DNA from: a virus
Direction: 5' to 3' (one strand)
Virus record (IMG/VR): IMGVR_UViG_3300032223_002658
Span: 1-64,000 of that record
Length of the DNA: 64,000 bases
Part shown: positions 1-64,000 of the stretch, piece after piece
How the letters are laid out: each line of letters opens with the position of its first letter
Position numbering within the stretch: position 1 is the stretch's first letter
The notes under the pieces: model-generated
Told to the model about the DNA's origin: nothing
What the model saw: the letters and a program-made list of their open reading frames with translations, nothing else
Databases searched by the model: none
Position numbers and translations under genes: made by a program

Positions 1-1
1 T

Positions 2-289
2 ATAGACAGAGAGTTCATAAATGAGCACGCACAACAAGCCAAAGATTATTTTAGGGTTGCGCTAATAGAACAAATAGAAAAATATGGTGTTCCAACTAAT
101 GTAACTCGCGCATACGGTGGTGGTCCAATAGAAGCAGTTAAATCAAAAGAGGATTCTTCTGAAAGACAACGCAGAGTAAAAGAAGATCTTGAAGACGCAA
201 TTGCTAAAATATTGAAGAAGGGCGATCCAAAACAAATAGCAGCATTGAAAATTCTTGCGCAAAAAGCTGGCGTTCAACTTAAAATATAG
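2..289 (+). CDS. Partial CDS (3' end), hypothetical; probably neck/tail-completion region
   Basis: Frame 2 is open from the window edge (IDREFINEHAQQ...AGVQLKI) to TAG at 287-289; same strand as the tail module. Confidence 0.6.
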   Translation: MDREFINEHAQQAKDYFRVALIEQIEKYGVPTNVTRAYGGGPIEAVKSKEDSSERQRRVKEDLEDAIAKILKKGDPKQIAALKILAQKAGVQLKI

Positions 290-299
290 GAAAATAAAT

Positions 300-1244
300 A
301 TGCCATTCAGAGACATTAAATATTTAGGACAGTATAGTGCTCGCTCACAAATCCGCGAAAATTTGATTTGGAGATTGAGAGAGGCCTTTACAAATATTGG
401 ATCTTATTATAATGTAAGTTCTGGAACTTATTCTTATGATGGTATAACAGATATGTGTTTATTAAAGCCAGCTTTCAGATCTGAGATATCAAGCACATCT
501 ACTGGATATAAATTTTGGCAAGGCATAAGCCCTGATTGGGTTTGGGAATCTGCTTCCTCTCAATATGATGGTGGAGAAAATCCAATAGTCGTTTCTGGTG
601 TCACAATAAATGGCACTTTTTATCCCACTGGTACAATTGGTCAGTATGCTTTTTATGTTGATTATTCTCGTGGAGGAATTGTTTTTAATAATGAGCTTAA
701 CTCAAATACTCAAATTTACTGCAATAGATCTGAAAGAGCCGTATTTATATATCCAACAAAGTCTTCAAAGTATAAAACTCTTTTTGTTGAGCACTTAAAA
801 AGATTTGAGAATTATACTCCAGGCTCTGGAAATGATTCAATGCCAAACGAATTAAGATCATTTCTACCAGCAGTATTTGTCGATGTCACGCAATCAAATG
901 GAGAGCCTTTCCAACTTGGCGATATAACCAATTTACAACACTACACAATATCACTAGATGTTATTGCAGAAGATGCTGCTTTACATGATACGCTTGTTGA
1001 TGCTACGCTATCGCTAGCAAGCCAAGGAATAAAAATGTTTGATGTAAATCAAGTTGTATCAAACAAAAAAATGCCTTTAAATTATAAAGGTGAGGTTGAG
1101 AACAAAACTACATCTGATGCATTATATACGCTATACCCATGGAAAACTGGAAGATTTGATAATAATCCAGTTGAAATAGAAGGGTATACTGCTCTTCCAC
1201 TATATAAATCTACAGTAACAATAGATTTTGAGATAGTATCATAA
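300..1244 (+). CDS. Putative tail terminator/tail-completion protein
   Basis: ATG at 300 (MPFRDIK) preferred over TTG at 255; C-terminal LPAVFVD...FQLG...ISLDVIAE pattern; directly upstream of the tail tube gene. Confidence 0.5.
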   Translation: MPFRDIKYLGQYSARSQIRENLIWRLREAFTNIGSYYNVSSGTYSYDGITDMCLLKPAFRSEISSTSTGYKFWQGISPDWVWESASSQYDGGENPIVVSGVTINGTFYPTGTIGQYAFYVDYSRGGIVFNNELNSNTQIYCNRSERAVFIYPTKSSKYKTLFVEHLKRFENYTPGSGNDSMPNELRSFLPAVFVDVTQSNGEPFQLGDITNLQHYTISLDVIAEDAALHDTLVDATLSLASQGIKMFDVNQVVSNKKMPLNYKGEVENKTTSDALYTLYPWKTGRFDNNPVEIEGYTALPLYKSTVTIDFEIVS

Positions 1245-1245
1245 T

Positions 1246-1256
1246 TGTGTATATTT
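1246..1256 (+). promoter_or_regulatory. Putative late promoter motif TGTGTATATTT
   Basis: GTGTAT core at 1247-1252, then GGAG RBS and ATG 1276; core recurs before many virion-type genes. Confidence 0.55.
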
Positions 1257-1275
1257 ACAAGGAGATAAATCTTAA

Positions 1276-2427
1276 ATGGCTGACAACAAAAGACTCTATT
1301 ACGCTACATACGGCGCTGGTATTTCAAGAAATAGCACTAGCGCTGGAATTTCAACAGGCTGGATTCCGGTAAGCGGTCTTCAGACTGTTGGTATAAATAC
1401 TACATTCAACATAGATGAAGTATTCCAGCTTGGTCAATTAGATACTTTTGATAATCCAGAAAACATGCCACAAATAGAATGTACCATGGAACAACTTTTT
1501 TGTGGTTCAACTCTATTACCAATGCTTGCGACTCAAGGTGCTACAACAGGCACTCTTGTTGGTAGATTTTCAAATGAAACATGCAACATTGCTGTAGGTT
1601 TCTGGAGTGACACAACTGATATTATTGGTACTGGCACTGGTTATGGCAATGCTCCAAGCGGAACATGCATAATGAGCGGTATGTATGTAAGCTCAATCAC
1701 TGTAAATATGCCTGTTGATGGAAACATGAGCAACAGTGTGACATTTGTTGGAAACAACAAGCTTTGGGTTTATGGCACTGGTACAGCTGGTCAAGGTCCA
1801 GCCACTGGTTACTATCCAACAAGCTTTGGTGCTGCAATTGAATCAACTGGCGTTCGCAGAAGATTTAGCTTCAATCCAACCGGTTCAATTCTTCCAAGAA
1901 GTGTTGCCGGTGTAAGACCAATTGCTGCATTCAGCGCATCTCTACCAGCATCTGGGCAAAGTGCAACAGGCGAAGATGGCGGATACTTACCAAGAATTCA
2001 ATCTATTCAAATTACCACTGACTTTGGCAGACCAGAGATCTTCCAGCTTGGTAAGCGTTCACCATACTGCCGTTACATCGATTTCCCTGTTGAAGTAAAA
2101 ACAACTATTGAAATTGTTGACCGTGGTGGTGACAAGATCGTTGCTCTTGATAGCCAAACCAACTTGACAAATGAGCCAATCATAATTGGCCTTGAAGATA
2201 ATACAATCTTTGATCTTGGCCTAAAGAACAAACTCACATCAATTTCAAATAGTGGTGGTGACACAGGTAAGGGTAATAGAAAAACTACTTATAACTACAG
2301 CAACTATAACTCTTTCTATATCAGAGATCAAAAAGACATAACAAGCACAAGCATAAAGACACAGCTTCTATCTACTGGTGGAGCTTCAGTTGCAGTCGCT
2401 GGAACCTTCTCTGGAACCCCAACTTAA
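1276..2427 (+). CDS. Major tail tube protein
   Basis: Beta-rich, G/S/T-rich; two internal repeats (GLQTVGINTTFNIDEVFQLG / RIQSIQITTDFGRPEIFQLG); strong RBS, terminator after, upstream of chaperones and tape measure. Confidence 0.7.
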   Translation: MADNKRLYYATYGAGISRNSTSAGISTGWIPVSGLQTVGINTTFNIDEVFQLGQLDTFDNPENMPQIECTMEQLFCGSTLLPMLATQGATTGTLVGRFSNETCNIAVGFWSDTTDIIGTGTGYGNAPSGTCIMSGMYVSSITVNMPVDGNMSNSVTFVGNNKLWVYGTGTAGQGPATGYYPTSFGAAIESTGVRRRFSFNPTGSILPRSVAGVRPIAAFSASLPASGQSATGEDGGYLPRIQSIQITTDFGRPEIFQLGKRSPYCRYIDFPVEVKTTIEIVDRGGDKIVALDSQTNLTNEPIIIGLEDNTIFDLGLKNKLTSISNSGGDTGKGNRKTTYNYSNYNSFYIRDQKDITSTSIKTQLLSTGGASVAVAGTFSGTPT

Positions 2428-2450
2428 TATAAGTTTTACAACAAAAATAA

Positions 2451-2479
2451 AGACCCGGCCAAACAGCCGGGTTCTTTCT
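2451..2479 (+). terminator. Intrinsic terminator
   Basis: ACCCGGC-CAAACA-GCCGGGT stem-loop followed by TCTTTCT, just after the tail tube stop. Confidence 0.75.
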
Positions 2480-2489
2480 ATAATATAAA

Positions 2490-3533
2490 GTGGAATTATC
2501 TTCAGAAAAAATTGCTTCAATTATATCTGGAGAATTTTCTATTTCAGTACATGGAAAAAGTTTTGTATACAAACAACCTGGCTTGATGACCATAAACAAA
2601 GTTTTAAGAAGATATGGAAACATAGAAGAAAACTTAAAAAAAGATGGATTCTTGACAGAAGAGGAAGAGAAAAAACTTCTTTATGAAAAAGGGTTATGGT
2701 CTGATGAGCTTGAAGAAATGGTTCGTTCATCAAAAGAAACAATAATACAATTAAGTTCAGCAATAGTTGATGCGGAGTTCAGATCTGTTGAAAAAAACTT
2801 TTTAACAAATAAAAAAAGAGAGCTAGAAAAACTAATATCAAAGCTTAATTCTGACAAGAATACTTTTATATATCAAACCATTGCGTATAATAAAATAAAA
2901 CTTGAGTATATGTATCTTCTTCCGTACACCATTTTTTTAAATGGCAATAAATACTGGAACACAGTAGAAGAGTTTGATAATGATACGGACTCAGGTTTAA
3001 TAAATGAAATAATAAATGCTGTTTCTGGCTCATTTTATTCAGAGGCAGAAATACGTAAAATGGCTAGATCAGAACCTTGGAGATCAATGTGGAAAACTTA
3101 CTCAAAAGGTGGTGGTCAGCTATTTGATTGTCCAATTGCTGATATGTGCAGATCACAAAGAGACTTATGTTATTGGTCTAATATATATGATAATGTATTT
3201 GATAGTCATGAAAGACCAGATTGGTCAATCATAGATGATGATTCTGAATTGGATATTTGGTTTGAAAATCAATATAATAAAGCCACAAAGACTGCAAGTT
3301 CTGGGCCAATAAGCATGAATCCAAAAATAGCAAATGCAAAAGAAGTATTTGTTGTTGCAGAGACACCAAAAGATGCAGAAAAAGTGTATTCAAAAATGAA
3401 TACGTCGGCAGCTCTTTCAGATATAAAACAAAGGAACAAGACGCTGCTGGATTCTGGAGTAATGGCTGAATATCAATTGCCGGATGTAAAAGTTGATATA
3501 CAAATGCAGCAAAACAGGAACCAAATGCAATGA
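2490..3533 (+). CDS. Tail assembly chaperone-like protein, long (gpGT-like) form
   Basis: Between tube and tape measure; N-terminal ~180 aa align by eye with the 3885-4550 protein, plus a Trp/acidic C-terminal extension. Confidence 0.55.
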   Translation: MELSSEKIASIISGEFSISVHGKSFVYKQPGLMTINKVLRRYGNIEENLKKDGFLTEEEEKKLLYEKGLWSDELEEMVRSSKETIIQLSSAIVDAEFRSVEKNFLTNKKRELEKLISKLNSDKNTFIYQTIAYNKIKLEYMYLLPYTIFLNGNKYWNTVEEFDNDTDSGLINEIINAVSGSFYSEAEIRKMARSEPWRSMWKTYSKGGGQLFDCPIADMCRSQRDLCYWSNIYDNVFDSHERPDWSIIDDDSELDIWFENQYNKATKTASSGPISMNPKIANAKEVFVVAETPKDAEKVYSKMNTSAALSDIKQRNKTLLDSGVMAEYQLPDVKVDIQMQQNRNQMQ

Positions 3534-3907
3534 ATTACAGGGAAGCGCGAGAAAAAATAAAACTAATACAAGCGCAAAGACTAAAAGAACTAAATTGCAA
3601 CAGATGTGAAGAAATATTGAAGAAATCAACAGCTTCTCATGTTGATACAGTATTTGTTGGAGCTGTTTCAAAAATAGAAGAATTCTTTGGTATTTTATGG
3701 GGAGAATCAGAAGAGCTTGAAGAAGAGTCAATGACAGCAGAACAGAAAAAATGGTACAATAAGTTTATGGATTTGCGAGATGCCATTTTTGATCAAGGAA
3801 ATCTTGAAAAAAAGAAAATGCTCAATGAAATTGGATGCTTTAAAATAACACTGAAGGACACTAAAATACATGCAGGAAACAAAAATGGAAAACGTCAAGA
3901 TATTTGA
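3530..3907 (+). CDS. Hypothetical protein (tail assembly region)
   Basis: 125-aa ORF, ATGA-coupled to the upstream gene. Confidence 0.6.
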   Translation: MNYREAREKIKLIQAQRLKELNCNRCEEILKKSTASHVDTVFVGAVSKIEEFFGILWGESEELEEESMTAEQKKWYNKFMDLRDAIFDQGNLEKKKMLNEIGCFKITLKDTKIHAGNKNGKRQDI

Positions 3908-4550
3908 GTACAACAACCAAAAGTACAAGATAGTAAAGCCATCAAACAAAACTCGCAGAGAAAGCGATGCTGTATATGCTAAAGCTTATAGAGAAGCCAT
4001 AGCAAGTGGTCTATTTCTAGAAGCTGAAATTGAAAAAATTCTAAAAGAACGCGGCCTAGATAGGTATTCTCAAGAAGAGTCAAGAAAAGAAACAGAAAAG
4101 CAAATTGATAGGCTTCTGGTTAAACTAGAACTTTGTAATAAAAAAGAAGATGGGTTGCCAATTGTAGATCAAATAAAAGACTTGCGAAAGATCATGGATG
4201 AAGTTGACAGCGCTAGATATGAGTTGAATTCACAATCAGCGAATCTGTTCGCAGAAAATAAAAGATTTAATTATTATGCTTTTGCTTGCTGCTCAATGGA
4301 ATCAGGCGAAAAGGTTTGGAGTTCATTTAAAGAGTTTGAAGAAGATGATTCTGATTTGGCAAACAAGGCAGCTACAGAAATAATGGCTTTTATCTATGAG
4401 GGCACACAAGAAATTTTAAGACAGATTGAAAAAATGAGACCAGAAAATGAATGGCTTGAGAAGCATGGAGAAAAACCAAACAAGTCATTTATAGATGATG
4501 CAATCAAGGAAAAGACTCCAAAGCAGAAAAAAAAGACCTCAGTTAAATAA
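3885..4550 (+). CDS. Tail assembly chaperone-like protein, short (gpG-like) form
   Basis: Immediately before tape measure; charged and helical; paralog of the 2490-3533 N-terminus; start MENVKIF inferred. Confidence 0.55.
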   Translation: MENVKIFEYNNQKYKIVKPSNKTRRESDAVYAKAYREAIASGLFLEAEIEKILKERGLDRYSQEESRKETEKQIDRLLVKLELCNKKEDGLPIVDQIKDLRKIMDEVDSARYELNSQSANLFAENKRFNYYAFACCSMESGEKVWSSFKEFEEDDSDLANKAATEIMAFIYEGTQEILRQIEKMRPENEWLEKHGEKPNKSFIDDAIKEKTPKQKKKTSVK

Positions 4551-4553
4551 AAA

Positions 4554-4578
4554 CCTCTAGTGTATAATACATAGAGGA
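4554..4578 (+). promoter_or_regulatory. Late promoter motif (AGTGTATAAT) inside a hairpin that covers the tape measure RBS
   Basis: CCTCTA(4554-59) pairs with TAGAGG(4572-77) and TGTA with TACA; GTGTAT at 4560-65; GAGGA RBS in the 3' arm. Confidence 0.5.
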
Positions 4579-4584
4579 TTACTA

Positions 4585-7500
4585 GTGGCTGAGGACTTCT
4601 TTTTAAGATTTGGTGCAATAGTTAGCACTGTAAGAATTAATCAAGCGGCGCTTAAAAGCGCTTCTGATGCTATAAAATCTGCTATAGGCACAAAAGCTGC
4701 CGTAGATATAGATGTTAATTTCAAACAAGGTGACGCCAAACTTGTTGTTGACCAGATAAAAAAAATCCAAAAAGAAGCCTCGGATATATTTGGTAAAGCT
4801 CGTGTTGGTGGAGGAAGCGCCACTCCAAAACAAATAGAGCTTCTTGTAAAAAATCTTGAATCTGTACGAGCTGCATCAGTTTCAGTTAATGAAGCTTTAA
4901 AGTTAATAAATATTAATCCATCTTCTTTCAAGGGTGCTGAAAATATAAAAACCGAGCTGCTTAAACTTCAACAAGAGTTGAGGGTTTTAAGAAGAGAGGG
5001 TGAAGCAAAAGTAAAAATAAACTTTGATGAGCAGGCGCTTGACAGAGCATTAGAAAAAACACAAAGACTAAAAACATCCATACAATCAAGACAAAACGTT
5101 TTAGGTTCAGCAATATCTCAATACATCAGAGCGCGCTCAACTCAAGAAGAACAAAGGGTGCAACTTTCACCTGGATATGTACCACAGTCAAGGTTTGATA
5201 TCAGAGCAGAAGCTCTTGCGATGTTTAAACCAAAGTCAGCTAAAGATCTTGATGATGTAAACAATCTAATCAATAAAGTCCGAGCAAAAACGCAGGATGT
5301 AACATCTGCTGTATTTGAACAAACAAAAGCTGTAAAAGAACAATCAAAAGAGGAGAGGATTCGTGTAGCAAATGCAGAGCGCCTATTTGCTATTGAGCAA
5401 CAGATACAAAAAACGATAGAGAGAGAGGTTGCTTCTGAATCCGCACGCGTAAAATTGGCAGCTGCAAAAGGTATTGCATATACGCCAAAAAGTAGAGCAG
5501 ACATAGAGGCGTCTATTAGATCTTCACCAGAAGTAGCTGGAGCTTTAGGGTCTGGACAAGTAAGCAGGCTGCAAACAATGCAAGCAAATGCTGTTTTAAG
5601 AGCGCAACAAGAAACAGCATTAAGATCAGAAAGACAAGCTCTAAAAGAAGTAAATGCTCTTGAATCAAATAAATCAAGATTACTTGATCAAGAAGAAAAA
5701 AAACGCTCACAAATTAGAAAAAATTTGCAAGATGTGTACGATACTCTTTCAAAAATAAATACAATCGCCGCAAAATCTGGCGGTCAATATAATCCACTTT
5801 CAAAAAGAGATCTTGCGCAGAGAGCACTGGATGTATCCGGTCTTAATGGAGTAGACATTTCAACACTTTCTGGTGGCAGGCTTGATTCAACACTGGGAGC
5901 CACAAAAAAGAAAACAAAAGAAGCAAAAGAAGCAATGGCTGAGTTCAAAGACATGCTTCGCGGTGTTGAGCGTGGAACAGTAAGCCCACTGCAATTTATT
6001 TCTCGTTTTGGAGATTCATTTCAGAGACTTGGCGCTCAAGTCACATTGGCAACCCAAAGAATACTTGGTTATGTAGTTGGCGCATCTGCTGTTTATGGAA
6101 CAATAGCATTTATAAGACAATCAACTGAAGAATTTTTTGCTCTTGAGCAACAACTCACAAAAGTCGCTCAAACAATGGAAAGAACTGGAAATGCAAAAGA
6201 AAGAGCAACTCAACTTTCTGGATTTGTAAAATCAACTGGCGCTGAATTAGGAATAGAACCATCAAAATTAGCATCTGGCATCAGTACACTTGCTCAAGCT
6301 GGATATACTGATGTTGCACAAATAGAAGAAGCAATACGCGCTGTATCCGAAGCTCAACTTGGACCAAGTTTTGGAAATCAAGAACAAATAATAGATGGTT
6401 TAATTGCTACTTACAGACAATTTAATTTAACGCTAAGCGATACAAGAACAATTCTTGATGTAATAAATCAGTTTTCAAAAGAATATGCTGTCGAATCAAA
6501 AGACATATTTGAGATAATTAAACGTGGTGGCTCTGCATTTTCTGTTCTTGGTGGATCATTTGAAGGGTTTGTAAAAATTTCATCTGCTTTAAGACAAGAA
6601 ACAAGAGAGTCTGCATCAGCAATAGGAACATCGTTAAAAACAATAACGACTTCTTTATTTAAACCAAAATTTGAAAAATTCTTATTTAAACTTGATCCAA
6701 AAATTCTTGAAGAACTTGACCCTGAAAGAAGATTATTTGCAGTATCAAAAGCATTTGGAAAGTTGAATGGTCCATCAGAAAAAGTTGCTGCAATACAAGA
6801 ATTTATTGATGTCAGAAATGCTCCTAGAGTTCTAGCATTATTTCAAGCATTATCAAAAGAAGCCGACAATTTAAATGAAACAGCTTCTAGAGCTGCAGGC
6901 TCAATACTTAGAGATGCAATTATAAAGCTTGATACAGTTGGTAATGCTATAGACAGGGCAAAAATATCTTTACAAAATGCAGCTATAAATCTTTATGATA
7001 ATCCATTTGCCGTTCAATTTATTAAAACAGTAAGTGGATTCTCTGCTGGAGTTGGAAATTTATTAGCTAGCAAAGTTGTTGGAACTGTAACAGCACCAGC
7101 TATTGCGGGAACTGCAATATATGCTCTTACAAATATAATAAGATCATCTATACAAACATATTTGAATTTAATTAATTCAAATAATAAACTTGCTTTAAAT
7201 CTTGAAAAACTAAATGCAAGCATGGCAATATTAAATAATTCATTTGTCGCATACTCAGGAAAAGGGTCTATTATAGCCGGAGGTGTTGGTGGAGCAGCTG
7301 GTAGTGCTGGTGGTGGAGCAAAAGGAATATTTGGAAAAATAGGTGGGTTTTTTGGAACTAATTTAGGTCAAAGCATAGCGGGATTTGTTGGTTCTTCATT
7401 TATAGATCAAATATCTTCATCGGTTCAAGAATCAAATCCTGGTGCTGCTGGTGGATTAAAAATTGCTTCTGGTGGATTGCAGGGTTTTGCAATAAGCAGG

Positions 7501-10101
7501 GCGCTTGGTTTAGGCACAAAAGGAACAATAGGTGGATCAATAATTGGCGCTGGTATAGAAGCTTATAATCAATATTCTCAAATGCGGGCTACTGCAGAAC
7601 TTGAACAACAGAGAAGACAGCAAGAAATTTTTTCTAGAAGAACTCTTGAAACAAGAAAGTTCATTTCAACTGGATCAGCAGGAAAAAACTTTCAAGCAAC
7701 ATTTGGTCCACAAATAGAAAAGTATTTTATAGATAGAACACAGTCTGATGAAAAGCTTTTGATGTTGATGCAAAGTATTGTAACTCCAACAAAGGGAAGA
7801 ACTGAAACAGAGGCTGACTTAAGAAAATTTTTACCAAAAGTATCTGGAAAAAAATTTAGTGAATCAGAATTAAAAGATATTATAACAAATTTGACAGAAC
7901 CTGGAGGCGAAGGCGCTCAAGCAAAAGAGCTTTTGATGCAAACATATAAATTTGCAGCAATACGCGCTCAACAGAAGGGTCTTTTTGGAAAGGCAAGAGA
8001 GGACGCTGTAAAAGGAGAAATAAACACCCTTTTACAAAGAAGTGGCGTTTCATATAAAACTGAGACAATTGATTCTGTATTTAAATCATTGTCTGAAACA
8101 ATAGGAGATACCACTGGAGTATTGATAAATTTTGAAGAGGCAATGACTGAATTCAAAAACAGTTCAGATATGGCTGCTGCAGCTGTGTTATCATCTCTTA
8201 AAATTTCAACAGATGCTATTGAAAGAAAAAGAGAGCTTCGCGCTGGAAAATTCCTTGGATCAACACAACTTCAAAATATATTTGATAGTCAAAGATTTTT
8301 TAGTGGAGAAGGAGCCTCTCTTCCATCAACGGCTACAACTGGCGATTTAGCAAAATTAGGATTTGGTGGATTGGCAAATCCAGCACTTCAAAGAAGAGCA
8401 TCGTTGATAAATGATTTTGTAAATAAATTTAGAGCAAGTCCAGAATCAGGAGCGCTTCTATCAAGATTTAACAAGAAGTTTTTACAGGGCGTTGAAGGAC
8501 AAGCTACTGAATCAAATATAACAACTAGAACAGATGTCGCTTCAGAAATTCAAGATATCACAACGATTAAAAGAAAAATAGAAGATTATTACGGATTTAT
8601 TAAAAAATTAGCTCCAGATTTTTATGCTGAAATATTAAAAAATCCATTTGCAATAGATTTAGAAGAGCTTGGAAAATTAATTCAGTCTGGAGAAGTTCGT
8701 CCGGGAGAAAAAATGTTGCGTCTTGATGAAATGAGAGCCGCAGCAATAGACAGCATAAATGCGATGATACGAGATCAAAACGACGCGCTGAAACAATCAA
8801 ATGATCTTGCTGAACTAAATCTTCAAAAGAGATTTCAGGCTGTAGATATAGAGATGCAGATAGCAAAAATAAGAAGCGAAGGAGCAATAAGTGGAATTGA
8901 CATCTCTCAATCTGTTGGCTTGCTAGGACAATCTGATGCTGCAAAACAAAAAGCTGGCGCTCTTGGAAATTTAGCAGAATCATTTATGAACACCAGTTTA
9001 TTTACTGGAGGAAAAACAAATATTTCAACAATAAGCTATTTAAATAAAACGCTTGTAGATGTGCAGAAAAATTTTAAAACTCTTTCTGGAAATGTTCAAT
9101 CTAATAGTTATCTTGGAGGACAAAACTCAAATAATTTACTTGGGTTTGCAACATATATAAATTCAGTAATATCAAATTCAAAATTAAATATTAAGGGTGT
9201 AAATGTAAAAGAAACAAATCCTCAAAATCTTCTTGCTGATACTATGCGCGCATTCAATGAGGCCAAGTCAGAAATACCAAAAATTGCTGAGCTTTTCAAT
9301 TCTGGTTTGGATGTAATGAAGCAAAAGATAATGGTGACAGTACAAGATATTCAATCAAGAATACAATCTGGAACAGGATTTATTAAAGATATGTTCTCAC
9401 AAGTTTTTGGTGGAACAATGGAACAAAGCTACACTGCTCAATTTGATATTCAGCAGGCCAGAGATGCAATATCAGGAATAGTAACAGAATTGCAATCAAG
9501 AGGTATAGGACCATCAGATCTTGAAAATCAAAAAAATCTTCTTACCAATACTGGCATCCAATCATTTGCGGAAGATATTGTTTCTAAATTATTCGGATCT
9601 CAAGAGCTTGGAAAAGTTATTGATCTTGCAAAAAGAGCTGGCAGCAATACATTTGGAACAACAGGTTATACCGGGGAAGAAATATTAAATCTAATAACTT
9701 TAGCTGGTGGTAAAAATAAAATTCAAGAAATGACAGGATTTGGTATGGATTTTGCGAGTCTATATACTGATATAGAAACAAGTATAAAAGATCTTGCAAC
9801 AATAACAAATGATCAAATTACAGCGCAAAAAGACGCAATAAATATAATTCAAAATCAAACCACTTTAATATCTGAAAGCACATCAGCTTTAGCTAAAGCT
9901 CTTGAAAGCATACCTGAAACAATTAAGGTGCAAATAAGTGGTGTAGACAAGATTGATCTTACACTTAGAACATCTACAGCAAAAGAAGATATGGACAATA
10001 TAAAAGCTGCGGTTACAGATCAAGTAGTAGAGTATATCAGAAGAGCACTTGAAACATCTGGAATAATGGTTCCAACGCTTGGCGCACCAGGAGTTAAATA
10101 A
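4585..10101 (+). CDS. Tail tape measure protein
   Basis: 1838 aa, helical/Ala-rich; TP901-type core (LAQAGY...LDVINQFSKEYAVESKDI...RESASAIGTSLKTI); Gly-rich hydrophobic middle segments. Confidence 0.9.
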   Translation: MAEDFFLRFGAIVSTVRINQAALKSASDAIKSAIGTKAAVDIDVNFKQGDAKLVVDQIKKIQKEASDIFGKARVGGGSATPKQIELLVKNLESVRAASVSVNEALKLININPSSFKGAENIKTELLKLQQELRVLRREGEAKVKINFDEQALDRALEKTQRLKTSIQSRQNVLGSAISQYIRARSTQEEQRVQLSPGYVPQSRFDIRAEALAMFKPKSAKDLDDVNNLINKVRAKTQDVTSAVFEQTKAVKEQSKEERIRVANAERLFAIEQQIQKTIEREVASESARVKLAAAKGIAYTPKSRADIEASIRSSPEVAGALGSGQVSRLQTMQANAVLRAQQETALRSERQALKEVNALESNKSRLLDQEEKKRSQIRKNLQDVYDTLSKINTIAAKSGGQYNPLSKRDLAQRALDVSGLNGVDISTLSGGRLDSTLGATKKKTKEAKEAMAEFKDMLRGVERGTVSPLQFISRFGDSFQRLGAQVTLATQRILGYVVGASAVYGTIAFIRQSTEEFFALEQQLTKVAQTMERTGNAKERATQLSGFVKSTGAELGIEPSKLASGISTLAQAGYTDVAQIEEAIRAVSEAQLGPSFGNQEQIIDGLIATYRQFNLTLSDTRTILDVINQFSKEYAVESKDIFEIIKRGGSAFSVLGGSFEGFVKISSALRQETRESASAIGTSLKTITTSLFKPKFEKFLFKLDPKILEELDPERRLFAVSKAFGKLNGPSEKVAAIQEFIDVRNAPRVLALFQALSKEADNLNETASRAAGSILRDAIIKLDTVGNAIDRAKISLQNAAINLYDNPFAVQFIKTVSGFSAGVGNLLASKVVGTVTAPAIAGTAIYALTNIIRSSIQTYLNLINSNNKLALNLEKLNASMAILNNSFVAYSGKGSIIAGGVGGAAGSAGGGAKGIFGKIGGFFGTNLGQSIAGFVGSSFIDQISSSVQESNPGAAGGLKIASGGLQGFAISRALGLGTKGTIGGSIIGAGIEAYNQYSQMRATAELEQQRRQQEIFSRRTLETRKFISTGSAGKNFQATFGPQIEKYFIDRTQSDEKLLMLMQSIVTPTKGRTETEADLRKFLPKVSGKKFSESELKDIITNLTEPGGEGAQAKELLMQTYKFAAIRAQQKGLFGKAREDAVKGEINTLLQRSGVSYKTETIDSVFKSLSETIGDTTGVLINFEEAMTEFKNSSDMAAAAVLSSLKISTDAIERKRELRAGKFLGSTQLQNIFDSQRFFSGEGASLPSTATTGDLAKLGFGGLANPALQRRASLINDFVNKFRASPESGALLSRFNKKFLQGVEGQATESNITTRTDVASEIQDITTIKRKIEDYYGFIKKLAPDFYAEILKNPFAIDLEELGKLIQSGEVRPGEKMLRLDEMRAAAIDSINAMIRDQNDALKQSNDLAELNLQKRFQAVDIEMQIAKIRSEGAISGIDISQSVGLLGQSDAAKQKAGALGNLAESFMNTSLFTGGKTNISTISYLNKTLVDVQKNFKTLSGNVQSNSYLGGQNSNNLLGFATYINSVISNSKLNIKGVNVKETNPQNLLADTMRAFNEAKSEIPKIAELFNSGLDVMKQKIMVTVQDIQSRIQSGTGFIKDMFSQVFGGTMEQSYTAQFDIQQARDAISGIVTELQSRGIGPSDLENQKNLLTNTGIQSFAEDIVSKLFGSQELGKVIDLAKRAGSNTFGTTGYTGEEILNLITLAGGKNKIQEMTGFGMDFASLYTDIETSIKDLATITNDQITAQKDAINIIQNQTTLISESTSALAKALESIPETIKVQISGVDKIDLTLRTSTAKEDMDNIKAAVTDQVVEYIRRALETSGIMVPTLGAPGVK

Positions 10102-10104
10102 TCC

Positions 10105-10701
10105 ATGTCAATATGGGGCGTAATATCACCCGGACTTACATATGGAGCATATGGTGTCTCAAGCGGTGTAGCCTCAATAGCAATTTCTGGTGCTGCTGGC
10201 GCAAATTCTGGCGCAATGCCTTTGTACATAGGATCTTACGAGACTCCTATAACCGGCACAACATCTCTGTTTTTGTCTTCTTTAGACCAATGTTTTACAT
10301 GGTCATCTCTTAATCAAGAATGGGTAAGATACAATAATACGACACTTGAATCTTGGAATGTAATGCCAACCAGTTGTTTGCAGGGTGCATACAAAACTCA
10401 GAAGACAACAGTATTTATGTCAGGATCAGCTACAGGAAGATTCACCTGTAGCATGCCTATGTTTGTTTGCAATAGCGGCGATGGCGTTGTTACTTCAACA
10501 ATGACGGCATTTATGTATGCCCCAGCATTTAATAATGCCTCTGGAACACTTTTTCTATCAGGATATAATACCGCCACGACATCAGTTGAAATATTCATTT
10601 CAGGAGAAAACTACTCAAAAGCAGCAAGCGGAACAATATTTACAAAAGGACACGACGAAGCATACATAGAGTCTGAACTGTATATTTTTGGGAAAGAGTA
10701 G
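10105..10701 (+). CDS. Virion structural protein with short beta repeats
   Basis: Recurring x-x-[LIVM]-[FY]-x-x-G units (MPLYIGS, TSLFLSS, TTVFMSG, GTLFLSG, VEIFISG, GTIFTKG, SELYIFG). Confidence 0.5.
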   Translation: MSIWGVISPGLTYGAYGVSSGVASIAISGAAGANSGAMPLYIGSYETPITGTTSLFLSSLDQCFTWSSLNQEWVRYNNTTLESWNVMPTSCLQGAYKTQKTTVFMSGSATGRFTCSMPMFVCNSGDGVVTSTMTAFMYAPAFNNASGTLFLSGYNTATTSVEIFISGENYSKAASGTIFTKGHDEAYIESELYIFGKE

Positions 10702-10711
10702 GTGTATAATA
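10701..10711 (+). promoter_or_regulatory. Putative late promoter motif GGTGTATAATA
   Basis: GTGTAT at 10702-10707, 8 nt before ATG 10716, no SD. Confidence 0.55.
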
Positions 10712-10715
10712 AATC

Positions 10716-11558
10716 ATGGGAACATCATTTTCAGGACAAACACCGAGCCAAACTTACAAAGATATATTACAAATATCTAATTCAAATGCTGGTATCCCAA
10801 CTGGGTTACGCGCTGTTTCTGACGGAAATGGCACTGATTCTGCTCTTAAAATATGCACAACTGGCGTTGATGTAAACGGAATATTCAGCATTAGTGGCAC
10901 TGTTCTAACAGCAACAGCAACTCAATTAAATAAGCTAAATAGATCCTCATCTGATGGATATCTTGAGGGTAATAAAGCTGTTGTTGCTGGCAGTAGCAGA
11001 CACCTTTATTTTAATGGTGGTGATGCAAATCTTCTTGGGTCTGGAGTATATCAAAACGGTAATTTAATAAATGCGAATCTTGACAGCATTTCATATGCCG
11101 GATACCAAGTAAGTGCAACAGGATCAACAGCTACTGGTTCATTTGTTGTATATCCAGCAAGCGGTCTTGTTCAAAGAGTAACTCTAAATCAGCCACTAAC
11201 GCAAATATCAATATCTGGATCTGCATATATAAATCAAGACGCAAGCGGAACAGCTGGTTTGCCAGCAACGTACTTTAGAAATTATCATGTAACTCTGGTA
11301 ACAATTCAAGATGCCGCAGGCGCTCGTGAAGTAGATTTCAATTCTTCAATAATTTGGCCAAGAACACAGTGGGCAAGTGGCTATTCAAAGCCAAGACTCA
11401 ACCCAGGCTATAATGCAACTGGAACACAGATGGACATATTTGAGTTTAGAAGTTTTGATTATGGCACTACTTGGTATGGCAACTATGTTGCGTCTGGATT
11501 GGTAAGTTCTTCAGCTGGACCCTTAGCTGAAGCTATAATAGATGGTGGATCTTTCTAG
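10716..11558 (+). CDS. Tail fibre/spike-like structural protein
   Basis: N-terminal TYKDILQI...VSDGNGTDSALKI and C-terminal QDAAGAREVDF...WP...DIFEFRSFDYGTTWYG are phage fibre-type motifs; ends IDGGSF. Confidence 0.6.
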   Translation: MGTSFSGQTPSQTYKDILQISNSNAGIPTGLRAVSDGNGTDSALKICTTGVDVNGIFSISGTVLTATATQLNKLNRSSSDGYLEGNKAVVAGSSRHLYFNGGDANLLGSGVYQNGNLINANLDSISYAGYQVSATGSTATGSFVVYPASGLVQRVTLNQPLTQISISGSAYINQDASGTAGLPATYFRNYHVTLVTIQDAAGAREVDFNSSIIWPRTQWASGYSKPRLNPGYNATGTQMDIFEFRSFDYGTTWYGNYVASGLVSSSAGPLAEAIIDGGSF

Positions 11559-11567
11559 GACTAAAAA

Positions 11568-13175
11568 ATGGCATTAGTTGTATATAACGGAAATTACATT
11601 GTCCCAGCGCCAGTGTTCACACTAACTGAAAACTATGTGCGAGCTGGCGATGGTACACCGCTTTCTGCTTCATATGAACTTGTTTTTAAAGGAACTTTGC
11701 TTCCAGACATTGGATCTCCTAGATCAGATGGTACATTTTCGACAACATACACAGCTGCAAACACAAGAGAAGCATCAATAAATACTGATGACGCAAGATT
11801 TGGATCAATTATTAGAAAACAACTGGCTCTTAGAAATTTATTTGCTATTAATCCAGGAGAAGCAACTACGGCAAGACCTGGTGGATTAGTAAAACCAGAA
11901 TACTTTTTGCAAATACTTACTGATGATGCAAGCAGCACAATTTTAAGATGCAGACCAATGATTGCATCTATATCATTCAGTGATGAAATCAATGTAATAA
12001 AAAATGAATTTACTATTACAATAAATACAAATGAGTTGAACATAACTGGAACTGATGCCCCAATAATAATACAACCATCATTTTCTGACTTTAAAGGATA
12101 TAATTTAAAATCAGCATCAGATTCAATTTCTACATCATTTGATTCTGATTATGAAGGAACTTATACAGTTACAAGATCAGTTTCAGCTCAGTCGTATAAA
12201 GTTTTTTATTCTGAAGCTGCTGGTTCTGGAATAACGGGATCATCTGCAAAAAGCAATAATGCAATGTCTATTGCTAAGTCCTGGGTTGGATCAAGAATAT
12301 CATCAACAGGATTGTATTTGGGAAACTACAGCAATGTAGTTCCTATAACAGGATACGAATTTGCTAATTATACCACAAGTGAGCAGGCAGATGATTTCGC
12401 TGGATCGTATTCAATTCAGCAAAACTGGAAGTATATAAGATCATCTTACAGTGGCGTAACTGATGACTACAGTATATCACTTACAAGCAGAGCCGCTGGC
12501 TCTTATGGAATATCATCAACTAATGGTTTTGACAAAGCTTTTAAAATATCAGGAAGCATAAAAGGTATAGCAACAGGTGTTTATGCTTATACAAAAGCAA
12601 AAAATTATTTTGACAATGTAATTTCTGCTTCTAATTTTGGAGTATTGAAAACAAGAATAGCTGATTCAAATGGAACATTTAATCCATTTATAGTTACAAA
12701 TGGATCAAGTATATATGGTCCTTATACAATGACCATATCTGAAAATAGGCGCGCAGGAACCATAAATTACGATGCAGAATTTAAAGAAAAACCTTTTTCA
12801 CTATCTACATCAAAATTCATAGATCTTGATGTCACGGTAAGTGAAAACAGAAGAGAAAATGTAATAGCTGAAATACCAATACCAGGAAAGTCAACTGGCC
12901 CAGTTATACAAGACATAAATACTACAAACACGGTTAAAAGAAACATAAATGCTAATTTTACTATAGCTACTGGTTTAGCTGGAGTTTATGCAAATATTGA
13001 TGATTACAGAAGCTCAGCAAGAGATTTTTTAAAGACAACGCTTGGAATATATCCCACAGGAACACAGGGAACACATTTTTGGATTTCAAATTTTAGTGAG
13101 TCAGTTGATGTTTCAAAAGGAACATATGTTTTTAACGCTACGGTTCTATTACCTGGCGAGACTGGAACAATTTAA
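11568..13175 (+). CDS. Tail tip / distal tail hub-like protein
   Basis: 535 aa, beta-rich and S/T-rich, downstream of tape measure. Confidence 0.5.
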   Translation: MALVVYNGNYIVPAPVFTLTENYVRAGDGTPLSASYELVFKGTLLPDIGSPRSDGTFSTTYTAANTREASINTDDARFGSIIRKQLALRNLFAINPGEATTARPGGLVKPEYFLQILTDDASSTILRCRPMIASISFSDEINVIKNEFTITINTNELNITGTDAPIIIQPSFSDFKGYNLKSASDSISTSFDSDYEGTYTVTRSVSAQSYKVFYSEAAGSGITGSSAKSNNAMSIAKSWVGSRISSTGLYLGNYSNVVPITGYEFANYTTSEQADDFAGSYSIQQNWKYIRSSYSGVTDDYSISLTSRAAGSYGISSTNGFDKAFKISGSIKGIATGVYAYTKAKNYFDNVISASNFGVLKTRIADSNGTFNPFIVTNGSSIYGPYTMTISENRRAGTINYDAEFKEKPFSLSTSKFIDLDVTVSENRRENVIAEIPIPGKSTGPVIQDINTTNTVKRNINANFTIATGLAGVYANIDDYRSSARDFLKTTLGIYPTGTQGTHFWISNFSESVDVSKGTYVFNATVLLPGETGTI

Positions 13176-16100
13176 TGCCAGCAGATGTTAAACTAAACGG
13201 GCCAATCAGATTTCTTGGATGCACAGTAACAAATTTTACTTGTAGTCTTGGTTTAAATTCAAATCCATCTGTAATGGATATACAGCTCGTTGAAGACATA
13301 CAGGATGATTTTAAAGCAGACAATTATGATTCTACTTTATCTACAGAGGCTGCAAGGATAGGATCTATAAAAGGAGGATCTTCATTTTTAGATGGAAATC
13401 CTGGACATTACGATTATTTTCAAAATGGAAATTTTAAATTTGGTGGCGTTGTTACAAGTTGGAGAAGAAATCATTCATCATCTGGAAGATTCATAAATGT
13501 TCAACTTTCAGATCCAAGAATGTTTTTAAAGGATATACCAGTTATTACAGACCACTATCCAACACAATTTGGTATTTCAGATCCATTCGATAACTATAAT
13601 GTATCAACACCGCTTAAAGATTATTCTAATCCAATAGCAGCAAGATGGACACTTGATGGTCTTCCTTGGGCAAGTTTACAAACGCATTTCTCTCTTCTGT
13701 CATTTAGATTTTTTGGAAAAACTTACAATATTTCTTTTGATAGTTCATTTTCTAGCAGAATAGCATATAATTATAGAGTCCCTCTGCAAAATGCATCATT
13801 AGATGAGATGATAAATAGGGCAGCAAGAGACAACAACATGGACTGGTTCGCTGCATGTAATTCAGATGCGGCCACAAATCCAAAGACGATAGTAATATAT
13901 GGAGTTAGAAGAGATAATCAATATTCACTAAATGATACAACTATGACTAATTTCATAGCTGGATTATCATCGAAAATATCAAACTATGAAGTAGGTCGTG
14001 AGCTTAGAACTGATCCAACAAAAGCAATATTTATAGGAGATCATAAAAGAACTCTTCAGGAAATAAGCTCTTTGTATCCAGTTTTTTATATTGGTGCAGA
14101 TGGATATATGTCAGATCAAGCTTTCATCGATTTAAGCTGCATACATAGCGATAGCTCAACTCTTGTTTCAAATTTACCTTCTATAACATTTCCAAATTTA
14201 AAATCTGTTCGGCAAGATGGTTCTGTTAGTTCAACTCAAGTATCAGATCCAACAACATCAAAATCAAGGGCTACAAGTGTTAAAAAAGGATACTTTGTAA
14301 ATGAATATATGTTGCGCGCAGCTCTTCATGGAAAAGAGGCGTGGGCAACTGCAGTATGGTATGGATTTAAATACATTTACACATCATTTACATATAAACT
14401 TTACAGTGCTTTTGATCAAAATAATAACATATTTAATGCATCAGGAAATTCTGTTGTAACCCTTAACAGTGCACAACTTTCCGCAATACCAGCAAAGATG
14501 GGTATATTCGCCCCTCCTTTCAACAGAGAATCACCTAGTTTTAATGATGTTCCAACGACAATAGACTCAACCATTGGAATACCATCACCAGAATCAGAGG
14601 CTATAAAAGAAGCGTGCTATCAAGCGACTCTTAGAGTTGCACAGGATTATTATGGAAGAGTCTTTGTTGGTTATATCGGAGACAGTCCAACTATAAATTC
14701 TATAAAATCAAACGGTGGATCTTATACTTATTTGCATAAAAAAATTCCAATTGAATTTGAAATTTGCGACGCTGCTCCAGCAATATCTGATCCAACAAAT
14801 GATAGCTCATTTATTTCTCTGCCATATGTATTTGCAAATAGTGAGTCTGGAGCATTTAGAAACGAGAACGGCCTATACAGACCATATATAACAATAGATT
14901 ATCAATTTATATCACAAATTTTTTACTCACCTAGAATAGACAACCTTGATCCAACATCATATTTAAAAATAAACAAATCTATTTCTTCAACATCTCAAGC
15001 AACAGATTCTAATTGCTACATAACAAGAGCAGATATTAGTATTGAACAAAATAAATTTGATCCAAGATATGTAACACTTACTCTTAATGAACCAATTTAT
15101 GTTGGTCTTGGCACAAGAAGATTTGGATCTATAACAACTTATAAAGGTGCAGATCCAGAAGTACAGTCAGACCCAAGATATCTTGGAATAACAAAAACTG
15201 CTTCATTTACTGATGGATATTCTGTGAATCCGTTAACCAAAAAAGATAAAAGCGGAGGAACACAAGAATTTATAAGCTGGTTATATTCAGATTATACAAT
15301 TGTGTCTGGTCCATTAACTGATTCAAACAGTAGATTTGTAGACATAGATCCAACAAATAAAAAAATAACTGGAAAAAAATATGTTGAGCTTCAAGGTGGT
15401 TTTTCAAAAGCATTTCAAGAAAAAATTGGTTTTGCAGAAAGCAGATATACTGGTGGAATTAATGGAGCAATGAAACTTGTAATTCCATTAAAATGGAATT
15501 TGTTAAGATATGGTCCATTTTTTGGAACATCATCAGATATAAATACCGCATTCAGACCGACACAAGTTCTTGAAGACACAAATCTTAATCCATGGAATTA
15601 CGGAAGTACTGCCAACATGATAGCTGCTGGAGACATAATGGCTGATAATTCTTCTGGCCAGGCATCTACTGTTGGATATGCATCAATAACAGTTGCTGAT
15701 TTACCAAACTATTCTATTGGATATGCATTAAAAACAGGAAGTGGTAATTCTGAAGCAATAATATCTAATCTTGCTGATATCTCGCTATCATATGGTATGA
15801 GTGGATTTACAACCACGTATAGATTCAAAACATTCTTTGGTCCAACCGGATTTAGAAAAAAGCAAGACATTGACTCAAGCCTTTATAACTCACATCGAAT
15901 AGCTGAATCTAAAAAAGAATTTATAAAACTTGATGCTCTTGTGAAAGATTTTCAGCCAGAATCTGGTAGAAGATTTATATATATTGATAAATCTAAATCA
16001 GTTTTATCTAGCGATAAAACAACTGGACAAGATAAAAACACATCGGTTGATGGATCTTATTTGATGTCAAATGCTGTTGTAAATATGGATGGGAGACCGT

Positions 16101-16423
16101 CTGTAACTGTAATATCAGCTGGCACAATAAAAGAAACAACAAATGCGGATGCTTCAATTCATGAACAATACGCATATTCTGGATTAGGAGAATTATTTAC
16201 TCCTATAACAAGTGCATATCCAGAAGTGACGCAGGCTGGTAGCACCCCACTTCCAAGTGTGCATGGAATACCAATTGGTGGTAGCGTAGCGTTTAATTAT
16301 CAGGCTCTACCATCAAACGTTTCATCTATAAAAGTTGATGCTGATTTAACAGCTGGTTCAGCTGAAATAATTCCTGCAATTGATCAAACTGGTTCTGGAG
16401 AAATTCCGGTAGAGGAAAGATAA
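13175..16423 (+). CDS. Baseplate hub / central tail tip protein
   Basis: 1082 aa; N-terminal FLGCTV...MDIQLVED...FGGVVTSW...VQLSDPR hub-like pattern; coupled to neighbours. Confidence 0.55.
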   Translation: MPADVKLNGPIRFLGCTVTNFTCSLGLNSNPSVMDIQLVEDIQDDFKADNYDSTLSTEAARIGSIKGGSSFLDGNPGHYDYFQNGNFKFGGVVTSWRRNHSSSGRFINVQLSDPRMFLKDIPVITDHYPTQFGISDPFDNYNVSTPLKDYSNPIAARWTLDGLPWASLQTHFSLLSFRFFGKTYNISFDSSFSSRIAYNYRVPLQNASLDEMINRAARDNNMDWFAACNSDAATNPKTIVIYGVRRDNQYSLNDTTMTNFIAGLSSKISNYEVGRELRTDPTKAIFIGDHKRTLQEISSLYPVFYIGADGYMSDQAFIDLSCIHSDSSTLVSNLPSITFPNLKSVRQDGSVSSTQVSDPTTSKSRATSVKKGYFVNEYMLRAALHGKEAWATAVWYGFKYIYTSFTYKLYSAFDQNNNIFNASGNSVVTLNSAQLSAIPAKMGIFAPPFNRESPSFNDVPTTIDSTIGIPSPESEAIKEACYQATLRVAQDYYGRVFVGYIGDSPTINSIKSNGGSYTYLHKKIPIEFEICDAAPAISDPTNDSSFISLPYVFANSESGAFRNENGLYRPYITIDYQFISQIFYSPRIDNLDPTSYLKINKSISSTSQATDSNCYITRADISIEQNKFDPRYVTLTLNEPIYVGLGTRRFGSITTYKGADPEVQSDPRYLGITKTASFTDGYSVNPLTKKDKSGGTQEFISWLYSDYTIVSGPLTDSNSRFVDIDPTNKKITGKKYVELQGGFSKAFQEKIGFAESRYTGGINGAMKLVIPLKWNLLRYGPFFGTSSDINTAFRPTQVLEDTNLNPWNYGSTANMIAAGDIMADNSSGQASTVGYASITVADLPNYSIGYALKTGSGNSEAIISNLADISLSYGMSGFTTTYRFKTFFGPTGFRKKQDIDSSLYNSHRIAESKKEFIKLDALVKDFQPESGRRFIYIDKSKSVLSSDKTTGQDKNTSVDGSYLMSNAVVNMDGRPSVTVISAGTIKETTNADASIHEQYAYSGLGELFTPITSAYPEVTQAGSTPLPSVHGIPIGGSVAFNYQALPSNVSSIKVDADLTAGSAEIIPAIDQTGSGEIPVEER

Positions 16424-17811
16424 TGGAAATACCAAGAGACACACATGGGCTAGTACCTGGAGATACCACACTAGCAAACCAAAAAACTAGACCAGTTCCA
16501 CAGGGTACTACTCCGGGAACAATTAACCCATTTGCAGCAAGATTTATCGGCTTATCATCACCAGTTGGAATAGCTGGATGGGGATATGATATATTTGGAA
16601 GACCATGCCCAGGAGCAATAAGTCTTCAAAAATTGAATGGGCGTGCGAATTCCGAAGGAACTGATATAAAAGATTATAGCCAAACAAGGTTTATCAGTGC
16701 AAATAGCTCAGCTGGATCAAAATTTCCAGGTGGTGGAGAATCATCACCAATGCATCATGTAGCTGGAATGCTGGATGTACGTTATGATCCAAGACATGGC
16801 CTTTGGAGAACCAATCATTATTTTCTAGCAGAGATAACTGGAGTAGTTTCAACTGGTAATTCTGTTTTTTCAAACAGATATTTGTGGAGAGAAGTTGAGA
16901 TACATAAAATAACAGATCCTGATCCAACAACACGATCATTTGATTCAATCGCAACAAGCCCATTCCCATATCCTGCAAGATCATTTGTTGACGCAAATAA
17001 CGCATTGATAAATTATGCGGTTAATTTATCTGAAAGTTCATCACATCCAAGCGACAGAATATTACATAAAATACCCTCTGGAACAATAGTTCAGATGCGA
17101 GCTATAAATGTAATTAAAAATTATACAGGTGATGATCCATATCTAAATGATTACCAACCGTTGTATATATTTGAGCAACCTGGATATAACAGCGTGTTTA
17201 TCAAAATAATTGGATATGATGGAACTTATCCAGCTCCACTTTCAGAAGGTGATGCAGCACCACTTGGAAATCAAGCTAATTATAACAATGGAAAGATGCA
17301 GAACCGTTGGCTGTACAGAGGAGTAGTTGTAGCATTTAGCGGAGCAAATATATTTAATGGCGGCTCTAGATATACAACTCCATTTGGAAAATTTGTTGAA
17401 GATGAATCAATACCAGAAAGCATTAGAAAAGTTCAATGCATCAATTTGATAGAGATGGGAAATCCAGCTGGAAATAGAGGGATGATATGCCCAGGAGTTG
17501 TTACTGCAACTGGAAATAATTTAACAGCATCAAACATTTGGCCTGATGGCATTCCAGGATCTATATCTCTAGCCGCAAACACAAAGTCCTCTTATCCAAA
17601 AGGTTTTGCGGTTCAGCCTATTTGCAGCGGAACAATAGTAGAGGCACGAAGACTTACATCGCCAAATGGCGTAGGGACATATGGCCCGGTTTATTATTTC
17701 CAAGTTCCTAATGCTCATGATGGTGGATGTTCAAGCGGCATTTGGCCTTTCTTTGGAGCTACAACAGAAGCTCCATTTGAGCCTTCAAATCCAGCAAGGA
17801 CAGGTGTATAA
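16423..17811 (+). CDS. Tail tip protein with an internally duplicated domain
   Basis: Two copies: NRYLWREV...AVNLSE...IPSGTIV...LYIF and NRWLYRGV...CINLIE...ICSGTIV...VYYF. Confidence 0.5.
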   Translation: MEIPRDTHGLVPGDTTLANQKTRPVPQGTTPGTINPFAARFIGLSSPVGIAGWGYDIFGRPCPGAISLQKLNGRANSEGTDIKDYSQTRFISANSSAGSKFPGGGESSPMHHVAGMLDVRYDPRHGLWRTNHYFLAEITGVVSTGNSVFSNRYLWREVEIHKITDPDPTTRSFDSIATSPFPYPARSFVDANNALINYAVNLSESSSHPSDRILHKIPSGTIVQMRAINVIKNYTGDDPYLNDYQPLYIFEQPGYNSVFIKIIGYDGTYPAPLSEGDAAPLGNQANYNNGKMQNRWLYRGVVVAFSGANIFNGGSRYTTPFGKFVEDESIPESIRKVQCINLIEMGNPAGNRGMICPGVVTATGNNLTASNIWPDGIPGSISLAANTKSSYPKGFAVQPICSGTIVEARRLTSPNGVGTYGPVYYFQVPNAHDGGCSSGIWPFFGATTEAPFEPSNPARTGV

Positions 17812-17813
17812 TA
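17803..17813 (+). promoter_or_regulatory. Putative late promoter motif GGTGTATAATA
   Basis: GTGTAT at 17804-17809, 8 nt before ATG 17818. Confidence 0.55.
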
Positions 17814-17817
17814 AAGT

Positions 17818-18462
17818 ATGGCAACAGTAACATTTTATGCTAATGAAAGCATTGGAGCGGTAAACAGCGGAAGCCAGAACATGAATGGTTCTGGAATAGG
17901 ATTTTTTGGTAATGGTGGGGCATTTGCCAGCGTAAAAATAAATGAATATCAAGACAGAACTTTTATCTGTGATGCTGGTGGAACTACCGTTGGCGCAGAA
18001 ATAGATAACGTAAAATATGTCAACTCAACTGGTGCGTTGATAAGCAGAGGTGGAACAACTGATGCAACACTATGGGTTAAAAACATACCAAACTATAAAT
18101 CAACGCTTAACATAAGATTTGAACATACTAGCGCTGTAAGAACACAAAATGCTAAAGTTCAAATATATGACAGAAGCAGTATCAGCAATCCACCATCTGG
18201 CGTAATTTGTCAAGTATGCGAGATAGTCCACCCTGAGGTTTCACAATCTGTAACAGGATCTGGTTCTTCTTCATGGACTGCTTGCAGCGGCTCTACATCA
18301 TATGTAAGTTTGATAGCAAGCCCAGGCACTAGCGGAATAAGACCATCTGGTTCAAGCACAACAGATGCGCAGCACGATTGGTATGTAGCTATATCTGCCA
18401 CTCCAACTGGGGTAGGATCGCAAACAAATTTTGGAATATACTTTACAACTGAATATTTATAA
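17818..18462 (+). CDS. Virion structural protein (paralog 1)
   Basis: Shares N[VI]KY..S..A.IS, NIPNY...LN.R, SGSG..SW, PG.SG and QHDWY with the next gene. Confidence 0.6.
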   Translation: MATVTFYANESIGAVNSGSQNMNGSGIGFFGNGGAFASVKINEYQDRTFICDAGGTTVGAEIDNVKYVNSTGALISRGGTTDATLWVKNIPNYKSTLNIRFEHTSAVRTQNAKVQIYDRSSISNPPSGVICQVCEIVHPEVSQSVTGSGSSSWTACSGSTSYVSLIASPGTSGIRPSGSSTTDAQHDWYVAISATPTGVGSQTNFGIYFTTEYL

Positions 18463-19124
18463 TGGTCGCAGCACCATCAACAACCTTAAGACTACAAACA
18501 GCTTCAGGAAGTTCACCATTTTCATCCTCAGAAGCTTTTGCTTTTGGTAATGCGGATAGCATAAACATACTAAGTTATCAAAAAATAGGTGACTACCAAA
18601 CCGCAACATTTTCCTCTCCAACCAAAGGAAATATTTCTGTAGGAGCTAGATTTAACAATATTAAATATCTAACATCATCAACAGCTGAAATATCAGCACT
18701 TGCTGTTGGTACTGGAACTGGTCCTACGTTAAGTTTGATAAATATACCAAATTACTGCGCCTCATTAAATGTGCGAACAACAAGCTCAATAAGCATAAAA
18801 GTAAATAAATGCAATGTTTATTTTCATAATGGAAGCACAAGTGGCGTGTCTCCAACACAGTTTGATATTAAATATTATGAGTGTTTCAATGTTAGTACTG
18901 GAACAGGAGTTTCTGGCTCAGGACTTACATCCTGGGGAACAATCGCTGCTTCATCAACTAGCTTTGTGCCACTGAGGGCAAATCCAGGAGTTTCTGGAAC
19001 AAATGCATCAGGAAGCGTAACGGCTGGAACTCAGCACGATTGGTATTTTTGTTTTTCTGCCACACCAGTCAGAACTTATTCTGCTGTATCATTTAATGTT
19101 TCGTGTATGATTGAATATGTGTGA
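18462..19124 (+). CDS. Virion structural protein (paralog 2)
   Basis: Tandem paralog of 17818-18462. Confidence 0.6.
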   Translation: MVAAPSTTLRLQTASGSSPFSSSEAFAFGNADSINILSYQKIGDYQTATFSSPTKGNISVGARFNNIKYLTSSTAEISALAVGTGTGPTLSLINIPNYCASLNVRTTSSISIKVNKCNVYFHNGSTSGVSPTQFDIKYYECFNVSTGTGVSGSGLTSWGTIAASSTSFVPLRANPGVSGTNASGSVTAGTQHDWYFCFSATPVRTYSAVSFNVSCMIEYV

Positions 19125-19135
19125 GGGTGTTTCAA

Positions 19136-19345
19136 ATGGAAGATAATGGCTGGATTGAATATAGAAAGCTAGTTATCAGTGAGCTTCAAAGATCAAATGA
19201 TAGATTAACTCGCATTGAGTCTGATATTACTGAAATTAAACAGAGATTGGCCATACTTCAAACAAAAGTCTATTTTGCATCAAGCACTCTTGCATTTTTA
19301 GTTTCTGCAGCAGTTGGAATGTTTACGACATCAATAAAAGGATAA
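19136..19345 (+). CDS. Small coiled-coil plus C-terminal TM protein (holin/XhlA-like)
   Basis: Heptad region RLTRIESDITEIKQRLAIL, then hydrophobic FASSTLAFLVSAAVGMF; start MEDNGW inferred. Confidence 0.5.
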   Translation: MEDNGWIEYRKLVISELQRSNDRLTRIESDITEIKQRLAILQTKVYFASSTLAFLVSAAVGMFTTSIKG

Positions 19346-19346
19346 T

Positions 19347-19613
19347 ATGTCAATAGAAAAATTACTAAAAACACTGGCCGTTTCAATAAATCCAAGACAA
19401 GAAATGCGTGATTCAGAAGATATGCCAGTTAAAATGTGTTGGTGTTGCCAAATGCCAGCAAGCGCAACCGATCTTTTCTACTATGCTGATAATCAAAATA
19501 AATGTTATTTTGCTTTATCTGGAAAGCCAGTTCAAAAGAGATGCGAAGAATGTCATTATCTTGGAGATGATTGGAAGAAAAAAGGTCCAACTTACGTCAA
19601 TAAACAGATGTAA
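19347..19613 (+). CDS. Small Cys-rich protein with MSIEK leader
   Basis: MSIEKLLKTLAVS leader; CWCC and CEECH motifs. Confidence 0.6.
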   Translation: MSIEKLLKTLAVSINPRQEMRDSEDMPVKMCWCCQMPASATDLFYYADNQNKCYFALSGKPVQKRCEECHYLGDDWKKKGPTYVNKQM

Positions 19614-19617
19614 AATT

Positions 19618-20097
19618 TTAAGGTTGGCAACCAACAAACATTTTAATTATAATTTGCTTGCAGATTGATTCAACAACATAAGCCTCAGATACAGTTAAAC
19701 GGTGACCAGCCCAAAAACGCTGGTCACCTTTCTTTGAGCTAATTTCAAATGCAAAGCCATCATCTAATTTATACATTTTCATTATAACATTGCCAGATTT
19801 ATTTTGATGGAAGAAACCTTTTCCTTTTCCGCTTTCATCAGCAGCACCTAAGAACGCTTTTCTTCCAGAAAGAACGCAGGCTATTTCTGCAATTTCTTCT
19901 GTATCAAGCTTGACTGTTTCAGAATCTTCCTTCCAAGAAAAGCGATTATTGCCATCAGAATCTTTTGATGCTTCTTGCTTTGCTACAGTAAGAAAAAAGT
20001 TACATGTTTTTGCGTTCCACTCCCAAGATGAAGCACACCCCTTGGTGTGATCTTTCATATTTGGTTTATAAATTTTGTATGCTGGATTGTATGACAT
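19618..20097 (-). CDS. Whirly/PC4-like ssDNA-binding protein
   Basis: YKIYK...FFLTVAKQ...RFSWKE...VKLDTEEIAEI...FFHQ...RLTVSEAYV resembles the Whirly/MRP repeat; next to an SSAP gene. Confidence 0.5.
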   Translation of the reverse strand: MSYNPAYKIYKPNMKDHTKGCASSWEWNAKTCNFFLTVAKQEASKDSDGNNRFSWKEDSETVKLDTEEIAEIACVLSGRKAFLGAADESGKGKGFFHQNKSGNVIMKMYKLDDGFAFEISSKKGDQRFWAGHRLTVSEAYVVESICKQIIIKMFVGCQP

Positions 20098-20924
20098 TAG
20101 AAAATAACCTCACCTTTAATTTGCTCTGGAATAGATTGACCACCATTCTCAGTTCCTCGACTGAAACCATTTAGTATGTTTATTACTTCGTGTGATTGCT
20201 TATATGTAAGAGTATGCATACTCTCTGTTTGAATTCCACAGAACTTGATTAGCTTTGATTGATCAATTCCCATTCGATTACACATTGTATTAATTACAAT
20301 TTTTGCACTATCTGAAATCGGTCTATTTTCATCAATAACCATTGGATCAAGATCTTCTTTTGCTACTCCCTGATTTACTTCCTCAAGAGCGTAAACTCTA
20401 ACAAGACCAAGAGCCTTTCTCAATGCACGAGCCTCAGCTTTTGTTGATGCTGTAGCAACAGAAGCGTTGCAGTAAGGAAATGGTGTATTATCTGGATTTA
20501 CATCAAAAACATCAGACACATATTCATCTCTTGCAGAAATTACACCATGTCGCTTGAATTGAATGCTGCATCTAACTGTTGCTGTTCTATCTGACATTGT
20601 TGGAGACTTCAAAACATCGATGTCAACGGATACAATTCTTCCAATTAGTTTCTTAAAAATTCTTCGAAGACCATCGCATGTAGGCATTCCATCCTTGCAT
20701 TCCTTGTCAGTCAGTTGTGAAATGACATAATCAGACCATTCTGGATCTGTCTCATCTATTTTCTTTGATCCATCTGCTGATGTTATTTGAATAGCAGGAG
20801 ATACGCTTTCTGCTTCTGCTATCATTTGCTCAAGTGTTTCAATGTCAAGATCGGAAATGAGAACTGCGTCTTTACCAAGATCTACCAAACGTTTAACTAG
20901 TGATTTCTTGCTTTTGCGTGGCAT
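20097..20924 (-). CDS. Rad52/Sak-like single-strand annealing protein
   Basis: DGLRRI...ATVRCSI...ATASTKAEARALRKALGL signature; C-terminal ISDSAK...LTYKQSHEVI helical domain. Confidence 0.6.
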   Translation of the reverse strand: MPRKSKKSLVKRLVDLGKDAVLISDLDIETLEQMIAEAESVSPAIQITSADGSKKIDETDPEWSDYVISQLTDKECKDGMPTCDGLRRIFKKLIGRIVSVDIDVLKSPTMSDRTATVRCSIQFKRHGVISARDEYVSDVFDVNPDNTPFPYCNASVATASTKAEARALRKALGLVRVYALEEVNQGVAKEDLDPMVIDENRPISDSAKIVINTMCNRMGIDQSKLIKFCGIQTESMHTLTYKQSHEVINILNGFSRGTENGGQSIPEQIKGEVIF

Positions 20925-21438
20925 ATTTAATTAGTCCTATGTAATCCTCTGCTGATTGTGGCAACGCTATAACTGATTTTCCATAATTTTCTGATACGGT
21001 TGAATCAAAAAGTGTCTTAAAAAACTGGTTTGGAAAAACAATCAAATCACACATGCTAAAGTTATATTGAACATTTTGCACCTTTTTTATGCATGACTGT
21101 ATATCTCTAGCAATAAAAATAATTGGACCGGCAAAATTTATTTGTTGTCTCACATCGTCTAGTGCATCATATGAGAATACAAATGTTGGCCCAGTAACTG
21201 AAGATAAATATTGGCTAGTGAACAAAGATGTGGATGGAACAGAAACGACTTTGTTATCACCTCTTGTAAAAAGATTAAATGATACTTGTTTATTTTTGTT
21301 TTTAGCTATAGCCATATTTATTTCATAGTAAGGCTGACTAACACAATTATCAAATAAAAAATTTACATTGCCCCTCTTATATAGAGATCCTACAAAAAAC
21401 GTGTCTAGTATAGCGTTATCATTCATTTCTGCAGTCAT
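20893..21438 (-). CDS. Hypothetical protein, possibly degenerate GT-B N-terminal domain
   Basis: In the GT cluster; CDLIVFPNQFFK resembles a GT4 N-domain; start MTAEMND inferred. Confidence 0.4.
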   Translation of the reverse strand: MTAEMNDNAILDTFFVGSLYKRGNVNFLFDNCVSQPYYEINMAIAKNKNKQVSFNLFTRGDNKVVSVPSTSLFTSQYLSSVTGPTFVFSYDALDDVRQQINFAGPIIFIARDIQSCIKKVQNVQYNFSMCDLIVFPNQFFKTLFDSTVSENYGKSVIALPQSAEDYIGLIKYATQKQEITS

Positions 21439-21439
21439 A

Positions 21440-22117
21440 TTATCTCCTAAGCATCGCATGTTCTCTTGCGATATCGTTGTTGTGGGCAGTCAAAGTTTTA
21501 TTTTGCCCATGGTTGTAGTATTTGAAAAGAGGGGCTGGGATTCTCATGCACATAAAATTTGCAGCAGATATCCTAAGCCAATAATCGTAGTCTTCAATGA
21601 GTTTTATTGATTCGTTAAAAAGACCTATTTTGTTTACGACAGATCTCTTTATAAATGAATTAGTTGACACAATGCATTGACGCTTCAAAAGACGCTCATC
21701 AAAATCAGGTTTTGAGTTATACATTGTTTTATTTGAAAATACTTCAATATAATCAGAATAGACAAGACCAACCTCAGGAGCTATATCAAGATACTTGATG
21801 CTTATTTCGGCCTTTTGAACATGGTATTCGTCATCGGCATCAAGAAATCCAATATATTCACCTGAAGATTCAAGGATTCCAGCATTTCTAGCACTCGCAG
21901 TACCACCATTTTTCTTTTTAATAAGTCTGATATTTGAATCACCAAATTTATAAATTAATGATTGTGCCAAAAGTAATGAATTGTCTTTGCTGCCATCATC
22001 AACAATGATTATTTCAGTCTCGCTTTTATCGATGGTTTGTGCGACAGCACTAGAAACTGATCTTTCAAGAAAATGACCTTGATTGTAATTTGGTATTATT
22101 ATTGAGCATTTAATCAT
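21440..22117 (-). CDS. Glycosyltransferase family 2
   Basis: SIIIPNYN, IIIVDDGSKD, NGGTASARNAG, FLDADD, EDYDYWLR. Confidence 0.95.
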   Translation of the reverse strand: MIKCSIIIPNYNQGHFLERSVSSAVAQTIDKSETEIIIVDDGSKDNSLLLAQSLIYKFGDSNIRLIKKKNGGTASARNAGILESSGEYIGFLDADDEYHVQKAEISIKYLDIAPEVGLVYSDYIEVFSNKTMYNSKPDFDERLLKRQCIVSTNSFIKRSVVNKIGLFNESIKLIEDYDYWLRISAANFMCMRIPAPLFKYYNHGQNKTLTAHNNDIAREHAMLRR

Positions 22118-22644
22118 ACGAATGCAATTCTTTTTTGATCTGTATTGAACAACTCTTCCATCATTATATCCTCATAATCTGATATTTTAAATCCACCGTA
22201 TGGTGAAAATCCATCAATATCAGACCTGTGAATAATTTTATCGCTATTTATCTCAAATGACTTCATGATTTGTTCAACTTTATCTCCATTTGTATCACCA
22301 ATCCAAATAAAGTGTTTGTGATCTGAATCTTTGTACTGCATTTTTGGATTCTTCAAATACTCATTCCAAATTAAAAATATTGATGATTCTACACGCTCAA
22401 CAGTAGAAATCATCTTTATGCTTTCGTAGAAAGATGGAACAACTTTTATGAATCTTACGTTTTTATGTTCAGAGTATACTGATTCTTTACATTCAAGCTC
22501 ATCTCCAGATAAACCCATGTCAACAAACATATATTCATGATTGTCATTTATCTCTATGTTTTTTTTGCACTCAGCATTAAAAGTACCAAAATTCATTGGT
22601 CCATCTCTATGCTCTTTAAGCAAAATGCAAACAACACATTTCAT
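22114..22644 (-). CDS. Hypothetical protein, possibly degenerate GT-A fold
   Basis: Coupled ORF in the GT cluster; EYMFVDMG resembles GT2 'iivDdg'. Confidence 0.4.
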   Translation of the reverse strand: MKCVVCILLKEHRDGPMNFGTFNAECKKNIEINDNHEYMFVDMGLSGDELECKESVYSEHKNVRFIKVVPSFYESIKMISTVERVESSIFLIWNEYLKNPKMQYKDSDHKHFIWIGDTNGDKVEQIMKSFEINSDKIIHRSDIDGFSPYGGFKISDYEDIMMEELFNTDQKRIAFV

Positions 22645-23084
22645 TGTTTAACTGCCTCCATGTTCACGACCCATTGATATGGGCCATACCATGTTTTGGT
22701 AACAGAGAAGCCAGATGACTCAAGAGCGTCTTTCAATGATCCATGATCAAGGTATACATTGTATCCGCTGAATATATTGTTGAAAGTTGGCGTATCCATT
22801 ACTCCATAGGCAAGAGCATTGGATGCACCGACAACATCAACTATTTTTATTTTTAGAACACAGCCGCTATCAGAGAACTGCGCCCATGAATCTATGGTTT
22901 CTTTGACAGGAGCCTTGGTTTGCTCAAGTGCGCCAGGATGAGAAATTATTTCAGTTATCTTTTTTCCATTGATGCTTCTGATTACATAATCATCAACAAG
23001 CTGATCTGTTTTTACCCCGTTTCGTCTTTCTAAATTTATATATCCATCAAGATATGCTTCGCCATGATTAACATTTATTTTCAT
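22641..23084 (-). CDS. Degenerate class I SAM methyltransferase-like protein
   Basis: MKINVNHGEAYLDGYINLE...EIISH..LE...GCVLKI...LKDALESSGF...VNMEAVK follows the phage small-MTase layout but lacks the GxG motif. Confidence 0.5.
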   Translation of the reverse strand: MKINVNHGEAYLDGYINLERRNGVKTDQLVDDYVIRSINGKKITEIISHPGALEQTKAPVKETIDSWAQFSDSGCVLKIKIVDVVGASNALAYGVMDTPTFNNIFSGYNVYLDHGSLKDALESSGFSVTKTWYGPYQWVVNMEAVKQ

Positions 23085-24109
23085 AGTATTCCTTCAATTC
23101 TTTTGTTATATGCTTGTTCAAATATAGAATTCCAGCTATTTGCAAAATCCTCTATATTGTAGTTTTCAACTATTCTTTGTCTGCAGTTTGAACCAATATT
23201 ATGGGCGTATTCTTTATCATTGCATATACGCACTATTTGTTTAGCTAGATGCTCAAGATCATTTGAACATATTTCTGGATTATTAATTATTGATGGCACT
23301 TCTTGATTAGCGGTTGACACACATGGCGCACCACAAGACATCGCCTCCATTAAAGACATTGGAACTGGAGACAGCCTAGAAGTATTAAGATAACACGAAC
23401 AGTTATTTATTGCCTGTATTAAATGGGCTTCATTTGAAATAGGCTCGCTAACTCCCGGATTATCACCAATCAATGCAAATTTAATTGTTGGATCTATACT
23501 TTCAACAATAGATTTGACTTTAGTCCATTCTGTATATCCACAAAACTGATCTCTTTGAGCAAGAGCATTAACAATGTATAATACATATTTTGTCTTTCCG
23601 CTTTCAAATGCTCCAGTCCATCCCACAAAGTCATTTGTTCTTATTCCATGCTTAACAACTGTTGCATTTTCAATGCCCCATGATTTTTTGTTATGCTCTG
23701 TTATAAAAACGTTTATATCAGCTTTAAATGAAAGCATTGCTTCCATTGTTCTTTGATCCCAGTTTTTTAACTGTGGTTCAATGTGCTCCAAATGAACTAT
23801 TGGAAGTCTCAAGGCTTTGGCAATTTCTGTGGCAAATTGTATCTGACCAAATCTTTCTTGAGACAGTATGAAATCAATATCATATTCCGTATCAGATATT
23901 GCATTATACTCATATGTTCTTTGTGGAAGTGGCTTAAAACGCCGATCCCACTGTTTTGTTCCAGCCCCCCTGTTTATTAGAAAGAATTCGTGACTAGTTG
24001 CCAAGGCCAAATTTGTTTGGTATGCCTCATGCGTTGCAAAAGTAAGTATCTTATACTTTTTCTTTGGCGTTCTGTTAATTTTATTTGCTATTGTGATTAA
24101 TGGATTCAT
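23081..24109 (-). CDS. Glycosyltransferase family 4 (GT-B)
   Basis: YLNTSRLSPVPMSLMEAMSCGAPCVST. Confidence 0.9.
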   Translation of the reverse strand: MNPLITIANKINRTPKKKYKILTFATHEAYQTNLALATSHEFFLINRGAGTKQWDRRFKPLPQRTYEYNAISDTEYDIDFILSQERFGQIQFATEIAKALRLPIVHLEHIEPQLKNWDQRTMEAMLSFKADINVFITEHNKKSWGIENATVVKHGIRTNDFVGWTGAFESGKTKYVLYIVNALAQRDQFCGYTEWTKVKSIVESIDPTIKFALIGDNPGVSEPISNEAHLIQAINNCSCYLNTSRLSPVPMSLMEAMSCGAPCVSTANQEVPSIINNPEICSNDLEHLAKQIVRICNDKEYAHNIGSNCRQRIVENYNIEDFANSWNSIFEQAYNKRIEGIL

Positions 24110-25218
24110 TTTGATGACAAAGCCTCTACTAGTTTTGGACCAACAGCCTCATAGGAAAACTTGTTAACCATCTTTGTATAGTTTTCATTTGCGGTGTTTT
24201 TATATTCACCATTTGCTGCCCTACGCATTTTTTCCATCATTTCCCACAAAGATCCTTCCATCCACCATTCTTTATGGGAATAAAGTCCAGGGACAATTGC
24301 ATTTTTGGCCATTGCAAATACCGGTTTCTTGATCATAGATTTGACTGTTGGCTCATAATCCAAGTCAAACATCTTCGATATGCCATTCCAGTGAGTTGCT
24401 ATAACCGGCTTCTTGAATGCCGCTGCATCAAATGCTGGTATGCACTCGCCTTCTCCTCGTGAAGCAGTAACATAACAATCGAAGTTTTGATGCATCCCCA
24501 AGATCTCTCTTTCAGATAAAACGTCTGTCATTACGACTATCTTTGGATAATCTTTTTCAGATCTCTTGATTTCCGACTTTACAGATGATATCGCTTCTTT
24601 TATGAAATGCAAAGACTCTTCTGGATTTTTACCATCAACGTAAGTCTTGATTATAAGAGAAACGTTGTCTCTAGAAGAAAATTCAGACAAAAATGCTGTT
24701 ACGGTACTTGCAATATTCTTTCTGTATGAGTAGTCTGATATCGTATAAAATTTATATGTGTCTTTTATTTCATCTGGAATTGGAGGAGCTTCATATGATT
24801 GGTCGTACTTTGTGAAATCGCTTGGGCGTGTAACCTCTCTAAGAATCGATTTTACACCAGATTCTTGAGCTGCAGCAATTTGATCTTGCGTAGTCATCCA
24901 AACTTCATCCATCAAATTACATGAATACTGCCAACCAGAAGATCTGAACGAGCTGCTCTCCCAATAAAATAAACCAATATTTTTAACTCCAGCTATTCTG
25001 ACAAAACTGTTAGGAATTGTTTGTTGTATCACAACATCCACATTATCAAGATCGCATCTGACTTGAATGTCTTTGTCTATGACAACAGGTCTTGAATTAA
25101 GCGTGAACCATGTTGGAACAACATCAACTCCATATTTTGACATGCACTTTATGAAATCCCTTGCTGAATTTCCATATCCAGTGCCATCACGATAAACAGA
25201 TAAATATGCTACTTTCAT
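24106..25218 (-). CDS. Glycosyltransferase family 4 (GT-B)
   Basis: TGYGNSAR, YRKNI, DCYVTASRGEGECIPAFDAAAFKKPVIAT. Confidence 0.9.
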   Translation of the reverse strand: MKVAYLSVYRDGTGYGNSARDFIKCMSKYGVDVVPTWFTLNSRPVVIDKDIQVRCDLDNVDVVIQQTIPNSFVRIAGVKNIGLFYWESSSFRSSGWQYSCNLMDEVWMTTQDQIAAAQESGVKSILREVTRPSDFTKYDQSYEAPPIPDEIKDTYKFYTISDYSYRKNIASTVTAFLSEFSSRDNVSLIIKTYVDGKNPEESLHFIKEAISSVKSEIKRSEKDYPKIVVMTDVLSEREILGMHQNFDCYVTASRGEGECIPAFDAAAFKKPVIATHWNGISKMFDLDYEPTVKSMIKKPVFAMAKNAIVPGLYSHKEWWMEGSLWEMMEKMRRAANGEYKNTANENYTKMVNKFSYEAVGPKLVEALSSK

Positions 25219-26876
25219 ATTACCACCGTATTTCTGCTTTTTGTTTGCTGATGACCTTCAGTATTAACCATAAACCTGTGTTGCTCAAACATGTTTCTAT
25301 CATGTATCTCCTTTTGCATGATTTGATTGAGCTTATTTATATCTATGTCGTGATTTGACAAAGCACCATTTTTGTTCATTACATCGGCAATGTTTCCCAT
25401 CTGGAAAGATGTTTTTTGCATTGTTCCAGGCGTGAAATATTGAGAAGCAATTTTACATATTGTAGCCGCATCCATACAATCATCAGCTTGCAAATTGACA
25501 TATTGAGACATCTTTGGTGGCGCAAACCATCTGAATGGATTTTTTGTTTCAATTGAGTCAAATATCCTTGACCATTTTTCAGCAAATCCATCGCTTGAAT
25601 GAAAGTGTTCTGCTGTTTCTCTAGCCAATGAAGACAAGAACTCCTTCTTTTCCTTTGTTTCTTTTAGATATGATGTCATCATTTCAGACAGGTGACTATC
25701 GTCTGGTATTGCTCTTATTTGACTTGTCTCTCTTGTTGACTCCTGTCTCCATCCAGATATGCGGGTTTGTCCATATCCACCACCAAGTCTGGCAAGTTCA
25801 TATGGTGCGGCATAGTCAGTTGATATAACTGGAATGCCGCAAGCTTTCGCTTCTATAATTGGAATTTCAAGAGCGCCAGCAACGCTGTGCTGAATATAAA
25901 GATCTGCAATGTTGTATATTTTTGCAAGCTCTTCTCTTGTTGAGCCATTCGATGTATTTGCCATAGCGCAAGCTTTTTGCCCACACTTTTCACAATATTT
26001 TCTATCACCAGCGTAGAATCCTGGAGTTGATTTTTTGCAAACTTGGCAATAATATGTCACTATTACTCTTGATCCAACGCCATACCGTATTATTTCTTTT
26101 GGTATGTCAAATCCACAATCAGGATTTCCAGTGTGCAAATATAGATATGTCTTGTCAGCTATTTCATTGAGTCCCTGTTTGTATAGGGAATCTATGGTGT
26201 CTGAAAAAGCTTTTATTAGCCCAGGAAAAAGTTTTCTTGGCTGGTTACGCATTACAGTCATTATTATGTTTGCGTCTTCCGATATTCCATACTCAGCACG
26301 TATAGTTTTCTTGTCCATTACTTTGAATGTCTCAAGATCGACACCAGGCATTGTATTTAAAGAGCAAACATTAAGTTTTCCATTGCCATATTTGGACAAT
26401 ACGCTCAAGCCCCAGTCTGTATATGAGGTAAGAAGATCTACTGTTGAGAATGTTGATAGCCATTCATCTCTTGGTGGCTCAGAGTCAACACACACAGACC
26501 AAATATACGTGTAATAAGGTCTTGATGGAGACTTGGTTATAAATTCATCGTGCCAATAATCTCTGTATGAGAAAACTATATCGGGTTTGAATTCGTTTAC
26601 AGCAGCCTCAAATCGCAATGATCCAAACTGAGCTGTTTGATATTCTTGTTGAAATCTCTGCATTTCTGCAGAGCCTTGAGTAGGAACAACTGGAAAAACC
26701 TTCCACGGAAGTGTTTTTACTCTTGGATCATCGTCAGAAATATAAGACGCAAGCTCAGCGACCTCATACTTTCCAGATTTATGAAGTCTAGAAAGCAGAT
26801 CGTATGCCATAACAGAAAAGCCTGTGTTTAACAGGCTGAATTCACTCACTAACAGTATTCTTTTTTTATTGCTCAC
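25215..26876 (-). CDS. Glycosyltransferase family 4 with inserted Zn-ribbon
   Basis: TGFS, RNQPRK, ADLYIQHSVAGALEIPIIEAKACGIPVI; CQVC...CEKC insert; GTG at 26876 preferred (track start 26894). Confidence 0.9.
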   Translation of the reverse strand: MSNKKRILLVSEFSLLNTGFSVMAYDLLSRLHKSGKYEVAELASYISDDDPRVKTLPWKVFPVVPTQGSAEMQRFQQEYQTAQFGSLRFEAAVNEFKPDIVFSYRDYWHDEFITKSPSRPYYTYIWSVCVDSEPPRDEWLSTFSTVDLLTSYTDWGLSVLSKYGNGKLNVCSLNTMPGVDLETFKVMDKKTIRAEYGISEDANIIMTVMRNQPRKLFPGLIKAFSDTIDSLYKQGLNEIADKTYLYLHTGNPDCGFDIPKEIIRYGVGSRVIVTYYCQVCKKSTPGFYAGDRKYCEKCGQKACAMANTSNGSTREELAKIYNIADLYIQHSVAGALEIPIIEAKACGIPVISTDYAAPYELARLGGGYGQTRISGWRQESTRETSQIRAIPDDSHLSEMMTSYLKETKEKKEFLSSLARETAEHFHSSDGFAEKWSRIFDSIETKNPFRWFAPPKMSQYVNLQADDCMDAATICKIASQYFTPGTMQKTSFQMGNIADVMNKNGALSNHDIDINKLNQIMQKEIHDRNMFEQHRFMVNTEGHQQTKSRNTVVI

Positions 26877-27039
26877 CGGTTGTAAATCCTTCAAATTTTC
26901 CTAAATTTCGAGATGCTTTTGTTTTATTGTCCATCTCTTTTGCAATATCATCAGCCAAAGTATCAAGAAGGCCAGGGGCCTGTAATAAACCCCTGGCCTT
27001 CAAGATCTCAAGAACTTTTAAGATTTTAATTGATGACAT
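26866..27039 (-). CDS. Small 57-aa hypothetical protein (not in ORF track)
   Basis: ATG overlaps the ssb stop (TAATG); MSSIKILKVLEILKARGLLQAPGLLDTLADDIAKEMD...; fills the gap exactly. Confidence 0.5.
   Translation of the reverse strand: MSSIKILKVLEILKARGLLQAPGLLDTLADDIAKEMDNKTKASRNLGKFEGFTTGEQ
26968..27000 (-). terminator. 11-bp GC-rich hairpin, probable terminator/attenuator after ssb
   Basis: AAGGCCAGGGG / CCCCTGGCCTT perfect inverted repeat; weak U tract on the minus strand. Confidence 0.55.
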
Positions 27040-27473
27040 TAGAATGGAATGTCTTCAAGATTCTTTTCACTGCTTTTGCCAGAACTTACCTTCTTTGAAG
27101 GCTTCTGTACTGACTTTTCTGATGACTGAGCGTTATCAGAATTTCTTCTCTGCAGGAATTCAAAATCCTCAATGCTTACGAGAATCTTGCTTCTCTTTTC
27201 ACCGTCCTTGTTTTCCCAATTTTCTTGCTTAAGGTGACCCTCAACGAGAATTGGATCTGACTTCTTGACATACTCAGCGATTACGCCAGCTCTTGGACCC
27301 CACATTTCACAATCAATATACGTGGTGTCTTCCTTCTTTTCGCCAGACTTTGTGGTGTAGCGTCTGTTGATCGCCATTCTAAAGCGAACAACATTATTGC
27401 TTTCACCGATTTCCTTTAGTTCTGGATCTGTTACTAAGTTACCTACTAATACGACTTTGTTGAAATTTGACAT
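27039..27473 (-). CDS. ssb: Single-stranded DNA-binding protein
   Basis: NKVVLVGNLVTDPELK, VEGHLKQENWE, C-terminal EDIPF. Confidence 0.97.
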   Translation of the reverse strand: MSNFNKVVLVGNLVTDPELKEIGESNNVVRFRMAINRRYTTKSGEKKEDTTYIDCEMWGPRAGVIAEYVKKSDPILVEGHLKQENWENKDGEKRSKILVSIEDFEFLQRRNSDNAQSSEKSVQKPSKKVSSGKSSEKNLEDIPF

Positions 27474-27521
27474 GTTTTACCTGTGTTATATTCTAGAACG
27501 ATTATTTGTGTTTTTAATCAA

Positions 27522-29057
27522 TCAATTTATTTCTATTAAAGATTCTACGCACCATCCACTTCCTGTCCCTTTAATTGTCAACTCATATTTACCATCCTTT
27601 CTTATCTTATTTTTATATTTAGCATAAGCGCTTGGAAACATAACCATTCTTATGCTTCCAGTCGCGTCAGCAATATTCAATTGACACATTTCTTGACCAG
27701 GGTTTTCGCCCTTTTTTGTGACAGTGAATTCAACATCAACCACGGATGCTATTACTCTTTTTGCAACACCTCTATTGTTTCTTAGCATCCTATAGCAGTC
27801 CTTACAAGTAAACTCAGTTATATCTTTGTAAGAATCAACGGCGCTGCAAGTCATAGATATTCCAAGAAGCTCCTGCTCATTTAATGCTTTCCAGTCAGAT
27901 GTATCTGTTGATTTTACATCGATGGCCTCGGCTTCAGATTTCACAATCTGCTTTCTTGGCTTTGTACTTACCATAACAGCACAGTCTAACATTGCTTTTT
28001 TAATTATATCAACAGAATTTCCGTCAGAAATATTTTCAATTATGTATTTTGTCTCTCTTACTGTGAGTTGATTCATTGCCGAAACAACATCAAGCATGCA
28101 TTTTCTTGAAAGCCCATAACAATCACATGCACCGCTCTTGATCAAAGACTCCACACCAAGAGATCGAATAGAATCGTTTTCTCTAAAAGAAAGTTTGATG
28201 AACTGAGAGAATGTTGAAGGACGCTCATTATTTATAATAGACCAATCCTTTTCGCCAAATTGTTTGATATGGCAAAGGCCATATATGATTGAGCTTTTAC
28301 CATCTTTATTTAAAATCTTGAAGTCTTTTGATGACTCAATGATTGAGGGTGGTATGATTGATATGCCGTTCATCTTTGCCTCATTAATCATATCATGAAG
28401 CTCTTCTCTTGGCTTTTGTCTAGCTTTAGAATATGTCAAATATGTGCAGTAAAATTCGTAAGGAAAGTTCGCTTTTAGATACGCTGTGCGATATGACCAA
28501 ACAGCATATTTTTTTGCATGAGCATCGTTGAAAGCATATCTTCCTGCGCTCTCAATCATGGAGAACAGCTTTTCAGCCAAATCTTTGTCTTTTCCATTTT
28601 TAATACATCCATTGACAAATTTTTCTCTCAGATCATTAATGACTTTATAGTCTTTTTTACCGATGCCTTTTCTTAGTTTGTCTACAATTACCAATCTATC
28701 AATATATGGAAAATCTCTCCAAGCTATTTCTCCACCAAATTTCATTAGCTGCTCTTGATAAATAAGAACACCCATAGTTGGATTCAAAATGCGATCAACA
28801 TCGTCATCGCCAAATTTATTCGGCGGTTCTTTTCCATTTTTTACTCTAGAATACATTTCAGTCATGCCTGATTCAAGACATGCTGGTCTAATTAAAGCAA
28901 GAACAGCACTAAGCTCATTTATGTTCTTTGGTTTAATCTTTGATGCCCACTGCTTTCCAAGCTCACTTTCAAGTTGAAAAACACCGCCAGTATTTCCAGA
29001 CTGTATGAGCTTCCACGTTTTTTCGTTTTTAAAATTAATTGCGTCTATGTCAAGCAT
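27522..29057 (-). CDS. dnaE: DNA polymerase III alpha, C-terminal half (fingers/HhH/OB)
   Basis: GVFQLES, ALIRP, GVLIYQEQLM, LRKGIGKK, YAFNDAHA, AYLKANFP, EQELLG, OB fold. Confidence 0.93.
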   Translation of the reverse strand: MLDIDAINFKNEKTWKLIQSGNTGGVFQLESELGKQWASKIKPKNINELSAVLALIRPACLESGMTEMYSRVKNGKEPPNKFGDDDVDRILNPTMGVLIYQEQLMKFGGEIAWRDFPYIDRLVIVDKLRKGIGKKDYKVINDLREKFVNGCIKNGKDKDLAEKLFSMIESAGRYAFNDAHAKKYAVWSYRTAYLKANFPYEFYCTYLTYSKARQKPREELHDMINEAKMNGISIIPPSIIESSKDFKILNKDGKSSIIYGLCHIKQFGEKDWSIINNERPSTFSQFIKLSFRENDSIRSLGVESLIKSGACDCYGLSRKCMLDVVSAMNQLTVRETKYIIENISDGNSVDIIKKAMLDCAVMVSTKPRKQIVKSEAEAIDVKSTDTSDWKALNEQELLGISMTCSAVDSYKDITEFTCKDCYRMLRNNRGVAKRVIASVVDVEFTVTKKGENPGQEMCQLNIADATGSIRMVMFPSAYAKYKNKIRKDGKYELTIKGTGSGWCVESLIEIN

Positions 29058-29691
29058 TGTTGGTTATCTTGATTTTAGGTCTGATCTTAAAGTTCATAAA
29101 TGACATGTATCGCTTAAACATTTCTGCTGTTATTAGAACATCTTCAAGAGCGTCATGTGTATCTGAAGTGCGCTTCATTCCTAAAAGTTCTGCATAAGTA
29201 TCAAGTCTATTATTTTTCAGATTGTCTCTTCCAAATATTGAAAACATCAGAGGCATCATGTCAAGTTTTATATTTGACCACGGGCAATCGTTTCTGCCAT
29301 TAATGATCTTGTATTTTCTCATCCAATATTCAACAAACTTATCATCAAATCCAGTATTGTTAAAGCCAACAACTATTGGATAGTTCCATGGGTTTTCCGA
29401 TGGGTTCGATATAGCAAGATACTCTTTAAATTTTCTTAGCGCTGTTTTTGGATGCACACCATTTTCTTTTGCATTAGTCCACAGGCTTTCTCCGATTACC
29501 TCTATTGCTTTTGCGTCTGCTTTTTCAGGACTTTGTGGTTGTACGATCACTGTAAATGGCTCAATGGTATTTGAAACCTCATAATCAGAATAGTTCAATG
29601 TTACTGCTGCTATTTGGACTATTTCGGCGCCATTTTCATAATCAAGGCCGCTTGTTTCAATATCATAAACAACGAAATTTCTTTTATTCAC
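29050..29691 (-). CDS. dnaQ: DEDDh 3'-5' exonuclease (Pol III epsilon-like)
   Basis: VVYDIETSGL, VGFNNTGFD, HDALEDV. Confidence 0.9.
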   Translation of the reverse strand: MNKRNFVVYDIETSGLDYENGAEIVQIAAVTLNYSDYEVSNTIEPFTVIVQPQSPEKADAKAIEVIGESLWTNAKENGVHPKTALRKFKEYLAISNPSENPWNYPIVVGFNNTGFDDKFVEYWMRKYKIINGRNDCPWSNIKLDMMPLMFSIFGRDNLKNNRLDTYAELLGMKRTSDTHDALEDVLITAEMFKRYMSFMNFKIRPKIKITNNA

Positions 29692-29696
29692 ATTCG

Positions 29697-29714
29697 ATTG
29701 TAGGTGTGGTGTAT
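29697..29714. promoter_or_regulatory. Back-to-back promoters: TACAAT (-10, minus strand) and GTGTAT late motif (plus strand)
   Basis: ATTGTA at 29697-702 lies 5 nt from GTG 29691; GTGTAT at 29709-714 lies 8 nt from ATG 29723. Confidence 0.55.
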
Positions 29715-29722
29715 TAGTATTG

Positions 29723-30349
29723 ATGGGTTCTAGCGATCAAGTCATAAAAAAACATTTAAACGCTGTAGCTAAACAGGTTGTTGGTCCTCCAACTAGAACT
29801 AGACCTGATGAACCAAATATGCCATTAGAAACAAGTCCAGGATCGTGGACAGATACAACACCATCATCGTGGCAATTTTCGATTCAAGATCTTTTGGCGG
29901 CTCTTTATAACGGAATAACATCTTTGAGACTGTATATTGAAAGATGGCTTGTTAGTCTCGGAATGTCAAGAAATGTTGCAAAAATAATAACTCTTAATTT
30001 AACACTAAGCGCAGAAACTATATTTCAGTTTGCTTACTGGGTTATAAGACCACAAACAACAAATCTGCCAAGAGAGTTATTTCTTAGTTTGCTGGGGTCA
30101 ATTTTGGATGCAATAAGTCCAACCGGACGTACTGGGATTGATGATGCCGCATGGGATACGTTTTATTATTTTGATCATAGAGGGGTATTTTTCTTTGGCG
30201 ATATTGTGGCAGCTATACAAAGAGGATGGACAATAAATCAAATAATAGAGTGGCTACAATTTTTGATCTCAAAGGGAAACGACTATTACTATAATTGGCC
30301 AGATACTCCAGAGCAAGCTCAAGAAGAAATGGATTTATACAAAGATTAA
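29723..30349 (+). CDS. Hypothetical helical protein with leader-like N-terminus
   Basis: VIKKHLNAVAKQ, Pro-rich linker, then Trp/Leu-rich amphipathic helices. Confidence 0.6.
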   Translation: MGSSDQVIKKHLNAVAKQVVGPPTRTRPDEPNMPLETSPGSWTDTTPSSWQFSIQDLLAALYNGITSLRLYIERWLVSLGMSRNVAKIITLNLTLSAETIFQFAYWVIRPQTTNLPRELFLSLLGSILDAISPTGRTGIDDAAWDTFYYFDHRGVFFFGDIVAAIQRGWTINQIIEWLQFLISKGNDYYYNWPDTPEQAQEEMDLYKD

Positions 30350-30357
30350 GGTAAAAA

Positions 30358-30741
30358 ATGTCAATAGAAAAATCAATAGCAAAGTTTATATCAAAATTAC
30401 AAAATACACCAACTTCTTTGGAAAACACTGGTTCTCAATCTCGTCAGTGTAATAATCCAACAGCTTCTATTAATGAACTAGACAAGATAACGTATCCAAA
30501 CACACCAAGAGGAGCTTGCTGCTCTCTTGGTTTATGTTTTGAAGATACTAGCGCTAAGAGCTGCAGCTGGAGGATTTCGGTACACGGAGCTAGTCAGGGT
30601 TATTGGTTTGAGGGACAGCGTTGCGTTGGAGAATCTATACTTTGTCATAATGCTCTTGAAAATGGTGGAACAATACTGCAGCCAATGACAGAAAAAGAAG
30701 AAAGCGCTTATTTAAGAAATATAGGATGCATAAAATCTTAA
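30358..30741 (+). CDS. Cys-rich GACC-motif protein with MSIEK leader
   Basis: MSIEKSIAKFISKL; GACC-x4-C-x7-C...GYWFEGQRC. Confidence 0.65.
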   Translation: MSIEKSIAKFISKLQNTPTSLENTGSQSRQCNNPTASINELDKITYPNTPRGACCSLGLCFEDTSAKSCSWRISVHGASQGYWFEGQRCVGESILCHNALENGGTILQPMTEKEESAYLRNIGCIKS

Positions 30742-30752
30742 CAGGTAAAATA

Positions 30753-31427
30753 ATGTCTATAGAACAATCAATAAACAAATTGGTAAAAGCAGTAAATCAA
30801 ACAGTTTTAGACAAAAAAATAACTCCAGAACAATATTTTGATGTAATTGCTTCGCCTTCATGCAAAAAACTTCTTGGTAAAGATGGTGCTCCAATTAAAA
30901 ATCCGCCTATAAATGATATTTGTGATGCGCTAAATGACAATAATACATGGATTAATCCTAAAAAATGTCCAGCATTTAATCCAATTGGACATAAGTGCTC
31001 TCCATCAGAAGTATTTATGTCAGAAGAAAAAATTCCATCAAATGGAAAATTAATAACATCAAAAGATGTTGCCAGGGCATGTGAAAATTATGCAAATGCA
31101 CAAGTGGCCGCAATAGACACAAGAGGCATGAGCCAATCTCAGATACAAGAAATAAAATCTAAAGCAAAATGCTCGTGCTACGACTATTCATTATATAGTC
31201 AGGAAAATGGCAGCGCTTGGCCAAAGGGAATAAAAGAGGCTTTAACAAATCCTGCGCCAAATAGTTTTATACCAGCTATATATCCAGGGCATTTATCTAT
31301 TCAAACATTAGATGCGTATAAAAATAATTGTAGCGCTTCACAAATTCATGATCTATGTATTGAAAATTCAATAGTGGTTAGAGATTGGAATCGCGCTTGT
31401 GGATTAATTGCAGCGCCAGAAAATTAA
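30753..31427 (+). CDS. Cys-rich protein with MSIEQ leader
   Basis: Start at ATG 30753 after AGGTAAAA (MSIEQSINKLVKAV); many spaced Cys. Confidence 0.65.
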   Translation: MSIEQSINKLVKAVNQTVLDKKITPEQYFDVIASPSCKKLLGKDGAPIKNPPINDICDALNDNNTWINPKKCPAFNPIGHKCSPSEVFMSEEKIPSNGKLITSKDVARACENYANAQVAAIDTRGMSQSQIQEIKSKAKCSCYDYSLYSQENGSAWPKGIKEALTNPAPNSFIPAIYPGHLSIQTLDAYKNNCSASQIHDLCIENSIVVRDWNRACGLIAAPEN

Positions 31428-32059
31428 CTTGATTTAATTATAGTACGCTCAATATCAGCTGGAACTTTTTTAAACTCTCCCCTTAAGGAGGGTTTAATTT
31501 TTCTAAGTATGTTTTTATTTTTTTCCAAAGATTCACCATACCATTTGCCGGTTTTGCACAACAGCAAATAATTGTATAATATTGCGGCGGCTTCTTTTTT
31601 GTATTGCCCAATATTTATTGGTAGGTTAAATTCTTTTATTGTCTTTATTGTGCGTCTTTCACAATTAAGCTCGCACATTATTGTTTTTCTGGTATAGATT
31701 TTTCTTAGTCTTTTATTGTAGGTTGCTTTTCCTGACTCCAGCATGGAAAGGTGGTAGTACGAATCACCACCGTTTCGCATGCTGGTGTCTTTGTATGTTT
31801 TGTCACCCTCTATCCACTGCATCATGTGAGAGTATTCATGAGCAAGCACAGAAACCCATTCTTCCTGAGTCTTTTCACCAGAAGCAACAACTAAAAGTTT
31901 TTTCTTTGGATGGTCATAAAAATATCCAGCACACAGAGAAGTTTCTCCTGGGCCTCGGACATTTTTTGATTTACTTATTTTTAATTTTACGCCGTGATTT
32001 CTAGCAACAGTTTTAACGTGTTTGATGAAGCGAGCGATGTTTTGATCTGCCTCTCTCAC
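31424..32059 (-). CDS. Putative zincin-like metallopeptidase
   Basis: CAGYF...VLAHEYSHMMQ (HExxH)...CELNCE; GTGTAT motif 8 nt upstream (32068-73). Confidence 0.65.
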   Translation of the reverse strand: MREADQNIARFIKHVKTVARNHGVKLKISKSKNVRGPGETSLCAGYFYDHPKKKLLVVASGEKTQEEWVSVLAHEYSHMMQWIEGDKTYKDTSMRNGGDSYYHLSMLESGKATYNKRLRKIYTRKTIMCELNCERRTIKTIKEFNLPINIGQYKKEAAAILYNYLLLCKTGKWYGESLEKNKNILRKIKPSLRGEFKKVPADIERTIIKSS

Positions 32060-32130
32060 ATCCTATAATACACTTGTGTGTAAATGCACCAAGTTTAAAA
32101 CTCCACATACTTAAAGTTTCTTTTCTAGAA

Positions 32131-32141
32131 GGTGTATTAAA
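32131..32141 (+). promoter_or_regulatory. Putative late promoter motif GGTGTATTAAA
   Basis: GTGTAT at 32132-137, 10 nt before ATG 32148; divergent copy at 32068-73. Confidence 0.55.
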
Positions 32142-32147
32142 ACTAGT

Positions 32148-33728
32148 ATGACAAAGATCAAGATAAAAAACTCCACGACAGCATCTGGAGTGCCAATAAG
32201 CGGAAGTTTGTTACGGGGTGAGCTAGCAGTAAATATCACAGATAAACTGCTTTTTGTTGGTGACGCATCAGGAAATCCAGTACAAATCACAAACCAGGGT
32301 GGTGCCGGGGCTGGTGTTTCTTCTTTAACTAGTAACCCTAGCGGAGTTTACGTTTCACAATCAAGTGGCGCAGTGACTTTAGGTCTTCAGACAAATGTTT
32401 TTGTGAGTGGTTCTTTAAGTGCAAGCGGAGTTCTTGATGGTGATCAATCTGCCATAAATGTGTACGCTGCACAAGGAACTGGTGGTTATTCTCAATGGAT
32501 GAAATTTAAAGATTACGGTGGGTATTATTCAAAAATAATGGGTTCTTATGATGGTGCAATGTATTTTCAAAACTCAGCCAACACTTGGAATTTTATTCCT
32601 AGCGGTGCTGCTGCTCAATCTGTTTCTTTAGATACTTCTGCGCTTACTGGATATATATTTAATAGCGCAAGTGTTGTGCAAATTGGAAATCAAAACACAA
32701 CCATCATACTCAATTCCACAGGCGTAATTGCTACTGGAGATTTGCGCGCGAATCACTTTATAGGCGACTTGGTTGGTGCTGTTGTTAAAGAGTGTAAGTA
32801 TACCGGAACTGGGACAGTACGAAGAGGAAATCCCATGTATATTACTGGTACTGTTGGTTCCAGCTATGTAATAGAAGTGCAGACTGCTCAGGCGAATGAT
32901 ATTAACAAACTAGCCGCTGTTGGTGTGATAGAACAACCGCTTGCGGCAAATGCTACTGGTCATATAATTCTTAATGGATCATTAAAAGATTTTGATACAT
33001 CATCATTTAACGTGGGGGATCTATTGTATGTTGGCGCAACTGGATGGATTACAAACATAAGACCAACTGGAGCGACACAGTTCGTTCAACCAGTTGGTCG
33101 TGTAGCAAGATCTCACCCAAATTTTGGTGAAATAATAGTAACAGTTCTTTCTGATGAGCAGCAGAATCCAAATACCCTTGCTGCATCTGGAACACTTATA
33201 CTTGGAACTCCAGATATTGTTACTCCACTTGCTGGCACAGGAACTGTGTTTAACACCAATGCCATTGCTATAAATATGGGTGGAGCGGCGTCACAACTTT
33301 CATTTGGCGCGGCATCATCAACATCGACTTTTAAAGGCTCAATAAATGCTACGGGTTCAATTTTCAACAATGGCCCAATCAATACCACAGGATATGTTTC
33401 TGCAGCAAGCGGATATCGTTTCACATCAAGCGCAGTAAACACTCAAACTGGTACTACTTATACTCTGCTATCAACAGATGATGGCAGAGTAATAACGATG
33501 AGCAATGCAAGCACAATAACCGTAACAGTACCAACAGGATTGAATGTTGGTTTTAATACTACAGTTATTCAACTTGGTGCTGGACAAGTAGTATTTGCAA
33601 CAGGAGCAGGAAGCCCAACTCTTAACAGTTACGGATCTGCCTTGAAAATAACTGGTCAATACGGAGCCGCTTCAATTATTTCATACGCATCAAACTCATA
33701 TAATCTAGCTGGAACACTATCAACATGA
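32148..33728 (+). CDS. Tail/head fibre protein
   Basis: N-terminal IKIKNSTTASGVP..L..GELAVNITDKLLFVG anchor; middle GDLLYVG...P...VQPVGRV; C-terminal TYTLLSTDDG...GFNTTVIQLGAGQV. Confidence 0.75.
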   Translation: MTKIKIKNSTTASGVPISGSLLRGELAVNITDKLLFVGDASGNPVQITNQGGAGAGVSSLTSNPSGVYVSQSSGAVTLGLQTNVFVSGSLSASGVLDGDQSAINVYAAQGTGGYSQWMKFKDYGGYYSKIMGSYDGAMYFQNSANTWNFIPSGAAAQSVSLDTSALTGYIFNSASVVQIGNQNTTIILNSTGVIATGDLRANHFIGDLVGAVVKECKYTGTGTVRRGNPMYITGTVGSSYVIEVQTAQANDINKLAAVGVIEQPLAANATGHIILNGSLKDFDTSSFNVGDLLYVGATGWITNIRPTGATQFVQPVGRVARSHPNFGEIIVTVLSDEQQNPNTLAASGTLILGTPDIVTPLAGTGTVFNTNAIAINMGGAASQLSFGAASSTSTFKGSINATGSIFNNGPINTTGYVSAASGYRFTSSAVNTQTGTTYTLLSTDDGRVITMSNASTITVTVPTGLNVGFNTTVIQLGAGQVVFATGAGSPTLNSYGSALKITGQYGAASIISYASNSYNLAGTLST

Positions 33729-34678
33729 TATCAATTCCATCTATAAAACCATTTGCTGTTCCATCGTCAATGTCAGAAAGTGCGACATTCGGAACTAAAA
33801 AATCAACAGGAACTTTTGGTGGGTTAAGTAGCGCTTATATGACATCATCAACAGGTTATTTTAAAGTTGAATGGTGGGATGGAACAAGCACGCAATATGG
33901 ATCTGGAGATCCAAATACAACATATAATATTACTAAATCTGTAGTTGCTCCTTACAATACTTCATCAGAAAAACTTTTCACGATGTATCCAACTGACTCT
34001 TCTGGCAAAAGAAAAGGGTATTTTATAGCTATCTATTTTTCATCCTTAGGTAATTGTCCCGTTTCATCTTCTGATGTTACAAAATGCAGACGTTTAAATA
34101 CTCTCACACTTGTTGGACCACTCACATCATATACTCACAATCCAAACTTACAATACTTAACAATATCAAATAGCTCTTTAACATCTTTGTCATTTTCAAA
34201 GGATACAGTTTTAGACGGCCTTATATTTGTAAGTAATAGTTCTGCGACAAACGTAAATTTAGCGAATTGTCCAGTGCTTACAAGCGTAGATCTTTCAAGT
34301 AATTCATCACTAACATCAATTTCTAATATAACATCTTGCACATATCTTTATTCTTTCATATGCTCTGGAAGCACAGGAATAACATCACTTTCATTCTCTG
34401 GTTTAATGTATTTAGTATGGATAAATGTAAGTAGCTGTGCTCTTACTTCTATCAGAGCAGCAGGATGTAATCTTTATTTGTTATCAAATAATACATATTC
34501 ATCGTGGTTTGGTGGGGCTTGGTTGAGTGCAAATTCTTTAAATGCTGCAGCACTTAATCAATTTTACACAGATATTGGCCCAGCAAATGGAATAATACGT
34601 GTTGATGGAAATCCTGGAACCACATCAGATACTCCAACAATAGCAACAGGAAAAGGTTATACTGTCCTAGGAACTTGA
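33725..34678 (+). CDS. Leucine-rich-repeat virion/fibre-associated protein
   Basis: VEWWDG, LxxLxLxxN-type repeats (LTSVDLSSNSSLTSI), C-terminal VDGNPG...IATGKGYTV. Confidence 0.7.
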   Translation: MISIPSIKPFAVPSSMSESATFGTKKSTGTFGGLSSAYMTSSTGYFKVEWWDGTSTQYGSGDPNTTYNITKSVVAPYNTSSEKLFTMYPTDSSGKRKGYFIAIYFSSLGNCPVSSSDVTKCRRLNTLTLVGPLTSYTHNPNLQYLTISNSSLTSLSFSKDTVLDGLIFVSNSSATNVNLANCPVLTSVDLSSNSSLTSISNITSCTYLYSFICSGSTGITSLSFSGLMYLVWINVSSCALTSIRAAGCNLYLLSNNTYSSWFGGAWLSANSLNAAALNQFYTDIGPANGIIRVDGNPGTTSDTPTIATGKGYTVLGT

Positions 34679-34679
34679 A

Positions 34680-35330
34680 ATGCCATTATACTTCAAAACA
34701 CCAAACTATAGCATAGCGTTTATACCAAAAGTAGGATGCTCGTCATTATCATTTGCTGTCATTAAATCTTTTCAATCATATGAATCAGATTTAATAGACA
34801 ATGCTCATCTTCCAGATGGATCAACAGCAGAACAAATGATGTGGCAATGCTTAGTTGAACGAGAAAAATGGCCGTCAAAACAAATATTGGCTTTTGTCAG
34901 AGATCCAATAGAGCGATTCAAATCCGCAATGGCGCAAGTCAATCTTTCCGATGTAGATGGAACAATTAATTCAATACTAAATGATGAAAAAATAGAATGT
35001 GGAAAAAATGTTAAAAGGTTAATTTCTCTTAAGAATAATGGACATTTTAAACCGCAAATAATGTGGGTTGATGAAACAACAAAGTTGTATCGATTTCCAG
35101 ATCATATCAGCGAACTTTTTCAAGAGGCTGGAATGACGCAACAAATGCCATTAATAAATCAGAGTTCATTTCCAAAACCACAGTTAACATTTGAACAAAT
35201 AATTAAGCTTCAGGACATTTATGCAGAAGATATAACTCTTTATAACTCAATAACATCTCCAGGAATAATAACTGGAATGGTATCAGCAAATAGGCCTCAA
35301 AAACCAGAGGTCGTAATTGAAGAAGTGTGA
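34680..35330 (+). CDS. Sulfotransferase family 2-like protein
   Basis: FIPKVGCSSL (5'-PSB), FVRDPIERFKSA (3'-PB), HFKPQ, YAEDITLY. Confidence 0.8.
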   Translation: MPLYFKTPNYSIAFIPKVGCSSLSFAVIKSFQSYESDLIDNAHLPDGSTAEQMMWQCLVEREKWPSKQILAFVRDPIERFKSAMAQVNLSDVDGTINSILNDEKIECGKNVKRLISLKNNGHFKPQIMWVDETTKLYRFPDHISELFQEAGMTQQMPLINQSSFPKPQLTFEQIIKLQDIYAEDITLYNSITSPGIITGMVSANRPQKPEVVIEEV

Positions 35331-35350
35331 TTTTCGCCTGGATAAAACAA

Positions 35351-35361
35351 TGTGTATTAAT
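35351..35361 (+). promoter_or_regulatory. Putative late promoter motif TGTGTATTAAT
   Basis: GTGTAT at 35352-357, 9 nt before ATG 35367. Confidence 0.55.
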
Positions 35362-35366
35362 TACAT

Positions 35367-35732
35367 ATGGCAGGATTATTCGATATCTTCAAAAACAAAC
35401 TAAACCTTGCGGTTGCTCAAGGTACGATGGAAGATACACAAAAAAACATCGATAATCAGGAGCCTACAACTCCAGAGGAAGATTTATCAGACGGTATGAG
35501 TGAAGGTGTGAATGATGAAACCAGTTATAGTGGAATAGAACCAGGCGATATGGTTCAAAACACAAATACTGAATGTATGCATCATGGTAGCGAGGGGGTA
35601 GTTTTGAAAGTAGAATCACTACCAAATAACACAGGATACGTCATCCATTATCAAGTAACAAACAGTGGCCCAACTTATTCTCCGGGCGACATTTTAACAA
35701 AAACTGAAGATCAATTAGGTAAAATATCATGA
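35367..35732 (+). CDS. Small SH3/KOW-like barrel protein with leader and acidic linker
   Basis: IEPGDMVQN...HHGSEGVVLKV...YQVTN. Confidence 0.55.
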   Translation: MAGLFDIFKNKLNLAVAQGTMEDTQKNIDNQEPTTPEEDLSDGMSEGVNDETSYSGIEPGDMVQNTNTECMHHGSEGVVLKVESLPNNTGYVIHYQVTNSGPTYSPGDILTKTEDQLGKIS

Positions 35733-35983
35733 CACCAGATAATTCATCGTACTCAAGTGGTTCATCAAACTCTTACAGCTCATCAGGCTTTGCAATTGGT
35801 GATACAGTAATAAACACAATGGATGGTTCACCAAATATCGGTACATGGGGGAAAGTTGTATCAGTAACTGGTACTGGTTCTAACACTGTAATCGGCTATA
35901 TTGTTGGTAACTCAGAGTACCCATATCAAACAGGTTGGACTGTTTACGATCTTGCTACAAATCTTGAGCTTCATGATGCTTGA
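35729..35983 (+). CDS. SH3/KOW-like paralog of the upstream gene
   Basis: FAIGDTVIN...GTWGKVVSV...YIVGN...YQTG aligns with the previous ORF. Confidence 0.55.
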   Translation: MTPDNSSYSSGSSNSYSSSGFAIGDTVINTMDGSPNIGTWGKVVSVTGTGSNTVIGYIVGNSEYPYQTGWTVYDLATNLELHDA

Positions 35984-36356
35984 AGATATAGATAAGATTT
36001 TTGCTGATGAACAAGCTATCGCCGTGACACATAACGGAAAGAGTGTTACTTTAAATAAACCACACAGAATTGGAAAAGGCGAGCCTGGATACGGAAAAAA
36101 GAAATTTGCTGTTTATGTAAAGAATGATAGTGGAAACGTTGTGCGTGTAACGTTTGGTGATCCAAACATGGAAATAAAGCGAGACAATCCGCAAAGACGA
36201 AAAAACTACAGATCTCGTCATGGATGCGATAAGCCGGGGCCAAAGTGGAAAGCCAACTATTGGTCTTGCAAAATGTGGGAAGCAAAGAAGTCTGTTACAG
36301 ACTACACAAGCAGCCAGTTATTTGATGTTTTTTTAAAAGCTTTGAATAAAGACTAA
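35973..36356 (+). CDS. Conserved basic phage protein (KKFAVYV...FGD...RH.C...YWSC family)
   Basis: TLNKP, KKFAVYVKN, VTFGDPNMEIKRDNPQRRKNYRSRHGC, ANYWSCKMW; start MMLEDID inferred. Confidence 0.7.
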   Translation: MMLEDIDKIFADEQAIAVTHNGKSVTLNKPHRIGKGEPGYGKKKFAVYVKNDSGNVVRVTFGDPNMEIKRDNPQRRKNYRSRHGCDKPGPKWKANYWSCKMWEAKKSVTDYTSSQLFDVFLKALNKD

Positions 36357-37150
36357 GCATTATTTTGGTTGTTGTCTGCTGGCTGGTTTTCTTTTAGCCA
36401 TACGCCAAGAGCAATAATCATTGCAGCTATTACACCAGCTGGAACACCAATTGATGCTCCAATTCCAGTTAAATCAAGCGCCCCAGAACCTATGGCAAGA
36501 GCAGCGCCAATTGTTATTATTGATGCAGCGCCAAGACCAACAAGCCATCTCACAAGATTCTCATTTGCGCCATTTGCCATAGCCCATACTCTAATTGCAG
36601 CATTTTGAGAGCCAGCTTTGAGATAAAGTGCAGCTATTGCTATTAGCCCATCTTTTGTTGTATTTTTCAACATTTGTTCAAGCTCATCAATAGTTAGACC
36701 TAAATTATCAGAAAGAGTTTTAAGAACTTTCTTTGTGTCTGGCAAATCAAGAAATTTTGCTCTGCAATCTTCATCAAGTTTACCGATTAAATCTTTGAAA
36801 ATTTCAAGTAAAGCAATTCCTTGATCTTCTGATTTAACGGATTTAATTTTTTGTATATTCTTTGCTAAAATTTCAAGGGCTTTTTTAGCACATAAATCAG
36901 ATGGATCGCTTTTTGCTTTATTGATAAGATATTTAACAAGAACTATTGTTGCTGTTATAATAAGACTTGGTACTAAAGAAAGTAGAATTTGCGGTATCCA
37001 AGAGTAATCGATTGGTACTTGCTCTTCTACATCTGTATTTTGTTGCCAATCGGTTTGTGACACATCTTTTTGTGATATATCCTGCAGTTTTGTTGGCTCA
37101 AGCTTTGCTTGTACAATGTGAATTAAAAGATGTTTTTCAAAATTATTCAT
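36353..37150 (-). CDS. Membrane protein with C-terminal hydrophobic hairpin
   Basis: Leader MNNFEKHLLIHIVQAK; one N-proximal TM; C-terminal Gly/Ala-rich TM pair. Confidence 0.65.
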   Translation of the reverse strand: MNNFEKHLLIHIVQAKLEPTKLQDISQKDVSQTDWQQNTDVEEQVPIDYSWIPQILLSLVPSLIITATIVLVKYLINKAKSDPSDLCAKKALEILAKNIQKIKSVKSEDQGIALLEIFKDLIGKLDEDCRAKFLDLPDTKKVLKTLSDNLGLTIDELEQMLKNTTKDGLIAIAALYLKAGSQNAAIRVWAMANGANENLVRWLVGLGAASIITIGAALAIGSGALDLTGIGASIGVPAGVIAAMIIALGVWLKENQPADNNQNNA

Positions 37151-37154
37151 TTTA

Positions 37155-38015
37155 TTAACCAACAGGAATGTATCCATTCTTGGCTAGCCATTGTAAAAGT
37201 TCACCAAGAGATTTAGCGGTTCTTACGGCACCCACTATAGCAGCAACAATTCCACCGATTCCAGTACCAAAACCAACAATTAAAGCCCCAATTGCAAAAA
37301 TTGCTTGTGCAGTATTTAGCAAAGCGTTTAGATCTTCAAAAAATTCTTTTTCTCTGGCTTCTAGTAAAATTGTTGCTGTTATATATATTCCGGCGTACTC
37401 TGCATTGGTAGAATCAAGAGCATTTAATCTTTTGTAAACAGCAACAAGAAGACCAAGACCGTCTGGATCATAAGCAATGTTATCACCTAGCGCTTGACCA
37501 ACCGCTTCAATAAAAGCTTTATCTTGCGCTTGTAATCTATCACCAAGTGCCCTTATTAGCTTTCTTCTAAATTCTGGATCTGATCCATATTCTTTAAGAC
37601 ATGGAAAAAGATCAATTACACTCCCTATTTCTCTTGGTTGAAATAGTGATTCCATAGCAGCAATGGCCGCGGAAATAGATCTTGTCTTCCCTGAATTTTT
37701 TGCTTCTATAAGTGCTTCAGTTGCCTTAACTAATTGTCTTACGAAATCACGACCGCTTTTAGACTCTATTACTTTTCTTATACATTCAATTTCTTTAGCT
37801 GCGCCAGCGCCAAATGCTCTTACAAAAGCAGCAAAAAAACCTAATATTGCCTGCTGATCCTGTGGTTCATTTGCATCATAGTTTAGTTTTGGTTGAACTT
37901 TAGTGTCTTCTTGAACTGGAACTGGAACACCTTCTAAATCTGTCATATGCATTGGTTGTAAAGAAGTTTTTGCTTTAAGTATATGCCGCAATATTATGAT
38001 GTTTTTGTTATTCAT
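37155..38015 (-). CDS. Protein with C-terminal hydrophobic hairpin
   Basis: Leader MNNKNIIILRHILKAK; C-terminal AIFAIGALIVGFGTGIGGIVAAIVG. Confidence 0.65.
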   Translation of the reverse strand: MNNKNIIILRHILKAKTSLQPMHMTDLEGVPVPVQEDTKVQPKLNYDANEPQDQQAILGFFAAFVRAFGAGAAKEIECIRKVIESKSGRDFVRQLVKATEALIEAKNSGKTRSISAAIAAMESLFQPREIGSVIDLFPCLKEYGSDPEFRRKLIRALGDRLQAQDKAFIEAVGQALGDNIAYDPDGLGLLVAVYKRLNALDSTNAEYAGIYITATILLEAREKEFFEDLNALLNTAQAIFAIGALIVGFGTGIGGIVAAIVGAVRTAKSLGELLQWLAKNGYIPVG

Positions 38016-38968
38016 TGTGGAACCAATTGAACGTTTGGGAAAAGTTTTTGAAGAGCTTGTATGACAGCGGCCAATGTTCCTGCTGCTGCTTCACCAGCTA
38101 AGCCTATAGCTGTTATTGCTGAAGTCAATGCGGATATTGCCGCACTTATTGCTGTGGCTGCGCCTGCAGCTACACCGCCAACGACAGCTATGGCAGCAAT
38201 CGCTATTGCAATTGCTCCACTTAAAGCAACCATTTGTGTGTCTGACATTCCTGAAAGAGCATCAACAGACTGATCTTTTATATATTCAACAATTATTTTT
38301 GCTGCAGCAGATGGATCTGTATATAATACATTTTTTGCCATTTCAATCAGAATGTCACTGAATGATAAAGACTGACTTGATTCCATGAGTGCGTCTATTG
38401 AATTTAAAATTCCTTCACTAACAAAGGTGTTAGGAAGATTAAAGGCATTTCCAAATTGAGCGACAAATAAACCGGCCATCAATGCCATAGCCGCTTTTTT
38501 AATACAGGCCATATGTGACTCAGGAATTTGAAAAGGATATTTTTGAACTACTTTCTTTTTCAATTCAAGATTATAAGTAATATCTTTTATGCTATTTATT
38601 CCTGTGGAAGTATCGGTTGGCGTTACTGGTTTAAACCAAGAAATTATTTCTTTAAAAAAATCTTTTACTTTTTCAAGAATGGTTATATCTAGAGTATTTA
38701 GGCATGGAATTTTTGTTTTTAACCATTTAAGAATAACGGTTAATGTAGTGCCTCCCACAACAGTTATACCAATATCAAGTATAATTTGAGAGAACCATTC
38801 AGCGGGATCTTTAATTTTATCTAGAGTTCTTTCAACAATCCCAGGCTTATTTTCAGATATTGATGGATTTGTTTGTAAATAATTCAATTCAGCATCTTTT
38901 AATGCTATAGCATTCATTGTTTTTATGAATACTCTATCCTGATATCTTACTTCATGCATATACCGCAT
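38012..38968 (-). CDS. Membrane protein with long Ala-rich hydrophobic C-terminus
   Basis: About 50-aa Ala/Ile/Gly stretch; GTGTAT motif 8 nt upstream (38977-82). Confidence 0.65.
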   Translation of the reverse strand: MRYMHEVRYQDRVFIKTMNAIALKDAELNYLQTNPSISENKPGIVERTLDKIKDPAEWFSQIILDIGITVVGGTTLTVILKWLKTKIPCLNTLDITILEKVKDFFKEIISWFKPVTPTDTSTGINSIKDITYNLELKKKVVQKYPFQIPESHMACIKKAAMALMAGLFVAQFGNAFNLPNTFVSEGILNSIDALMESSQSLSFSDILIEMAKNVLYTDPSAAAKIIVEYIKDQSVDALSGMSDTQMVALSGAIAIAIAAIAVVGGVAAGAATAISAAISALTSAITAIGLAGEAAAGTLAAVIQALQKLFPNVQLVPQ

Positions 38969-38981
38969 AATTTATAATACA

Positions 38982-39212
38982 CTAATCTTGTAGCACAAAT
39001 AACTTCTTTTTATAGTGCGCATGCTTTGCATACTTGAGTATATCTATTAAAGCATCAATATCACTTATGGTAAATATTGATACGGTGTTTTTATCTTGAA
39101 CTATTTCTATAGCGTGTTCTTTTTCAATGATTGAAATAGTTTTTAGTTGATGAACAGCCATTTCTTTGCCATGATGCTGATTTTTTTGTTCACTCGTCTT
39201 TTTCATCGTCAA
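38982..39212 (-). CDS. Hypothetical protein
   Basis: 76-aa ORF in operon context; start uncertain. Confidence 0.45.
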   Translation of the reverse strand: MTMKKTSEQKNQHHGKEMAVHQLKTISIIEKEHAIEIVQDKNTVSIFTISDIDALIDILKYAKHAHYKKKLFVLQD

Positions 39213-39381
39213 GGTAGTTTATCTCTATGCCCTCTACCTTTGTATATGTTTTTGCGTAATCAATAGATCTATTCCACAAATCTCTATCTATTTCCTTGAC
39301 GTACTCAGCAAATTTTAAACCAAATATAATCATGGCTTTTGCTAAGCGAGGGTCCATGTCTCTGATATCAATATCTTCCAT
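39190..39381 (-). CDS. Hypothetical protein (63 aa)
   Basis: AAGGAG RBS before ATG 39381 (MEDIDIRD); the track start lies inside a terminator hairpin. Confidence 0.6.
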   Translation of the reverse strand: MEDIDIRDMDPRLAKAMIIFGLKFAEYVKEIDRDLWNRSIDYAKTYTKVEGIEINYLDDEKDE

Positions 39382-39391
39382 AACACTCCTT

Positions 39392-39478
39392 AAAAAGCCC
39401 ACCATGACATTTAAGACATGATGGGCAACTACGCGTAACTCAGACGGGCCTAAGATGCCCGAATAGCGTAATCACCAA
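39392..39478 (-). ncRNA. Candidate small structured RNA or riboregulatory leader
   Basis: GTGTAT motif at 39482-87; stem GAUUACGC/GCGUAGUU plus CGGGC/GCCCG; then GCCCAUCAUG/CAUGGUGGGC-UUUUU terminator; GC-rich in an AT-rich genome. Confidence 0.5.
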
Positions 39479-39488
39479 TATATACACT

Positions 39489-41375
39489 TTAATCATAGTA
39501 AGAGAAAGAAAACTCCCCAAACTCAATTTCTTTCAGTCCTTTGTTGACCATTTGTGAGATTTGAAATACTTTTTCCAGGGCGCTAACCCCAAGAATATCA
39601 AACTTAACACCGCCTAAATACTCAATATCCGCCCCTTCAACATCAATAATCATGCTGTCTAGTTTTTCTGAATAAGTCATTGGAAATAAATTGCTTAAAG
39701 GTTGATCTGCAATAATAATGCCTGCAGCGTGAACGCTTTCATTTTTAGCTATTGATTCCATTTTGATGGCAAAATCAAAAGCTTCTTTAAACTGTTCGTA
39801 GTATTCAGCCACAGATTTAATGTGGTCAATATTCCACCTTATGATGCCATAAGAAGGATCATCTTTTTGCATTTCGCTCAAATCGTCAGCAATTTTTGCT
39901 TCTTCTGCAAATTTCTTTGTGATCTGATTTGATGCATCAAAATAATTATCAGTAGGCTTCAACAATTTAAATACTTCTTTGATTGCACCCTTGCCTTTGA
40001 ATCTTGAATGTGTAATGATGTGGCCAACACAGTCAGTGCCATATTTGTTCTTTATATATTCTATAAGCTCTTCTCTAAATGTTGGCGGAACATCTGTGTC
40101 AATATCTGGAAGCGAAACGTTGTCTTTTGTGTTTCTTCCTTCATTATAAAATCTTTCAAACGGCAATTCTCTTTGTGGATCATATCCAAGCGTTGGATCT
40201 GGTCTCATTGGGTCAACAGAAGAAATTCCGAGTAGATATGAAATCATGCAACCAGAAGAAGATCCTCTGATATCTGCTGGAATACCAGATGCACGAACGT
40301 GATTAATTATATCATATACGATCAAAAAATATCCAGACATGTTTGCCTGTTTAAATACGCCAAGCTCATGCTGAATTCTTTTAATATAAGCGTCTTTAAG
40401 AGAAGCATCGGTCTTTAGATCGTTTATAAGACCCGTTGTTTTGAATCCCTTTCGGCACAACTCTTTCAAATGCTCATGTGCATCATCGATTTTGTGATCT
40501 GAAATCTTAAAGACAGGAAGTATTGGCCTTTCTTGAATCGAATAATCCTCAATCAAATCCAATATTTTAAGAGTTTTTTCACCATCTGGAATACTCTTCA
40601 TCAAATGACAATTCGCATATTTAACATCAAATATTCTTGAGTCATCAAGCCCCTTGCAGCAATCAGCAGAAGACTCTTCTTTTGACTGAGTGATGAGTTG
40701 ATGCAAATAATAATCATCTTTATTCAAATAGTGAACATTTACAGATGGGATAGATTCTTGAAATTCTTTCTTTATCATTTTGCCAAGAGCCACACAGCAT
40801 GGTAGAAAAGACAGATCATAATACAAAAACGTATGCTCATATATTTTTGAATAGTTTGAAATTACCTTTTTAACACAATCCTTCCAATCTTCACGAATTA
40901 AAGATTCGCAGTCTTCGACCGAATTTGATTCGTAAGCCATTTCTGGATTTATGTAAGCAGAAAAGTATACTTGACTTCTTAGATCGCCAACAAGACAGAT
41001 GAGACCACCTTTGTGCGAATATAAATCATCCATTTGTGTTCTTGGCATTCCATTAAACGAAAGAGCTTCTTTTGTGCGCGCCAATGAAACTAATTTGACG
41101 ATATTTTTATATCCTGTTTTATTTTTTGCAAGTAGAGTTATTCTTCCAGAAAATACGTCTCCGTTGTATACATCAAGTTCAACACCAATTATTGGTTTTA
41201 TTCCAGCGTCTTTACATTCCTTGAAAAATGGCACTACACCTTTTATGTTGTTATGATCAGTCATGCATATAGCTGGAATGCCATATTCTTTAGCTTTTGG
41301 AACTATGGTTTCAATTGTTGCAGTACTGTCAAGAAGTGACCAAGATGTATGAACGTGAATAGGAATATAACTCAT
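39489..41375 (-). CDS. dnaE: DNA polymerase III alpha, N-terminal half (PHP + palm)
   Basis: HVHTSWSLLD, TDHNN, RGSSSG, FERF, LPDIDTD, HAAGIII, KFDILG. Confidence 0.93.
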   Translation of the reverse strand: MSYIPIHVHTSWSLLDSTATIETIVPKAKEYGIPAICMTDHNNIKGVVPFFKECKDAGIKPIIGVELDVYNGDVFSGRITLLAKNKTGYKNIVKLVSLARTKEALSFNGMPRTQMDDLYSHKGGLICLVGDLRSQVYFSAYINPEMAYESNSVEDCESLIREDWKDCVKKVISNYSKIYEHTFLYYDLSFLPCCVALGKMIKKEFQESIPSVNVHYLNKDDYYLHQLITQSKEESSADCCKGLDDSRIFDVKYANCHLMKSIPDGEKTLKILDLIEDYSIQERPILPVFKISDHKIDDAHEHLKELCRKGFKTTGLINDLKTDASLKDAYIKRIQHELGVFKQANMSGYFLIVYDIINHVRASGIPADIRGSSSGCMISYLLGISSVDPMRPDPTLGYDPQRELPFERFYNEGRNTKDNVSLPDIDTDVPPTFREELIEYIKNKYGTDCVGHIITHSRFKGKGAIKEVFKLLKPTDNYFDASNQITKKFAEEAKIADDLSEMQKDDPSYGIIRWNIDHIKSVAEYYEQFKEAFDFAIKMESIAKNESVHAAGIIIADQPLSNLFPMTYSEKLDSMIIDVEGADIEYLGGVKFDILGVSALEKVFQISQMVNKGLKEIEFGEFSFSYYD

Positions 41376-42370
41376 TTTGTGTCCTTAAATACATTTCTTC
41401 TGTTTGAGGTAGACGCTATTTTTTCTTCCAGCTTCTCAGATTTTATCTTGTCTATTGTCAGTATTGTTTTATCTATTCCGTGAGCCAGATTATAGTTATA
41501 GACATTTTCACAAATGCTGCAACCATTTTGAGTTTTTGTTTTTCCAAAATGACAGGTAGATTTACATTTCCATGACTGAGATGGCTCTACTTCTTTTATT
41601 CTTGAAGGAAGATTATTTCCCTTGATGGTATTGAAGTATTTTTTGATTATTTCAAGTGTCTCAGCTCTTTGGGCATCGTCAAAACAAACGGTGAATGGGC
41701 CACCATCATTAACAAAATGAATTGTCAAAAGTCTATTTTTATACTGTGGGAACAGCATATATGTCGCTAAATCATACATGCGTAGCTGTATATCATTAGA
41801 CGCAAAATAATCATAATCTTTTAATTCACCAGTCTCCCATGATTTTCTTGACCCCGTTTTCCAATCTATTATCTCCAGCGTTTCATCTGATACTTTTGTG
41901 ATTAAATCTATCGTTCCGCGAATTTCATAATTTCCAGATGTTGTTTTTTTTGAAAGTACGTCGTAATATTCAAATGTAAAACCAGGCATCGTCAATGGGA
42001 TCCTAAATTGCTTTTCAGTGTGCAAAACATTTAGTTTTGTTGGATTGTAACTTGAATTAATGATTTTTTCTATTGATAAAATACAGAACTTTTTATCTGC
42101 TTTTTCATTTAGATCTATTTTGCCAGCGTTTTCTTTTTTGTATCGATCCCAACAAATTTCAAAAAGCTTTTTGTGATCAGTGAATAGGTCATCTTTGTGG
42201 CCAAGTTTATTTGCTTTTGCCATTATTTCAAGAACATGGTGAACAATAGTTCCAAGAAGAGCTTTTTTTCCAGATCCACTTGGTATTTGCAATATTGATT
42301 CAAGAAAAAATTGAAATTGACAACCCTCGTATGTCTTTATTGATGACGCTCGCAAGTACTGTATGTTCAT
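41372..42370 (-). CDS. PD-(D/E)xK exonuclease, Cas4/RecB/AddB-like with Fe-S cysteines
   Basis: SSIKTYEGC, GTIVHHVLE, RGTIDLI, IIDWKTG, QLRMY, C-terminal CKSTCHF...C; start MNIQY inferred. Confidence 0.85.
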   Translation of the reverse strand: MNIQYLRASSIKTYEGCQFQFFLESILQIPSGSGKKALLGTIVHHVLEIMAKANKLGHKDDLFTDHKKLFEICWDRYKKENAGKIDLNEKADKKFCILSIEKIINSSYNPTKLNVLHTEKQFRIPLTMPGFTFEYYDVLSKKTTSGNYEIRGTIDLITKVSDETLEIIDWKTGSRKSWETGELKDYDYFASNDIQLRMYDLATYMLFPQYKNRLLTIHFVNDGGPFTVCFDDAQRAETLEIIKKYFNTIKGNNLPSRIKEVEPSQSWKCKSTCHFGKTKTQNGCSICENVYNYNLAHGIDKTILTIDKIKSEKLEEKIASTSNRRNVFKDTK

Positions 42371-42371
42371 T

Positions 42372-42836
42372 TTATGTCCTAATCGGGCTATCGCTCTTAT
42401 CAAATTTTAGCATTTTAACATCAATGCTATTTAGATCCTTGATGTTTCTATTTAGAATCATCACTGCATCAGCTGTTTTTTCTATGAAATCCTGCGTTGT
42501 TTTAATTTTTTTTGGCGAATATCCACCCTTGTTTTTTATGAATTTATTTTTTGAAAGACGAAGTATGTCTTTATAAATTTTCTGTATCTGAGGTGGCCAA
42601 CGGTCTTCTATTTTTTCAAATGGCAGATATACAATATATGGTATTTCATTTTCATGACAAGCATATATAAAGTCTATTTCAAATCCCATAGAGGCTCTTG
42701 AAATGCAAATTGAATCATCGTCATTAACATTGCTCAAGTGTGCAGCAATTCTATTCCTAATTGCAATCCTCATTGGATCATTAAGATCATATGCTCCATT
42801 TATATTAACTGCATCAGCTCGTACTCCTATTATCAT
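42372..42836 (-). CDS. YspA/DUF1273-like (SLOG) protein, degenerate
   Basis: ISRASMGFEID...IPYIVYLPF...RWP...Y..IL resembles DUF1273. Confidence 0.55.
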   Translation of the reverse strand: MIIGVRADAVNINGAYDLNDPMRIAIRNRIAAHLSNVNDDDSICISRASMGFEIDFIYACHENEIPYIVYLPFEKIEDRWPPQIQKIYKDILRLSKNKFIKNKGGYSPKKIKTTQDFIEKTADAVMILNRNIKDLNSIDVKMLKFDKSDSPIRT

Positions 42837-43471
42837 AAATAATACTCAAGCACCTTTTTTATAGCATCATTTTTTTCTTCCATCGTCATATTATCGTTAT
42901 TAATCTTATGAAATTTTTCAATGTTACTAAATGAATAGTTGTCAAGGGCTATTTCACTCTCGTGCTTATTGTGCAGTGTGTTTCTCGTCAACTTTATAAC
43001 TATTGGCCCATAAAAAGTTGCATAGTCTATTTCATTTGGGAATCTTGCGTCGGATATAAGAGCAAAGTCAAGTCCTTCGTCTTTTATCTTTTTTATTGTT
43101 GCTTGAACCCAACAGTCTGGATAAAATGATCTAAATATGTTAGTTCCAAAGACTTGCATGACATCTCTTGCTGTCATATAATCTGTTGATTTTACGCCAA
43201 CTCTGTTTTGCAATAGCCGTCCAATATCAGTACTACACATTGGAAGATCGTCCCACTTAAATCTCGTTGGCGTATTTTTGTCAGAATTCTCTCCCCAGCA
43301 TTGATTGTATTCTAGACCAAGAACATTTGTGCAAATTTGTTTTAGGCTGTCTGCAAATGGATATATTTTTGACGAGAAGCCCTTTTCCTTTAAAAAAGAT
43401 CTTATGTATGAGCAGGCAGTATCTTTTCCGCTTTGTGCTTTTCCAGTCAATATTATGATTTTTGTTTTCAT
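42833..43471 (-). CDS. Deoxynucleoside monophosphate kinase
   Basis: GKAQSGKDT P-loop, FADSLK, RDVMQVFGT, ISDARFPNE, HESE. Confidence 0.9.
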   Translation of the reverse strand: MKTKIIILTGKAQSGKDTACSYIRSFLKEKGFSSKIYPFADSLKQICTNVLGLEYNQCWGENSDKNTPTRFKWDDLPMCSTDIGRLLQNRVGVKSTDYMTARDVMQVFGTNIFRSFYPDCWVQATIKKIKDEGLDFALISDARFPNEIDYATFYGPIVIKLTRNTLHNKHESEIALDNYSFSNIEKFHKINNDNMTMEEKNDAIKKVLEYYL

Positions 43472-44514
43472 TTTGATAGTACCTTTATTTGTGGAACAAT
43501 ATATTTTGTGAACTCTTCTTCTGTCAAACTATCAGGATCTTTTTTATCCATTGATATTTTGTATATCTGTATTTTATCTCCATATATATTTTTTATTCTT
43601 TTAAATGCTGATTGACCAGCTTCATCAGAGTCAAGTGCAATGGCAAGTTTTTTCGCGCCGCACTTTAATAGCATGTTTATTTGATTCAAAGACATTGATG
43701 AACCAAGGATGGCTACGGTATTTTTAAGACCATAAGAGTGAAACCTCCAGCAATCAAATGGGCCTTCAACTATAACTGCCACACCAGACTCATCTATTGA
43801 TGAACATGCGTTTTGAATATTGTATATCTCAATAGATTTATTGAAACCTCGCGGATAGTTTCTCCACTTTACAAATAGTCTTCTAAAATTCTCATCTATT
43901 GTGAAGCTGTCTGGATAATGCCATCCATGCAAATTTTTTTCAAATATTGATCTTCCTGTTATGCCAACAAGATCACCATTTATGTTTCTTATTGGAACCA
44001 TTAGTCTATGGTGATACGTTTTTCCTTTTAAAGAGACTCCTGATTCAAAAAATTTACAAATTGACTCCGTGAATCCTCGTGATTTAATAAATGGATGAAG
44101 TGGATCAAGATTTTTTAAACGATCATCGCGCAAAGGCTGATTAAATGTTTGAGTATTATCAGATCTATTTACTTTGATCTGCTGAAACTCTTCGGACTCT
44201 ATTACTTCCTGAATCCAGTCTATGGTTTCTTGGAAGCTTATTTTCTTCAAACCTCTGACAAGACCAATTATATCATTGCCGTATTTTCTATGACATCCGT
44301 GTGTAAAACAAGACCAACAGCATTTGCCAAGATGATAACTAAATGCTGTTTGGTTATCGCCATCATGAACTGGGCATGAAGATTGTATATTTGAAGATCC
44401 TATTACCTCAAAACCAAGAGCGGATAATATCTTCGTGTCGTTTTCACACGCGATTTTCTTGAACGCTTTTAGTTCATCAGAAGTCAATTTCGTCTTCATC
44501 ATCATCTTCGTCAA
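43468..44514 (-). CDS. dnaG: DNA primase (CHC2 Zn finger + TOPRIM)
   Basis: CPVH...CFTHGC, RLMVPIRN, IVEGPFD, LDSDEAG, KDPD. Confidence 0.92.
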   Translation of the reverse strand: MTKMMMKTKLTSDELKAFKKIACENDTKILSALGFEVIGSSNIQSSCPVHDGDNQTAFSYHLGKCCWSCFTHGCHRKYGNDIIGLVRGLKKISFQETIDWIQEVIESEEFQQIKVNRSDNTQTFNQPLRDDRLKNLDPLHPFIKSRGFTESICKFFESGVSLKGKTYHHRLMVPIRNINGDLVGITGRSIFEKNLHGWHYPDSFTIDENFRRLFVKWRNYPRGFNKSIEIYNIQNACSSIDESGVAVIVEGPFDCWRFHSYGLKNTVAILGSSMSLNQINMLLKCGAKKLAIALDSDEAGQSAFKRIKNIYGDKIQIYKISMDKKDPDSLTEEEFTKYIVPQIKVLSK

Positions 44515-45925
44515 TTGTATTATTTGATTCTAGTATCTCAAAATTGAATTTGCCTTCAACCATTTCAGATCTTTCAAGATTAGATATGACATTTATATAT
44601 TCTGATGTTGAGTCCATTCCCTGACCATATCTTGTCTCAATTACCACAAGCTTTCTATCTCCGTTTGTTTTGCTGTCTCCAGCAGCAACATCTTCATCTG
44701 TTTTTTTCTTGAGATATGCCAGACTTGAGCAAAGCCAAAGAATTCTGTCGCTGCCAGATACGACACTTGTATCTTCTTTATTTATACCATCTCTATTCAA
44801 TTGTACTGTAGCAAGAATTGGAACGTCATATTTAACAGCAAAATTATGCAGCTTAGTAATGAAATCGCCAAGATATTGATACTCTTGAATATCGCCAACA
44901 TCGGACATGTCCATTGTTTTTAAATAGTCAAGCATTACTAGGCAGTCTTTTGTATTTCCACCTTCATCCCTTCCAACAACAGAAGACAGCCATCTTCTTG
45001 TGATAGCCATTATTTCTTCTGGTTTTTTACCGGCAATGCTGATATGGTAAAATGGAAGCCCTTTGATAGATTTCAGGCTTTCGTCAATTGCAAATTTCAT
45101 GTTCTCTTTTTGAGCGAATTGCCCTGTCTCAATTTCATTTTGATTCACTCCAGAATGAAGAGAAACCCACTTGATTGTTTGAGTTTCTTTTTTCATTTCT
45201 GTATCAAGATACAAGACGGGGATATTCTGCTTTGACAGATTAGAAGCAACATTAAGGCAGAATGTGCTTTTACCAACCTTTGGTCTAGCACCAACAACAT
45301 TTACAGTTCCTCTTCTGTATCCACCACCAATGGCCTTGTCATATCTTGGATAACCAGTTGGCAATCCTGCTGATGACACTGGATTTTCAGCTATAAACTT
45401 AATGTGATCTACAGCAAATGAACCAATCTGAACAAGATCATTTTCTCTAGTGATATCTGGAATAAAATCAAATACAGAAGATTCAACTGACGCAGCAACA
45501 TCTACGATGCTTTCATCCCCAGAAAGTGCATCAAGAACTTTTGATGCGCATGAAAGTTTATCTTTAAAAGCTCGTGATAAACTCCAAAACTTAACTTGTC
45601 GTACAAAGTGGTTGTAATCAGATTGATTAGTTTGAAGCTCTGATATATTTGTAATTCTTTGAGTTTCTTTATCTGAAACATTTCCAGTTTTTGATATTTC
45701 GGCAACAAGCATTTGATTGCTTATTTTACCAACAAAACCAGAATCTGCCATATTTTTAATTGCAAAAAAACATCTTCCAAGAAACTTGTCCTTGAAATCA
45801 GTATCCAGTAGATGTATATCAGAACTAAAAACAATCTCTGCACCATTGTTCATGATGCAGGAGATAGTACTTAATTCTGAGGCTTCTTGATTATATGATT
45901 TTACTTTATTCTGCATTTGTTGCAC
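44477..45925 (-). CDS. dnaB: Replicative helicase
   Basis: GLPTGY, GARPKVGKS, DTEM, LDYLK, VQLNR. Confidence 0.93.
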   Translation of the reverse strand: MQQMQNKVKSYNQEASELSTISCIMNNGAEIVFSSDIHLLDTDFKDKFLGRCFFAIKNMADSGFVGKISNQMLVAEISKTGNVSDKETQRITNISELQTNQSDYNHFVRQVKFWSLSRAFKDKLSCASKVLDALSGDESIVDVAASVESSVFDFIPDITRENDLVQIGSFAVDHIKFIAENPVSSAGLPTGYPRYDKAIGGGYRRGTVNVVGARPKVGKSTFCLNVASNLSKQNIPVLYLDTEMKKETQTIKWVSLHSGVNQNEIETGQFAQKENMKFAIDESLKSIKGLPFYHISIAGKKPEEIMAITRRWLSSVVGRDEGGNTKDCLVMLDYLKTMDMSDVGDIQEYQYLGDFITKLHNFAVKYDVPILATVQLNRDGINKEDTSVVSGSDRILWLCSSLAYLKKKTDEDVAAGDSKTNGDRKLVVIETRYGQGMDSTSEYINVISNLERSEMVEGKFNFEILESNNTIDEDDDEDEIDF

Positions 45926-46401
45926 TTGATCTTAATTGAACTATCGGATTGTAGCAGGCCCGCCGGATACTCTTTATTGAAATCAAATTTTGACCCGCAG
46001 ACTTCGCAGTTTCTAAAATTTGGTTTATATTCATCTCGATATTGCTTTTTTCTTGATCCAAGTTTTTTTACCTCTGATGCATAATTTGGATTTGCATCTT
46101 CTGGTAATTCAAACTCAGAACTTGATATGAAGCGAACATCAGAATCATCAGGTTGATCCTCCTCATAAGAGTCATCCCCATCATTTTTTCCTGTGCCTTC
46201 AATTTCATAACCACGATCATCAATAATGTCGCTCAAAAGAATTTTCTTGATTGCTTGAATTTTTTCCGAGTCTTCTGAGTCTTTTTGTTGGCTTATGATT
46301 ATTGGAGCTGCCTCGCCAAAAATTGTTGAGTAAAATTCTCTAACTGACTCCATGTCATTAGTCATGATTGCTTTTTGTAAAAAACCTTTAAGATCTTTCA
46401 T
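45901..46401 (-). CDS. Hypothetical protein with C-terminal Zn ribbon
   Basis: CEVC...CNKC; acidic middle; start MKDLKG inferred. Confidence 0.6.
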   Translation of the reverse strand: MKDLKGFLQKAIMTNDMESVREFYSTIFGEAAPIIISQQKDSEDSEKIQAIKKILLSDIIDDRGYEIEGTGKNDGDDSYEEDQPDDSDVRFISSSEFELPEDANPNYASEVKKLGSRKKQYRDEYKPNFRNCEVCGSKFDFNKEYPAGLLQSDSSIKIKCNKCRIK

Positions 46402-46870
46402 TTGGTATTCCCCTCTTTTCAAATGCTAAATTTTTAAGACAAGATGACATAAACTCTATTTTTCTATCTATGTCTTCTATAGATTTTAGCTGAACCTCAC
46501 AAAGAGATTTCACTGAATCAAGTTCTTTTGCGTGAATATCATTTCTTTTAATTATCAAAGATTTTTCAGCAAGTCCATATCCATCAGTGTTCGGTAATTC
46601 TCTTCCTATGATGGAGTTTATGTTTGCATCACACCATGAGATATTTGCTTTAAGTCTGTTTGCTTCTGTCTTTATATAAAGTCCATACTGCGCCAATCTA
46701 ATAGCGTCTATTGCTAGATCTTCTCTTGGAGCTGACTTTAAATACTCACGAGAAAGAGAAAGAAGTCTATCGACCTCTGGTGGAACAATAATAGATGATA
46801 GTTTAAATTTGTCACGAAACTCTGACATCTTTTGCTGTATTTCTCTTTTTTGCATTTCTTCATTTGCCAA
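46388..46870 (-). CDS. Coiled-coil protein, possibly UvsY-like recombination mediator
   Basis: All-helical, 160 aa, in the recA-helicase operon; family call from context only. Confidence 0.35.
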   Translation of the reverse strand: MANEEMQKREIQQKMSEFRDKFKLSSIIVPPEVDRLLSLSREYLKSAPREDLAIDAIRLAQYGLYIKTEANRLKANISWCDANINSIIGRELPNTDGYGLAEKSLIIKRNDIHAKELDSVKSLCEVQLKSIEDIDRKIEFMSSCLKNLAFEKRGIPNERS

Positions 46871-47258
46871 AGTATTTCTCCGCTTCTTTGATTGAGTGTA
46901 GTTTCACAAGTCTAATGTTATTTAGTTCACAGAATAGTTCTTTTATTTCGTCTCTTCTTACTTGGTCTTCAAAATCTTGAATTGAATCATGAAAGAAAGG
47001 ATTCATTTCAGAATGCTGCTCACCTTGAATTTCAAAAGCAATCTTTCGTTGTGGCAAATAAAAATCCAATGATAGTCTAGTGTCTGGTATTGTTATATCT
47101 TCAAGAATTGGGTCAAGAGGATATTTTCCAAGTATGAGTTGTCCTATCTGATATTGTATTTTAGATCGGCATGCCGCCTTACTTTTCATTGGCCAAGCAC
47201 CCTTTCGTAAATCCCAACTTATCTTTTTTGTTGGATTATTTACTGATATTACTTGCAT
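46860..47258 (-). CDS. Vsr/DUF559-like PD-(D/E)xK endonuclease
   Basis: RSKIQ, LSLDFYLP, AFEIQGEQH, RDEIKELFCELNNIRL. Confidence 0.75.
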   Translation of the reverse strand: MQVISVNNPTKKISWDLRKGAWPMKSKAACRSKIQYQIGQLILGKYPLDPILEDITIPDTRLSLDFYLPQRKIAFEIQGEQHSEMNPFFHDSIQDFEDQVRRDEIKELFCELNNIRLVKLHSIKEAEKYFGK

Positions 47259-48229
47259 GGCAATGACATCGTTTCTACTTGAGAGAGCAGTGACTTATAC
47301 AGCTCATTATTCTTTTTGAGCACTTCTACAACGGCCAATTGTCCCTGAAGTTTTTCCTTTACTCCAGAAACAGTGTACCAAGCACCAGCTTTTTGAATCA
47401 GACCAAGTTCACAGCAAACATTGAATAAATCCATGTGCTCATCAACGCCACGACCATAAATGATTGGCACTGTTACCTCAGCCCCTGGTGCGCCAAGAGC
47501 CGAAGCAATAACATTGAAGTGTGCATTTTGACCTATTGTTTTATTAGCAGAATCATTGATATCTTGCTTCCATGCGGCCTCAAGCCATACGGAAGCACCA
47601 TACTGTGGAGCATTTCCACCAACGGCGTAACTTTTCTTACCAGGGCCAGGATTTGGATTTGCAATCATATGTGTCAATGCTATGAAAGTGCTGTGAGTAA
47701 CAGGAAGAATCTGGCTTACTCTCTTGAAAATTTTATACATAAGAGTTGCAGTTCCTGCCATCTTTACAGAATCGCCAATGTTGGAAGAAAGTTCACCTTC
47801 TGGACACAAAGCGGCAATTGAATCAAGTATGCAAATGCATTTCTCATTATCTTTGAGCGTTTGAAAAATTAAATTAAGGTAATCTTCAGCACTCAAGATT
47901 TTTGTGGTATTTGATCTAACAATGTTTAGATTTTCTTTATTTATATCTGGAAAGCACTCAACAAGCTCTGTTCTTAGACGGCCTTCTACATCAAAGAAAA
48001 ATGCTTTCTTCGTTGGGTCTTTTCTATGACACTGCTGTACATAATGCAGGGCCAGTGTTGTTTTACCAATCTTTGGCTTACCGCTTAGCAATACGCTCGT
48101 TGCTTCTGGAATTCCACCAGATAGAGCTATATCAAGAGATATAGTTGTTCTGAAAGTTCTGCCCTGCTCCTCCTTAAGAACTGAGGATGGAATTAAAAAA
48201 TCTTCTATTACTAGCGGTTTGTTGCTCAT
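47249..48229 (-). CDS. recA: RecA/UvsX recombinase
   Basis: SLDIALSGGIP, GKPKIGKTT, ILDSIAAL, GGNA, IQKAGAWY. Confidence 0.92.
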   Translation of the reverse strand: MSNKPLVIEDFLIPSSVLKEEQGRTFRTTISLDIALSGGIPEATSVLLSGKPKIGKTTLALHYVQQCHRKDPTKKAFFFDVEGRLRTELVECFPDINKENLNIVRSNTTKILSAEDYLNLIFQTLKDNEKCICILDSIAALCPEGELSSNIGDSVKMAGTATLMYKIFKRVSQILPVTHSTFIALTHMIANPNPGPGKKSYAVGGNAPQYGASVWLEAAWKQDINDSANKTIGQNAHFNVIASALGAPGAEVTVPIIYGRGVDEHMDLFNVCCELGLIQKAGAWYTVSGVKEKLQGQLAVVEVLKKNNELYKSLLSQVETMSLPCK

Positions 48230-48684
48230 ACTATGCCTTTCTTCATTTTAGGTTTGCGATCACCAACTTCAAATATTAAAGTTGACTCATCAATCTTGTT
48301 TTGCTTTTTAGTTTCTTTTTCTTTTTCCCATTCAACTTGTTCTAGATACAAATTGTAAATCAGGGATTTTTGTTTTTCAATTGGAAGAAATCGAATAGTT
48401 ATGATGCCTCTTTTTTTGACATACTCGGCAATCACTTTTGGACTAAAAACATGCAAGAGATTTTTTATATAAGTAAGTTCAAGCTTAAATGTCTCTGCAA
48501 GCTTTTGAAGTTCAGGAGTTGTTTGATGAGCTTTGCGCCAAAAAGGGCATATTGGTTTTGAAGCCTTTATGCCCTTAGAAATCTCCCAGTTTATTTTATT
48601 TATGATTATTAGCTCTGTGATATAAGCAGATGTTTTTACTGTGAGTCCTGAGACGAAATTGCTGTCGTGTTCTTGTTCTTGCAT
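48226..48684 (-). CDS. Hypothetical protein
   Basis: 152-aa ORF coupled in the operon. Confidence 0.55.
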   Translation of the reverse strand: MQEQEHDSNFVSGLTVKTSAYITELIIINKINWEISKGIKASKPICPFWRKAHQTTPELQKLAETFKLELTYIKNLLHVFSPKVIAEYVKKRGIITIRFLPIEKQKSLIYNLYLEQVEWEKEKETKKQNKIDESTLIFEVGDRKPKMKKGIV

Positions 48685-49082
48685 CTTATTAGTGAGAACC
48701 CTGCTTCTTCCGCTGGCCTCTCCTCAAACATGATAGCCTCAAGCTGATTGTTATACCATGTGATTTTCACAGTATCTCCATCAAGGTATCCAGCACCATA
48801 AAGTTCATTCGATGTATTATCACCAAATGTTATTGTTGATTTTTTTGCAAAGAAATAACCTTGCTTGTCCTCTCCTACCTTTATTGAAGTTATATGATGC
48901 TGAGGGACTCTTTTTTGTACCCAGAGTGACATTGAAGTTATGTCTTCTACACCAGATTCAACCGCTGATTGTAGATTAAACCACTCAGCCCCATCTTGAT
49001 TGCTTTTATCAAACCACGCTTTTTCAGACGCTAAATTAACGCTCCAAAAAACTGGAAGAGAAAAATCTATTACTTGATTCAC
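48636..49082 (-). CDS. Hypothetical protein
   Basis: 148-aa ORF coupled in the operon. Confidence 0.55.
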   Translation of the reverse strand: MNQVIDFSLPVFWSVNLASEKAWFDKSNQDGAEWFNLQSAVESGVEDITSMSLWVQKRVPQHHITSIKVGEDKQGYFFAKKSTITFGDNTSNELYGAGYLDGDTVKITWYNNQLEAIMFEERPAEEAGFSLIRCKNKNTTAISSQDSQ

Positions 49083-49381
49083 ATTGCCCTCCCGCTTGCA
49101 ACATCAGCCTTTTGAGAGGCACCTTTTTGATGAACATATACACCACCATTTAAAGTATTTTGTGCTCCAGTGCTAACGATATAATCCTTTGATTTTTTAT
49201 CGTCTTGTTTTTTTACATCAACTTGTGGATTTAAAATAATGTCAACTTTATTTTCAAATGCCTCAAACGCTTGATCAAAAAAATCTTTGTCTAGTCCATT
49301 GGCATCGCATATCTTTTTAAAAGCAGCTTTGCATTCTGACAAAACTTTTTTAGATGATACTTTTGTTGTTTTCTTTGACAT
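49079..49381 (-). CDS. Hypothetical protein
   Basis: 100-aa ORF in the operon. Confidence 0.55.
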   Translation of the reverse strand: MSKKTTKVSSKKVLSECKAAFKKICDANGLDKDFFDQAFEAFENKVDIILNPQVDVKKQDDKKSKDYIVSTGAQNTLNGGVYVHQKGASQKADVASGRAM

Positions 49382-49382
49382 G

Positions 49383-49718
49383 TTATCTCTTTGTAGCTAT
49401 TTCAGCTCTCTTAAGAAATGTTGGATTTTTTGTTCTTAAAAACTCAGTATAAAACTCATAGGCGTCTTTAGGTGACTCAACTAAAGAGAAGTCTTTTTCT
49501 GTTCTTCCTGGGAGTTTCTTTGCCATATCATCAATGATTGGATTAAATAACTTTCTTTGAGATATGCTTTGCATTGTGAAATACTTTGCCCCAGATGGAG
49601 ACAGTTGTTTTTTTGCACAAGCCTTGCTTTCATCGCAAGCATTACCATATTGATCTACATAATCGCTCTGTACGAGCGGTTCATTTTTTATGTCTTCTGC
49701 TGATTTAATAAATCTCAT
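49383..49718 (-). CDS. Hypothetical protein
   Basis: 111-aa ORF in the operon. Confidence 0.6.
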   Translation of the reverse strand: MRFIKSAEDIKNEPLVQSDYVDQYGNACDESKACAKKQLSPSGAKYFTMQSISQRKLFNPIIDDMAKKLPGRTEKDFSLVESPKDAYEFYTEFLRTKNPTFLKRAEIATKR

Positions 49719-50014
49719 TTTGCTTGAATGAAAGCAGTTAGCTTTACATCTCCTCCTATTTCATCTGTCATAAAGTCTACAATTTCAGTATTTGTTCTTG
49801 AGTTTTCTATTGGTGTGCATGATAAAAGACCTTCGATTTTATGCTTTCCAGATCCACAATAAATACCATCAATCCATTTGGCTTCAACGGTTTGCTTTGG
49901 AACATTATCACCAATTATTCTAGCCCAAACATTTATCATTCGCTTGCCAGTGTCATCACAAATAAATGTGTGGCAAATTAATTCATCATCAATTTTATTT
50001 ATTTCAACGCTCAT
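49715..50014 (-). CDS. Hypothetical protein
   Basis: 99-aa ORF with ATGA couplings. Confidence 0.55.
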   Translation of the reverse strand: MSVEINKIDDELICHTFICDDTGKRMINVWARIIGDNVPKQTVEAKWIDGIYCGSGKHKIEGLLSCTPIENSRTNTEIVDFMTDEIGGDVKLTAFIQAK

Positions 50015-50367
50015 GAAGGCATTTTCCCTGTCATAATATAGTCGGTTTTTTGCTGTTGTGTCATTGATGCAATTTTTTTTGCGCGCTTTTGGTTCTCACG
50101 CTTTTTCTTTCTATTTGATTCCCATTCAAGCGCAGACTTTGGAAGCTCTCCCTTTTTAACAGCATCTTCGGTGTTTTTATTTGCAAGATCACCAATGGTC
50201 TTTGGTTGGCTCATATCAATAACAACATTTACGCCAGAAAAATCTCTGCCAAGTTTTCCCTTCACATTGCATTGTGGGCAAGTGTCAGGTCTTTCATCGT
50301 TCATTTTAAGCCATAGGTCAAACTTGTGAGAGCAGTTTTCACATACAAATCCATATATTGGCATCAT
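50011..50367 (-). CDS. FmdB-family Zn-ribbon protein
   Basis: MPIYGFVCENCSHKFD...CPQC. Confidence 0.8.
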   Translation of the reverse strand: MMPIYGFVCENCSHKFDLWLKMNDERPDTCPQCNVKGKLGRDFSGVNVVIDMSQPKTIGDLANKNTEDAVKKGELPKSALEWESNRKKKRENQKRAKKIASMTQQQKTDYIMTGKMPS

Positions 50368-50732
50368 TTGACCTTTATATACTTTTTGAACTTCGGAATA
50401 CTCTTGAAGTCCCAATCTATTATAGCCTCATAAAAGTCGCCATCTCTAACAAGTTTTCCATCTTTAACAAATTCTTCGCATAGCATCACACTATACAGTT
50501 CTTCAACTAAAAAATTATCTTTTGGTTTTAAAATAGCAAGATTGATTGGATAATCAACTTCGCCACTCATGTATTTATGTATAGCTATAGTTTTTTTACA
50601 GGCTTCTTTTTTTGTTGCTGTGTCTATTTTTTTCCTAAAAACATCAGATTCAAACTCTTCGACTGTCATTATCTGTGAATAGATTGAGAGCAGCGAATTA
50701 CGATTATTTGCAACATATTTTTCGGCACTCAT
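50364..50732 (-). CDS. Hypothetical protein
   Basis: GTGTAT motif at 50742-47, 9 nt before ATG 50732. Confidence 0.55.
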   Translation of the reverse strand: MSAEKYVANNRNSLLSIYSQIMTVEEFESDVFRKKIDTATKKEACKKTIAIHKYMSGEVDYPINLAILKPKDNFLVEELYSVMLCEEFVKDGKLVRDGDFYEAIIDWDFKSIPKFKKYIKVK

Positions 50733-50746
50733 CAATCATGTATACA

Positions 50747-51193
50747 CTAGACTCCAGTGTGTCCAAATCCTCCAGATCCACGAGATGTTGATGATAAGGA
50801 GTCCTCACCAGCATCAACAAAGTCTACAACAACAATTGTTGCAAAAACCATTTGAGCGATTCTATCACCTTTATTTATTTGAAAGTCTTCATCACTTGAA
50901 TTCAAAAGAATGACACCTATTTCTCCGCGATAGTCTGAATCTATTGTTCCAGGAGCATTCATTACGAACACACCTTTCTTCAAAGCCAAACCACTGCGAG
51001 ATCTTATCTGTGCCTCATAACCAAGAGGCATATCAATTTTTATTCCAGTCTTTATAAGACCCCTTTGACCAGCTCTGATAATCATATCTTCGTTAGATTC
51101 AAGATCTACACCAGAAGATCCAATTGTTGCATATTTTGGTGTGTTTATCGACTCATCTGTTTTTGTGATTTTTATAAGCATGTTCTGTCTCAT
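50747..51193 (-). CDS. dut: Trimeric dUTPase
   Basis: SGVDL, RSRSGLA, GTIDSDYRGEI, GDRIAQ, RGSGGFGHTG; start coupled to the nrdJ stop. Confidence 0.96.
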   Translation of the reverse strand: MRQNMLIKITKTDESINTPKYATIGSSGVDLESNEDMIIRAGQRGLIKTGIKIDMPLGYEAQIRSRSGLALKKGVFVMNAPGTIDSDYRGEIGVILLNSSDEDFQINKGDRIAQMVFATIVVVDFVDAGEDSLSSTSRGSGGFGHTGV

Positions 51194-53112
51194 TTTGTTG
51201 ATATATCCACTATTTCGCAGGAATTTGCTGTGCATGCAAATGTTTGTGATCCAGATGTATTGTCAGTTTTTTCGTAATTTTTTAGAATAGACCAATCAAT
51301 TGGTGATGGCATTAAAGCAAGTGCCTTTTCATACTCTTCTTTTGAGCAATCTTGATATGGGGCTTGTCTATATGAGTGATCAGAGTGTGGAAGAAATGAT
51401 ATACCACTGATCTCATCAAAGTGAGAGTATACCCATGCACCAACATCCATCCACTCATGTTCTTTAACAGTAACTGTGATTGATGGCTTGTGCTCACACC
51501 AAAATCTTTGATACATTAGCCATGTTTCCAAATGCTCAATTGCTGTGAAAGAATTTCTTGTCAATGAGTCTTCCGCTTTCATCGGGAATGAGAAAACAAC
51601 AGTATGGTCTGGCTTCATTACACATGGTTCATTTGGGATTCCCATGTCGATCATCATTTTGCAAATCGGATCTTTTTTGTCGGCCCTTACAGTTCTTATG
51701 TAATAATTGTTATGTCTTGGGTGTATACCGGATGCAGCATCAACCAATTGAGATACAGTTCCACTTGGCTTAATGCAAGTAATTGCTGCTGCAGGATTTA
51801 TTTTCAATGCCTTTGCATACTTCTTATTTGTATCAACAGCCATTGAACGTAAATCTTTTAGCATTGATGCCAATTCTTCTGTTGGAACTGACATAAACTT
51901 ATTGTCCATTATACCAGTTAAAGAAACGCCAAGCAATGCCTCTTCTTCACAATTGTTCTTCCATTCTGAAGATAGATATGGAAAATTAGTTAGTGATGCC
52001 TGGAATGTTCCAAGAATAGTTGCAAGACGAACTTTGCTTGCTAAAGTTTCTTTTGTGTCAGATGGTCTTACAACTATTTCTGTTAGATTGCAAAACTCAC
52101 GATCTCTCAAAATTATTTCTGAGCATGGGTTTGTTCCAAACTCATAGCTTGCATCACGACGCTCACCAAGTTTTTCAACCGTTTTCTTACATGCTTCACG
52201 ATTGAAGATTCCTCGTTCACCGCTCTTGCTTTTATAAAGAGATATCCATTCTTCCATGAAGATACCAATGTCTGGTCTTTCTTTGTACGCAACGGAGTTG
52301 TTTGCAAGACCGCGTTGGGGATTTTCATTCCACCAAGCTCCTGATTTTGCGTCTCGCATTCTCTCATCAGTAAGATTACTGAGCGATATAAGTGCAGATC
52401 GTCGCACACCTCCAACAACGACAACTTCTGCAATTTTACAGACCAAATCATGGCATTCGATGGAAGTGAGTTTTCTTCCTGCAGCCTTCTTAAAAGTATC
52501 AACAGTGAATCTAAAGAGATCTTCCAATGGCCCCGGGCCAGAAGCACGGCCACCAAATGTCTTGAGTCTTGAGCCAGCAGGACGAACTTTTGAGATGTCC
52601 CATTTTGGAATTTGGCCTCCAATAAGTAGGGATACCAATTCGCGGTATGCCTTTGCCCAACCAGTTTTGCTGTCTTGAACAACAATAGTCGTTTCGCTGT
52701 TTGTAAATTCTTCAGCGATAGTTGGAAGCTTTTCGACGTATTGTCGCTCAACAGAGAATCCAACTCCTGTGCCGCACATGAGAATGTATAATATTTCATC
52801 AAACGCTCTTACTCTGCTAACTGTGACATATGAACAATTATACCCAGCTGTATTGTCTCTACGCAGAGCTTCTCCAGCAGTCATCAACGCTCTCATGCTT
52901 GGCATTATTTCAAGATTAAGAACCGCATCTATTAGTTCTTTCTCTAAATTTGCACTCAAGTCATATCCGCAATTCGACTTTAGATGATCTTTGAAAAAAT
53001 GAAAGTATCTATGTACAGTCTCTTCCCAAGTCTCTCTTCTTCCGATATCATCACGGAATCTTGAGTATCTTGAGAGATGGATAAATTGCTGATATTGTGT
53101 TGGTAAACTCAT
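51190..53112 (-). CDS. nrdJ: Class II (B12-dependent) ribonucleotide reductase, monomeric RTPR type
   Basis: PSMR, YNCS, VGGVRRSA, TNPCSE, CNLTE, TCIKPSGT, C-terminal CTANSCE; no beta subunit nearby. Confidence 0.92.
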   Translation of the reverse strand: MSLPTQYQQFIHLSRYSRFRDDIGRRETWEETVHRYFHFFKDHLKSNCGYDLSANLEKELIDAVLNLEIMPSMRALMTAGEALRRDNTAGYNCSYVTVSRVRAFDEILYILMCGTGVGFSVERQYVEKLPTIAEEFTNSETTIVVQDSKTGWAKAYRELVSLLIGGQIPKWDISKVRPAGSRLKTFGGRASGPGPLEDLFRFTVDTFKKAAGRKLTSIECHDLVCKIAEVVVVGGVRRSALISLSNLTDERMRDAKSGAWWNENPQRGLANNSVAYKERPDIGIFMEEWISLYKSKSGERGIFNREACKKTVEKLGERRDASYEFGTNPCSEIILRDREFCNLTEIVVRPSDTKETLASKVRLATILGTFQASLTNFPYLSSEWKNNCEEEALLGVSLTGIMDNKFMSVPTEELASMLKDLRSMAVDTNKKYAKALKINPAAAITCIKPSGTVSQLVDAASGIHPRHNNYYIRTVRADKKDPICKMMIDMGIPNEPCVMKPDHTVVFSFPMKAEDSLTRNSFTAIEHLETWLMYQRFWCEHKPSITVTVKEHEWMDVGAWVYSHFDEISGISFLPHSDHSYRQAPYQDCSKEEYEKALALMPSPIDWSILKNYEKTDNTSGSQTFACTANSCEIVDISTK

Positions 53113-53138
53113 ATTAGTATTAATTGTAGGTTTTGCAA

Positions 53139-54134
53139 TTAGCTGTTTTGTGAATACACTTGACCATAAAGATTATTAATCTTGTCTGCATAAATTTCTG
53201 TTGAGTGTTGCTTGTATTTTAAATAGTTCACATTACCAATCTGTTGACGCTCTTCTTTGCTGAGGCTCTGCATTTTTTTTGTTAAATCAACTAGGCCATC
53301 TAGATCATCACAAAGCCATTCATCAGAATCAAAGAGTTCTGGAATTGCGGAGTCCTTATATGAAATTACAGGTTTTTTATTTGCAAAAGCCTCTAGAATT
53401 GAAAAACAAAAAGCTTCATTAGAACTTGGATAGTGGTAGACATCTATCTCATTCATTATTTGCTGTCTTTCATCATCTGTAACAGAACCTTTGATTGTTA
53501 TGTTGTCATTGCCGAAGTACTTGCGATAGGCATTCATTGCTTTAAAATAAGCAGGATCAAGGATTTCTCCAGCAACAATAAATTTGTTTTCTCTGCATTC
53601 GTTCGCACAATACAAAGTGTCGTGAATCATTTTTGATGGACAATAACTAGCTATTCTACCAAACACTGGTATGTCTTTTTGTGCTGATTCAATTTCATTG
53701 CACTCAACTCCATATCTTACAATTTCGTAATTGGAGACATGTGGATTCAAATCAACTTGATATTTTGAACTAAATAAAACTTTATCAAATTGTGTTGTAT
53801 CAAAGCCAATCGTTTGTCCACATAGAACGCTTGCGAACCGCTTGCACTTTGGTAAATAATTAAAGTACCCAAGTCGTTGTTCTCCAGGTATAAAAACATG
53901 TATGACATCTGGATTAAACTTATTTACAAGATCAATAAGATGCATATCGTATTCAAAGTTTTGCGCCCGCACTAAATGCGACTCACCAATACTTGAAAAC
54001 TTTTCTCTAAAAGGACCATCAACAGAGCCATAAAAAGACATCTCGTTTTGAGGACTAAGCTTTTTGGCAAGCTCATAAGCGGCTAGAGATGAACCACCTT
54101 GGTTGTAAAAATTGTTAATGAACGCTATTCGCAT
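53139..54134 (-). CDS. Glycosyltransferase family 4
   Basis: QGGS, DVYHYPSSNEAFCFSILEAFANKKPVI. Confidence 0.9.
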   Translation of the reverse strand: MRIAFINNFYNQGGSSLAAYELAKKLSPQNEMSFYGSVDGPFREKFSSIGESHLVRAQNFEYDMHLIDLVNKFNPDVIHVFIPGEQRLGYFNYLPKCKRFASVLCGQTIGFDTTQFDKVLFSSKYQVDLNPHVSNYEIVRYGVECNEIESAQKDIPVFGRIASYCPSKMIHDTLYCANECRENKFIVAGEILDPAYFKAMNAYRKYFGNDNITIKGSVTDDERQQIMNEIDVYHYPSSNEAFCFSILEAFANKKPVISYKDSAIPELFDSDEWLCDDLDGLVDLTKKMQSLSKEERQQIGNVNYLKYKQHSTEIYADKINNLYGQVYSQNS

Positions 54135-54139
54135 GTCTT

Positions 54140-54152
54140 ATTGTAGGTGTAT
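54140..54152. promoter_or_regulatory. Adjacent divergent promoters: TACAAT (minus) and GTGTAT (plus)
   Basis: ATTGTAGGTGTAT; TACAAT lies 5 nt from ATG 54134; GTGTAT precedes ATG 54170. Confidence 0.55.
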
Positions 54153-54169
54153 AGTAATTTGATAAACCT

Positions 54170-54772
54170 ATGTCTGAAGAACCTAAATACATTTTTACTA
54201 CTCCTGAGGCTGCTGAAAACATGGCAGAGAAGTTAGGTTGCTCTGGACATCAAGAGTTCTACAATATAGATGGAAAACAATCCGGACTAAAAGCAAATAC
54301 TACTTATTATCTTCCATGTTCATCTCGTGATGTGCTGCACAATAGATTAGACGACTATAAAGAAAAGATGGCTAAGTCAGAAGAGCTTGATTTGGATCAG
54401 ATCGACTTTGCTGAATCAGAAGTGCAAGTTTCATTTGACGCTTTCTTGCAATCATATTTTGCTAATGGGTCTGATTCTGTTAGTGACTCTGTTAGAAAGA
54501 CACTGAGTAAAAAAGCTGCTGAGTATAATAAAAACACAAAACACAAAATAAAAACAGCTACTTTGATAACTGTATTCAGACGAGGAGTCGGAGCTTACAA
54601 AACAAACCCAACAAGTGTAAGACCAAATGTTCGCGGTCCTGAGCAGTGGGGTTATGGAAGAGTTAACGGGTTTTTGCACGCTTTAGGAACTGGATCATTC
54701 AAAAGAAAACCTTTTGACACAGATCTTCTTCCATCTAGTCACAGACTCTCATCAAAAAACAAAAAGAAATAA
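54170..54772 (+). CDS. Two-domain head-associated phage protein
   Basis: N-domain FTTPEAAENMAEKLGCSGH...YLPC; C-domain VFRRGVGAYKTNPTSVRP...EQWGYGRVNGFL; both motifs recall phage head-module proteins. Confidence 0.6.
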   Translation: MSEEPKYIFTTPEAAENMAEKLGCSGHQEFYNIDGKQSGLKANTTYYLPCSSRDVLHNRLDDYKEKMAKSEELDLDQIDFAESEVQVSFDAFLQSYFANGSDSVSDSVRKTLSKKAAEYNKNTKHKIKTATLITVFRRGVGAYKTNPTSVRPNVRGPEQWGYGRVNGFLHALGTGSFKRKPFDTDLLPSSHRLSSKNKKK

Positions 54773-54773
54773 A

Positions 54774-54842
54774 ATGTCAATAGAAAAATTAATAGAGGCA
54801 ATGGTATCTAAATTTGACTATCTAATAGATAGAGTTGTTTAA
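54774..54842 (+). pseudogene. Orphan MSIEK leader mini-ORF (22 aa)
   Basis: MSIEKLIEAMVSKFDYLIDRVV*; first 18 nt identical to the start of the 19347 gene. Confidence 0.5.
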
Positions 54843-54881
54843 TAAAGAATAAAAAGTGTATTTTTAAAAGAAAGTTTTAAA

Positions 54882-55277
54882 ATGATTAACTATATATCAA
54901 AGTTAAATATTGCGGCAAATAATTATTTTAATAGTTTAAACAAAACTTTTGCAGGAATGGCTAGACACGCTTGCATTTATTGCAATCATGCTCCTGGAAG
55001 TGGTGGAGGTTCTGGTCTTGTATGGCATCCTGAACAAATTGTTGTTGGTCCAACTGGATCAAGATGCAATACAACACCAACTTTAACTGCTTCATATGAA
55101 ATACCATACAGAACCGGAAATATTTGTGAGTATGTAGCATGTAGTGGAGCTGGAGGGGGTGTAATAAAAACGATAGTAACAACAGCATCATGCACCGCAC
55201 AATTAGCGTCTTATTGGCAAAAAATACCTGATTATACTAACGTAACTCAATCTCTTCCACCACAACAAGAGATTTAA
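54882..55277 (+). CDS. Small Cys-rich protein with amphipathic leader
   Basis: MINYISKLNIAANNYFNSLNKTFA, then CIYC...C...C...C...C; GTGTAT at 54856-61. Confidence 0.6.
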   Translation: MINYISKLNIAANNYFNSLNKTFAGMARHACIYCNHAPGSGGGSGLVWHPEQIVVGPTGSRCNTTPTLTASYEIPYRTGNICEYVACSGAGGGVIKTIVTTASCTAQLASYWQKIPDYTNVTQSLPPQQEI

Positions 55278-55291
55278 TAAACGTAATTAAA

Positions 55292-55768
55292 TTATAATTT
55301 AAAATATTCTATGGGTTTGAGCGCTGTTTGCTCAAGCCCATATGTTTTTCCATAACCAAGGTCAATTAGATTTTCATCTCTAATTAAATCATCTGCAGAA
55401 CACCAGCCAACTATGTTGTAATTTGGTTTTTGTCCAATAATTAATACGTAAACATCAGATGGATTTTCGTTCTTTGACCATCTTGCTAGCAGCTTGCCGG
55501 TTTTGTATTTCGTGGTTTTGATATCAATTTTATCACCATTCATTATTACATCATCTCCACCTTTTCGTGGGCTAATTGACATGTCTGGATATAAATTCAT
55601 GGCTTTGCAAAAAGCAAACTCACCACATATTCCCTCTAAGTCTGTTTCCTCACATGATTGAGGTCCAATTTTTTTATCAGAAACGCCCCCATTTCTATTG
55701 GAGGCGTATCTATTTTTAGCAATCCATTCACATATTTTTATTTCAGATTGATCAAGTGTTACGTTCAT
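55292..55768 (-). CDS. PD-(D/E)xK nuclease-like protein
   Basis: GICGEFAF...GDD...IDIKTT...DVYVL...IVGW. Confidence 0.65.
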   Translation of the reverse strand: MNVTLDQSEIKICEWIAKNRYASNRNGGVSDKKIGPQSCEETDLEGICGEFAFCKAMNLYPDMSISPRKGGDDVIMNGDKIDIKTTKYKTGKLLARWSKNENPSDVYVLIIGQKPNYNIVGWCSADDLIRDENLIDLGYGKTYGLEQTALKPIEYFKL

Positions 55769-56945
55769 AAGGATCTAATTTTAGTATTACCATATTTGGG
55801 CGAGCAGCAATGATCTTTGGATTTCTATAATTTGCAAATTTTACAAAATCAAAAACAGCAACGCTTATATCACCCCAATTAGCATCATCAATAGCAACAA
55901 CAAGACTGTGCTTTATGGTAGATGTGTTGATTAAATCTTGAATTGTGGTAAAATAACTATGCCCACCATCCACAAAAATGAAAGCCGTTTTAGTTTCTTG
56001 TGAATTTATATTAGCTGCCACAGCAGGCATTGACCTTGAAGAATCACCAACAACAATAGCGCAGTCAAATTCATCACCAAAATTTTCCTGTATTCTTGAT
56101 ATTGCCAACTCAGCATTAATTGGAACATCGTTTGGAGGAAGTTCTTCATCTGGCGCCTTTGCAAAAAGATCTAAAAGATATGCTTTTATTGGAAGATGTT
56201 CTTTGAAAAGACCAACTGATGTTTGGCATTTGAATGCGCCAATTTCAACATAATAATCTGGTTTTATTTTCTTATATACATCACATAGAAAATCAAACTT
56301 TACTCCAAGTGTTTTTCTTGGTGAGTCGTCTGTTAGATTTTCTGAATCATATTTTGTATTTACAAACAGAACATCTTTTTGAACTACAGTTCCTTGAAAT
56401 ACATTGTCTTTAATAAATGTGTGTGGCACAAAACCTATACTGTGAAGTTTTTCAATAATTTCATTTGATGAAGCAGCTCCAGCGTTGTACTCTGTAACTG
56501 GAAGTTCAATCAAAAGCCATTTGGTTCTTTTTAGTGTTTCTATACCGCCATTGATTATTGCGCACTCTGAACCTTGAGTATCAATTTTAATTAGATCAAA
56601 ATACTGAGATCCAGTGATGCTGTCAAGAGTTACAGTTGGAACATTTATGACATCAAAATTTCCATCTTTATAATACTCTGTGGTTTCTTTATAAAAAGAT
56701 GCTCCTTGACAAGTTGGCTCATTTTTATTTATATAGAAATTTTTTGACTCTGTATTGTCTCCAAGAGCTAATATTTTATATGTAGCGCCACATTCAATTA
56801 GTGCTTTTTCACACTTGGGATTTGCCTCTATAGATAGAATAGCTGCCTTTTGATTTAATTTTTTATATTCAACAAATGTTTGACCTATGTTTGCACCTAT
56901 GTCAATAATTACACTCGACTCTTTTACAATATCTTCTAAAATCAT
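55752..56945 (-). CDS. FkbM-family methyltransferase fused to a second class I methyltransferase
   Basis: IDIGANIG, IEAN, IKIDTQGSE; second domain VEIG...GDS...FVDGGHSY...IDD. Confidence 0.88.
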   Translation of the reverse strand: MILEDIVKESSVIIDIGANIGQTFVEYKKLNQKAAILSIEANPKCEKALIECGATYKILALGDNTESKNFYINKNEPTCQGASFYKETTEYYKDGNFDVINVPTVTLDSITGSQYFDLIKIDTQGSECAIINGGIETLKRTKWLLIELPVTEYNAGAASSNEIIEKLHSIGFVPHTFIKDNVFQGTVVQKDVLFVNTKYDSENLTDDSPRKTLGVKFDFLCDVYKKIKPDYYVEIGAFKCQTSVGLFKEHLPIKAYLLDLFAKAPDEELPPNDVPINAELAISRIQENFGDEFDCAIVVGDSSRSMPAVAANINSQETKTAFIFVDGGHSYFTTIQDLINTSTIKHSLVVAIDDANWGDISVAVFDFVKFANYRNPKIIAARPNMVILKLDPYERNT

Positions 56946-57841
56946 ATGTTTCCTTTTATTGACTTAATTGCTGCAACCAAAGCATTATATGAGTTAATGC
57001 TGTGGATTGGATTTGATAAATCAGATATACCAAATGAGCAAGCACCAACATTTTCATTTACTATAAGTCTGCAGCCACACATTGCCGCTTCAACAACTGT
57101 TCTAGCTGATGCCTCTTTCCAGTTTGGCATATGCACAAAATACTTAGATGAATTCATTGCAAACGCAACTTGATCTGGAGTTGCAACGCCAAGATAGTTA
57201 TCTGCATTAATAAGATCTATATTTCCACGACCAATAAATTTTACATTATCGCCAAATATATTTTGTATTTCAACAACACCTTTAGCTTCAGTGATAGCTC
57301 CAACATAAAGAACATTTATTGGGCGCTCAAGATTGGCATTATTGAATATCTCGTTATTTATTTTTTGAAAATATATGAATGATCTTGGTATTTCAAATTT
57401 TGCAAATTTGTTCCATTCACTCAAGTGAAGTGGACTTAAAAATATATTGAATGCAGCTCCAGCCATCATCGTAGCTGTTATAGTTATTAAAGGATTATCT
57501 TCGTATCTTTCCTTTGCATCAATATTCCATCCACCATATTCATGTGGCGTTGCTCCAGTATAAGCGCACTCAGCAACTATATATGGTTTTCTAGAATCAA
57601 TAAATCTTCTCTGTTGTCCAATATCAAACCACTTTGAGCCATTTGGATCATTGAAGACGTCAAAATAAACATTAAGATCAGAATCATCTGGATCAATAAA
57701 AACATCAGTCGGTGTTATTACATTAACATAATATCCTGCGGCTTTTAAAGCCTCAATAACATCTTGACCTGTTGTATGACCACCACTCAAAAATGAATCA
57801 TTTGAAAGCGGACTGACTATTGTATAGTAATTTGCTATCAC
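56942..57841 (-). CDS. Glycosyltransferase family 4-like
   Basis: LYVGAITEAKG, FVHMPNWKEASARTVVEAAMCGC. Confidence 0.85.
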   Translation of the reverse strand: MIANYYTIVSPLSNDSFLSGGHTTGQDVIEALKAAGYYVNVITPTDVFIDPDDSDLNVYFDVFNDPNGSKWFDIGQQRRFIDSRKPYIVAECAYTGATPHEYGGWNIDAKERYEDNPLITITATMMAGAAFNIFLSPLHLSEWNKFAKFEIPRSFIYFQKINNEIFNNANLERPINVLYVGAITEAKGVVEIQNIFGDNVKFIGRGNIDLINADNYLGVATPDQVAFAMNSSKYFVHMPNWKEASARTVVEAAMCGCRLIVNENVGACSFGISDLSNPIHSINSYNALVAAIKSIKGNI

Positions 57842-57863
57842 AGTTTAGTATAGCATAAACTGA

Positions 57864-58841
57864 TTATTTACCACAAGAGTCTTGTGCTTGTTTAATTTTT
57901 TCTTTTGCGCAGGAAACAAGTATTGAAGCAAGCCATTCATCAGAACTTGACATTATTATTCCACCAGATGATAGGATCATACATGGTCTCTTTGAGTCTT
58001 GAGAATTAGCCCACTCTAATAAACACTGCTCCATTGCTGCTGCAAGCTTTACCTTTGCTATTGATGGACTACCAAAGCCAAGAGCGCCACAAATTTCGCT
58101 GAACAAGTTTGATGCATTAGCATTAGCTATATTAGCTATTCTTACTTTTATATATTCTGGCACATATTTAGCAATGAACTTTTGATTATCTATAGCTCTT
58201 TCAATTATATCTGTTGCTATTTTAGGATCTACTATAGTTGGGTCTGTTAAAACACTTGGTGGCTTTGGAAGTCTTGATATCATGTTTTTTAATCTTACAG
58301 CTATTTGTACTCTTTCAGTTAAAGTGTTTCCACCATCCCTAGCCTTATTGCAATCATAAATATACAAACCAAATTTATTTGAGCTTTTATCAACAAATGG
58401 ATCGTTTGCTGAGAAAATTTTATTATGCTCTTCTCTGTAAGAGACGAAATCATCATTTTGATTTAGTTCTTTCAACCATTCGTTTAAATATTCATCTATG
58501 AATGAACCAATTTTTGAATCCGATAAATTTAGTCCACCACAATAGGGGTTGTTTTGTGAAAAATCTGTTATGCCTTTTTGTATCTTTTCTCTTATTGGGC
58601 CTTCTCTTAATGCTTTAGTGCTTGTTGGTATCTTTGAATTTAAATATGTGCAATACTCACATATTTTTTGTTGTATAATAGATAATGATCCTTGCATGCA
58701 TGGCTGCATGTCTATGGGTAATGTTTCAACTGGAACTTGATTACCACCAAATCCACCACCAGTATCATGAATAGTTGTTCCTGGAGATAGTTTAACACCA
58801 AGAACAAATCTAAGTTTTTTTAATTTATCTGTATACTTCAA
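57864..58841 (-). CDS. Hypothetical Cys-containing helical protein with basic leader
   Basis: MKYTDKLKKLRFVLG; spaced Cys; last gene of the operon starting at 62060. Confidence 0.6.
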   Translation of the reverse strand: MKYTDKLKKLRFVLGVKLSPGTTIHDTGGGFGGNQVPVETLPIDMQPCMQGSLSIIQQKICEYCTYLNSKIPTSTKALREGPIREKIQKGITDFSQNNPYCGGLNLSDSKIGSFIDEYLNEWLKELNQNDDFVSYREEHNKIFSANDPFVDKSSNKFGLYIYDCNKARDGGNTLTERVQIAVRLKNMISRLPKPPSVLTDPTIVDPKIATDIIERAIDNQKFIAKYVPEYIKVRIANIANANASNLFSEICGALGFGSPSIAKVKLAAAMEQCLLEWANSQDSKRPCMILSSGGIIMSSSDEWLASILVSCAKEKIKQAQDSCGK

Positions 58842-60309
58842 ATGAGCACCCCTGATTTTGTACCCAGTCTACATTGCATCCTCTAGAAACTAGATCTTCC
58901 ATTATTTTTACTATTTGTGCTGGTTCTTTTGGCATTGGGTGATCGCTTCCTCCCCAGCCACCAGTATTCATATTGTAAAATACCATACAATTCCAGCATT
59001 TACCATTTGATGGTTGATATCCACCATTTGTATTTGCTCTAGCCATAATAACATAAGTTCCATAGCATGGATCTTGTGGGCTTAAATAATTTCTGCTAAG
59101 AATTGGACCTGTGCATGGACCACCATTTTTTGGAATACCTGTAAGTTTTTCACACGCAACTTTAGGGTTGTATGCTGTCTTAAGCCAAGATGGTTCATTA
59201 GCTGCATCTGGAACGTCACCATTTGAATTAACGTGATCAAATGCTTTATTGATATTTTCACAGAAGCTATTTTCACATTCAACATTTCCAGGGTATTCAT
59301 CGCTTTTTATAACAGGTTTTGTAAAAATGGCGTAATCTTGATCATTTTTACATATTTGTCTAGCTAAGCACGCAAGAGCAAGTCGTCTCTCTGTTCCTGC
59401 TATTCCAGCATCATATGGTCCTTGTCTTTCAAGAGCTGTTCCATTACAAATATTTGACTCAAAACAGTCTGGAAAATGCGCCTTGATCCACTCTATGAAT
59501 TTTGGATTCATGATGGTATTTCGTTCAGAATACCCTCTCCATATACCGCCATCATATGGAGGACCTTTCATTCCAGGAATTACGTGACCATTTGGGCATG
59601 GAGTATCATACCCATAGTCACTATCATTAGAATGTGGGCATGGTACAAGATTTCGTGTGTCAGCATATATTGTTATGAATGGATATGGAATATCAGTTGG
59701 CTCTCCAAGTTTTCCTTGAACAAGAGTTCCACATATATATATACCTTCCCATGGCATTGGTTTTCCAGTAACTGGATCATTGACCGCAAATTGTGGATAT
59801 TTTTTTGCGATCATTTTTTCGTTCATTCTATCGGAATATGGTCTTAATTTATCTTTAAGAGATGGATGCCAACCAAGGTATGGATCACCACATGTATTTC
59901 CACCACCAACAGAAAAAGTTCCACCATTTGGATCTCTTTCAACCCAAGGCCATGGTTGTGGAAATCGTAAACAAGATTTATCATCAGATGCTGTAGTCTT
60001 TATTTCCTTTTCAGATGGCGTATTTTCTATACGATCATATTTAGAAACGAAAACATCTGGCTGTTCCACGCATTTTGAAGTTGCACCAATAACCCCACCG
60101 ATTGCTGAGCAATATTCAGTTGCCATTGCTTCCATGCATTGACCAGGAATTATTGGTTTACCATCAGATCCTTTGAAAGGCATTATGGTGCATGATTTAA
60201 AATCAAGTGGAGAAAAACTGCCGCCTTGATAAGCGACAGTTTTTAGATCAAATGATTTGGATAATTTATCTCGTAAGATGCGTTCTAGCTTTGAAATTTG
60301 ATTGGACAT
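58825..60309 (-). CDS. Large Cys/Pro/Gly-rich protein with amphipathic leader
   Basis: MSNQISKLERILRDKLSK; many Cys; extracellular-like composition without a signal peptide. Confidence 0.6.
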   Translation of the reverse strand: MSNQISKLERILRDKLSKSFDLKTVAYQGGSFSPLDFKSCTIMPFKGSDGKPIIPGQCMEAMATEYCSAIGGVIGATSKCVEQPDVFVSKYDRIENTPSEKEIKTTASDDKSCLRFPQPWPWVERDPNGGTFSVGGGNTCGDPYLGWHPSLKDKLRPYSDRMNEKMIAKKYPQFAVNDPVTGKPMPWEGIYICGTLVQGKLGEPTDIPYPFITIYADTRNLVPCPHSNDSDYGYDTPCPNGHVIPGMKGPPYDGGIWRGYSERNTIMNPKFIEWIKAHFPDCFESNICNGTALERQGPYDAGIAGTERRLALACLARQICKNDQDYAIFTKPVIKSDEYPGNVECENSFCENINKAFDHVNSNGDVPDAANEPSWLKTAYNPKVACEKLTGIPKNGGPCTGPILSRNYLSPQDPCYGTYVIMARANTNGGYQPSNGKCWNCMVFYNMNTGGWGGSDHPMPKEPAQIVKIMEDLVSRGCNVDWVQNQGCSFEVYR

Positions 60310-60317
60310 AAATCATT

Positions 60318-60665
60318 TTATTGTGCTGGCGGTGTTGCGCTCATTTCTTGTGATGGAGCAGCTGTTTCTGTTGTCTGATTTGCAGCTGTTCCACAATTAT
60401 CTCCACCAATTTGACCACATGTTTTATTTGCATAAAAAGTGCCACCTTGACTTTCACAAGCATCTTTCATAAGATTATCAAGACATTGGTTTGAACCAAA
60501 ACCGCCACCGGGAAGACAGCATGCGCCAACGTTGTCCGGAGGACAATCACCAGGAGTACCCTCGCAGTCTGTTATATCTTTAACAGCCCATTTTACCTTT
60601 GGTTGTGTTTGTGGTGATACAGCCTGTTCAAGAGCCAAAATTAAGTTTTTTAGTGTTTTTGACAT
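60318..60665 (-). CDS. GACC-motif Cys-rich protein with leader
   Basis: MSKTLKNLILALEQAVS; GACCLPGG...C...ACESQGGTFYANKTC. Confidence 0.7.
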   Translation of the reverse strand: MSKTLKNLILALEQAVSPQTQPKVKWAVKDITDCEGTPGDCPPDNVGACCLPGGGFGSNQCLDNLMKDACESQGGTFYANKTCGQIGGDNCGTAANQTTETAAPSQEMSATPPAQ

Positions 60666-60686
60666 TTTTTATTCTCCTACTATAGT

Positions 60687-61325
60687 TTAGGTATTTCTTT
60701 GATTTATGTAATTTTCTGTTCTAGTTCCTGGGATTACTCTTCTTGCTTTAACGCTAAAAACAACACCTGATGCCTGATCTGGAGTTCCAGTGAAAACTAA
60801 ACCAACAGCTTGGCCTTTAGAAACATATCTAGCAGAATCAGAAATTATAGCACCAGTTGTGACAACGTGGTCAGATAAAGTACCTGTTGCAAGATTCATG
60901 GATGCTGTTATAGCAGTTCCACCAGCAAAACCAGTACCGCTATTAGCTTTATATAGTGTTGCTGTCAAAGCTCCAATATTAACACTGCCTGTTCTGAATT
61001 TAATTGAATCAATCCAGTAATCGTGTTCTGCAATAAACAAACCACCATTACCAGTCTTGCATTCTGTTTCAGAGTTAAACTTATTTGTAAAGATATCGTA
61101 GTTATCATCAACTAGTGATAGTCTTGTTGCGATTGTATCGCCAGGACCAGCGGTTGATGAAACCTGTAGTTTCTTTGGACCTTTAAATGTAGTTAATGCT
61201 TTTGATGGCTGTGTTTGAAATATACCAACTTGTTCTATTGGATTAGCAACTGATAGATCGCCAACACGACCACCATGCTTTAGAACACTTTTGTTGTTGT
61301 TTGGTGAATTTAAATTTGTGCTCAT
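60687..61325 (-). CDS. Virion structural protein (capsid decoration/cement-like)
   Basis: G/T/A-rich beta protein (GTAITASMNL...VSKGQAVGLVFTG); in a late-motif operon. Confidence 0.45.
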   Translation of the reverse strand: MSTNLNSPNNNKSVLKHGGRVGDLSVANPIEQVGIFQTQPSKALTTFKGPKKLQVSSTAGPGDTIATRLSLVDDNYDIFTNKFNSETECKTGNGGLFIAEHDYWIDSIKFRTGSVNIGALTATLYKANSGTGFAGGTAITASMNLATGTLSDHVVTTGAIISDSARYVSKGQAVGLVFTGTPDQASGVVFSVKARRVIPGTRTENYINQRNT

Positions 61326-61334
61326 TTTTTACCT

Positions 61335-62060
61335 TTATCCGTTGATATTTCTTGTAAGAGATGATGATTCTGCAATTATCATTACTTTTGGATTTGCTGA
61401 AGCAGAAAGCTTTGTGTAGTATGTCAAACCTTTATTGTTTGAATAGCTTCTCAAGCCTGGAGCAATATCATCATTTGTTGCACCATCAGTAGCTTGAACT
61501 GTGTTCGCTGTAATTTCAGCGTTTGAGTCTCTTGAGTTCAAAAGTCTGATGTTTGAACCATTTACTTCAAGAACTCTACCATACAAATCTATCCATTTTG
61601 TGGCAGCAGTAGTTTTATCAAGTTCACCAAGGGCATATGTCTTAACAAGACTGTAAGTCTTTGTGCCACCAAATTTTGCAAGACCAGCAATACCAGCTAG
61701 TGGTTTAGCTGAAACTAATGCTGAATCGCCCGCATTCTTTCTAAACTGTGTTACGGCAAAACCAGAGTTAACGGCGCCAAATCCAGTTACAGAGCCACCA
61801 CCGTTTGTAGCAAAACCTTTTGCCACATATGGTGTGGTTATTGGGTTGTATGTTGATGGAGAAGATATCTGAGATTTTACGCTACCAAGATTTGTGTTAT
61901 TTGGAAGATTATCAAAAAATCTTGTACCAGCGCCGTCAGATGAGCCAGAAACACGTTTAATGTTAACTGCGTTATTTGACTGGAAATTTTTTGCTACGCC
62001 CTGACCAACAGCTGTGCCGCCGTTTGTTTTAATAACTCTACTAGTGTGCATTGATGGCAT
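61335..62060 (-). CDS. Virion structural protein
   Basis: G/N/T-rich; GTGTAT motif at 62082-87 and GAGG RBS. Confidence 0.45.
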   Translation of the reverse strand: MPSMHTSRVIKTNGGTAVGQGVAKNFQSNNAVNIKRVSGSSDGAGTRFFDNLPNNTNLGSVKSQISSPSTYNPITTPYVAKGFATNGGGSVTGFGAVNSGFAVTQFRKNAGDSALVSAKPLAGIAGLAKFGGTKTYSLVKTYALGELDKTTAATKWIDLYGRVLEVNGSNIRLLNSRDSNAEITANTVQATDGATNDDIAPGLRSYSNNKGLTYYTKLSASANPKVMIIAESSSLTRNING

Positions 62061-62077
62061 GTTTTTTTACCTCTAAA

Positions 62078-62088
62078 TAAAATACACT
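62078..62088 (-). promoter_or_regulatory. Putative late promoter motif AGTGTATTTTA
   Basis: Heads the 62060-57864 operon. Confidence 0.55.
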
Positions 62089-62101
62089 AGTTTGACTTTT
62101 A

Positions 62102-62779
62102 CTACAATTTGTCGTTGAGTATCTTAGATAAACCAGAAGATGGTGTTCCAACTCTTGTGTAGCCCATGTCAAATATGTTTTCTATCAAAGTTAACTTTGG
62201 TGGCAGTGATCCAAAATATTCGTAATTTTCAAAACCAGATATCTTGCAAATTTTTGCGGTTTCTCTTAAAACTTTAGTATCTTTTGGATTTGACAAAAAT
62301 CCAGAAAAAACAAGAATGATGTCATCATAAGCAGCAACTACGCTGAGTATTTTTGACAAGTGCTCTTCTGATTTAATCCAAGAAAATTCTAACGCTACGC
62401 GTTTTTCAATTGTTGAAAGATCTGAAAGCTCAGATAAAAACTCTCTAATTTTTTCATAACTTCCACTTTCAACATCATATTTATCAAGGCTTATTATTGT
62501 ACCCATCGCCCTGCTAGACATAACAGAAAAGGTCTTAACTAAACAGTCAAGAGAGCTGTCTTTGTTAAGACCTTGATATGGGTAGTTTATTGCAATGATT
62601 AGTTTATTTTTATTAGAAAGTCCTGGTTCAAATAAATTAATTGAAGCAGTATCTATAACACATGCATAAAATCCATGCTCATTAATAAATGCGTGATCAT
62701 AAAACACGGCTGATCTATCATGTTTGATTGATAGTGATGTTATTATCAGCCTGTCTATTAATTCCTGCCTTTTCGTCAT
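62102..62779 (-). CDS. Degenerate DeoC (deoxyribose-phosphate aldolase)-like TIM barrel
   Basis: YACVI, AINYPYQG (cf. VIGFPLG), SGSYEKIREFL, RVALEFSWI (cf. KVILET), GYTRVGT (cf. GA.RIGTS); KTSTG replaced by VFSGF. Confidence 0.55.
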   Translation of the reverse strand: MTKRQELIDRLIITSLSIKHDRSAVFYDHAFINEHGFYACVIDTASINLFEPGLSNKNKLIIAINYPYQGLNKDSSLDCLVKTFSVMSSRAMGTIISLDKYDVESGSYEKIREFLSELSDLSTIEKRVALEFSWIKSEEHLSKILSVVAAYDDIILVFSGFLSNPKDTKVLRETAKICKISGFENYEYFGSLPPKLTLIENIFDMGYTRVGTPSSGLSKILNDKL

Positions 62780-63482
62780 TCACAAGAGCCTTCCAAGAAG
62801 ATGGGAAATATTGTTTAATTATTATCCCAATTGCCGCAGCATACTGCTGAACTTCCCACTGTGCATGCGAGTCAGCTCTTTGATGATATACACGGGCATA
62901 TGCAGCAAGCGAACCCGTCCACCACCATTCAGTATAGGTGGATTGTGGCAATATTGATCTTGCTTGTTCTGGAGCAACACCATTTTTAATAAGCTCATTG
63001 TATGTGTGCAGAGCTTCTTTTAAAGACATTGCATATATTCTAGTGCAAGTATTATAAGAATCATCTATTGGCATTGGTCCACCAGAACCTTGCTTCATAC
63101 TTTTCTCTGGTGCTGATCTCCAAATTGGACTATAAAAACAAGGTTCATCAGTAACATATCTCCTAGATACCTCATTCTCAGTAAATCCAACCTTATGCTT
63201 GAACAGTTGAGTTCTTACAAAGATAGGGGCTTTGATTCTAAGAGTTATTTGCGGATGAGCAAAAGGAGTCCAGTGCTTATGCTTTGCCAAATAATGAATG
63301 AGTTTTTCATCACGATCTTGAAGCCTTTTATCTATTGGAACACCAGTCCATTTATAATCAGCATCCCAATCGCTTTCTTTGTTGAATGATACTCTTGCGG
63401 CATTAACAACTGTAAGATCATCACCCATGACATCAACTAAATCAACGCTTCCATGATCTAAAACTTTAACACACTCTATCAT
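62718..63482 (-). CDS. thyX: Flavin-dependent thymidylate synthase
   Basis: VVNAARVSF, HWTPF, APIFVRTQLFKH, NEVSRRY, PEQARSILP, HAQWEV. Confidence 0.95.
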   Translation of the reverse strand: MIECVKVLDHGSVDLVDVMGDDLTVVNAARVSFNKESDWDADYKWTGVPIDKRLQDRDEKLIHYLAKHKHWTPFAHPQITLRIKAPIFVRTQLFKHKVGFTENEVSRRYVTDEPCFYSPIWRSAPEKSMKQGSGGPMPIDDSYNTCTRIYAMSLKEALHTYNELIKNGVAPEQARSILPQSTYTEWWWTGSLAAYARVYHQRADSHAQWEVQQYAAAIGIIIKQYFPSSWKALVNDEKAGINRQADNNITINQT

Positions 63483-63916
63483 TTTGAATTTTCCAATGCC
63501 TTTCTAGAAACAAAATCTTTATATGTTTTGTTAAATGTTGCTTTTGTTCCAGCCTCATCAAATTGTTCTGCAATCACAACATTCATTCTATATGGGGACT
63601 TTACAAGTATCCTTTCAATTCCATCAATCGCGCCAATGATATTTATCATCTCAACTGTAATTGGATAGTTCACAAAAACAATATATTCATTCGACTTCCT
63701 GAATGCACACTGTGGACTAAATAGTGGCAGTATTTCTCCATTTATTTCAATCGTTTTTGGAAAGCCAGACTCTTCGTCAAACTGCCCATCAAACAATTTC
63801 TTTGTGCTTGGATCATGGCATTTGCTGTATTCGCCAGTTGGTTCGTTGCATATTGGACAAAGTCTTTTTTCCCAGCGGATCTCGGGCTTTTTTGTCCAGT
63901 CTATATTTTTAATCAT
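63479..63916 (-). CDS. Hypothetical protein
   Basis: 145-aa ORF with CPIC, coupled to thyX. Confidence 0.55.
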   Translation of the reverse strand: MIKNIDWTKKPEIRWEKRLCPICNEPTGEYSKCHDPSTKKLFDGQFDEESGFPKTIEINGEILPLFSPQCAFRKSNEYIVFVNYPITVEMINIIGAIDGIERILVKSPYRMNVVIAEQFDEAGTKATFNKTYKDFVSRKALENSK

Positions 63917-64000
63917 TAGAATCCAATCTCTATATCCATAGACATATCTGATTTATCGCTACAGTCTTTCTTGAAGTTCGGGTTGTTTCTTCTCCACAAA

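Follow-up and report, generated by a model that had tools for sequence, protein, structure and literature searches.

The MSIEK-type protein start that recurs in this phage DNA is the local form of a lineage-wide N-terminal module, very probably a real, selected and portable unit, which we tentatively read as an address that would mount accessory proteins in or on the virion. The window, by which we mean the whole stretch analysed, is the first 64 kb of an 87,471-bp uncultured phage contig for which no cultured relative was found; the comparison set comprised 18+41 related loci plus four whole relatives. Judged from its residue pattern, the module is a predicted cationic, Cys-free helix of ~15-18 residues joined to the protein body by a Pro-rich spacer, with the consensus M-S-[IL]-E-[KQN]-x-I-x-K-[LH]-x-x-[AV]-hydrophobic-[GA]-[QA]. 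Proline makes up 1% of the leader and 12.4% of the next 25 aa, compared with 4% genome-wide. Leader composition (K+R 20%, D+E 6%, Cys 0%), an alternating pattern of hydrophobic residues and the lack of any hydrophobic core of at least 10 residues (judged by eye) led us to reject a Sec, lipoprotein or Tat signal peptide, in agreement with the first-pass annotation, which had found no Sec-type signal in these leaders.

The leader in the window and in related phages

We trained a 13-column matrix on 25 N-termini, taken only from genomes G001, G002 and G005 so that the window sequence was held out, and ran it over six frames of the window's whole contig; 290 ORFs from 25 unrelated phage loci (G+C 34-50%, sampled in 7 of the 25) served as controls. 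Gene calls were home-made, and the list of 63 tagged ORFs includes obvious false positives (e.g. window 3315 and 43674). The relevant features of the window, with matrix scores in bits, are:

19347..19613, + strand: tagged ORF, 88 aa, 6 Cys, start MSIEKLLKTLAVS; 4.9 bits (reached by 5/290 controls)
29709..29714, + strand: GTGTAT promoter-like motif heading the 29723-30358-30753 unit
29723..30349, + strand: tagged ORF, 208 aa, no Cys, leader VIKKHLNAVAKQV; 20.1 bits
30358..30741, + strand: tagged ORF, 127 aa, 8 Cys, start MSIEKSIAKFISKL; 8.3 bits, above all 290 controls
30753..31427, + strand: tagged ORF, 224 aa, 10 Cys, start MSIEQSINKLVKAV; 16.7 bits
35367..35732, + strand: tagged ORF, 121 aa, directly behind GTGTAT 35352; 7.7 bits
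54774..54842, + strand: leader-only mini-ORF, 22 aa, MSIEKLIEAMVSKFDYLIDRVV, no Cys; 14.1 bits
54882..55277, + strand: tagged ORF, 131 aa, 6 Cys, behind GTGTAT 54856; 12.9 bits
57864..58841, - strand: probable tagged ORF, 325 aa, 10 Cys; 6.3 bits, above all 290 controls
58825..60309, - strand: ORF with leader-like start MSNQISKLERIL, 494 aa, 22 Cys; -2.2 bits, matrix unsupportive
60318..60665, - strand: tagged ORF, 115 aa, 8 Cys, six-Cys 'GACC' module; 10.5 bits
19103, 35352, 54147, 54856 (+ strand) and 62087, 38982, 32073 (- strand): other GTGTAT copies

The repeated DNA that first drew attention to these genes is real, and its peptides read as had been claimed: a string search places exact ATGTCAATAGAAAAAT at 19347, 30358 and 54774 and a copy with two mismatches at 30753, giving four MSIE(K/Q) starts, with no further copy in the whole 87,471-bp contig. 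Peptide and codon preference together account for most of the DNA identity itself, because the shares of TCA (36%), ATA (45%), GAA (72%) and AAA (66%) within their codon families multiply to 0.077 per gene. Chance, codon bias or a translation-start optimum, by which AT-rich first codons would come to spell similar peptides, draws on this same per-gene probability of the exact 15-nt MSIEK string, and on the 22 of 134 called proteins that start with MS; it is nevertheless scarcely credible as an account of the module, since four copies (0.35 expected) were reached in 0/100 shuffles, the motif runs at least 13 residues past MSIEK and is written with other codons in relatives, and none of the 290 control ORFs reaches 12 bits.

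Three of the four repeated starts (30358, 30753, 54774) outscore every control on the held-out matrix, and 19347 is borderline. The description of these as Cys-rich proteins holds for 19347, 30358 and 30753 and fails for 54774, a 22-aa frame that closes with TAA TAA and is followed by GTGTAT (54856) and then by a separate ORF in the same frame, 54882. Eight looser leaders had also been proposed; those at 29723, 35367, 54882, 58841 and 60665 exceed all 290 controls, and those at 37150, 38015 and 60309 are unsupported (-2.2 to 0.9 bits).

In the profile scan of the contig, nine matches scored 11 bits or more; among the best five, four lie directly behind the ATG of 29723, 30753, 54774 and 54882, and at a threshold of 10 bits matches occurred at 5/1440 N-terminal versus 5/21413 internal positions (Fisher p 1.9e-4). 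Replication genes, where equal frequency would have spoken against a specific tag, show no enrichment (at most -0.1 bits, n=20), and the tail block peaks at -1.1 bits (n=14). At 12 bits or more we found 15 of 258 ORFs in the relatives' loci L045-L059, three of these 15 loci belonging to G001, G002 or G003.

A tandem five-gene array in G002 (6381-8388), with GTGTAT just upstream of four of the five genes, displays the module most compactly: near-identical leaders of 17-18 aa are each followed by a different body. Leader codons carry 2-7 synonymous and 0-3 non-synonymous changes, whereas 15-17 positions differ over the following 17 codons. The module is thus conserved as a peptide, its codons changing synonymously, and likeness ends abruptly after about codon 18.

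Each of the 12 ORFs listed in the first-pass annotation has a GTGTAT upstream on its own strand, and no gene on the other strand intervenes; for several of them an operon has to be assumed, because the motif stands 1 to 4 genes upstream. Across the contig, 18 of 34 GTGTAT copies precede an ORF start by 5-29 nt. The motif occurs within 45 nt upstream of 15/33 tagged genes versus 68/481 others, at a p-value (3.6e-5) that, like those on composition and Cys parity, overstates the evidence because orthologs are not independent. GTGTAT may reasonably be read as a late promoter, because in the complete relative G001 it heads portal, head, tail, tape-measure and fibre genes.

Diverse bodies behind a conserved start

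With the first 28 aa removed, 64 tagged proteins form 26 families, between which BLASTP finds no link at E<1e-3. The bodies behind the module, at least 26 of them unlinked by BLAST, include even-Cys modules, a T4-type lysozyme and Cys-free proteins; the Cys count is even in 34 of the 35 tagged proteins that have at least four. About 10-17 tagged genes occur per genome, in short cassettes behind the GTGTAT motif. These cassettes occupy a few hypervariable slots, in which close relatives differ in the number of genes and in their bodies but keep the tag, and in G001 seven tagged or tag-like genes immediately precede the packaging and head genes (38.4-43.4 kb).

The slots of the window illustrate this exchange. 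In the slot of 19347 every relative carries a different tagged body, and the L005 ortholog of this gene keeps the leader though overall identity is 44%. L005, the closest relative, has no gene at the position of 30358, and at the position of the 54774 mini-ORF relatives carry one to three full tagged Cys-rich genes. Where the window has 60318, G001 has a Cys-free Met/Gln-rich protein (119422-119805) behind the same kind of tag. From one relative to another, then, the body behind the tag in a given slot changes, as a swappable tag predicts, and that proposal is supported because an N-terminal, lineage-specific motif heads at least 26 unlinked bodies exchanged between close relatives.

Other tagged genes are shared more widely. 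The gene at 29723, first behind GTGTAT 29709, consists of leader, Pro-rich spacer and Trp-rich body; an alignment of 11 members of its family is invariant at I8, K10, H11, N13, A14 and A16, and only six homologs were found among 5.8e9 proteins. Orthologs of 30753 occur in seven relatives, with M1, E4, K9 and the 10 Cys invariant in their alignment; those of 54882 are in L045, L046 and L056; and the C-terminal domain of 35367 is conserved in 11 loci, its orthologs scoring 16-21 bits. On the opposite strand 57864..58841 and 58825..60309 belong to the same GTGTAT-headed unit as 60318, the former having no Pfam or PHROG match and the latter no family match.

That the bodies are mutually unrelated was borne out for the four core genes, which have no BLASTP similarity, and requires amendment for 60318, whose GACC module is common to 15 proteins of relatives (BLASTP E 6e-15 to 4e-6). 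Among more distant proteins of the GACC family, 13 of 16 begin with the same kind of leader. Such kinship, together with the mosaic resemblance of the G002 bodies 7094, 7632 and 7927, the existence of tandem arrays and the conservation of Cys frameworks, could be taken to indicate one fast-evolving paralog family, in which the leader is simply the best-conserved end after tandem duplication and addresses nothing. We consider this improbable: the 26 unlinked bodies, among them a T4-type lysozyme fold and families devoid of Cys, speak against the full-length tagged proteins being ordinary paralogs, and it also has to contend with the abrupt end of likeness past the leader, the synonymous changes inside it and the retention of the tag when a slot's body is replaced.

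The tagged lysozyme is a T4-lysozyme homolog present in G001 and G002 only (PDB phmmer E 1.4e-8). Its residues 53-99 match positions 7-52 of T4 lysozyme and its residues 168-230 match positions 95-157, a part that presumably holds the catalytic residues of the T4 enzyme, and on this alignment it has the predicted catalytic region of a T4-type (GH24) fold. The Pfam PF00959 score is 21, compared with a curated cut-off of 22.3 bits, and PHROG matches comprise endolysin, internal virion lysozyme and baseplate hub lysozyme. It may be an ordinary endolysin and not necessarily virion-borne, because a search for five Pfam families in complete G001 turned up no other muralytic gene.

Candidate destinations of the tagged proteins

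We propose that the helix would dock every tagged accessory protein to the same partner, one that is produced late in infection. For this partner a virion component is the leading candidate, in which case the tagged proteins would be mounted in or on the particle and the leader would have an address role analogous to that of the capsid targeting sequence (CTS) of T4 internal proteins. A virion address is a serious possibility, although we stop short of calling it probable. A bolder form, which we regard as doubtful, makes the helix a universal dockerin-like plug fitting one particle socket, with a repertoire of disulfide-stabilised binding or enzymatic modules mounted on or in the virion by long Pro-rich tethers and exchanged rapidly; if it were such a plug, the promoter-plus-leader cassette might, on an equally speculative footing, be the unit of exchange between genomes, in a modular display or delivery arrangement unlike T4-style cleaved internal proteins.

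Searches for S78, S77 and ClpP-type head proteases gave no match in five genomes or in the G001 head module, a result limited by the failure of Pfam on most proteins of the lineage and by an S77 control that likewise went unmatched. No scaffold was recognised in complete relative G001, and no fixed cleavage motif follows the helix, its place being taken by the Pro-rich spacer with no fixed residue. T4-style cleavage is without support, because no recognisable head protease or scaffold was found. Nor is the tag a general virion mark, because it is absent from the main tail, tape-measure and fibre proteins.

The Pro-rich spacers and Cys modules of the type seen in P0037 and P0040 fit an envelope or extracellular destination equally well as a virion one. 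In these two proteins the homologous Cys module stands behind a Sec-like hydrophobic N-terminus and a Pro/Thr linker; the small even-Cys domains are of a type found in a non-phage homolog after a Sec-like signal. The even Cys counts suggest disulfides, which need an oxidising compartment. The leader, itself cationic and amphipathic, could accordingly be an envelope-directed signal, acting late as a membrane-binding tag or as a non-Sec release or export tag to the inner membrane or periplasm; its cargo includes the sole lysozyme detected, and a spanin-like pair in G001 (by eye) suggests a two-membrane host. We think this unlikely, given that the tag has no hydrophobic core, that its conserved I, K, L/H and A/V positions point to a protein partner rather than lipid, that no C39 peptidase and only sub-threshold P-loop matches to ABC proteins were found (five genomes), and that the best-conserved copy heads the Cys-free, apparently soluble 29723 family.

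The spacer and the neighbourhood of the cassettes bear on a further reading, in which the helix would be a handle for a modifying enzyme, for example in leader-guided glycosylation of the Pro/Ser/Thr spacer. These residues make up 26% of the spacer versus 21% of the rest of the protein (Pro 12.4%), and the cassettes adjoin an FkbM methyltransferase (E 2.5e-19), weak GT1 and sulfotransferase matches, and a block at 21440-26894 read by eye as glycosyltransferases; these neighbouring sugar enzymes could instead serve modification of DNA or of the host surface. Matrix-supported bodies extend to ~330 aa, far beyond leader-guided peptides, the matrix does not support the leader-like start of the 494-aa neighbour, and a search of 43 tagged proteins gave neither a recognition-element nor a maturation-protease domain, so that we judge a modification handle quite unlikely.

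Comparison with known systems

To our knowledge, very few phages, namely T4 and P1, have an experimentally established tag for loading or mounting accessory proteins. Should the present tag address cargo in this way, a whole uncultured lineage would possess a ready-made, swappable cargo system whose members, some 10-17 genes in each genome and 26 or more body types, could be enumerated from their sequences, a defined peptide of 15-18 residues would be available as a loading or display handle, and many ORFan Cys-rich phage proteins would gain a role.

Among other leader classes, a double-glycine leader served by a phage-encoded exporter was rejected: in five genomes there is no C39 match, ABC P-loop matches are only sub-threshold, and Gly is one of several residues at matrix column 9. 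An exporter encoded by the host could still act. The encapsulation peptides of microcompartments likewise place an amphipathic helix and a flexible linker on cargo (here judged from composition only), but shell and biology differ, and no microcompartment shell proteins were noticed among the general Pfam results; the analogy is one of design, not membership. In the PVC/Afp extracellular contractile injection systems N-terminal tags load diverse payloads into a particle resembling a phage tail (PMC11495950; bioRxiv 10.1101/2023.11.13.566157). The tags there are longer, and the systems depend on an AAA ATPase (Pvc15) and on a contractile tube; neither was identified here. Phage P1 offers a precedent outside T4: about 30 N-terminal residues of DarB are described as sufficient to bring a foreign protein into the capsid (PMC9024508), the signal in that account belonging to a single protein, in contrast to the family-wide tag on dozens of bodies here.

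Closest in outline is the T4 CTS, a short N-terminal peptide shared by diverse, fast-changing accessory proteins, the T4 internal proteins; the present genes also lie in hypervariable loci and, to judge from the GTGTAT motif, would be expressed with structural genes. Unlike the T4 peptide, the tag is followed by a Pro-rich spacer, and our searches detected neither a scaffolding core of the T4 type nor a protease of the gp21 type. Cargo differs as well, being mostly disulfide-type modules plus lysozyme here and small basic anti-restriction proteins in T4; the lysozyme and the secreted-type Cys modules suggest action at the host envelope and not in the cytoplasm, unlike that of classical anti-restriction cargo.

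Metagenomic lineage and related records

The window makes up the opening 64 kb of a linear IMG/VR virus record of 87,471 bp, 56% complete by CheckV estimate; the window itself has a G+C content of 37% and comprises a plus-strand tail block with a 1838 aa tape-measure protein and a fibre protein, a minus-strand block that appears by eye to consist of sugar-transfer genes, and a replication block. No close relative was found among deposited phages by megablast and tblastn, and the DnaE half gave only matches of at most 30% identity there; the lineage is known from metagenomes only. The 30753 protein returned no relative when used as a query for related loci in viral contigs. Such loci were obtained instead with the C-terminal half of DnaE (18 loci, 54-84% identity) and with the untagged 54170 protein (41 further loci, the closest 15 being of the same lineage). 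Gene order is kept across relatives, and four whole records were taken in.

Whole records related to the window
G001: 125,471 bp, terminal repeats, 100% complete
G002: 121,997 bp
G005: 90,574 bp
G004: 46,695 bp, the closest relative

DNA polymerase III alpha is encoded here by two separate genes about 10 kb apart, 27522-29057 (-) and 39489-41375 (-), both of which are kept in relatives and lie close together in more distant ones (e.g. loci L017, L021). The tail block also contains two adjacent paralog pairs, 17818-18462 with 18462-19124 (36% identity, E 2e-34) and 2490-3533 with 3870-4550 (27% identity, E 4e-7).

The repeated gene start and the leader profile

The first-pass annotation had reported that distant ORFs open with near-identical DNA, and this was confirmed: the 16-mer ATGTCAATAGAAAAAT occurs at 19347, 30358 and 54774 with a two-mismatch copy at 30753, four occurrences against 0.35 expected, a number reached in none of 100 shuffles, and the remainder of the contig holds no further copy. 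The four start peptides are as originally written, and the bodies behind them have no BLASTP match among themselves. The ORF at 54774, however, is just 22 codons long and contains no Cys. Downstream of this small ORF come two TAA codons, GTGTAT, a promoter-like motif, at 54856, and then the independent ORF 54882; the stop codons and intervening motif led us to reject a single stop-broken gene, a reading also contradicted by related locus L045, where the 54882 homolog has its own ATG. Local DNA alignment in search of a full gene from which the 22-aa ORF might be a deletion remnant gave chance-level matches only. The product of the frequencies of the four leader codons is 0.077 per gene, each being the commonest or a very common choice; exact DNA identity of the starts mostly reflects peptide identity plus codon preference.

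Selection acts on the leader peptide, not on the RNA, as can be seen in an array of the relative G002:
G002 6381-8388: five genes in tandem, four of them with GTGTAT ahead of the start codon
Every gene in this array opens with MSLEKSIQKLTQVIQAA[KQ] or a close variant, and the bodies (89-154 aa, 4-8 Cys) are all different. Comparing four of the genes, there are 2-7 synonymous and 0-3 non-synonymous changes in the first 17 codons, and 15-17 differing positions in the following 17. Leader positions I8, K10, H11, N13, A14 and A16 are invariant among 11 sequences of the 29723 family, as are M1, E4 and K9, together with 10 Cys, in the 30753 family.

The leader proves to be a genuine module, with specificity for N-termini and for this lineage. 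Starting from eight seed N-termini of G001, a matrix of 13 columns was grown that settled on 25 N-termini from G001, G002 and G005, with the form [LAS]-I-x-K-[LH]-x-x-[AV]-hydrophobic-[GA]-[QA]-[QA]-[PA]. Applied to all six frames of the held-out contig it gave 9 matches of at least 11 bits, and of the five best, four sit immediately after the start codons of 29723, 30753, 54774 and 54882. Within called genes of the contig, scores of at least 10 bits occur at 5 of 1440 N-terminal versus 5 of 21413 internal positions (Fisher p 1.9e-4). A score of at least 12 bits was reached by none of 290 control ORFs from unrelated phage loci (L061-L085) versus 15 of 258 ORFs in relatives' loci (L045-L059), a count that takes in L052, L055 and L059, which are parts of G003, G001 and G002, respectively. 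Iteration over all sources yielded 63 ORFs, including a few evident false positives at internal Met codons.

In the window, 30358, 30753 and 54774 score above all 290 controls, and 19347 is borderline (its score is reached by 5 of the 290). Eight looser leaders had been proposed as well; 29723, 35367, 54882, 58841 and 60665 likewise exceed every control, whereas 37150, 38015 and 60309 find no support, and the matrix likewise gives no support to a tag on 58825 (the lower end of 60309) or on three Gly/Ala-rich membrane proteins (36353-38968). The latter are consecutive minus-strand products of 265-318 aa behind one GTGTAT, with long C-terminal Gly/Ala/Ile-rich hydrophobic stretches; a relative's counterpart has weak holin and tape-measure PHROG matches in the hydrophobic part. 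The comparison with replication genes that the first-pass annotation had called for comes out in favour of the leader: 20 replication-block genes score at most -0.1 bits, and 14 tail-block genes at most -1.1 bits.

Swapped cassettes and their cargo

Cargo was also expected to vary between relatives, and three slots do have content that is exchanged behind a retained tag. The slot behind the 19121 gene, itself a weak match to a PHROG family labelled hemolysin, is occupied by a different tagged protein in nearly all relatives; some have two there. Behind 54170, 15 close relatives carry, where the locus reaches, between one and three tagged genes for Cys-rich proteins (123-492 aa), and the window has the 22-aa leader-only ORF followed by 54882. 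The position of 60318 (60665 by its upper end) is occupied in G001 by a Cys-free protein with the same kind of tag. ORF 30358 is entirely absent from the closest relative.

GTGTAT is not over-represented: the two strands have 16 and 18 copies, where composition would lead one to expect about 29. Of these 34 copies, 18 are placed 5-29 nt ahead of an ORF start. Among tagged genes, 15 of 33 have it in the preceding 45 nt, versus 68 of 481 others, and in the complete G001 it heads portal, head-module, major tail, tape-measure and fibre genes; that its units are 'late' is a reasonable inference from sequence. One minus-strand copy, at 39487, is followed by 82 nt with no ORF start before 39405.

Leaders are 20% K+R, 6% D+E and half hydrophobic, with no Cys and almost no Pro; the 25 residues that follow contain 12.4% Pro, versus 4% genome-wide. 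Composition alone suggests a helix-linker-domain architecture. With their first 28 residues removed, 64 tagged proteins fall into 26 groups without a BLASTP link at E<1e-3; the claim that bodies are unrelated nevertheless does not extend to 60318, whose body is akin to bodies in relatives. Ten candidate window proteins gave no PHROG match and, in Pfam, only a weak DUF5824 match on the untagged 54170; 10 Cys-rich proteins gave two insignificant NCBIfam matches only, 58825 and 30753 no usable lead in a protein atlas, and profile searches of the PDB with the 30753 and 29723 families nothing significant. Among 43 tagged proteins compared with Pfam and PHROGs, one body family was recognised:

Tagged T4-type lysozyme
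G001 42520-43368
G002 8459-9304

It matches T4 lysozyme (E 1.4e-8) over the catalytic-residue regions, and has PHROG matches to endolysin, internal virion lysozyme and baseplate-hub lysozyme. The gene is absent from the window's contig; its place is probably in the portion of the genome that the contig does not cover.

Among the remaining bodies are the 29723 family, which has no Cys, an acidic family rich in Met and Gln, and many Cys-rich families. Cys number is even in 34 of 35 tagged proteins with at least four Cys, orthologs among them not being independent, so that the p-value exaggerates this trend. A module with six Cys, 'GACC', some 45 aa long, recurs; its family profile found only 33 proteins among 1.84 billion representatives, and 13 of 16 distant matches retrieved open with a leader of this type (MSIEK..., MSLEN..., MKSIEE...). 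P0037 and P0040, two members of one cluster, are built differently: they have a Sec-like hydrophobic start, then a Pro/Thr linker and tandem Cys modules, and because they carry the module behind such a start, it is of a kind used outside the cytoplasm. Both are non-phage-looking proteins on NCBI-sourced contigs (20 and 63 kb), with a Pro/Thr/Ser linker and at least six tandem copies of two alternating six-Cys modules akin to the phage one. In the large tagged Cys-rich proteins of L046-L059 the GACC module is followed by a C-terminal helix (KEAMDMVMSLLKRK type) that is also conserved, so that these proteins have a conserved helix at both ends; the C-terminal one is missing from the window's 60318.

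Possible partners of the leader and known systems

The leader is a portable N-terminal module under selection, shared by late accessory proteins that are otherwise unrelated. Since Ile, Lys, Leu/His and Ala/Val positions are conserved, it is suggested to bind one protein partner, onto which it would dock. In our opinion that partner is most likely a virion component, because tagged genes have their promoter motif in common with structural genes, because seven tagged or tag-like genes adjoin packaging and head genes in G001, and because N-terminal targeting has experimental precedents in T4 (PMC3012670) and P1 (PMC9024508). Counting against a virion component, core tail proteins are without the tag by the matrix, and head proteases were not detected in any of three families. 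Also against it, G001 yielded no muralytic gene besides the tagged lysozyme when compared with PF00959, Amidase_2, SLT, Peptidase_M15_4 and Amidase_3, so that this lysozyme may be an ordinary endolysin; this and cargo of a secreted type keep alive an envelope-directed role for the tag, against which no phage-encoded C39/ABC exporter was found. A gene pair that by eye is spanin-like, at L025:11462-12192 (G001 51462-52192) and also at L060:4898-5544, encodes a first protein with an N-terminal hydrophobic helix and a small second one with a lipoprotein-like signal ending in Cys; if the reading is right, the host would have an outer membrane.

As to cleavage after Ala, envisaged along with virion loading, none of the S78-, S77- and ClpP-type head protease families was detected (for S77 the control gave no signal either), the G001 head module likewise showed no such protease, and the matrix columns had no consistent match to Prp/L27-type or adenain-type cleavage motifs. 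A candidate processing enzyme, judged from its sequence, is a 211-aa protein (31424-32059, minus strand) with HExxH at residue 74 and a weak match to DUF6782, a putative metallopeptidase. Its gene is GTGTAT-headed, convergent with tagged 30753 and kept in 13 loci; its N-terminus is leader-like by look but scores -2.4 on the matrix.

The tag may also be a handle for neighbouring transferases, whose genes adjoin tagged cassettes, and glycosylation of tagged proteins is possible, their spacers being rich in Pro, Ser and Thr. Transferases are unusually many (21440-26894 (-), 34680-35330 (+), 53139-54134 (-), 55752-57841 (-)), with an FkbM methyltransferase match at E 2.5e-19, weak GT1 and sulfotransferase matches and, by eye, several more glycosyltransferase-like genes.

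A non-exhaustive literature search found no description of the leader or lineage. The observation itself is firm and interesting; the mechanism is proposed from sequence. Among known systems the nearest in function is the capsid targeting sequence of T-even phages, whose internal-protein loci are hypervariable; membership is not claimed, since no head protease was detected here and cleavage and packaging would be predictions. The same design, a helix and flexible linker on unrelated cargo, is seen in microcompartment encapsulation peptides (PMC12339742) and in contractile injection system payload tags (PMC11495950).
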